Below are positions 1-33,129 of a stretch of DNA of 33,129 nucleotides, one piece after another. Every line of letters starts with the position of its first letter. Within the stretch, counting starts at the first letter, position 1. The notes below the pieces were generated by a model. It searched no databases. It was not told the origin of the DNA and was given only the letters and a program-made list of their open reading frames with translations. The translations under genes and the position numbers were made by a program. Origin of the DNA: a virus (lineage: Duplodnaviria > Caudoviricetes); IMG/VR virus record IMGVR_UViG_3300031519_000117, positions 1 through 33,129 of that record. One strand, 5' to 3'.

Positions 1-3000
1 TCTTCAGATCACTTACCTCGGTATTTTAGAACACAAGTAAACAATAAGTTTTTATCAAGTACAATTGACCAACTTATGCAACCAGGAACGGCTGAAAAGT
101 TGTCTGGGTATTTTGGACAAAAAGAAGCTAAAGGTAGATTACTAAATGACTTCTACATAAATGATGTTAGTAAAAGTAGAGAAGATTATCAATTTGAACC
201 GGCAATTATAAACAAAGACAGTTTAAATAATATTAACTTTTATGCTGATTACAACGATGTAATTAATCAACTTAATACTTTAGGATCAAGTGTTAAAGAT
301 CACAGTTTATTAAACCGACAAGAATACTATTCTTGGGCGCCTAATATTGATTGGGATAAATTTGTAAATTTTAGAGAATACTTTTGGCTACCTAGTGGAC
401 CTCAAGTTGTGCAAATTGCAGGCGAAAAAGACAACGTTGTAAAAACTATAAAAGTTACTACAGTCGACAATGGTGAAAATTATGGTTATGTTTTCACTCC
501 AGACGGTCAAACACAAAATCCTGTTTTAACATTATTTAGAGGTGTAACTTATATCTTTGATATTGATGCTGTAGGAAATCCATTATCTTTTAGAACTAGA
601 AAAGAAACTGCAGGCAAGTATACTCCTAATGTAAGCTATACTATTAATGAGCAAGTTCTTTATAACGGATCAGTATATCTTTGCACAAATGATCATTATG
701 GCGAGACTGATATTAATCTTGATTATTGGAAATTAGATACTACATTTAATTTAACAACGTCAGTTAGTCAAAACGGTATTGAAAAAGGAACTATTGAGGT
801 TACTTTAGATCAATCATCTCCTGATATAATTTTTTATATGTCAGAAAATGACTTATTTGCTAGTGGCACTATTAATGTACTTGAGTTAGAAGAAGCAACT
901 TCGATAGATGTGGAAGCTGCTATTTTAGGGAATAAAACATATACTTCAGAATTAGGCATTGCACTTTCAAATGGAATGAAATTAGAATTTGTTGGTAATG
1001 TAACTCCGGCCAAGTATGGCGAAGGATTTTGGTATGTGGAAGGTGTAGGCGAAAGTATTACACTTAGGTCAGAGGTTGAACTTAATGTTCCTAGTTCTTA
1101 TACTAGTGATTTGAGTGTAGATTTTGACACAACTGGTTTTGATGCATTGCCTTTCTCTGAAGCAATTGGTTATCCTGCAAATAAAGATTATATTACAATT
1201 AATAGAGCAAGTATTGACGGAAACTTATGGTCCAAATATAATAGATGGTTCCATAAAGATGTAATTGAAAAAAGTGCAGCAATAAACAATCAAATTGTTA
1301 ACTTAGATCAAACATCAAGAGCAACAAGGCCTATTATTGAATTTGAAGCAAACTTAAAACTATTTAATTACGGTACAGTTATTAAAGATAGTATTGACTT
1401 GGTTGACAACTTTACTACAGATATTTTTAGCACAATTGAAGGATCTCAAGGTTATAATATTGATGACGTTGATCTTACAAATGGTATGAGAGTACTGTTT
1501 ACAGCTGACACTGATCCGTTAGTTGTAGGAAAAATTTATGAAGTACAATTTATTACATTTAATAACGTAAGACAAATAACACTAAAAGAAACTACAGATA
1601 CTGCACCATTAGTAAACGAAGTTGTATTGTGTAAGCAAGGTACTACCTTTAAAGGTAATATGCTTTGGTATAACGGCACAATTTGGAAGAAAACACAGCA
1701 AAAAACAGAACTAAACCAACAACCTTTATTTGATGTTTATAGCAACACTGGCTATAGCTATTCTAATACAGCATATTATGAATCGTCAACATTTGCTGGA
1801 ACACAATTATTTACATACAAGCAAGGCACAGGAAAAACTGATACTGAATTAGGCTTTGCATTATCATATAGAAGTATTCAAAACGTAGGCGACATTGTTT
1901 TTGAATCTAACTTTTTACAAGATAAAGTTTCTTATGTAATGCCTGATGATACATTAGTTGAAGAAAATATTAACAAAGGATATTTAAGAAAATATTCTGG
2001 TAGAGATTCTTGGGAACTTTTAAATGGTTGGGCAAAAGCAGATGAACTAAGTAGTCAGCCAGTGATACAGCAGTATATAAATGATAATACAAGAACATTT
2101 TTTACTGTTGATGCATACGAAAGAAGTGCAACACTAGATGATCTTTGGGTAAGAGTTTTTGTTAATAATGATTTAAAATTTAAAGATAAAGATTATTCAT
2201 TAGGGCAAGATGCAAATGAAAATGTAACCGTTACATTTATTAATCAATTAACCATCGGCGATAAAATACTTTTAAAAACTAAATCATCGGCAATAAAGAC
2301 CGAAGCGGGCAAATATCAAATTGCTAGTAATTTAGAAAGAAACCCCTTAAATGCTAACGTCAACGAATTTACTCTTGGTGAAATAAACGACCACGTAGGT
2401 ACTATTGTTGAAGAAATTGGAACATTTGACGGTATATTTCCTGGTGTAAGTAATTTAAGAGATTTAGGAAGCATATCAAAATACGGTAAAAGAATTGTAA
2501 AACATTCATCGCCGTTTAACTTGTCTGCATACCATCTTGTAAACAAAGATGCTAATGTTATTAAAGCACTTAAATTTGCTCGTCGAGAATACAGCAAATT
2601 CAAGCGTTCGTTTATACAAGTTGCTACTAGTTTAGGATTTAGCGGTCCAGTAAAAGATCACGTTGATTTAATCTTAAAAGAAATTACAAAAGACAAAACT
2701 AATTTAATGCCGTTTTACTTTAGTGATATGGTACCTTTTACAGGATCAACAAGATCTACAACTGAAGTGTTTGATTCTGAAAATAACTTTTTTGCATTGA
2801 ATACTAAATTTAATCTAACTACGTTATCAGATATTGCTGTACAAGTTTATTTAAACGGTGTACAATTATTACATAATAGAGATTATACATTTAATGAACA
2901 GGGATTTGTAATTATCACTGCTGAAAAAGTGCAAGGTGATATTATTGACATTTTTGAATATCAAACTACTAATGGTAGTTATATTCCACAAACACCAACA

Positions 3001-6000
3001 AAGTTAGGATTGTTTCCAAAATACGAACCAGCACTTTTGCAGGATGATACGTATCTTGAAACACAACAAGTTATTCAAGGACACGATGGTAGTATTACCA
3101 TTGCATATGGTGACTACAGAGATGACTTGTTACTAGAACTAGAAAAAAGAATATACAATAACTTAAAAGTAGAATATGATCCTGCGTTGTTTAATATCCA
3201 CGATTATATTCCGGGACACAGTAGAAAAACTGATTTAACACACTCTCAAATTAACGATAGTATGATTAGTGACTTTATTCAATGGTCGCAATTAGTAGAT
3301 AATGACTATACATTAAATACTGGATTTGAAAGAGAAAATTCGTTTACGTTTAATCATACTGGTATGGTAGACGTTGACGAACAGCCAGTTAATGGCTATT
3401 GGAGATCAGTTTACAAGTACGCATACGATACTGATCGTCCTCATACACATCCTTGGGAAATGCTCGGCTTTACTATTAAGCCTTTATGGTGGGATACAGA
3501 ATACGGCGAAGCACCGTATACAAGTAATAACTTGTTGATGTGGGAAGATATTCAAGAGGGAATTATTAGAACTCCAGGAACCTCAGGAGTTAAGTTACCT
3601 AAATATGCACGAAAGTTTATTACAACTCATATTCCAGTAGATGAAAGCGGAAATTTAATTAGTCCAATTTTAAGTAGTTTTATTAAAAGTTATAATACAA
3701 CAGATTTAAATGCTAGATATGAATTTGGAGATCACAGCCCTGTAGAAACAGCGTGGAGAAAAAGTGCAGAATATCCTTTTGCATTAATTACTTCTTTGGT
3801 ATTAAACCAACCATCAAGAACATTTGCTACAATCTTTGACAGAGCAAGACAAATAAGAGGCACAGCAACTCAAATTAATTATAAAGTTAATAACACTGTA
3901 ATTGCATTGTCTAATATTGACTTTCCTAATAGTATTAAAGAAGCAACTAGAGTTTACACTTCAGGATTAATTAACTATATTGTTGACTATCTTGCTGCAA
4001 ATGTTAGTACACCGTATGACACATATAAAACAGAATTAGTAACCATTAACAATCAAATTGGTTTTAAAATAGGCGGTTATACTACAAAGGATAAATTTAA
4101 ACTAATATTAGATAGTAGAACACCTACTAATCAAGGAAACGTATTTGTTCCTGAAGAAAATTATACTATTAGTTTAAATAAAAGTGCTCCAATTAAAAAT
4201 ATTACTTATAGTGGAGTTATTATTGAAAAGCAAAGTAATGGATTTATTGTAAAAGGGTATGATAGAGAAACTCCATACTTTAATCAATATCCAGCAATTG
4301 CTTTACAAAATGATCCATTAATAAGAATTGGTGGTATTAGTGCTAGTTTTGTAGAATGGACCCCTAGTAAAACATACGTAGACGGCGCAATAGTTGAGCA
4401 TCAAAATGTATACTATCGTTGTACTGAACAACACGTAAGTAGTACTGATTTTGATATTTCTAAATTTGCTAAACTTCCTGAAGTTCCTGTAGAAGGTGGA
4501 CGTGAAGCGTATTTTAGAAAATCATTTAAAAATAATATTGAACGTGTTTCTTATGGAACAACATATAAAACAATACAAGAAGTTGTTGACTTTCTTTTAG
4601 GTTATGCATATTACTTAGAGTCCGAAGGCTTTTGTTTTGATTACTATTCAGCAGATAACGAGTTTGTATCTAATTGGCAAACCAGTGCAAAAGAGTTTAT
4701 GTTCTGGAGTACACAAAACTGGGGTGCAGGCGCAGTTATTACACTAAGTCCAGGTGCATTCCAACTTAAATTTAAAAGTGAATACGCAGTAGTTGATGAT
4801 ATATACGACACATTTTATGGATACAGTTTATTAAAAGCAGATGGCAAAAAGTTACAATCCCAGTTTGTTAGTTTAACTAGAGAAAATGCAAAAGAGTTTG
4901 TTGTTAAGCCAAAAGCAACAGAAGATGGTATTTTTGCTGTAAGATTATCTTTAGTACAAAAAGAGCATATTGTAGTTATTGATAATAAAACTGTATTTGG
5001 CGATATTATTTACGATTTAGAACCAGGTTATAGGCAAGAAAGAATTAAAGTATTAGGATATAGAACAACAGACTGGGACGGAAGTTTAAATATTCCAGGA
5101 TTTGTTTTTGACAATGCAACAGTAACTGAATGGAAAAGTTGGAAAGACTATGCAATCTCTGATATTGTAAAGTATAAAGAATTCTACTACAGTGCTAATA
5201 ACAAAATTCCAGGTACTGAAAACTTTATCGATAGTAACTGGACCAGGTTAAGCGAAAAACCGTCAATGGACTTAAAACCAAACTGGGAATATAAAACAAA
5301 TCAGTTTGCTGATTTTTATGACCTAGACACAGATAACTTTGACCTAGAACAACAAAAATTTGCACAGCATTTAATTGGCTACCAAAACAGAGACTATCTT
5401 GCTAACATTATTAATGATGATGTAAGTCAGTACAAATTTTATCAAGGAATGATACAAGATAAGGGCACAAATAATGCACTTACTAAATTGTTTGATGTAT
5501 TGAGTAGTGATAACAAAGACAGTTTAGAGTTTTACGAAGAATGGGCAATTAAGCAAGGACAGTACGGAGCGTCAGAAGGATTCGAAGAAGTTGAATTTAT
5601 TCTAGATGAAGACCAATTTAAATTACAACCGCAAAGTGTTGAATTAGTAAATTCGACTACTGGTAGTGAAACAGATCTTATATACAGAATTAAACCGTTT
5701 GAAGTATATCTTCGCCCTAACGATTACAATCATAAACCGTTCCCTACAACATATGTTAAGGACACGTACACAAAAAATAGTGGATACGTTAACAACGAAG
5801 ACGTTCAATTTGTTATTGACGATTACGAATCTATTGCTAATATTGAATATAATGATGTTAGAAATAAAGATATGTTTTGGGTAGGTAACGTTGGGCTATC
5901 TTGGAATGTATATACACTGCTAAGATTAGATCTTGAGCTAGAAGAAGTTGCAGTTGACGGTGATACAAGAACACTAAAATTTGCAACTAATATCAGTACA

Positions 6001-9000
6001 TTAAATGTAGATGACTATATTGGTATTGAATATGTATCAGAAGATGGCGTTAACATAGGAAAGTTTGTAAAAGTTACAAAGATTCTTAATAATATAGTTA
6101 CAATTGACGATTTAGAATTGTCGGCATCTGAAACTGTTACTAATACAATTATGACACACTTTGTAAGTGTACGAGTCGGAACATATGACGAGGCAAGTAA
6201 GTTAGTACAAACTTATAAACAAGGAATTACTAGAGTATGGGTTGACGAAGACAGCAATAACCAATGGAAAGTTATTGAAAATACTCCTGGATATAAAAAT
6301 CATCAAGTAATTGCTAACTCTCAAGCAGGCACAGATCACACTTATGGATATTCACTTGCTGCTAACAATAATAATACATTGTTATGTGTAGGTGCACCTG
6401 ATAACAATAACGGAAAAGTTTTTGTTTATGTAAGAGCTGGCAATGCAGGATCATATCAACTGAATCAGATTATTGAACCGGATTCAGGACTTGCAGATGA
6501 TAACGAAAAGTTTGGTTATAGTATCGATGTTGATGAAACAGGAAGATACTTAGTAGTAGGCTCACCAGAAGCGTCTAATGTAAGAAGTGACTTTAACGGT
6601 GAATGGGTTACTACAACAAATTATAATCCAAGTGACATTGTAAGATATAAAGATAATTTATGGTCTGCTAATAAAGAAATTGATGGCGCAACAAACGCTA
6701 TTCAATTTGGTAGTTTTGAATCTGTAGCACAAATTATGGTTGCTCTTTTACAAACAGAACAAGACGATAATCCAAGACCAACTATTTTAACTGGTGATTA
6801 TCCATTTAATAGTGAAGAAATAGATGCAGCATTTAATACAGATCACTGGATTGTTAAAGCACCAAGAGATATGTATGACGGGTCAGGAATTGGCGATACT
6901 GTTAAACTTCGTTGGAATGATCTAACTTATGCAAATCAAGGCACAGCAACAATTAATAGTGTTGCACCATTTGGCGGTGATAATCCGTTAATTGACGAAG
7001 CATACATAACTGGCGATCATACTATTGTTGAAAAGATTGACAGTATTTTATATGTAGAAAACTCTACTACTATTCCTCTTGTAGGGCAAATTATTGAATC
7101 AATTAACGGATTTGCTGAAGTTTCATACACGTTTAATGTTGGTGCAAAAGTTACAATTTATGTTAAAAATCAAAACGGTACTTTTGGTACAGTAGGATCA
7201 ATTACTACTAGCATTGGTGAATTTGTAGGCGAATATATAACAGCTGGACCTGATGACACCGCAGTAGACGCTGACGAAAGTTGGGGTGGATATTGGAGAT
7301 TTAATACTCCATCTTCATATCTTGTTGCAAATACTACTAATTCAGACTTAGGTAGAGGATTAGTATATGTCGACGTAACACCAATTGGTGAAACAAATGA
7401 GAATAGATTTTATTATAATCAACTTGACTATGCAACAAATAATGTAAACAGTGCAGACACTGATCATAATCAACTTATAACATTAAGTTTTGAAGGATCT
7501 CCGGGTCCGGAAGAAGTTGTCGGATCATTTGAATCAGGTCTATATGTTTTCAAAGCACCGTTAGCACTAACAGATCAGTTAGAGACTGAATTAGTTTCTC
7601 AAGGTGACCCAGGAAATCCTGCATTGGATATATTCTATAATCCAATGCCTTCGTTCTTAACAGGCGAACTTGGCAACAGAGATGTTGCAACTATTGGCCT
7701 TGATGTTAACGATGTTAATAAAAAGCATACAGTTTATGATGTTTGGGACGGTTGGATTGATTTTAGAATTACTAAAAACTTAGGCGGTAATCCTGTTGAT
7801 CCAAAAGTTGGATTAACTGTTAGAGATGTAACAAATTTAGGAACTGCTGAAGTTGTATTCTATCAAAGATACGATACAGTTAATGCTAGAATATATGTTA
7901 AAAACGTTACAGGTACGTGGGCAGTAGGCAATCTGTTTAATGAAAATAGAGAAATAGAATTTTTAGCAGACGGTAGCGGAGATCCGTTGTACGATCCCGG
8001 AGCAGGTTTTAGAATATTTGGACAAATTGAGCAAAGAAGTTTTCCATCAGTAGCAGACGGTATTGGAAAGTTTGTTGTAATTAACAATGGACCAAATATC
8101 CAAATTCAAGATATTGATGACGATGTTGCTACTAGAGAAGATACAATTAGTAATGGCGAATATTGGTTCTTTAGAGAAGAAACAGTAAACGGTATTGCAA
8201 GATTACCAAACATACCAACTATAACTAATAATGATTGGGATATTATTTACAATGTTCCTGCATCAACAGGCGGAACAACTCCAGTAGCCGCAGGAAATGC
8301 TGCAACTGCTAATGAAGGTATGTACTCGATATATGAAAGACGGGGCATTGGATCTTTTGTTAAAGTAAATTCATTTATTGTTCCTGATAGAAAAGAAAAT
8401 CAATATCTTGGAACTAAGATTAAGGTTACACAAAATGGTAGTACTAATAAACTGTTTGTAGAATCTAAAGGAGACAATACACTTACAAATCCAGGAAGAA
8501 TTTACATATATAAAAATGGTAATTTTGACGGTGTAAACTTTGGCTGGGATTCTTCTAGAAATAAATCATATACAGGTGTTTATGATACATCAACAGTATA
8601 CTTTACAGATGAATTAGTTTATAATAACGGAGAACTATACAGAGCTGCCACTACCACAGGCCCCGGAGCGTTTGATAATTCAGACTGGACAGTACTTGCT
8701 GATAACGAGATAGTAGATTACTTAGGATATCTTCCAAATAAAACTGGTAATATCGTAGGAGAGAATGAAATAATAGATGCAGTTCAATTAACAAAGTTTG
8801 CAAAAGCATTTGACGTTGACGGCACAGGCGAAGTTATTGTTGTTACTACAGAATATTCTTTAGAAAAACCAAATACTATTGAAGTTTATAGAAACATTAA
8901 CGGGTCATTCTATAAAGCACAATCAATAGAAGCACCAAATAAAGACACAAACTTTGGTACAAATATTGCAATTAGTAACGATGGCGGATTGATTGCTGTT

Positions 9001-12000
9001 GGAGCACCTTATGATGATACCGAAAGTCTTGATCAAGGTAAAGTTTATGTTTACAAAAAACAAGCTGGAGCATTTGCTTTATCACAAACATTGTTTAGTC
9101 CGTCAAAAGAAAAAACAGAGTTATTTGGTTGGACTGTAGACTTTGATGGTTCAAAATTAATTATTGGATCTAGAAATAGTGATAGTTCTATAACAACTAC
9201 ATTTGACGGTAGTGGAGTAGGTAATACTACACCAGTAACAACATTTGATAATAAATTAACTACGTTCAAAGCATTTGCGGCAGATACTGGTAATGTTAGA
9301 GTTTATGAAAGATTAGAAGATAATCTTATCTATGCTGAAACATTAGAATTTGATAGAGACAATGTTATCTACTTTGGTACTAATGTGTTGCTTAAAAACA
9401 ACCACGTATATGTTGGGCTTCCAGAATACAACACTTCTGACAGAGAAGGTGTAGTAGTTGATTATAGAATTCAAGATAATACTAATGTTTGGTCAATACT
9501 ACGTGCTGCTAAAAATACTGTTGACGTAAGTAAAATTAAACGTGCAATGTTATATGATAAAAGCACTAATAAGATTATTGAATATATTGATTACATTGAT
9601 CCGTTACAAGGAAAAATTGCTGGCCCTGCAGAACAAGAACTAACATATAAAACTTACTACGATCCAGCAACTTATACAACTGGTACACTGCCTAACACTG
9701 ACCCAACTAATAGTTGGTCAGGTACACAAGAAGGTCAGCTATGGTGGGATTTATCAAATGCTAAATTTAAAAATCCTTATCAACTTGATGTTATCTTTAG
9801 TGCTACTAATTGGAATAGCTTATTTTCTAATAGTAATTCAATCGATGTTTATGAATGGGTAAGAAGTAAATTGTTGCCAAGTGAATGGGATTCATTAAGT
9901 GGAACAGCTGAAGGAATCTCACAAGGTATTACCGGAACTACAAAATCTGGTGATAATGCTTATGTTGTTAAACGTCAATATAATAAAGCAATTGGAGTAT
10001 TTACAAATTACTATTATTACTGGGTTAAAGACAAATCAACAATTCCGGGTGTAGAAGGAAGAGCATTATCTAGTAAAGATGTAGCTAGTTTAATAAAAGA
10101 TCCATCTAATCAACAATATAGATTTATTAGTTTAATTGGCAATGATCAGTTTGCTGTACATAATTGTGAAAATCTTCTTAGAGACCAAGATATTGTATTA
10201 AGTATACAGTATTGGACCATTGAAAATCAAAACATTAATATTCATAATCAGTATCAAATTGTAACTGAAGGACTAGAATCTAGTGTTCCTAATAGAGACA
10301 TACAACGTAAGTGGTTTGATAGTCTAGTAGGGTATGACGAACAAGACAGACAAGTACCTGCTCCAGAGTTAAGTGATAAAGAAAAGTACGGTATTTTAAA
10401 CAGACCTAGACAAGGCTGGTTTGTTAATAGAGAAGAAGCGTTAAAACAAGTAATTACTCGTGTTAATAGTGTATTAGCAGAGAACTTAGTTGCAGACGAC
10501 AAAGACATTACATCATTAACTGATGCACAACCGTTTCCAAGTAAACAAAGCAACCGCTGGGATAGAAGCGTTGATACATTTACAGAATTACAATTTGTAG
10601 GTGTTGCTAAAGCTGAACAAGCAAAAGTTACTCCAGTAATTGAAGATGGTCAAATTGTAAGAATTAATATTACTAATCCTGGTAGAGGCTATGTACAAGC
10701 ACCTACAATTAAAATCTTAGGTATTGGCGGCGCAGGTGCTGAGTTAGAATCAGTAATTGATGGTCAAGGACGAGTTACTGAAATAAAAATTAATAGCAGT
10801 GGAACTAACTATCCTGAATCAACATTATTAACTATTCGAAGATACACAGTTCTAGTTGAGAGTGATCAGTCACTTCAAGGCAAATGGGCATTATACGAAA
10901 GAGATACTATATCAAAAGAATGGATACTAGTTGAAAGTCAGTCATATGATGTAAACAAATACTGGTGCTACTTAGACTGGTATGCTGCTGGATTTAGTTC
11001 ATTTACTAATATTGATTTTATTATTGACTTCTCGTACAACCTAACAACTATAAATGATAAAATTGGCGATATTATTAAGATTCAAAATGTTGGCTCTGGC
11101 GGTTGGTTATTACTTAGAAAAATTGATTCACAAGACGTAGTTGATTATTCTATTAACTATACAACAATTGGTAGACAAAACGGAACTATTGAATTTAAAA
11201 ATACGCTTTATGATGTTTCTGCAGCACTTGTAGGATTTGATACTACAAGTTACGATGTGCTAACATTTGATAGTTTACCTGCAACTGAAACTAGAATTAT
11301 TCTTAACACAATAAAGAATAATATATTTGTTAACGATCTAGCACTTGAATATAATAAATTATTCTTTGCAAGTTTACGTTATGTGTTTGCAGAACAAAGT
11401 TATGTTGACTGGGCATTTAAATCTAGTTTCTTAAAAGCAAAACACAATGTAGGCGAACTAGAACAAAAAGTTAACTTTCAAAACGATAACCTTCCTAGTT
11501 ATGAAGCATACATTAAAGAAGTTAAGCCTTATAAAACTAAGATTAGAGAATATTTAAGTTCATATGAAGCAATTGATAATTCACAAACAATTACAGCAGA
11601 CTTTGATTTGCCAGCAAGATATGTAGCTGCACAAGATAGTATAGTGCCGCAAGTTGTTAAAATTACTGACGGTATTATTCAAGCAAACAATCCTGAAGAA
11701 CTTGCAATATTTCCAAACAAGAGTTGGGCAGATAATTTAGGATACAAAGTATTATCAGTTGAAATAGCAGATGCAGGCGCTGGATATACAATGGCTCCAG
11801 AAATTACTATTGAAAATAACAATGGTACCGTAGCAACAGCAATTGCAACATTAGGTCAAGGCGGAAAAATTAATAAAATTACAGTAGTTAATCAAGGATC
11901 GGGTTATCTTAAAGCTCCTACAGTAACAATTAACGGTTCACTTGGAACAGACGGTAGAGAAGGCAAAGCATTTGCTATCATAGGCGATAGTGCTGTTAGA

Positions 12001-15000
12001 AGTTTGCAAACAGTTATAAAGTTTGATAGAGTATCAGGAGTATACGAATTTGTAACACTGAATACTACAGAAACATTTGCTTCCGGCGGTAAAACTTTTA
12101 ACTTTAATTTAAAATGGCCAATGGATGTAAAAACTTCAAGAGTAGCAGTATTTGAAAACAACGAAGAAGTATTATCAAGAAGATATACATATTCAAACAT
12201 ACTCGATACATCTAAAGGATATAATAGGTACTTTGGACAAATTAAATTTATAGATCCACCGGCGGCTAATGCTGAAATTAGAGTAGACTACTTTAAGTCA
12301 ATTAATTTATTAAAAGCACAAGACCGTATTAATTTAGCATATGCTCCTACTGGAGATAACTTTGGTAACACATTGGGACAGTTAATGAGTGGTGTTGACT
12401 ATGGCGGAGTTGAAGTAACATCGTTTGACTTCGGCGGCACTACAGGTTGGAATAGTTCTCCGTGGATGGCTCAAGGATGGGATATTTTTGATGCAGACTT
12501 TGAAGACGAAATTTTCCAACTAAGTGATGATAGCACACGTATTATAACGTTTGCTACACCATTAGAAAATGACACAACTTATAACGTATATAAAAACGGC
12601 ATAAGAATTGATGCAGCTGATTGGGATCCGTCAGTACCGTCCCCTACAAATCCAAATGCCCTTATGTTGACAATTACAGGCGCAGGCCAAACAGGTATTG
12701 CATTATATGACGATGATGCTCCTGTAGAATCTACAATTATTGTGTTTGATGAACAATTAATTCCTACAGCACCAGGTGATGTTATCATAATTAGAAAAAC
12801 AACATCAGATGGTAGCTTTATTGCTGATCCAGAGAGTTATGATACAGCAATTAGCGGTGGTGACTTAGTATACTCAACTGCAACAGGTTTAGATGCCGCA
12901 AGTATTAATATTGATGGTGATGGATTTGTAACTCAAACAACAAGTAAAGGTCCAGAAGAAATTGTACCAGGACAAGTTCTAGATACACTAGATTTACAAG
13001 TATACGAAAAACCAAAAGGCGGAGCAAGTCAAATTACTTCAAGGAACTATATCGGTAACGGTGTACAAACTATATTTGATATTGGATCAGTTATTACACA
13101 AACTGAAAACTTGTTTATTAAAGTAAATTATAATATTATAAACAAGACAGATTTTGTTCTTAATTTTAATACAAATCAACTAATATTTAATACGCCTCCA
13201 GGAAACAACGAACGTGTTAGTATTATAAATGTAGGATTTAGTGCAACAACAATTCTTGACATTGATTCATTTACAGGCAACGGCACAGCAATTGACTTTT
13301 TAACAAACGCACAGTTTGAAGCTAATGCAGTATCTTATGTAACTGTTAATGGCGTAACTACTGATGTTAGTCTTATTGAATCTGATGATACATATGACAC
13401 TTCAGGTAACTTTGTAATTAGGTTTGCAACACCGCCAATTAATGGTGCTGTAATACAAATGCTAATTGCTACAGGCGGCATTGAAATTCCGCAACAATAT
13501 AGTACAGTTACTATTGACGAAATAATTGCAGACGGATCTTCAACTAGTTATCAACTATCTCAAGCACCATTTGAAGATAAGCCAGAACAGCAGTTTGTAC
13601 TGGTTAAAGTTAACAACCAAATACTTGAAGGCGGATATAGCCAAACATTTAAAGTTAAGAAAAATTTAAAAGAATATCAATTAGATTTAACACAAATTCC
13701 AGTAGCAAGCATTAACAGTTATGATTTATTAGTATACCTAAATGATGTTGAATTAGAATATTTACAAACTTGGACATTTGAAGGCGCAGGCTCTTTTGAT
13801 TCATCACTAACTGCACAGTCACAACCAGGTTCTACGCTAACACTAACACAAGGTATTGGCGAAGAAGGAGATGAGTTAAAAATAGTTGTTGTTACAGGCA
13901 GTGATTATAGAATGGGCTATTTAGATTCTAGCAACGACTTTATTAAAACACCAGATACAGTATACTTTGATTCAGTATATCCAGAAGATACAAAAATTGA
14001 AATTATGCAATTTAGTAACGATAAGAGTCAGGGTATTGAACGTCAGTCGTTTGAAGTTACTGAAAAGACTGAAACAACTCCAGGTACTCCTTTATATTAT
14101 AGTTTTGGATTGCTAAGAAAAGGCATTATTACATTACGTAAGCCAGCAAGAGATTCTGAGTATGTTTGGGTAACTAGAAACGGCACATTATTAATGCCTA
14201 ATGTAGATTATATTGTTACTTCAAACAAAAACTATGTAAAACTTGCAGAACAGCCGCAAGAAGGCGACAAGTTACAAGTAATTCATTTTGCAGAAGAAAT
14301 TGTTGTTAATAAATTTGGATGGCGCCAGTTTAAAGATATGTTAAATAGAACTCATTACAAGCGTTTGCAAGAATTACAACATTTAGCACAACCATTAAAC
14401 TGGTATGATGATGTAATTGAAGTAGTTGATGCAACAGATCTTCCAAATCCAGAAACAGACTCTAAGTATCCAGGGATTATCTTTATTGAAGGTGAACGCA
14501 TTGAGTACTTTAGAAAAGCTGGTAATACTTTACTACAGTTACGTAGAGGAACATTAGGAACAGGTATTAAGCAACTTTATGAAGCAGGCGCAATGTTTAT
14601 GGAACAAGGTGCAGGCGCAACACTACCTTACAAAGATGACAAGCAAGTTGTAACAGTTACAGCTGGCGGTTATAGTACAGGTAGTGAAACATATGAAAAT
14701 AGTAGCGGAATGAGTGTTACTAGTGTAGCATATGATTTTAATAATAACACAGCATTTCCGTTAGGCGGTCAAGTGTGTACTGTTATAGGAACAGGATTTA
14801 CTAATCGTGCTGAAATATATGTTGGAGATACACTAGTAGTAACTACATTTATATCATCAACTGAACTAACATTTGTTACTCCGGCATTATCAGTTGGAGC
14901 ATATGACTTAATTGTAGTAAATCCATTTACAAGTACTCCAATTGATACACCTCAAACTAGTTTTGTACTTAATGGAGGTATTAAATATGTGCAAGTATTA

Positions 15001-15375
15001 TTACCATTTGCTCCAATACCAAACCCAACAAGTGCAGTAGGATGGTATAAAAATACTATTCCTGAAGAGTACTGGGAAGCACAAGATATTGAAGTATTTG
15101 TTGCAGGCAGCAGATTGCGTAAAAAACCAACTAAATTGTATAACTACACTGAGCAAGATTCGCCAGAAGGTGATATTAATTTAGAAGCAGAATTTGCGGT
15201 AAATAAAGCTGTAGGTGCATATGTAAGACTAACAGTACCACCAGCACAAGGATCTACTGTGAATATCTTTAGAACAACCGGAAAAACTTGGTCAGATGTA
15301 GGAGAAACCATTGCAAGTAGCGATTCTAATGTTGCTAAATTCTTGCGTGACCGCACAACTGAGCTACCACGATAA
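1..15375 (+). CDS. Giant virion structural protein (baseplate wedge/tail-associated, >5120 aa), 5'-truncated by the window
   Basis: Frame 1 is open from base 1 (SSDHLPRYFRTQVNNKFLSSTIDQL-MQPG), so ATG76 is probably internal. Contains about five CBM5/12-like W/Y repeats, FG-GAP-like blades (FGTNIAISNDGGLIAVGAPYDD..GKVYVY), 'NPGRGYVQAPTI/NQGSGYLKAPTV' repeats typical of T4-like baseplate proteins and a C-terminal IPT/TIG-like domain. Lies upstream of tail-fibre genes. Confidence 0.85.
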   Translation, partial: SSDHLPRYFRTQVNNKFLSSTIDQLMQPGTAEKLSGYFGQKEAKGRLLNDFYINDVSKSREDYQFEPAIINKDSLNNINFYADYNDVINQLNTLGSSVKDHSLLNRQEYYSWAPNIDWDKFVNFREYFWLPSGPQVVQIAGEKDNVVKTIKVTTVDNGENYGYVFTPDGQTQNPVLTLFRGVTYIFDIDAVGNPLSFRTRKETAGKYTPNVSYTINEQVLYNGSVYLCTNDHYGETDINLDYWKLDTTFNLTTSVSQNGIEKGTIEVTLDQSSPDIIFYMSENDLFASGTINVLELEEATSIDVEAAILGNKTYTSELGIALSNGMKLEFVGNVTPAKYGEGFWYVEGVGESITLRSEVELNVPSSYTSDLSVDFDTTGFDALPFSEAIGYPANKDYITINRASIDGNLWSKYNRWFHKDVIEKSAAINNQIVNLDQTSRATRPIIEFEANLKLFNYGTVIKDSIDLVDNFTTDIFSTIEGSQGYNIDDVDLTNGMRVLFTADTDPLVVGKIYEVQFITFNNVRQITLKETTDTAPLVNEVVLCKQGTTFKGNMLWYNGTIWKKTQQKTELNQQPLFDVYSNTGYSYSNTAYYESSTFAGTQLFTYKQGTGKTDTELGFALSYRSIQNVGDIVFESNFLQDKVSYVMPDDTLVEENINKGYLRKYSGRDSWELLNGWAKADELSSQPVIQQYINDNTRTFFTVDAYERSATLDDLWVRVFVNNDLKFKDKDYSLGQDANENVTVTFINQLTIGDKILLKTKSSAIKTEAGKYQIASNLERNPLNANVNEFTLGEINDHVGTIVEEIGTFDGIFPGVSNLRDLGSISKYGKRIVKHSSPFNLSAYHLVNKDANVIKALKFARREYSKFKRSFIQVATSLGFSGPVKDHVDLILKEITKDKTNLMPFYFSDMVPFTGSTRSTTEVFDSENNFFALNTKFNLTTLSDIAVQVYLNGVQLLHNRDYTFNEQGFVIITAEKVQGDIIDIFEYQTTNGSYIPQTPTKLGLFPKYEPALLQDDTYLETQQVIQGHDGSITIAYGDYRDDLLLELEKRIYNNLKVEYDPALFNIHDYIPGHSRKTDLTHSQINDSMISDFIQWSQLVDNDYTLNTGFERENSFTFNHTGMVDVDEQPVNGYWRSVYKYAYDTDRPHTHPWEMLGFTIKPLWWDTEYGEAPYTSNNLLMWEDIQEGIIRTPGTSGVKLPKYARKFITTHIPVDESGNLISPILSSFIKSYNTTDLNARYEFGDHSPVETAWRKSAEYPFALITSLVLNQPSRTFATIFDRARQIRGTATQINYKVNNTVIALSNIDFPNSIKEATRVYTSGLINYIVDYLAANVSTPYDTYKTELVTINNQIGFKIGGYTTKDKFKLILDSRTPTNQGNVFVPEENYTISLNKSAPIKNITYSGVIIEKQSNGFIVKGYDRETPYFNQYPAIALQNDPLIRIGGISASFVEWTPSKTYVDGAIVEHQNVYYRCTEQHVSSTDFDISKFAKLPEVPVEGGREAYFRKSFKNNIERVSYGTTYKTIQEVVDFLLGYAYYLESEGFCFDYYSADNEFVSNWQTSAKEFMFWSTQNWGAGAVITLSPGAFQLKFKSEYAVVDDIYDTFYGYSLLKADGKKLQSQFVSLTRENAKEFVVKPKATEDGIFAVRLSLVQKEHIVVIDNKTVFGDIIYDLEPGYRQERIKVLGYRTTDWDGSLNIPGFVFDNATVTEWKSWKDYAISDIVKYKEFYYSANNKIPGTENFIDSNWTRLSEKPSMDLKPNWEYKTNQFADFYDLDTDNFDLEQQKFAQHLIGYQNRDYLANIINDDVSQYKFYQGMIQDKGTNNALTKLFDVLSSDNKDSLEFYEEWAIKQGQYGASEGFEEVEFILDEDQFKLQPQSVELVNSTTGSETDLIYRIKPFEVYLRPNDYNHKPFPTTYVKDTYTKNSGYVNNEDVQFVIDDYESIANIEYNDVRNKDMFWVGNVGLSWNVYTLLRLDLELEEVAVDGDTRTLKFATNISTLNVDDYIGIEYVSEDGVNIGKFVKVTKILNNIVTIDDLELSASETVTNTIMTHFVSVRVGTYDEASKLVQTYKQGITRVWVDEDSNNQWKVIENTPGYKNHQVIANSQAGTDHTYGYSLAANNNNTLLCVGAPDNNNGKVFVYVRAGNAGSYQLNQIIEPDSGLADDNEKFGYSIDVDETGRYLVVGSPEASNVRSDFNGEWVTTTNYNPSDIVRYKDNLWSANKEIDGATNAIQFGSFESVAQIMVALLQTEQDDNPRPTILTGDYPFNSEEIDAAFNTDHWIVKAPRDMYDGSGIGDTVKLRWNDLTYANQGTATINSVAPFGGDNPLIDEAYITGDHTIVEKIDSILYVENSTTIPLVGQIIESINGFAEVSYTFNVGAKVTIYVKNQNGTFGTVGSITTSIGEFVGEYITAGPDDTAVDADESWGGYWRFNTPSSYLVANTTNSDLGRGLVYVDVTPIGETNENRFYYNQLDYATNNVNSADTDHNQLITLSFEGSPGPEEVVGSFESGLYVFKAPLALTDQLETELVSQGDPGNPALDIFYNPMPSFLTGELGNRDVATIGLDVNDVNKKHTVYDVWDGWIDFRITKNLGGNPVDPKVGLTVRDVTNLGTAEVVFYQRYDTVNARIYVKNVTGTWAVGNLFNENREIEFLADGSGDPLYDPGAGFRIFGQIEQRSFPSVADGIGKFVVINNGPNIQIQDIDDDVATREDTISNGEYWFFREETVNGIARLPNIPTITNNDWDIIYNVPASTGGTTPVAAGNAATANEGMYSIYERRGIGSFVKVNSFIVPDRKENQYLGTKIKVTQNGSTNKLFVESKGDNTLTNPGRIYIYKNGNFDGVNFGWDSSRNKSYTGVYDTSTVYFTDELVYNNGELYRAATTTGPGAFDNSDWTVLADNEIVDYLGYLPNKTGNIVGENEIIDAVQLTKFAKAFDVDGTGEVIVVTTEYSLEKPNTIEVYRNINGSFYKAQSIEAPNKDTNFGTNIAISNDGGLIAVGAPYDDTESLDQGKVYVYKKQAGAFALSQTLFSPSKEKTELFGWTVDFDGSKLIIGSRNSDSSITTTFDGSGVGNTTPVTTFDNKLTTFKAFAADTGNVRVYERLEDNLIYAETLEFDRDNVIYFGTNVLLKNNHVYVGLPEYNTSDREGVVVDYRIQDNTNVWSILRAAKNTVDVSKIKRAMLYDKSTNKIIEYIDYIDPLQGKIAGPAEQELTYKTYYDPATYTTGTLPNTDPTNSWSGTQEGQLWWDLSNAKFKNPYQLDVIFSATNWNSLFSNSNSIDVYEWVRSKLLPSEWDSLSGTAEGISQGITGTTKSGDNAYVVKRQYNKAIGVFTNYYYYWVKDKSTIPGVEGRALSSKDVASLIKDPSNQQYRFISLIGNDQFAVHNCENLLRDQDIVLSIQYWTIENQNINIHNQYQIVTEGLESSVPNRDIQRKWFDSLVGYDEQDRQVPAPELSDKEKYGILNRPRQGWFVNREEALKQVITRVNSVLAENLVADDKDITSLTDAQPFPSKQSNRWDRSVDTFTELQFVGVAKAEQAKVTPVIEDGQIVRINITNPGRGYVQAPTIKILGIGGAGAELESVIDGQGRVTEIKINSSGTNYPESTLLTIRRYTVLVESDQSLQGKWALYERDTISKEWILVESQSYDVNKYWCYLDWYAAGFSSFTNIDFIIDFSYNLTTINDKIGDIIKIQNVGSGGWLLLRKIDSQDVVDYSINYTTIGRQNGTIEFKNTLYDVSAALVGFDTTSYDVLTFDSLPATETRIILNTIKNNIFVNDLALEYNKLFFASLRYVFAEQSYVDWAFKSSFLKAKHNVGELEQKVNFQNDNLPSYEAYIKEVKPYKTKIREYLSSYEAIDNSQTITADFDLPARYVAAQDSIVPQVVKITDGIIQANNPEELAIFPNKSWADNLGYKVLSVEIADAGAGYTMAPEITIENNNGTVATAIATLGQGGKINKITVVNQGSGYLKAPTVTINGSLGTDGREGKAFAIIGDSAVRSLQTVIKFDRVSGVYEFVTLNTTETFASGGKTFNFNLKWPMDVKTSRVAVFENNEEVLSRRYTYSNILDTSKGYNRYFGQIKFIDPPAANAEIRVDYFKSINLLKAQDRINLAYAPTGDNFGNTLGQLMSGVDYGGVEVTSFDFGGTTGWNSSPWMAQGWDIFDADFEDEIFQLSDDSTRIITFATPLENDTTYNVYKNGIRIDAADWDPSVPSPTNPNALMLTITGAGQTGIALYDDDAPVESTIIVFDEQLIPTAPGDVIIIRKTTSDGSFIADPESYDTAISGGDLVYSTATGLDAASINIDGDGFVTQTTSKGPEEIVPGQVLDTLDLQVYEKPKGGASQITSRNYIGNGVQTIFDIGSVITQTENLFIKVNYNIINKTDFVLNFNTNQLIFNTPPGNNERVSIINVGFSATTILDIDSFTGNGTAIDFLTNAQFEANAVSYVTVNGVTTDVSLIESDDTYDTSGNFVIRFATPPINGAVIQMLIATGGIEIPQQYSTVTIDEIIADGSSTSYQLSQAPFEDKPEQQFVLVKVNNQILEGGYSQTFKVKKNLKEYQLDLTQIPVASINSYDLLVYLNDVELEYLQTWTFEGAGSFDSSLTAQSQPGSTLTLTQGIGEEGDELKIVVVTGSDYRMGYLDSSNDFIKTPDTVYFDSVYPEDTKIEIMQFSNDKSQGIERQSFEVTEKTETTPGTPLYYSFGLLRKGIITLRKPARDSEYVWVTRNGTLLMPNVDYIVTSNKNYVKLAEQPQEGDKLQVIHFAEEIVVNKFGWRQFKDMLNRTHYKRLQELQHLAQPLNWYDDVIEVVDATDLPNPETDSKYPGIIFIEGERIEYFRKAGNTLLQLRRGTLGTGIKQLYEAGAMFMEQGAGATLPYKDDKQVVTVTAGGYSTGSETYENSSGMSVTSVAYDFNNNTAFPLGGQVCTVIGTGFTNRAEIYVGDTLVVTTFISSTELTFVTPALSVGAYDLIVVNPFTSTPIDTPQTSFVLNGGIKYVQVLLPFAPIPNPTSAVGWYKNTIPEEYWEAQDIEVFVAGSRLRKKPTKLYNYTEQDSPEGDINLEAEFAVNKAVGAYVRLTVPPAQGSTVNIFRTTGKTWSDVGETIASSDSNVAKFLRDRTTELPR

Positions 15376-15378
15376 ATA
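15371..15378 (+). promoter_or_regulatory. T4-like late promoter variant (GATAAATA)
   Basis: One mismatch to the T4 gp55 consensus TATAAATA. Overlaps the TAA stop of the giant gene, about 20 nt before ATG15398. The same cGATAAATA occurs at 19929-19937. Confidence 0.65.
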
Positions 15379-15397
15379 CTATTAGTAGGAAACAAAT

Positions 15398-16012
15398 ATG
15401 GCAGACAATTTAAAAGATTTAAACGGAGTATTATTACAAGGGCACATTAAAATTAGTGATCCTGAAAGTGGTGATATTATTGTAGATAAGCGTAATGCAA
15501 TCCATTATGAGAATATGAGTATCTCCTTGGCAGAGTCAATTGGTAACAGTGGCACTGGTTGGATTTATGAAATGAGCTTTGGTAATGGCGGCACAAGCGT
15601 TGACCCTACAGGTATTATTACATACTTAACTCCAAACTCAACAGGTACAAATGCAAGTTTGTACAACCAAACATACACTAAAGTAATTGATGATCAAAGT
15701 GTTAATAACTTAGATCCAATTCGTAATAAGATTGAAACAAGACACGTTAGTGGTACAAACTATACAGACATCCTTGTTAGCTGTTTACTAGATTATGGTG
15801 AACCAAGTGGACAAGATGCGTTTGATAATGCTACAGATGAAACAAGTTCTTATATTTTTGATGAACTTGGTTTGCGAGCGTATTCAGCATCAGGCACAGG
15901 CAGATTATTAACACACGTTATTTTCCATCCTGTACAGAAAAGTTTGAATAGATTAATCCAAGTTGATTATACTGTTAGAGTACAATCACTTTCAGGCTTT
16001 AACGAGGTGTAA
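15398..16012 (+). CDS. Baseplate/tail-fibre attachment-type virion structural protein
   Basis: 204-aa beta-rich ORF with AGGA RBS. Motifs FDELGL and HVIFHPVQKS..IQVDYTVRV resemble phage baseplate or fibre-anchor proteins. Sits between the giant baseplate gene and the fibre genes. Confidence 0.6.
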   Translation: MADNLKDLNGVLLQGHIKISDPESGDIIVDKRNAIHYENMSISLAESIGNSGTGWIYEMSFGNGGTSVDPTGIITYLTPNSTGTNASLYNQTYTKVIDDQSVNNLDPIRNKIETRHVSGTNYTDILVSCLLDYGEPSGQDAFDNATDETSSYIFDELGLRAYSASGTGRLLTHVIFHPVQKSLNRLIQVDYTVRVQSLSGFNEV

Positions 16013-16017
16013 TAGAG

Positions 16018-18057
16018 ATGCCATATACAATTCCATATACAGACGAAGCAAATAACGGTACAATCACTGTAATTGATAATACTATTGACCAAACAACTAG
16101 TTTAAAATTTCCAGGTAAAAATACTACTTCATACGGTACAGCCGTTGCAGAAAACTTTTTACACTTATTGGAAAACTTTTCTAGTAATACAGAGCCGGCA
16201 AGAGCAGTTGAAGGCCAACTTTGGTATGATACAACTCAACCAAGACCGCAACTTAAAGTATATGACGGAACGTATTGGCTACCATCAGGTGGATTAAACA
16301 AAACACCAGGTGCACCAGACGCAGGCAGAGCAGGTACAACAGGCGATTTATGGGTAGACACAGACAATCAACAACTTTACCTTAATTCAGGTTCAGGTTG
16401 GGTACTAGTAGGACCTAGCTTTAGTGACGGTCTTTCTACTGGAGCAACACCATTGACAGTTATAGGTGTTGACAACATTTCATATACTGTATTACAAGTT
16501 GAAGTTGGTGCAAGACCAGTAGCTATTATTAGTAAAGACAGCTTTACACCTAAAGTTGTTATTCCTGGATACACAGTTATTAATCCAGGAGTAAACTTAT
16601 CAACTACAGATTTCTTAGGAACAGGTTCAGTACCTAAGTTTTATGGTATTACAGAAAAAGCTGAAAACTTAATTGTAAACAATACTCCAGTTGCAGCAGG
16701 AAACTTTTTACGTGGCGATGTAAGTAGTACAACACTATTTCCAATAAATGTACAAAACAATACAGGACTTATTATTGGTACAGATGCAGCGTTAAATATT
16801 GGTGTTGACGGTCAAGCAGGTGTAATTAGACACCAAATTGAAGGTTCAAATATTGATTTTCAAATTAAAAATAACGGTACTACTAGAACAGTACTAAGAG
16901 TTGATTCTGCACAGCGAGTTGGTATTAACAACTTTGCTCCTGACGAGTCATTAGACGTAGTTGGAAATATTAAAACAGATTCAAGTATGTTTGTTAATGG
17001 CACTACACAAAGTGATACAACTAACACAGGTAGTATTATTGCCAAAGGCGGCGTAGGTGTTGCTAAAAATTTAAATGTTGGCGGAACAGCACAGGTGCTA
17101 GGAGTTACTACACTTGCTAATACTATTCCAGATGGTAACAACACTAGAGACTTAGGTGCACCAGCATCTAAATGGCGTAATATGTATGCAACAACTTTTG
17201 TTGGTAACGTAACAGGTAACGTAAATGGTACAGTATCAGGTATTGCTGGATCAGCAAACAAACTAACTTCTGCAACAGCATTTAGAATTGCAGGTGACGT
17301 TGCAACTAGTGTTGATGTAGTTTTTGATGGACAAACAGACGGCACCTTAAAAATATTTAATACTACAATTTCAAATGAAATTGTTTCAGGTAAAGATCAA
17401 ACAGTTAATTCACAAATTGATGATGAATTACTAATCAACAGAACAACAGGTGATACGGGACTATATAAAATTTCAAGAGGAAATTTGTTAAAAGCAGTTC
17501 CAACTAACCCTCCAGGAGTGGTAATGCCATATGCAGGAACAGTTATTCCGCAAGATTGGTTATTATGCGACGGGCAAATAGTAAGAATTGCTGACTACGG
17601 CGTATTATTTGAAACAATTGGTTATAGCTTTGGTGCTAGAACTAGTATTGCAGCAGGTAATTTTAGAGTACCAGATTTAAGAGGAAGAACGCCTCTAGGT
17701 GCTGACAATATGGGAGGTGTTAGTGCTGATACTGTAACAGCAGATTATGCAGATGGTATTGGACAAGTTGGTGGTTCAGAATTAGAAGCAATTGCACTTG
17801 AAAACTTACCAGAACACGAACACGATATGCGCGGCGATTCCGGAGACCAGTTCTACGGTATTAGAGATATTAGCGGAACTCCATCAGATGATGATGCTAT
17901 TGTTTATGATGCACCTAATGCTTCTGGTAATGGTCAAGCTCTTTCTAACAGTGGTGGTATTTTAACGCCTGACGTTGACACTGTCTTAGGACAAGCGTTG
18001 AATATTATGAACCCAACATTGACGTTAAACTATATTATCTATACGGGCAGGACATAA
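16018..18057 (+). CDS. Tail fibre protein with C-terminal phage tail-collar domain (short-fibre/gp12-like)
   Basis: GAGGTG RBS. N-terminal module GKN..YG...AENFLHLLENF..GQLWYD. Tail-collar signature PPGVVMPYAG..WLLCDG..LFETIG..FRVPDLRGR at 17509-17700, then HEH and NIMNPTLTLNYII tip motifs. Confidence 0.85.
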   Translation: MPYTIPYTDEANNGTITVIDNTIDQTTSLKFPGKNTTSYGTAVAENFLHLLENFSSNTEPARAVEGQLWYDTTQPRPQLKVYDGTYWLPSGGLNKTPGAPDAGRAGTTGDLWVDTDNQQLYLNSGSGWVLVGPSFSDGLSTGATPLTVIGVDNISYTVLQVEVGARPVAIISKDSFTPKVVIPGYTVINPGVNLSTTDFLGTGSVPKFYGITEKAENLIVNNTPVAAGNFLRGDVSSTTLFPINVQNNTGLIIGTDAALNIGVDGQAGVIRHQIEGSNIDFQIKNNGTTRTVLRVDSAQRVGINNFAPDESLDVVGNIKTDSSMFVNGTTQSDTTNTGSIIAKGGVGVAKNLNVGGTAQVLGVTTLANTIPDGNNTRDLGAPASKWRNMYATTFVGNVTGNVNGTVSGIAGSANKLTSATAFRIAGDVATSVDVVFDGQTDGTLKIFNTTISNEIVSGKDQTVNSQIDDELLINRTTGDTGLYKISRGNLLKAVPTNPPGVVMPYAGTVIPQDWLLCDGQIVRIADYGVLFETIGYSFGARTSIAAGNFRVPDLRGRTPLGADNMGGVSADTVTADYADGIGQVGGSELEAIALENLPEHEHDMRGDSGDQFYGIRDISGTPSDDDAIVYDAPNASGNGQALSNSGGILTPDVDTVLGQALNIMNPTLTLNYIIYTGRT

Positions 18058-18059
18058 GA

Positions 18060-19916
18060 ATGAGTTATAAATTAAATAAAACTGACGGCGAATTACTAGT
18101 AGAGTTAGCAGACGGCATAATTGATACAACAACTACAGATATAACACTAGTAGGTAAAAATTATTCAGGGTTTGGTGAAAGTATTAACGAAAACTTTATC
18201 AAAATGATGGAGAACTTTGCCGGAACTGGTGTTCCAGGAAATCCACTTACAGGACAATTATGGTACGATAGTAGCGAAGCCAGACTAAAATTATACGACG
18301 GAACTACATTTAGAACAGCAGGCGGTCCTATTGTAAGTAATACAAGACCTAATATGGTTGCTGGTGATATATGGATTGATAACGAAAACAACAAAATGTA
18401 TTTTTATGATGGTACTGACTTAGTATTAGTTGGGCCAGAGTATGATGCAGGTCAAGGACAAACAGGATTTGAAGTTGCATCAGTTATTGATATTTCTGCA
18501 CGTGAGCGTGTTGTACTTAAAATATGGATTGGTGGTACACTATTTGGTGTTATTACAAAAGAAGAATTTAGATTAGCAGCTGACAACAAAATTGCAGGAT
18601 TTCCAAATGATCCAGACGACATTGTTGTTCCAGCAAGACAATTATATAGACAAGGTATTAACTTAGTTGATACAGATTTTATTTATAGAGGTACGTCTGA
18701 AAAAACTTTATCATTAGTTAACGCAGACGGTGTTGCATTTACATCAGCTGACTTTTTACCTACAACTGGTAACGGAGAAACAACTGGTAGTATTAAAATT
18801 AAAAAAGCTGCTGGACTAAGTGTTGGTATTGATGATACAGAATATATGACTCTGAAAGTTGATGGTACAACTACAGTACTAGAAAATCAACAAAGCGGAA
18901 CAGACATTGCATTTAGAACTAGATCAGGCAACAGCTTTTCAAATGCATTAAAAATTAAGACACAAACTAGTAGTATTGGCATATTTGTTGACGATCCACA
19001 GTATACACTTGATATTTCAGGAACACTACATACTACAGGTAATACAGTTATTGATGGTGATTTAACAGTAAACGGTGAAGCAACATATGTTAACGTAACT
19101 AACATTCAAGTAGAAGATAAAAATATTGAATTAGGCCAGGGTGACGGTGCAATTGGCACAGATGTTGACATTGACGGCGGCGGAATAATTTTAAAATCAT
19201 CAGACGGTGATAAAAGTATATTATTTGATAACGGTAATGACTCTTTTGATGCTAATATACACTTTAATTTAACTTCAGGTAATTCATTTAAAATTAATGA
19301 TAACCAAGTACTAAGTGCAACAGCGTTAGGCACAGGAATTACAAGCGCATTAGGATTAGCGCAAGTTGGAACACTTGTAGATTTACAAGTAGATAATATT
19401 GAATTAGACGGAACTACCATTAGTACTACTGGGTCGGGACTAATTATAGATTCATCAGGTGATGTTAGTGTTTCAAGTAATAAAATTATAGATGTTAACG
19501 ATCCAACAGCGGCACAAGATGCAGCAACTAAAAATTATGTAGATTTAGAAATTAATTCAGAACCTGTAGTATTTGCATTAGATACTACTGGATTAACAGT
19601 ACCAACAGCTGGTAATCCATATAATGATGTTATTGGAATTATACAAACACTATTTCCAGCAGCAGAAAAAACTAACGGAACGCAAGCAAGAATTTCCTGT
19701 ACTTCATATACAAACGTGCAAGTAACAGGTATTGATGTGCAGAGTGCAATGAGTAAGAGTTATTTGTCAGTATTGTCAGACGATTCATCAGCGCAATCTG
19801 TGGTACAAGATGTTAACTTTAGTCCAGTAAATGCTAATGCTAATTTAACACCAACAAGACAAACTATGACGCTTCAAGTGTCAGGAGGAGTATGGACTTG
19901 GGTCAGTACAGCATAA
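18060..19916 (+). CDS. Tail fibre/spike protein, paralogue of the 16018 gene
   Basis: Same N-terminal module (LVGKNYSGFGESINENFIKMMENF..GQLWYD..GDIWID). Contains IDGDLTVNG beta-repeats and the DPTAAQDAATKNYVD motif common in phage fibres. Confidence 0.8.
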   Translation: MSYKLNKTDGELLVELADGIIDTTTTDITLVGKNYSGFGESINENFIKMMENFAGTGVPGNPLTGQLWYDSSEARLKLYDGTTFRTAGGPIVSNTRPNMVAGDIWIDNENNKMYFYDGTDLVLVGPEYDAGQGQTGFEVASVIDISARERVVLKIWIGGTLFGVITKEEFRLAADNKIAGFPNDPDDIVVPARQLYRQGINLVDTDFIYRGTSEKTLSLVNADGVAFTSADFLPTTGNGETTGSIKIKKAAGLSVGIDDTEYMTLKVDGTTTVLENQQSGTDIAFRTRSGNSFSNALKIKTQTSSIGIFVDDPQYTLDISGTLHTTGNTVIDGDLTVNGEATYVNVTNIQVEDKNIELGQGDGAIGTDVDIDGGGIILKSSDGDKSILFDNGNDSFDANIHFNLTSGNSFKINDNQVLSATALGTGITSALGLAQVGTLVDLQVDNIELDGTTISTTGSGLIIDSSGDVSVSSNKIIDVNDPTAAQDAATKNYVDLEINSEPVVFALDTTGLTVPTAGNPYNDVIGIIQTLFPAAEKTNGTQARISCTSYTNVQVTGIDVQSAMSKSYLSVLSDDSSAQSVVQDVNFSPVNANANLTPTRQTMTLQVSGGVWTWVSTA

Positions 19917-19929
19917 TATTTGCAAAAGC

Positions 19930-19937
19930 GATAAATA
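19930..19937 (+). promoter_or_regulatory. T4-like late promoter variant (GATAAATA)
   Basis: Intergenic, 26 nt upstream of ATG19964, followed by an AGGGG RBS. Confidence 0.65.
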
Positions 19938-19963
19938 TTACAATAAACAGGGGTTAAACAAGT

Positions 19964-21484
19964 ATGGCATATACTATCGACAAATACAACAGAACAGTCC
20001 TAACAGTAGTTGAGGACGGAACTTTAGATCAAACCACTGACATTAAGTTAGTCGGTAAGAACTATGCGGGCTACGGTGAGATACAAAACGAAAACTTTGT
20101 TTTCTTACTAGAAAACTTTAGCGGTTCAACTTCGCCACCAAAAGCAATTTCAGGGCAAATTTGGTTTGACAGTGGACAAAGTAAATTAAAATTTTATGAC
20201 GGCAGCAAATGGCGTACAACAGGCGGCGCCGAAGTACTTCCTACTGCCCCAGCAGGACTCACACAAGGTGATTTTTGGTGGGACACATCAAACGAACAAT
20301 TATATGCTTATAACGGATCAGACTTTGTATTAGTAGGTCCACAAGATGCTGGCGACGGCGTAACCCAAATGCAATCACGTTCAGTACGTGATACTTCAAA
20401 CGTAACCCACTCAGTCATTGTTTCTGTTGTTAATGACACTGTATTACACGTTATTTCAAATGAAGAATTTGTTATTGATAGTGCAGATGCAGAAAATAGA
20501 ATTCCTGGATTTGATGTTGTTAAAAAAGGTATTACACTTATTAACACACTAGCATCAACTAATGGTATTACATCAACTGACCACATTTTTTGGGGTACAG
20601 TATCAAATGCGAAAAAACTTAACGGTATTGATGCAAGTAACTATGTTACTTCTTCCCCAGGTGCTGCAACAACATTTACAAATTTAGTAGAATTTGCAGA
20701 CGCAGGTATAGCAATTGGTGACTCAAATGATTTCCGTGGCTTTATTGAGGACGACAACAAAGCAGTATTACAAAATACTGCAAGTATTATTACAATGAAA
20801 ACATTGACTCTTAATACAGCAGACTCAAATAGACCAGCAGAAACACCAGGATCAGTTGCCCTTAAATCAAACTCTTTTGAACCATCATTTACAGCAGACA
20901 ATGTAACAATTTCAACAATGGATATTGGCGCAGATAATGCAAGATGGAATAGAGTATACGCAACTAACTTTATTGGTACATCAGAAAAGGCATCCGCGCT
21001 AGTTGTTAATGGTAATAATAGACAAGGTGATATTGCAGCAACTTCAAATACTATTGCTGTACGTGACGCTAGTGGCGATTTACGTGCTGGAATATTTAGA
21101 GGTGTTGCACTAACAGCTAAATTTGCTGACTTAGCAGAAAAATACATAACATCAGGAGACTTAATACCTGGTACAGTAGTTGCAGTTAGTGATAAAGACA
21201 ATATTGAAGTAGAAGAAGCTAATATTGGCGATATTGCAATGGGAGTTGTTTCAACAGACCCGGCACTTATTATGAATGAAGGTTTAGAAGGCGGGCAGGC
21301 AATTGCTCTTAAAGGCAGAGTTCCAGTTCGTGTTACAGGACCAGTTAAAAAAGGACAAGCAGTATACGTACACAATGACGGTTGTGCAAGCACAATTATT
21401 AACGGTGGAACACTGGTTGGAATCGCGTTAGCAAATGATATGCACGAAGAAGAAAAATTAGTCGAGTGCGTTCTAAAAGTATAA
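19964..21484 (+). CDS. Tail fibre/spike protein with C-terminal peptidase G2/intramolecular-chaperone-like domain
   Basis: Shared N-terminal module (LVGKNYAGYGEIQNENFVFLLENF..GQIWFD..GDFWWD). The C-terminus at 21125-21484 (ADLAEKY..PGTVV..GVVSTDPALIMN..IALKGRVPVRVTGPVKKG) matches the autocleaving chaperone pattern of phage spikes. Confidence 0.8.
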   Translation: MAYTIDKYNRTVLTVVEDGTLDQTTDIKLVGKNYAGYGEIQNENFVFLLENFSGSTSPPKAISGQIWFDSGQSKLKFYDGSKWRTTGGAEVLPTAPAGLTQGDFWWDTSNEQLYAYNGSDFVLVGPQDAGDGVTQMQSRSVRDTSNVTHSVIVSVVNDTVLHVISNEEFVIDSADAENRIPGFDVVKKGITLINTLASTNGITSTDHIFWGTVSNAKKLNGIDASNYVTSSPGAATTFTNLVEFADAGIAIGDSNDFRGFIEDDNKAVLQNTASIITMKTLTLNTADSNRPAETPGSVALKSNSFEPSFTADNVTISTMDIGADNARWNRVYATNFIGTSEKASALVVNGNNRQGDIAATSNTIAVRDASGDLRAGIFRGVALTAKFADLAEKYITSGDLIPGTVVAVSDKDNIEVEEANIGDIAMGVVSTDPALIMNEGLEGGQAIALKGRVPVRVTGPVKKGQAVYVHNDGCASTIINGGTLVGIALANDMHEEEKLVECVLKV

Positions 21485-21487
21485 ATA
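21480..21487 (+). promoter_or_regulatory. T4 late promoter consensus TATAAATA
   Basis: Exact consensus overlapping the TAA stop at 21482-21484, about 30 nt before ATG21517, with an AGAGGT RBS in between. Confidence 0.75.
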
Positions 21488-21516
21488 ACTACGTATATAA
21501 TTAAGAGGTACAAAAA

Positions 21517-22500
21517 ATGGCAGTTAACGATGGCGACAACATTACCGCAGCCCAATATAATGGTTTGCAAAGTAGAATTGAACAAGTACTTGGAACTGGT
21601 TCCGGAGACTTTGGATATGGTAACTCTGTATCAAGCGATCAAGTAACTGCAGGTGACTCTGTAACAGCTGGTCAAATGGATAATCTACGCTCTGATATGG
21701 GCAAATGTTGGACACACCAAACAGGCGACAATATTCCATTAGCTAATATAGCAGTAGGTAATATTATTGGTGCAGACGCAAGCGGAACTGGTGTTACATT
21801 TGACAACTCAAACAATTATACTATTAGCGGATCAATAGCTAATGGCGGATTTAATGATTATTTGTCAAAAATGACTGAACTTGAAACTAACCGTTTTGAT
21901 ATTGACAGTGGCGAACAAACTGTAGCTGATAGCGCTGGCATTACAAGAACAACATCGTGGAACGGAACAATTTCTGCTACATTTCGAGTAAGTTTTGGCA
22001 ATGCAAATAACCGAAGATACTTTTTTAACTCCGGCGGCGAACTTAGAATAAGCGTAGCGGGAGCAAATGGTACAGGATCAAAAGATAGTGATTGGTCATC
22101 AATCCTATCAAACCCAGGACAGATACGAATGGGTTATAATTATACAACTATTAGCGGATCAAACAATGGCGTTACATTAAGTTCACTTGGTAACGACGCG
22201 ATGTCATCATCATATCAAGAAATATTTAAGAAAGTAGGTACTGCCGCAGTATACGCAGAAAACTACTGGAAAGTTGAAGCAAGAATAACTAATGTTTCTA
22301 CGTTTGAATTTAAAGTAACACTTGTAGACGATGATGCAGGTGACAGACCAGACCCAAGTCCACCACCACCATTTGGACCATTAACAGATGAAGACGTTAC
22401 TCTAGATATTACAGGAACTTTTGCTATGAGACGTGCAACAGGATCTAATATTGCTTATCCTGCACCGACTCCTGCTGTATCGATAACAGACAACTTCTAA
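21517..22500 (+). CDS. Putative virion structural protein (tail/baseplate-associated)
   Basis: 327-aa G/S/T/N-rich protein behind a late promoter. Motifs include G.GYG and RRYFFNSGGELR. Carries a Pro-rich loop, PDPSPPPPFGP. Confidence 0.6.
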   Translation: MAVNDGDNITAAQYNGLQSRIEQVLGTGSGDFGYGNSVSSDQVTAGDSVTAGQMDNLRSDMGKCWTHQTGDNIPLANIAVGNIIGADASGTGVTFDNSNNYTISGSIANGGFNDYLSKMTELETNRFDIDSGEQTVADSAGITRTTSWNGTISATFRVSFGNANNRRYFFNSGGELRISVAGANGTGSKDSDWSSILSNPGQIRMGYNYTTISGSNNGVTLSSLGNDAMSSSYQEIFKKVGTAAVYAENYWKVEARITNVSTFEFKVTLVDDDAGDRPDPSPPPPFGPLTDEDVTLDITGTFAMRRATGSNIAYPAPTPAVSITDNF

Positions 22501-22522
22501 GTAAATTATTTCTAAATAACAC

Positions 22523-22551
22523 TTGACATAACACCGATATTCATATATACT
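22523..22551 (+). promoter_or_regulatory. Sigma70-type promoter TTGACA-N17-TATACT
   Basis: TTGACA at 22523-22528, a 17-nt spacer and TATACT at 22546-22551. RBS AGAGGT at 22565-22570 precedes ATG22576. Confidence 0.8.
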
Positions 22552-22575
22552 ATTATAAATGAATAGAGGTTTCTT

Positions 22576-22929
22576 ATGGACGAAAGATTAGAAAAAGCAT
22601 TAGACTTTTCAAACTATATGGTTACGCTTAACAGTCAAAAGCGTGTACTTAAAGAAAAATTTAGAGAACAAACAGTATTTTATCATCTAGGTGGTCAATT
22701 TACAGTCAATAAACAATTAATGACTTTTGTTAGTATGCTTGTTGAGCAAGGTAATGATGAAGACATTGTATTAGTTGACGATAATGAAACTCCTATTATG
22801 GTCAAAGACCTAGCAGACTTCCAATCTGAAATATTAAACACTTATTTTACTGCTGCAAATGAATATCACGCTGAGTATGAAAAGTTACGTAAGAACAGGA
22901 GTGTGGAGAAACTAGTTGAATACAAATAA
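22576..22929 (+). CDS. Hypothetical protein, possibly tail-fibre assembly chaperone-like (DUF4376-like)
   Basis: 117 aa with a good RBS. The pattern GGQF....LVDDNETPIMVKDLADF followed by a long C-terminal helix resembles small proteins found downstream of fibre genes. The family call is weak. Confidence 0.4.
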   Translation: MDERLEKALDFSNYMVTLNSQKRVLKEKFREQTVFYHLGGQFTVNKQLMTFVSMLVEQGNDEDIVLVDDNETPIMVKDLADFQSEILNTYFTAANEYHAEYEKLRKNRSVEKLVEYK

Positions 22930-23806
22930 AGGTATACTAGTTTTTGCTAGAAATAATGCCCAAATAGATTATTGTAAACAAGCATACTTTCTTGCAAAAA
23001 GAGCAAGAGAGTATTTAGATGTGCCTACAAGTATAGTTACTGATAGCACAGAATACTTATTGTCAACATACCCTGATGCAGAAGATGTATTTGACAAAAT
23101 TATTAGTATTGTTTGGAAAGAATCTGACCTAACAGAAAATACAACTTTATCAAATCACGAAGATCATAAAATTAGAACATTTTATGATGGAACTGTTATT
23201 GAGAAAAAACTTCAATTTAAAAATGAAACAAGAACATTAGCATATGATGTATCACCATATGACGAAACTTTAATCCTAGATACTGATGTTGTAATATGTA
23301 ATGATGTTTTTAAGCAATGTTTCAATCAATCACACAATTTTTTGATATACAGAACTTCATACGATCTTGCAGACATTAATAGAGCAGGTGTATTTGATAG
23401 AATTTCAGACACTAGTGTAGATTTTTATTGGGCAACGTGTGTATTTTTTAGAAAATCTCCTGCTAATAAATTATTTTTTAATTTACTACAACATATACAA
23501 GAAAACTGGCAGCACTATAATAACATATTTCAGATTAATACTCCTTACTATCGAAATGATTATAGTTTTGCAATTGCTATTCATATTATGAATGGTTATC
23601 AAACTGGTGATTTTGCAAAGCCAATGCCAGGAGTATTGTATTATACTACTGATAAAAGCATTTTATGGGAATTAGGTAAAGACGAGCTGTTACTATTGTT
23701 AGAAAAAGAATTATACAAAGGCGAATATACTCCATTGCGTATTAAAAATGCAAATGTACACGTAATGAATAAGTTTAGTTTGAATAGGTGTATTGATGAG
23801 CAGTAA
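22916..23806 (+). CDS. GT-A fold glycosyltransferase (GT8/GT71-like nucleotide-diphospho-sugar transferase)
   Basis: TTG start with GGAG 7 nt upstream. Motifs KGILVFA..Y..QA..LA, SPYDETLILDTD (DxD), VFFRKS, RNDYSFAIA and HVMNK. Confidence 0.75.
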   Translation: MNTNKGILVFARNNAQIDYCKQAYFLAKRAREYLDVPTSIVTDSTEYLLSTYPDAEDVFDKIISIVWKESDLTENTTLSNHEDHKIRTFYDGTVIEKKLQFKNETRTLAYDVSPYDETLILDTDVVICNDVFKQCFNQSHNFLIYRTSYDLADINRAGVFDRISDTSVDFYWATCVFFRKSPANKLFFNLLQHIQENWQHYNNIFQINTPYYRNDYSFAIAIHIMNGYQTGDFAKPMPGVLYYTTDKSILWELGKDELLLLLEKELYKGEYTPLRIKNANVHVMNKFSLNRCIDEQ

Positions 23807-24623
23807 AGGTTTTTTAATTTATGCTTCGGGCAAAGAGTTTGTAACACAAGCATATCTTTGTGCGTTAAGTATTCGTGCTTCAGGAAACAAATATCCTGTT
23901 AGTATTGTCACAAACGACAAATTATCAGCAAAATACAAAAAAGTATTTGATAAAGTAGTTGATATTCCTTGGTATAAGGAAACAACTAGTAGATTTCAAA
24001 CAGAACACAGGTGGAAAAACTATCACGCAACTCCATATGACGAAACTATTGTTTTAGACAGTGATGTATTAGTGCAACAAGACCTAGAAGCATTTTGGAG
24101 TTTAATGAAAAACTATGATTTATATTATCCTTCAAGAGTGTTTACATATAGAAAAGAATTAATTACTAATAGCTTTTATAGAAAAGCATTTGTAAAAAAT
24201 AACTTACCTAGTGTATATAATACTTTGCATTACTTTAAAAAATGCGACTTATGTAAAGAGTATTATACGTGGGTAGAGCTTATCTGTAACAACTGGGAAT
24301 TATTTTACGGCAACTTTTGTCAAGAATTTTATCCTAAACAACCTAGTATGGATATTACAGCAGCTATTGCAGCCAAAATTATGAACATTGATACACAGTT
24401 CACAAATGCTACATTAGATCTGCCAATGATTGTGCATATGAAGCCTGCAATACAAAACTGGCTAAATGAAACTAGTTCGTGGCAAGACAGAGTTGGTAGT
24501 TATATTGCAGATGATGTAACGCTAAAAGTTGGTAACCATTTACAAGATACTGTTTTTCATTATACAGAAAATGATTTTGTAACAGATGCTATAATTAGGA
24601 AGTATGAACAATGTCAAAATTAG
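23796..24623 (+). CDS. GT-A fold glycosyltransferase, paralogue of the 22916 gene
   Basis: ATG23796 preferred over TTG23793 (AGGTG RBS). Motifs KGFLIYA..QAYLCALSI, TPYDETIVLDSD (DxD), HYFKK, SMDITAAIA and VHMK. Confidence 0.75.
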   Translation: MSSKGFLIYASGKEFVTQAYLCALSIRASGNKYPVSIVTNDKLSAKYKKVFDKVVDIPWYKETTSRFQTEHRWKNYHATPYDETIVLDSDVLVQQDLEAFWSLMKNYDLYYPSRVFTYRKELITNSFYRKAFVKNNLPSVYNTLHYFKKCDLCKEYYTWVELICNNWELFYGNFCQEFYPKQPSMDITAAIAAKIMNIDTQFTNATLDLPMIVHMKPAIQNWLNETSSWQDRVGSYIADDVTLKVGNHLQDTVFHYTENDFVTDAIIRKYEQCQN

Positions 24624-25186
24624 CATACGTAATCTTTAACAAAGACTCAGGAGCAATTATCAGTGTTGGTAACGAAGCATCTGAAACTGATAGCTATATT
24701 CAAGTACCGTTAGTTGATGTACTTACAATTATTACAGGCGATGAACGAGCAACTAATTATCACGTACAGTATAATCCAAAAACAAAAGAACTTGAGTTTC
24801 AGTCAAAGCACGAATTTACTTTAGATTCAACAACAGTTAAAGATTTTATTTACGAGTTACCACAAGATAGTATTGATGACGCTGATGTTCAAGTAATACA
24901 AGATATACCTAATTCTTGTTGGAAAATAAAACTAGGTGATTCTTTAAAATCTAACATTAAAAATAAAGGCATTAATTTAAATGCTAGATTTTTGTTTAGT
25001 ATTACTAAGAAAGGTGACCCTAACATATTGTACAAAACTCTTAATGTGCATATAGGCCAGACGGTCTCTGATAATTACTGTATAGTACCATTTGATATGC
25101 CGTTTGAAACAACGAGTGTGCCTATAAGTGTTTACACGTCGAGAAGATTTGACACTTATCAACTAACGAGGATTGTTAATGAGTAA
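24611..25186 (+). CDS. Hypothetical protein
   Basis: 191-aa ORF overlapping both neighbours. No recognisable catalytic motif. Confidence 0.7.
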   Translation: MSKLAYVIFNKDSGAIISVGNEASETDSYIQVPLVDVLTIITGDERATNYHVQYNPKTKELEFQSKHEFTLDSTTVKDFIYELPQDSIDDADVQVIQDIPNSCWKIKLGDSLKSNIKNKGINLNARFLFSITKKGDPNILYKTLNVHIGQTVSDNYCIVPFDMPFETTSVPISVYTSRRFDTYQLTRIVNE

Positions 25187-26072
25187 AATTAGAATAGTAG
25201 ATCAAGATATTATCTTTTTGTCATATGACGAGCCTAACGCAGAAAAAAATTACGCAGATTTGTGTGCAAAAGTACCGTGGGCAAAACGTGTACACGGAGT
25301 AGAAGGTTCAGATGCAGCACATAAAGCCTGTGCTGACCTAAGTGAAACAGAATATTTTATTACTGTTGATGCAGATAACATTGTGGACCAAGAGTTTTTA
25401 AATGTAGAAGTTGATTACGAACAATTAGAACTATCACCAGAGCACGTTTTTAGTTGGTGCGGCAAAGTACACGTTAACGAACTAATGTACGGCAACGGTG
25501 GACTAAAAATGTGGACACGTAAGTTTGTACACAATATGAAAACACACGAACATTCGGAAGATGGCGATGAAAGAGGCAAAGTAGAATTTTGTTTTGATGA
25601 CAAGTATCATCAGTTTAATGAAAACTACAGTGTTTCCTATACTAACGCAACACCTTGGCAGGCTTGGAGAGCAGGTTTTAGAGAAGGTGTTAAAATGAGT
25701 TTAGATCAAGGCGCCAAAGTTAGTGATATTAGAAAAACGTGGTTTCAAAACTTTGATCGTTTGCGTATTTGGTGCTCAGTTGGTGCCGATGTAGAAAATG
25801 GACTATGGAGTATGTATGGTGCTCGTGAAGGCCTGTACAAAACTATGTGTACAGACTGGGACTATGCAGAAGTGCGTGATTTTAAATGGCTTAATTCATA
25901 TTGGAAAGACAAAGTACAAGACGAAAGCGATCTATTAGAAGCAATTGAAGATTACGGCAACAAGTTAAGATCAAACCTTGGATTAGAAATTGCTGAATTA
26001 GATGCAAATGGCAGTCATTTCTTTAAATCTTTATATCACAATACTCCAAGAGTAATTAGGAAGAAAAAATGA
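25179..26072 (+). CDS. GT2-like (GT-A) glycosyltransferase
   Basis: ATG25179 preferred (GAGGA 6 nt upstream). Motifs DIIFLSYDE, RVHGVEGSDAAH, FITVDADN (DxD), YGNGGLK and AWRAGFREGVK. Confidence 0.7.
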   Translation: MSKIRIVDQDIIFLSYDEPNAEKNYADLCAKVPWAKRVHGVEGSDAAHKACADLSETEYFITVDADNIVDQEFLNVEVDYEQLELSPEHVFSWCGKVHVNELMYGNGGLKMWTRKFVHNMKTHEHSEDGDERGKVEFCFDDKYHQFNENYSVSYTNATPWQAWRAGFREGVKMSLDQGAKVSDIRKTWFQNFDRLRIWCSVGADVENGLWSMYGAREGLYKTMCTDWDYAEVRDFKWLNSYWKDKVQDESDLLEAIEDYGNKLRSNLGLEIAELDANGSHFFKSLYHNTPRVIRKKK

Positions 26073-27451
26073 ATAATGAACTAGAAAAAATTAAGAACAT
26101 TATTCCAATTACTGACGCAACAATCAGTCCCACATTCTGTATGGCTAAATGGCATCATACAACTATCTATCTTGCAACAGGCGAAACGCACAGTTGTTAT
26201 CATCCAGCACCTCATAAAATTCCGCTGGAAGAAATTAAAAACAACCCTAGTGCATTACATAATACAAAAGAAAAAAAAGAACAACGTAGGCAAATGATTA
26301 AAGGCGAAAAGCCTAGCGGATGCAACTATTGCTGGAAGATTGAAGCAATGGGTAAAGATTTCGTTAGTGATAGACACATTAAAACTGCGAGTATCTATAC
26401 TCCAGAACGACTCACAGAAATTAAAGAAAACGGATTCAATTATGACATCAACCCTGAATATATCGAAATTAGCTTCTCGAACGAATGTAACTTTAAGTGC
26501 GGTTACTGTCATCCAAAAGCCTCGAGTAGATACTACAACGAAATCAAACAACACGGCCCGTACAAAACCTCAACCGACCATAGACAAGACATAGATTGGT
26601 TTGAAATTTATCAAAAGGAAGATGATAATCCTTATGTAAAAGCCTGGTGGGAATGGTGGCCTGAAGTTAGTAAAACATTAAACATTTTACGTATTACTGG
26701 CGGCGAGCCTCTTATGCACAAAAGTACTTGGGAATTATTTGAACGATTAGATAAAGATCCTAAACCACATCTACAGATTGAAATTAATAGTAATATGGGC
26801 GTTAAGCCTAAACTAGTAGAAAAACTTGTTAGTGCAGTTAAGAAATTAAAAGCAGATGGTAAAATTAAAAGTTTTAAATTATACACTAGTATTGATACTT
26901 GGACAGGAAGAGCTGAATACACACGAACAGGTTTAGATATTAACCTTTGGGAAAAAAACTTAGACTATTATCTTTCTAATACAGGCTGGCCCGTAACGTT
27001 TATGATTACGTTTAACTTGTTTAGTGTTACAAGTTTTGATACCTTACTTGCTAAAATACTAGAGTGGCGAAAAAAGTATAACGGAGATCAAAATTCAACA
27101 CAATGGCAGCGTGTAAGATTTGATACTCCGCATTTAAAAGAACCTACTATATATGATATGAATATTTTACCTAAAGAAGAATTTATACCGTATATGGAAA
27201 GGCATTTACAGTTCATCGAAAACAATATGGACAATGCCGATCGCACTAAATTTACAACTTTAGAATACGAAAAATTTAAACGTGTTGTAGAGTATATGCG
27301 AACAACGCATTACGATAGTGTTGCATTAAAGCAAGCACGTAAAAACTTTTATAATTGGTTTACAGAACACGATCGTAGAAGAAACACAAATATTATAGAA
27401 TCATTTCCAGAATTAGAAAACTTTTGGAAATTAACACAGGAAGAACTATGA
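26069..27451 (+). CDS. Radical SAM enzyme with N-terminal Twitch/SPASM-type Fe-S domain
   Basis: CxxxCxxC motif (CNFKCGYC), ITGGEP, INSN and TSID radical-SAM core motifs. Extra N-terminal cysteines CMAKW..G..HSCYH..CNYCW. ATGA overlap with the upstream gene. Confidence 0.9.
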   Translation: MNNELEKIKNIIPITDATISPTFCMAKWHHTTIYLATGETHSCYHPAPHKIPLEEIKNNPSALHNTKEKKEQRRQMIKGEKPSGCNYCWKIEAMGKDFVSDRHIKTASIYTPERLTEIKENGFNYDINPEYIEISFSNECNFKCGYCHPKASSRYYNEIKQHGPYKTSTDHRQDIDWFEIYQKEDDNPYVKAWWEWWPEVSKTLNILRITGGEPLMHKSTWELFERLDKDPKPHLQIEINSNMGVKPKLVEKLVSAVKKLKADGKIKSFKLYTSIDTWTGRAEYTRTGLDINLWEKNLDYYLSNTGWPVTFMITFNLFSVTSFDTLLAKILEWRKKYNGDQNSTQWQRVRFDTPHLKEPTIYDMNILPKEEFIPYMERHLQFIENNMDNADRTKFTTLEYEKFKRVVEYMRTTHYDSVALKQARKNFYNWFTEHDRRRNTNIIESFPELENFWKLTQEEL

Positions 27452-28476
27452 GCAAAACAGTATTAGTAACAGGCGGTGCAGGCTTTATTGCACATCATTT
27501 AGTTGACAAAATTTTAACAGAAACTGACTGGAGGATTGTTACCTTAGATAGATTAGATTATAGTGGCAATTTAAATAGATTACACGAAGTAATGTTAAAA
27601 CATCCGGAAAAAGAAAGACAACGAGTACGTGTAATACATCACGACCTTAAAGCAGAACTTAACCCACAAATCAGAGCAATGATTGGTAAGGTTGATATGA
27701 TTGCACACCTTGCAGCCGGTTCACACGTAGATAGAAGTATTACATATCCTATGGAGTTTGTACTAGACAATGTTGTAGGTACTGCAAATTTACTTGATTA
27801 TGCTCGTAATCTTGATACTCTAGATATGTTTGCTTATTTTTCAACAGATGAAATATTTGGCCCAGCACCGGGCAATATAAAATATAAAGAAAATGACAGA
27901 TATAACAGTACAAATCCATACAGTGCTTCAAAAGCGGGAGCCGAAGAGCTAGTTGTAGCATATGAAAATACTTACGGACTTCCTAGTATTATTACACATA
28001 CTATGAATGTATTTGGTGAACGCCAAAACGCAGAAAAATATATTCCAATGTGTATTAAGAAAGCAAGAGACAACGAACTTGTAACAGTACATTCAAATGC
28101 TGAAAAAACTATTGCAGGATCACGTCATTATATCCACGCTGAAGATGTTGCAGATGCTTTAATGTTCTTATACAATTACGATCTAAGTAAGTTAGGACCA
28201 GACGAAACTGGTGCAAAGTGTCAAAAATTTAATATTGTAGGTAGTACAGAAATTAACAACTTAGAACTTGCACAGTTTATTGCAGACACACAAGGCAAAC
28301 CATTAAATTATGAAATGGTAGACTTTCATAGTAGTCGTCCAGGACACGATTTGCGTTATGCACTAGATGGTTCTAAGATGGCTGATATGGGATGGCAGCC
28401 CAGCAGTGCTTATGATAAATTAGAAAAAGTAATCGACTGGACATTGAAAAACAATAGGTGGTTGGTTAATGGTTAA
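27448..28476 (+). CDS. rmlB: dTDP-glucose 4,6-dehydratase-like NDP-sugar dehydratase (extended SDR)
   Basis: VLVTGGAGFIA, LDRLDYSGN, HLAAGSHVDRSI, STDEIFG, PYSASKA (YxxxK) and RPGHDLRYALD. The start is ATG27448 (ATGA overlap) rather than TTG27424. Confidence 0.88.
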   Translation: MSKTVLVTGGAGFIAHHLVDKILTETDWRIVTLDRLDYSGNLNRLHEVMLKHPEKERQRVRVIHHDLKAELNPQIRAMIGKVDMIAHLAAGSHVDRSITYPMEFVLDNVVGTANLLDYARNLDTLDMFAYFSTDEIFGPAPGNIKYKENDRYNSTNPYSASKAGAEELVVAYENTYGLPSIITHTMNVFGERQNAEKYIPMCIKKARDNELVTVHSNAEKTIAGSRHYIHAEDVADALMFLYNYDLSKLGPDETGAKCQKFNIVGSTEINNLELAQFIADTQGKPLNYEMVDFHSSRPGHDLRYALDGSKMADMGWQPSSAYDKLEKVIDWTLKNNRWLVNG

Positions 28477-29236
28477 TTTTCAACAACTATTACAGTCCGT
28501 TGAAAATTTTAAAACTACCGAGCCTTATAATTACAGCGTGATTGAAAACTTTTTAGAAGATGATTGTGCCCGTAGTGTGGCACAAGAATTTCCTGACTTT
28601 GATAGTAAAAATTATAATGGAAATTATACTAATCAGATTGAACTTAAAAAGACTTGTAATATCTGGGATAGATTTTTGCCCAACACTTATAAACTTTTAC
28701 ACTATTTAAATAGTCCAGAGTTTGTTGACCAAATGTGTATGCTTACAGGATGCGATGAATTAATTGCAGACCCTGGATTACACGGCGGCGGACAACATAT
28801 ACACCCAAACGGCGGTAAACTTAATCCTCATCTAGATTATAGTATTCATCCTAAATTAGGATTGCAACGTAAATTTAATTTGTTGATATACCTAACGCCA
28901 GACTGGAACGAATCGTGGGGAGGAGATTTTGGTATATGGAACAAAGACCATACACTAAACACATCTATTTCTCCACAGTTTAATCGTGCTATCATTTTTG
29001 ACACAACACAAGATAGTTTACACGGGTTATCAACACACGTAAATTGTCCAGATAACAAAACACGAAATAGTATTGCTGTATATTACCTTACTCCTGCTCC
29101 TAAAGATGCAGATAAAAGAAACCGTGCATTGTTTGTACCAACTGAAGAACAAAAAAATAATAAAGATATTTTAGATTTGATTGAAAGACGAAGTAAAGTG
29201 TCAGGGAAAAATGTAGAAGAATGGGATCGAAAATGA
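28469..29236 (+). CDS. 2OG-Fe(II) oxygenase (prolyl-hydroxylase-like family)
   Basis: HxD (PHLD), distal His (SLHG) and 2OG-binding Arg (RNSIAVYY), plus LLIYL..W...WGG and PQFNRAIIF. Confidence 0.88.
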   Translation: MVNFQQLLQSVENFKTTEPYNYSVIENFLEDDCARSVAQEFPDFDSKNYNGNYTNQIELKKTCNIWDRFLPNTYKLLHYLNSPEFVDQMCMLTGCDELIADPGLHGGGQHIHPNGGKLNPHLDYSIHPKLGLQRKFNLLIYLTPDWNESWGGDFGIWNKDHTLNTSISPQFNRAIIFDTTQDSLHGLSTHVNCPDNKTRNSIAVYYLTPAPKDADKRNRALFVPTEEQKNNKDILDLIERRSKVSGKNVEEWDRK

Positions 29237-30555
29237 ACTTTTTATTTCAAGAAGAGACGCAAAGAAGAAACATTACTAACTGTGACGATATTAATCCATC
29301 ACAGTTTAGAAGATTTACAAAAAGTCCGTTAGTTGAAACTATTTTACGTTTTAAGAAATTAAAATGGATCTTTAAAGACTTTGATAGAGATACTATAGTT
29401 GTTGACTCTTTAAGTAAAAGAAAACGCTATGACAAATATATTATAGCAACCGGAGTTGGTCACGCTCCTGTTGATTGGTGTGGGTCACTTGATCTAGACA
29501 AAGATTATGATTCGCATATGAAACCAAGAAATACAATTTTTTATTACCTAGATCCAAAAATACTTTCAGCAATGCGTAAAGGCAAAGCATTTTTACTTAT
29601 GGATCAAAGTCACGAAGGATATCACAACGATTGGTTATTTGACTGGTTCCACGATGCTTGTCAAAAATATAATGTTCCGCCCTCAGCAGTTATCTATGTA
29701 ACAGGCAACCTTGCAGTTGATACACAGTATAAAGAATGGTGCAAAACAAACTTGCCAAATAGTAAAATGTGTGTTATTCCACACATACAATTTGACGAAT
29801 ATATGTGGGATGCCGCTAAGAAACAAAGAAAAGTAATTCCAACAGTTAGTGATCATTTAGAATATAAAACTAAAAATAAAAAATTAATAAAAACATACAA
29901 TTGTTTTCAAAAAAGAAATCGCCCGCATCGTATATGGATGTTCCATCATTTATACAATAATGATTTACTAAAAGACGGACTTAATAGTATGAATGATTTT
30001 ACAGTTAGAGATTCATACTACGAAGGTAAACGAATAGAACAATCTCAATATGATGAATATAAACATCTGTTGCCAATGTATCCTAGAAAAGAGTTAGACC
30101 AACAATTACAAACAGCATTCACAGGACCGTTAGGCGGAAACTTTGAACAAGATTTATATTACCAAGAAGTAAGAGACTCTTGGGTAAGTGTTGTTAGTGA
30201 AGCATCTTTTGCAGAACGTACTTGTTTTATTAGTGAGAAGTCTTTTAAACCAATTGCTACACAACACCCTTTTATTATATACGGAAATAAAAATAGTTTA
30301 TCTTATCTAAAAGATATTGGATACAAAACATTTGATGGATTTATTGACGAATCATACGATAAATTAGAAACGTGGGATAGACTAGATGCTATTCTTAAAG
30401 AAATTAAAAAAATTAAAAGTATGTCACATACAGAAAAATTAGATTGGTTTAGTAGACAGCGAGATATTTTAGAACATAACTTTGAAATACTAGAACGTAA
30501 TTCAACTGAAGTGCCAATTGCATTTGATACGTTAAAAAACTATACAGGAAGATAA
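29233..30555 (+). CDS. Putative GT-B glycosyltransferase-like protein (GT10/exostosin-like C-terminus)
   Basis: C-terminal SVVSEASF..FISEKSFKPI..HPFIIYG..LKDIGYKTF resembles the E-N/x-S..Y/F-I-T/S-EK donor-binding motif of GT10 fucosyltransferases. RPHR motif upstream. Start taken at the ATGA overlap, 29233. Confidence 0.55.
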   Translation: MNFLFQEETQRRNITNCDDINPSQFRRFTKSPLVETILRFKKLKWIFKDFDRDTIVVDSLSKRKRYDKYIIATGVGHAPVDWCGSLDLDKDYDSHMKPRNTIFYYLDPKILSAMRKGKAFLLMDQSHEGYHNDWLFDWFHDACQKYNVPPSAVIYVTGNLAVDTQYKEWCKTNLPNSKMCVIPHIQFDEYMWDAAKKQRKVIPTVSDHLEYKTKNKKLIKTYNCFQKRNRPHRIWMFHHLYNNDLLKDGLNSMNDFTVRDSYYEGKRIEQSQYDEYKHLLPMYPRKELDQQLQTAFTGPLGGNFEQDLYYQEVRDSWVSVVSEASFAERTCFISEKSFKPIATQHPFIIYGNKNSLSYLKDIGYKTFDGFIDESYDKLETWDRLDAILKEIKKIKSMSHTEKLDWFSRQRDILEHNFEILERNSTEVPIAFDTLKNYTGR

Positions 30556-31626
30556 ATGTTTCATCATCAAATTAAAAAAATTAATAACGATTTAAAACGT
30601 ACTAAACGAGCTATTATAAGTTTTGGATGTTCTTTTGTTGAAGGCCAAGGAGCAATTGATCAAGACCTATATGAAACTTCTGAATGGAGTATGGACCACG
30701 TTGGTATTCCAATGACTGCTAATTTATCAAAAAAAGAACGCGATAGACTATTAAAAACCAATCCGTTGTTATACACAAATTTACAAGGTGAAATTCAGTG
30801 GGAAAAAATGGAACAGAAGAATGCATTTGTAAATGTTTTATGTAACAAGTACTATGGTAATTCTTGGACACCTATTAATTTTGGTATTCGAGGAAGGGGC
30901 AATCGAGCATCGATAAGAAATTTATATTATTGGCCTGAGCTACAATTAAAACGTGCGAAAGAAATTATAGTTGTGTGGTCACCTAGTGGGATGGAAAGAT
31001 ATGATTTTGTAAATGACGTATTTGATGAGCATAATATGTTTCACACAGTATGGCCACATAAAAATCAAGACCATTTGCAAGGTCCGCGAAAGCAATTATG
31101 GGATGCCTATGCTGATGGTGTATACACTGAGAAGCAAGCAGTTCTTGAAACTATTGCAACTGCACTTGAACTAAAAAATTGGTGTACGGCACATAAAGCA
31201 AAATTAATTATTACTCCAGCGTTTGATGAAGGGTATACAAAAAAGAATATGATTCAGAGATTGAATGATATCTGCATAAGAAATGGTGACAATGTGTTGC
31301 AACGGCATTTTAGATCAGGCGAAAATTCAATGAAAGAAGCATTGCTTCGTAAAAAACAATATTATGCAGGGTATTCAGATACTATGACTAAGATTGTTGA
31401 ACAATGGCCGTGGGAAGATATGTTTAAGCCGCAGGATCAGTTAACGTTTGCTCAGTTGTGTACTAAGCAAGAAAAAGAACAAGTTCATTTTTGGGAATAC
31501 AGTGGAAAAGGCTCACCTAATGACTGGATAACAGTTTGTGCCCATCCTAGTGCTAAAGGTCACGATTTGTTTGCAGAGGAAATTTATAAAAAAATAGAAG
31601 GCGTTTATAAAAATGGGAACATTTAA
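30556..31626 (+). CDS. SGNH/GDSL-fold protein (putative O-acyltransferase/esterase)
   Basis: Block I FGCSFVEG, block II INFGIRGRGN and C-terminal HPSAKGHDLFAEEIY. Confidence 0.65.
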   Translation: MFHHQIKKINNDLKRTKRAIISFGCSFVEGQGAIDQDLYETSEWSMDHVGIPMTANLSKKERDRLLKTNPLLYTNLQGEIQWEKMEQKNAFVNVLCNKYYGNSWTPINFGIRGRGNRASIRNLYYWPELQLKRAKEIIVVWSPSGMERYDFVNDVFDEHNMFHTVWPHKNQDHLQGPRKQLWDAYADGVYTEKQAVLETIATALELKNWCTAHKAKLIITPAFDEGYTKKNMIQRLNDICIRNGDNVLQRHFRSGENSMKEALLRKKQYYAGYSDTMTKIVEQWPWEDMFKPQDQLTFAQLCTKQEKEQVHFWEYSGKGSPNDWITVCAHPSAKGHDLFAEEIYKKIEGVYKNGNI

Positions 31627-32410
31627 GTGGTCATCGGCTAAAAATTTACCTTGGTATTTTGATAGAAAAAAGTTTCAACAGTTAGGGTGGATAACCTTAC
31701 CAGATCATAGAGACAGCTCAGTAATTACTAATCATTTTGCAATGGGAGATACCTACCAGCTGTATAAGAAAAACAAGACAGCACTAGGACCTAATTGGCA
31801 TTATTTTAATAAGCAAATAACATACACTTGTAACTCACAAGGATACAGGGCACCCGAATTTGATACAGTTGATTGGAAAAACAGTATTGTAGTTTTTGGT
31901 TGTTCAATGGTAGCAGGTATAGGTGTTGATGATACAGAAACTATTACACATCAATTACATTTAAAATCAGGTCGACCTGTAATTAATATGGGAGCACCGG
32001 GTGCAGGCCTTGATGTTACTTTGTGGAATAATTTTATACTTAACTCACAATATCCAAAGCCTTGGGCAGTAGTAAACCTATTTACAAATTTTCATAGATT
32101 TTGTATATACAGAGAAAAGGATGTAAGTTATGTAGGTCCTTGGGACGACACTAATCCAGCATATACAAGTTATATGCAACACCCTAATCATAGTGTAATC
32201 AAAGCAATGCAACAAACAGACCAAGTTAAGTATATGTGGCAAGATACTAGAACATTTTATGGCTCGTTTTTTGACGAGTCAGCACACCACGCAAGCACAG
32301 ATCATAGATTGCTATTTCATAATACTGCTAGAGATCTTCAACACTGTGGTCTAAAAGATAATAAAAGAAATGCTGCACTAATTTGGTCGTATCTACAAAC
32401 TCCAGCTTGA
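31613..32410 (+). CDS. SGNH/GDSL-fold protein (putative O-acyltransferase/esterase)
   Basis: NSQGYR..EF preceding block I VFGCSMVAGIGV, block II INMGAPGAG and C-terminal DxxH (RDLQH). Confidence 0.7.
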   Translation: MGTFKWSSAKNLPWYFDRKKFQQLGWITLPDHRDSSVITNHFAMGDTYQLYKKNKTALGPNWHYFNKQITYTCNSQGYRAPEFDTVDWKNSIVVFGCSMVAGIGVDDTETITHQLHLKSGRPVINMGAPGAGLDVTLWNNFILNSQYPKPWAVVNLFTNFHRFCIYREKDVSYVGPWDDTNPAYTSYMQHPNHSVIKAMQQTDQVKYMWQDTRTFYGSFFDESAHHASTDHRLLFHNTARDLQHCGLKDNKRNAALIWSYLQTPA

Positions 32411-32435
32411 CAATAATAGTATAAGGTGTTATAAT
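32407..32435 (+). promoter_or_regulatory. Perfect sigma70 promoter TTGACA-N17-TATAAT with extended -10 (TGn)
   Basis: TTGACA at 32407-32412 (overlapping the upstream TGA stop), TG at 32427-32428 and TATAAT at 32430-32435. Confidence 0.85.
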
Positions 32436-32441
32436 TACAAG

Positions 32442-33119
32442 ATGTATGATATCGTTTTTATCAGTTATAATGAAGCATATGCTGAAGATAACTGGAATAT
32501 GTTAAAAAGTAGGTTTCCAACGGCTAAAAGAGTGGACGGAGTAAAAGGAATTCATCAAGCACATATTAAGGCAGCAAAGAAATGCTTTACTAAGATGATT
32601 TGGGTTGTTGATGCAGATGCTCAAATAGTTGATGACTTTGATTTTAGTTACGAAGTTGACAAATACTCACTGGATGCTGTACACGTTTGGAGAAGTAGAA
32701 ATCCTATAAACAGTCTTGAATACGGATATGGAGGAATTAAATTATTTCCTAGAAATTTAACACTAAAGATGGATATTACAAAAACAGATATGACTACTAG
32801 CATTAGTGACAAGTTTAATGCAATACCAGAGGTATCAAATATTACAGCATTTAATACAGATGAATATTCAACTTGGCGCAGTGCATTTAGAGAATGTGCT
32901 AAGTTAGCAAGTAAGACTATAGAGAGACAAAACGAGGAGGAAACAAATGAAAGACTTAGAATTTGGACAACAGTGGGAAAAGACAAACAGTTCGGCGAAT
33001 ATTGTATTAAAGGTGCTATCGCTGGCAGGGAGTTTGGGCTTTCTAGCAAGCCTAATTTACAATTAATAAACGACTTTGATTGGTTATATGAACAATTTTC
33101 AAAAAATACCGTGGAATAA
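32442..33119 (+). CDS. GT2-like (GT-A) glycosyltransferase, paralogue of the 25179 gene
   Basis: Motifs DIVFISYNE, RVDGVKGIHQAH, WVVDADA (DxD), YGYGGIK, TWRSAFRECAK and RLRIW, collinear with the 25179 protein. Confidence 0.72.
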   Translation: MYDIVFISYNEAYAEDNWNMLKSRFPTAKRVDGVKGIHQAHIKAAKKCFTKMIWVVDADAQIVDDFDFSYEVDKYSLDAVHVWRSRNPINSLEYGYGGIKLFPRNLTLKMDITKTDMTTSISDKFNAIPEVSNITAFNTDEYSTWRSAFRECAKLASKTIERQNEEETNERLRIWTTVGKDKQFGEYCIKGAIAGREFGLSSKPNLQLINDFDWLYEQFSKNTVE

Positions 33120-33129
33120 TATTACAGAG
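33088..33129 (+). CDS. Possible start of the next gene (3'-truncated; MNNFQKIPWNNITE...)
   Basis: ATG33088 opens a frame running off the window and overlapping the end of the 32442 gene, in keeping with the coupled operon. Only 14 codons are visible. Confidence 0.35.
   Translation, partial: MNNFQKIPWNNITE

Follow-up and report, generated by a model that had tools for sequence, protein, structure and literature searches.

Features of the CATG-free window

The window, i.e., the whole stretch of 33,129 nucleotides that was analyzed (IMG/VR record IMGVR_UViG_3300031519_000117, positions 1 to 33,129), carries 18 genes that occupy 99.7% of its length (Table 1). Its first gene holds many of the codon replacements described below, namely, CAC before G, NCG before TG, and NNT before ATG. 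No domain of a nuclease or of a DNA methyltransferase was found among the genes in 22576..33119. The window has 4 CTGCAG and 10 CAGCTG sites, and every one of them falls into the class that is predicted to be shielded by its sequence context.

Table 1. Genes, codon examples, and surviving palindromes in the window
Feature	Position	Strand
Jumbo myophage stretch free of CATG, also lacking AAGCTT and CTTAAG	1..33129	.
Virion/baseplate protein of ~5,100 aa; phrog_10938; CBM_5_12, FG-GAP, and TIG repeats	1..15375	+
Surviving CTGCAG in predicted-shielded context	608..613	.
Surviving GTGCAC in AG-site-CT context, i.e., H-G-purine on both strands	6392..6397	.
Thr-Trp as ACG TGG; rare ACG replaces ACA	7915..7920	+
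Conserved protein of 204 aa, phrog_11259, family marker; 50-55% identity to Atu_ph07 and Phosso	15398..16012	+
Tail/fibre and structural genes (n=4); collar domain PF07484 in the first	16018..22500	+
Other two surviving GTGCAC in AG-site-CA context	16310, 17156	
His-Glu-His-Asp as CAC GAA CAC GAT; neither His codon is CAT before G	17815..17826	+
Glycosyltransferase-like, radical SAM, dTDP-sugar dehydratase, 2OG-Fe oxygenase, and unknown genes	22576..33119	+

The window comes from the genome of a marine myophage, approximately 350 kb in size and akin to Atu_ph07 and PA5oct. Shared virion proteins and a genome size above 300 kb place it in the group 2.2 jumbo myophages (Atu_ph07/PA5oct/Rak2-like). 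The marker protein was matched by 93 phage records, the top ones measuring 337 to 490 kb; CheckV assigned a completeness of 9% to the 33 kb, and relatives have genomes of 335 to 347 kb. Of the 24 runs listed, 19 contained half or more of the words sampled, with labels, where given, of marine, seawater, or brine, and strain variants over four runs amounted to 405 differences. A 112-kb metagenome contig (L209) is likewise CATG free. On extending the genome, no other exact match was found for the end of contig L081. Further relatives were found that have only an accessory gene in common, with 36 to 37% identity in the structural marker. Genome bins were considered as a source of host information, but 15 loci of relatives sit in unrelated taxa, which was taken as mis-binning.

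CATG loss by silent codon changes

An earlier note on this DNA, made by reading the sequence, had stated that CATG appears to be wholly absent whereas other 4-bp palindromes occur. The exact tally bears this out and rules out a manual-scan error: the window contains 384 CAT and 645 ATG trinucleotides and 0 CATG, which is the sole absent word among the 256 4-mers. The gap is thus real, but the roughly 100 sites that the note had expected, close to the 101.9 derived from base composition, are too many once codon use is held fixed. An order-2 Markov model predicted 76.3 sites (z -10.4), and synonymous-codon shuffling of the 18 genes predicted 55.8±5.7 (300 shuffles; minimum, 42), corresponding to about 19, 18, and 19 sites in the three reading frames, each of which has 0.

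The codon-level signs described in the note were also reproduced, and the three examples that it quoted (17815-17826, 7915, and 12460) are all in place. His before a codon starting with G is encoded by CAC in 39 of 39 cases, as compared to 89 CAT and 35 CAC elsewhere. Among the NCN codons before TG, NCA accounts for 0/39 (1298/2287 elsewhere) and the rare NCG for 12/39 (150/2287 elsewhere). In the third frame, which the note did not name, NNC before ATG occurs in 0/136 cases versus 1273/10856 elsewhere. Where a dipeptide is conserved and written with CATG in relatives that keep the word, the window shows single synonymous swaps; in the comparison with one of these relatives (L210), 28 sites correspond to 16 CACG, 5 TATG, 5 CTTG, and 2 CGTG. 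The direction of the CAT to CAC and NCA to NCG swaps is contrary to the AT bias.

CATG has therefore been lost via silent codon changes in all three frames, to a level far below the codon-aware null. Four independent contigs (L081, L202, L203, and L204) that overlap the window at 99.5 to 100% identity also contain 0 CATG, ruling out an assembly artefact and extending the CATG-free span of this virus to 51,024 bases. The avoidance is not confined to a single motif, as the note had supposed, since AAGCTT (0 versus 13) and CTTAAG (0 versus 8) are also missing from the same virus over 50.8 kb of coding sequence. GATC, GGCC, and CCGG occur in the window at expectation. Taken together, the data support a selection of the restriction type that acted through synonymous swaps.

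Palindromes purged across the family

A census was conducted on 216 dereplicated loci obtained from 342 loci of at least 8 kb. Different lineages avoid different short palindromes: GCWGC was purged in 42 loci, AGCT in 11, CATG in 10, CTAG in 4, ACGT and TGCA in 2 each, CGCG in 15/161, and GCGC in 4/201, whereas GATC (0/216), TCGA (0/211), GGCC (0/211), CCGG (0/202), and GANTC (0/216) were never purged. Family members purge several palindromes together, up to ten in G041.

Some relatives share the CATG gap; G072 has 0 CATG in 100 kb, a count that excludes its last 3.9 kb (8 CATG), likely a chimeric or recombinant end. Sisters at 74% nucleotide identity retain 18 to 45 sites per locus. The AU test rejected a single clade of CATG-free viruses (p 9e-52; 6 rows versus 22, with L044 and three other long rows removed beforehand). 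CATG was thus lost at least twice in the family.

A mutational or codon-pair bias that removes CATG without any nuclease selection would agree with the mild family-wide deficit (median, 0.82 of the codon null), but its probability is next to negligible. The three frames lost the word through base changes that run in opposite directions (T>C, A>G/T, and C>T), the sisters mentioned above keep it, and other lineages lose different words; as a family-wide cause, such a bias is refuted by the frame-wise losses, the sister comparison, and the census.

Dependence of site survival on the flanking base

Across the family, many sites persist only where a G stands in the context H-G-(A/G), either internally or immediately 5' to the site; these copies are referred to as shielded and the remaining ones as bare. 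Among 194 loci evaluated for GCGC, the bare class was purged in 38, of which 21 kept the shielded class and 3 lost both; the corresponding figures for CATG in 206 loci were 19, 10, and 9, and the converse was seen in 0 loci for either word. Sites that end in G and whose other strand is bare were followed by A in 323 cases, by G in 303, and by C/T in 0. The motif that we infer, HG*R, comprises any GA or GG without a preceding G, the next bases being GT in 105, GC in 89, GA in 79, and GG in 30 cases. It replaced a first rule (GA or GGC only) that produced no shielded-class effect on CATG.

The same footprint is seen in this virus for CGCG, CTGCAG, CAGCTG, and GTGCAC, four motifs picked from the pattern of the relatives, which, when pooled, show 0 bare copies of 16.3 expected and 33 shielded copies of 41.6 expected. 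CATG, in turn, is lost from both classes (shielded, 0/73; bare, 0/25). G072 possesses the DpdA-like gene described below, has the footprint on four motifs, and retains 0/124 shielded CATG. PA5oct served as a control and showed 61/58 shielded and 0/13 bare CTGCAG, both of its GTGCAC sites being shielded, whereas Atu_ph07 and Kae01, without a DpdA-like homolog, purge both classes of CTGCAG as well as 12 and 10 GA/GG-containing 6-mers, respectively. Non-palindromic control words revealed no flank effect. The rule has exceptions (TTCGAA, 0/7 in G035; GGGCCC, 0/6 in PA5oct), and there are two converse cases, one for ACGT and one for GTWAC. CGCG is weak evidence for a shield because Kae01 shows the CGCG split (69/114 versus 0/36) without the gene.

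The bare CATG class equals RCATGY, the specificity of the enzyme NspI, and is the only class lost in some other lineages; the 10 loci that lost bare CATG only may thus have encountered a 6-base cutter of this type. The RCATGY zeros in G041 and G076 were observed before the HGR rule was fixed. A phage C5-methyltransferase was considered as the cause of GGCGC survival and rejected, as none was found in 50 records or on the phage contig of G067 (335 kb), the three C5-methyltransferase matches of G067 all being on other contigs. A host C5-methyltransferase may still protect GGCGC, but it would not account for the survivors after a terminal G. The literature listings covered contained no article that describes flank-dependent avoidance in phages with deazaguanine.

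A predicted 7-deazaguanine pathway in relatives

Relatives encode an enzyme that is DpdA-like and has, by modeling and structure comparison, a predicted tRNA-guanine transglycosylase (TGT) fold; candidate FolE, QueD, and QueE proteins are encoded nearby or in further relatives. In a structure search with the DpdA-like protein of the CATG-free G072 (L404:2878-4410), all 50 of the 50 PDB matches listed were tRNA-guanine transglycosylases (E 4.6e-6 to 3.2e-5), its viral matches include proteins of nt-1 and phiST, and the ESM Atlas placed it in a TGT-like cluster (0.93). The fold model is of moderate quality (pLDDT 66, TM 0.3-0.47), PDB sequence searches returned 0 matches, and there was no match in Pfam, NCBIfam, or PHROG. 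The protein is present in 18 of 50 fragmentary records, and PA5oct carries a homolog (34.6%) that was not found in Atu_ph07 and Kae01. FolE and QueE-like proteins were detected in G072 and a QueD-like protein in G067, most of them under the NCBIfam cut-offs; the QueC-like gene of this virus (L081:13303-13998) matched PF06508 with an E of 0.0016, also under the cut-off. The lists of DpdA phages in the supplements of PMC6884629 and PMC10516641 may already include this protein family.

No DpdA-like gene turned up in the 51 kb that represent this virus, which would agree with a shield that was lost or weakened in this lineage, so that all sites are purged as in an unmodified phage; AAGCTT and CTTAAG are indeed gone from both classes (shielded, 0/3.4 and 0/5.7). 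We consider this very improbable, since GATC, GGCC, and CCGG remain at expectation, four motifs retain shielded copies only, G072 combines gene, footprint, and total CATG loss, and G392/G393 carry the gene and yet have no GCGC in 21 kb.

A proposed host enzyme and competing explanations

The likely explanation, in our assessment, is that a host Type II enzyme cutting CATG is not blocked by the predicted 7-deazaguanine mark and that CATG was lost by silent changes. The DpdA-like enzyme would exchange G for 7-deazaguanine at HG*R after replication, and this mark would stop most enzymes reading GA or GG, leaving selection to remove only the bare copies of other sites. A host enzyme that ignores the mark would cause the loss of all copies, and CATG in this lineage would be such a case. 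Avoidance would thereby cover what a deazaguanine shield limited to one motif leaves open. The five words never purged in the census would have been spared because the predicted mark blocks GA/GG-reading enzymes; the insensitivity of the CATG enzyme is suggested by the totality of CATG loss. The predicted shield, a context absent from the earlier note, would explain which sites need purging.

The note had left the choice between a host defense and a phage-encoded nuclease. Selection of the restriction type stands, and the host-defense branch is favored by the simultaneous loss of several different palindromes in each family member, whereas a phage CATG nuclease found no support in the approximately 14% of this genome seen. 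Such an endonuclease, shredding host DNA while the phage site is purged rather than methylated, would exert a constant self-inflicted selection and leave no copy at all in any context, which matches the zeros here (51 kb) and in G072 (100 kb). The methyltransferase search proposed in the note yielded no CATG methyltransferase in the fragmentary records (PF02086, 0/42; PF01555, 0/32; PF00145, 0/50 records, all fragments), restriction nucleases often escape Pfam, and the search covered 29% of the longest CATG-free relative. We nevertheless regard a phage nuclease as unlikely: bare-class zeros for up to ten motifs per genome (G041, G067) better fit a pool of host enzymes, and the G072 proteins without a match in CATG-keeping relatives include no nuclease domain. 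The GIY-YIG protein encoded beside SbcCD-like genes, the one nuclease detected throughout the family, was rejected as a candidate, as it is conserved across the family at 89 to 95% identity between CATG-free and CATG-rich members, with no residue following the loss. PF05315 (IceA/NlaIII-like) matched 0/50 and 0/5 records, a negative of little weight, the model being also silent in every control genome, and gave 2 weak matches elsewhere, in 301 Flavobacteriales.

Alternatively, the host might methylate CATG, and a methyl-dependent nuclease (a host Type IIM/IV enzyme or a phage enzyme against host-methylated DNA) might cut methyl-marked phage CATG, making the shield irrelevant. This fits a total loss regardless of flank (pooled shielded class, 0/130; 9 loci), and GATC avoidance is reported for phages of hosts encoding Type IIM enzymes (Rusinov 2018, PMC6286503). 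It appears quite improbable, as neither such a nuclease nor the host methyltransferase was found and the total purges of AGCT, GCWGC, CTAG, and GCGC elsewhere would each require the same arrangement.

Returning to a mark-insensitive host enzyme, the balance tilts slightly in favor of a wider proposal: in an abundant marine jumbo phage family, an unannotated DpdA subfamily would mark G in HG*R, and genomes would record, site by site, mark-blocked versus unblocked host enzymes, the motif being readable from the survivors alone. Total CATG loss would then indicate hosts that now use a CATG enzyme insensitive to the mark or, in the boldest version, a phage CATG nuclease that destroys host DNA.

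Significance and relation to known systems

Site avoidance by itself is ordinary. Its pairing with a motif-limited base modification would answer a question that Rusinov 2018 did not settle, on avoidance alongside other anti-restriction means. The pairing offers a route to a DNA-modification motif and to host-enzyme sensitivity from sequence only, and the words that a lineage has purged can also serve as a signature of its host in these widespread uncultured viruses. For the cultured PA5oct, it predicts that the EST35_0316 product modifies G before a purine but not after G.

Chloroviruses encode CviAII, a CATG restriction-modification system, and methylate their own sites. The four-base word is the same here, but in contrast to chloroviruses no D12, N6_N4, or C5 methyltransferase was found in the family records covered, most of them fragments. 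PA5oct/Paride (Wroclawvirus) differs in that PA5oct keeps CATG (359/410 shielded, 152/166 bare); its DNA is reported to resist enzymes with GA/GG sites, and passages of the corresponding paper name QueE and a QueD-type gene and no transglycosylase (PMC12191111).

DpdA1-4 subfamilies have been described (PMC10516641, PMC6884629), and known 7-deazaguanine motifs are GA/GGC for CAjan (PMC7544227) and GA for iggy (PMC10484667). The system predicted here resembles them in its TGT-fold enzyme with FolE/QueD/QueE, in the first G of a short motif as target, and in the protection of motif-bearing sites; unlike them, its motif HG*R is derived from a footprint, and QueC is doubtful. DpdA2 phages are reported to modify <0.1% of Gs (PMC10516641), a level that could hardly leave so clear a footprint if it also applied to this subfamily.

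Rusinov 2018 (PMC6286503) reports in its abstract that about one-tenth of cases show complete or almost complete site elimination. The study found no avoidance left in T4-like phages that carry hydroxymethylcytosine and described the joint use of avoidance with other mechanisms as unclear. Like the non-temperate dsDNA phages of that study, this family has lost orthodox Type II palindromes almost completely by synonymous change; unlike them, it appears to combine avoidance with a predicted base modification, the two being split by the flanking base.

Loss of CATG in the virus and some relatives

An exact count found no CATG in the window, against 384 CAT and 645 ATG, and the absence described in the earlier note holds. 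Base composition predicts 101.9 sites, in line with the estimate of about 100 made there, an order-2 Markov model predicts 76.3 (z -10.4, the lowest of all 4-mers), and 300 synonymous-codon shuffles of the 18 window genes give a lower null of 55.8±5.7 (minimum 42). The other 4-bp palindromes are present, CATG being the sole missing 4-mer. The codon-level avoidance is likewise borne out and is visible in all three frames: CAC is used for 39/39 His codons preceding G, NCA stands before TG in 0/39 cases, and NNC before ATG in 0/136. With overlapping contigs of the same virus added (L203 upstream, L081 downstream, L202 and L204 internal), 51,024 bases contain no CATG. Avoidance is not confined to a single motif, as had been claimed, since AAGCTT (0/13, observed/expected, as in the site counts per word below) and CTTAAG (0/8) are also lost in this virus.

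CATG is retained in most relatives (median 0.82 of the codon-shuffle expectation; 77 of 80 loci with enough expectation), among them sisters that share about 74% nucleotide identity with the window (L001, L206, L207, L210), which speaks against an equal depletion across the family. At conserved dipeptides where relatives have CATG, the window differs by single synonymous swaps. CATG is also wholly absent from loci L209/L285, L208, L205, L082 and L044 and from genomes G038 (41 kb) and G072 (first 100 kb). Thus, several relatives share the gap, but most do not, and the CATG-free rows are not one clade: monophyly of six such rows was rejected (p-AU 9e-52; a quick LG+G4 tree of 28 rows after removal of the long ones). 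The loss therefore arose at least twice, or CATG was regained. At the end of G072, where CATG reappears (see the table), gene order is unbroken, so that this end is either a chimeric assembly product or was acquired by recombination from a relative that retains CATG.

Among 216 dereplicated loci, the purged words were GCWGC (42), CGCG (15), AGCT (11), CATG (10), CTAG (4), GCGC (4), ACGT (2), TGCA (2), AATT (1) and GTWAC (1); none had purged GATC, TCGA, GGCC, CCGG, GANTC, GGNCC, CCWGG, TCNGA or GTAC. L570, a locus that may not belong to the family, has a single GTAC in 21 kb. AATT is wholly absent from loci L449 (0/72) and L255 (0/14); having no G, this site lies beyond the reach of any guanine mark.

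Genomic setting

The window represents 9% of a genome by CheckV; relatives reach 335-347 kb. It encodes a virion protein of 5,100 aa along with tail proteins, and holds a cluster of sugar and radical-SAM genes. Matches to a 204-aa marker come from 93 phage records, led by Phosso and Atu_ph07 (50-55%), with Rak2-like phages following. Sequencing runs containing the window are, where labelled, marine, seawater or brine metagenomes. The SAR11-clade (LD12) host proposed in 10.1101/655167 for a freshwater Atu_ph07-like jumbo phage is a lead only for this virus. Genomes G030 and G067 (L161-L163, L172-L173, L387) carry many host-type genes that are possible host clues, namely, SdhB-like, ClpP/ClpS, heme oxygenase with bilin reductase, IMPDH, PEP carboxykinase, alternative oxidase and several flavin halogenases, as well as phosphate and polyamine-type ABC transporters. 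Phages lie whole or in large part (up to 335 kb) within bacterial or archaeal genome bins (L287, L299, L292, L296, L286), and their presence in bins of unrelated taxa is likely mis-binning. Radical-SAM clusters like that beyond the window end recur, reshuffled, among family members.

Coordinates of features in the virus, its relatives and PA5oct
Locus	Coordinates	Feature	Context
L409	G072:C1:100001-103879	8 CATG in last 3.9 kb	Past GIY-YIG gene, after 100 kb without any
L081	L081:10635-18957	Run with at least 6 radical-SAM genes, methyltransferase-like gene, QueC-like PP-loop gene	Same virus, directly beyond window end
L404	L404:2878-4410	TGT-fold/DpdA-like protein	G072
L514	MK797984.1:222985-224607	EST35_0316, annotated hypothetical; TGT-fold homolog	PA5oct, near DNA polymerase and QueE
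L186	L186:818-1264	Stand-alone GIY-YIG nuclease	Adjoins SbcCD-like genes
L408	L408:19578-20000	Stand-alone GIY-YIG nuclease	Adjoins SbcCD-like genes

A flank footprint across the family

Site copies with a G in the predicted HG*R (H-G-purine) context, within the site or just 5' of it, are termed shielded and the others bare. In the 335-kb contig of G067, every GCWGC (35) and every GCGC (126) site is flanked by G, and bare contexts are empty (AGCGCA 0/58, AGCGCT 0/30, TGCGCA 0/22, versus 60/64 for GGCGCA). This G is preceded by another G in only 1/111 cases for GCGC (background 13%) and 2/73 for AGCT (background 24%). For sites ending in G, HG*R predicts bare classes such as RCATGY. Across the 216 loci, the bare class of CATG was purged in 19 of 206, of which 10 retained the shielded class and 9 had lost it too. 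The corresponding figures are 38 of 194 for GCGC (21 and 3), 19 for AGCT (7 and 8), 6 for CTAG (2 and 4) and 8 for CTNAG (8 and 0), and no locus showed the converse for AGCT, CATG, CTAG, CTNAG or GCGC. CAATTG splits into shielded 62/70 and bare 0/23 in G041, and 85/124 and 0/45 in G067; large contigs show such splits also for CATATG, CTTAAG, CTGCAG, CAGCTG and CACGTG. Among 6-mers, purges affected 7 of 168 cases of self-shielded words, 40 of 268 of other G-containing words and 0 of 112 of words without G. Six of the seven sit inside wholly purged CATG or CTAG; TTCGAA in G035 is a true exception and counts against a shield, as do GGGCCC (0/6) in PA5oct, a single converse case each for ACGT and GTWAC, and the fact that RCATGY is already a known enzyme specificity.

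In cultured PA5oct, CTGCAG splits likewise (shielded 61/58, bare 0/13), and the only two GTGCAC sites have HG on one side and CD on the other, an arrangement that would explain the reported ApaLI resistance. Atu_ph07 and Kae01 (200 of 490 and 200 of 360 kb covered), in which no TGT-fold homolog was found, purge many GA/GG sites and both CTGCAG and CAGCTG classes. Kae01 nevertheless shows a CGCG split, which argues against a shield but is a consequence of its having purged GCGC and ACGCGT. Control words that are not palindromes occur as often as expected. Enzyme names follow PMC12191111 where it tabulates them.

Candidate genes for a guanine mark and for CATG cutting

The CATG-free genome G072 has FolE, a QueE-like gene and an unannotated protein of 511 aa, the model of which (pLDDT 66) has only tRNA-guanine transglycosylases (TGT) among the 50 PDB matches listed. 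Its viral-model matches include phage nt-1 and phiST proteins, and its alignment retains DSGG, LDIP, QG, GG, LG and FDC, which we take to be TGT active-site motifs. The protein is present in 18 of 50 records, and cultured phages contribute 13 records with homologs (PA5oct-like phages, one vibriophage and Phosso). EST35_0316 is a candidate DpdA of PA5oct, whose DNA has been reported to contain modified G. Two points weigh against a shield: the QueC-like gene identity is doubtful, PMC6884629 warning of unrelated QueC-like proteins, and DpdA2 insertion rates are reported to be low (PMC10516641).

The earlier note proposed a host defence or a phage-encoded CATG nuclease. Fragmentary records yielded no D12 (0/42), N6_N4 (0/32) or C5 (0/50) methyltransferase, with controls matched; CATG methylation is reported in Phycodnaviridae (PMC9516812). 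The IceA/NlaIII-like model (PF05315) matched 0/50 and 0/5 records, but control genomes were silent too, so that this negative is uninformative. Pfam scans named no restriction enzyme in 147+131 proteins, mostly of G030, or in 150/153 G067 proteins without a G030 match; the nucleases seen were HNH, GIY-YIG, TnsA-like and UvdE. The GIY-YIG nuclease is 89-95% identical over 80 loci, in CATG-free and CATG-bearing viruses alike. Speculatively, it could degrade host DNA in the manner of T4 EndoII, with the guanine mark sparing phage DNA.

Complete CATG loss and known avoidance

In this virus, GATC is retained (155/144) and CAATTG, CATATG and CTAG show no purge. CGCG, CTGCAG, CAGCTG and GTGCAC, motifs picked from relatives, pool to bare 0/16.3 and shielded 33/41.6. 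CATG is lost in both classes (shielded 0/73, bare 0/25), although about three quarters of the expected sites would carry the predicted mark, and G072, with its TGT-fold gene in view, behaves alike. The complete loss therefore most likely reflects a CATG-cutting activity insensitive to this mark. To the counts, flank rule, fold and controls, the proposed mechanism adds that the TGT-fold protein would modify phage DNA, that HG*R would be its motif, that this virus would carry the gene and that the nuclease would belong to the host.

The literature searches made turned up no published account of avoidance filling the gaps of a motif-limited shield; further related literature includes PMC7824862 and PMC10761892. 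Several purged words per genome and their turnover between lineages are typical of host Type II systems (Rusinov 2018). As avoidance, the CATG loss is a clean example of a known trick; taken together with a motif-limited shield whose gaps it would fill, it is a variant of that trick.
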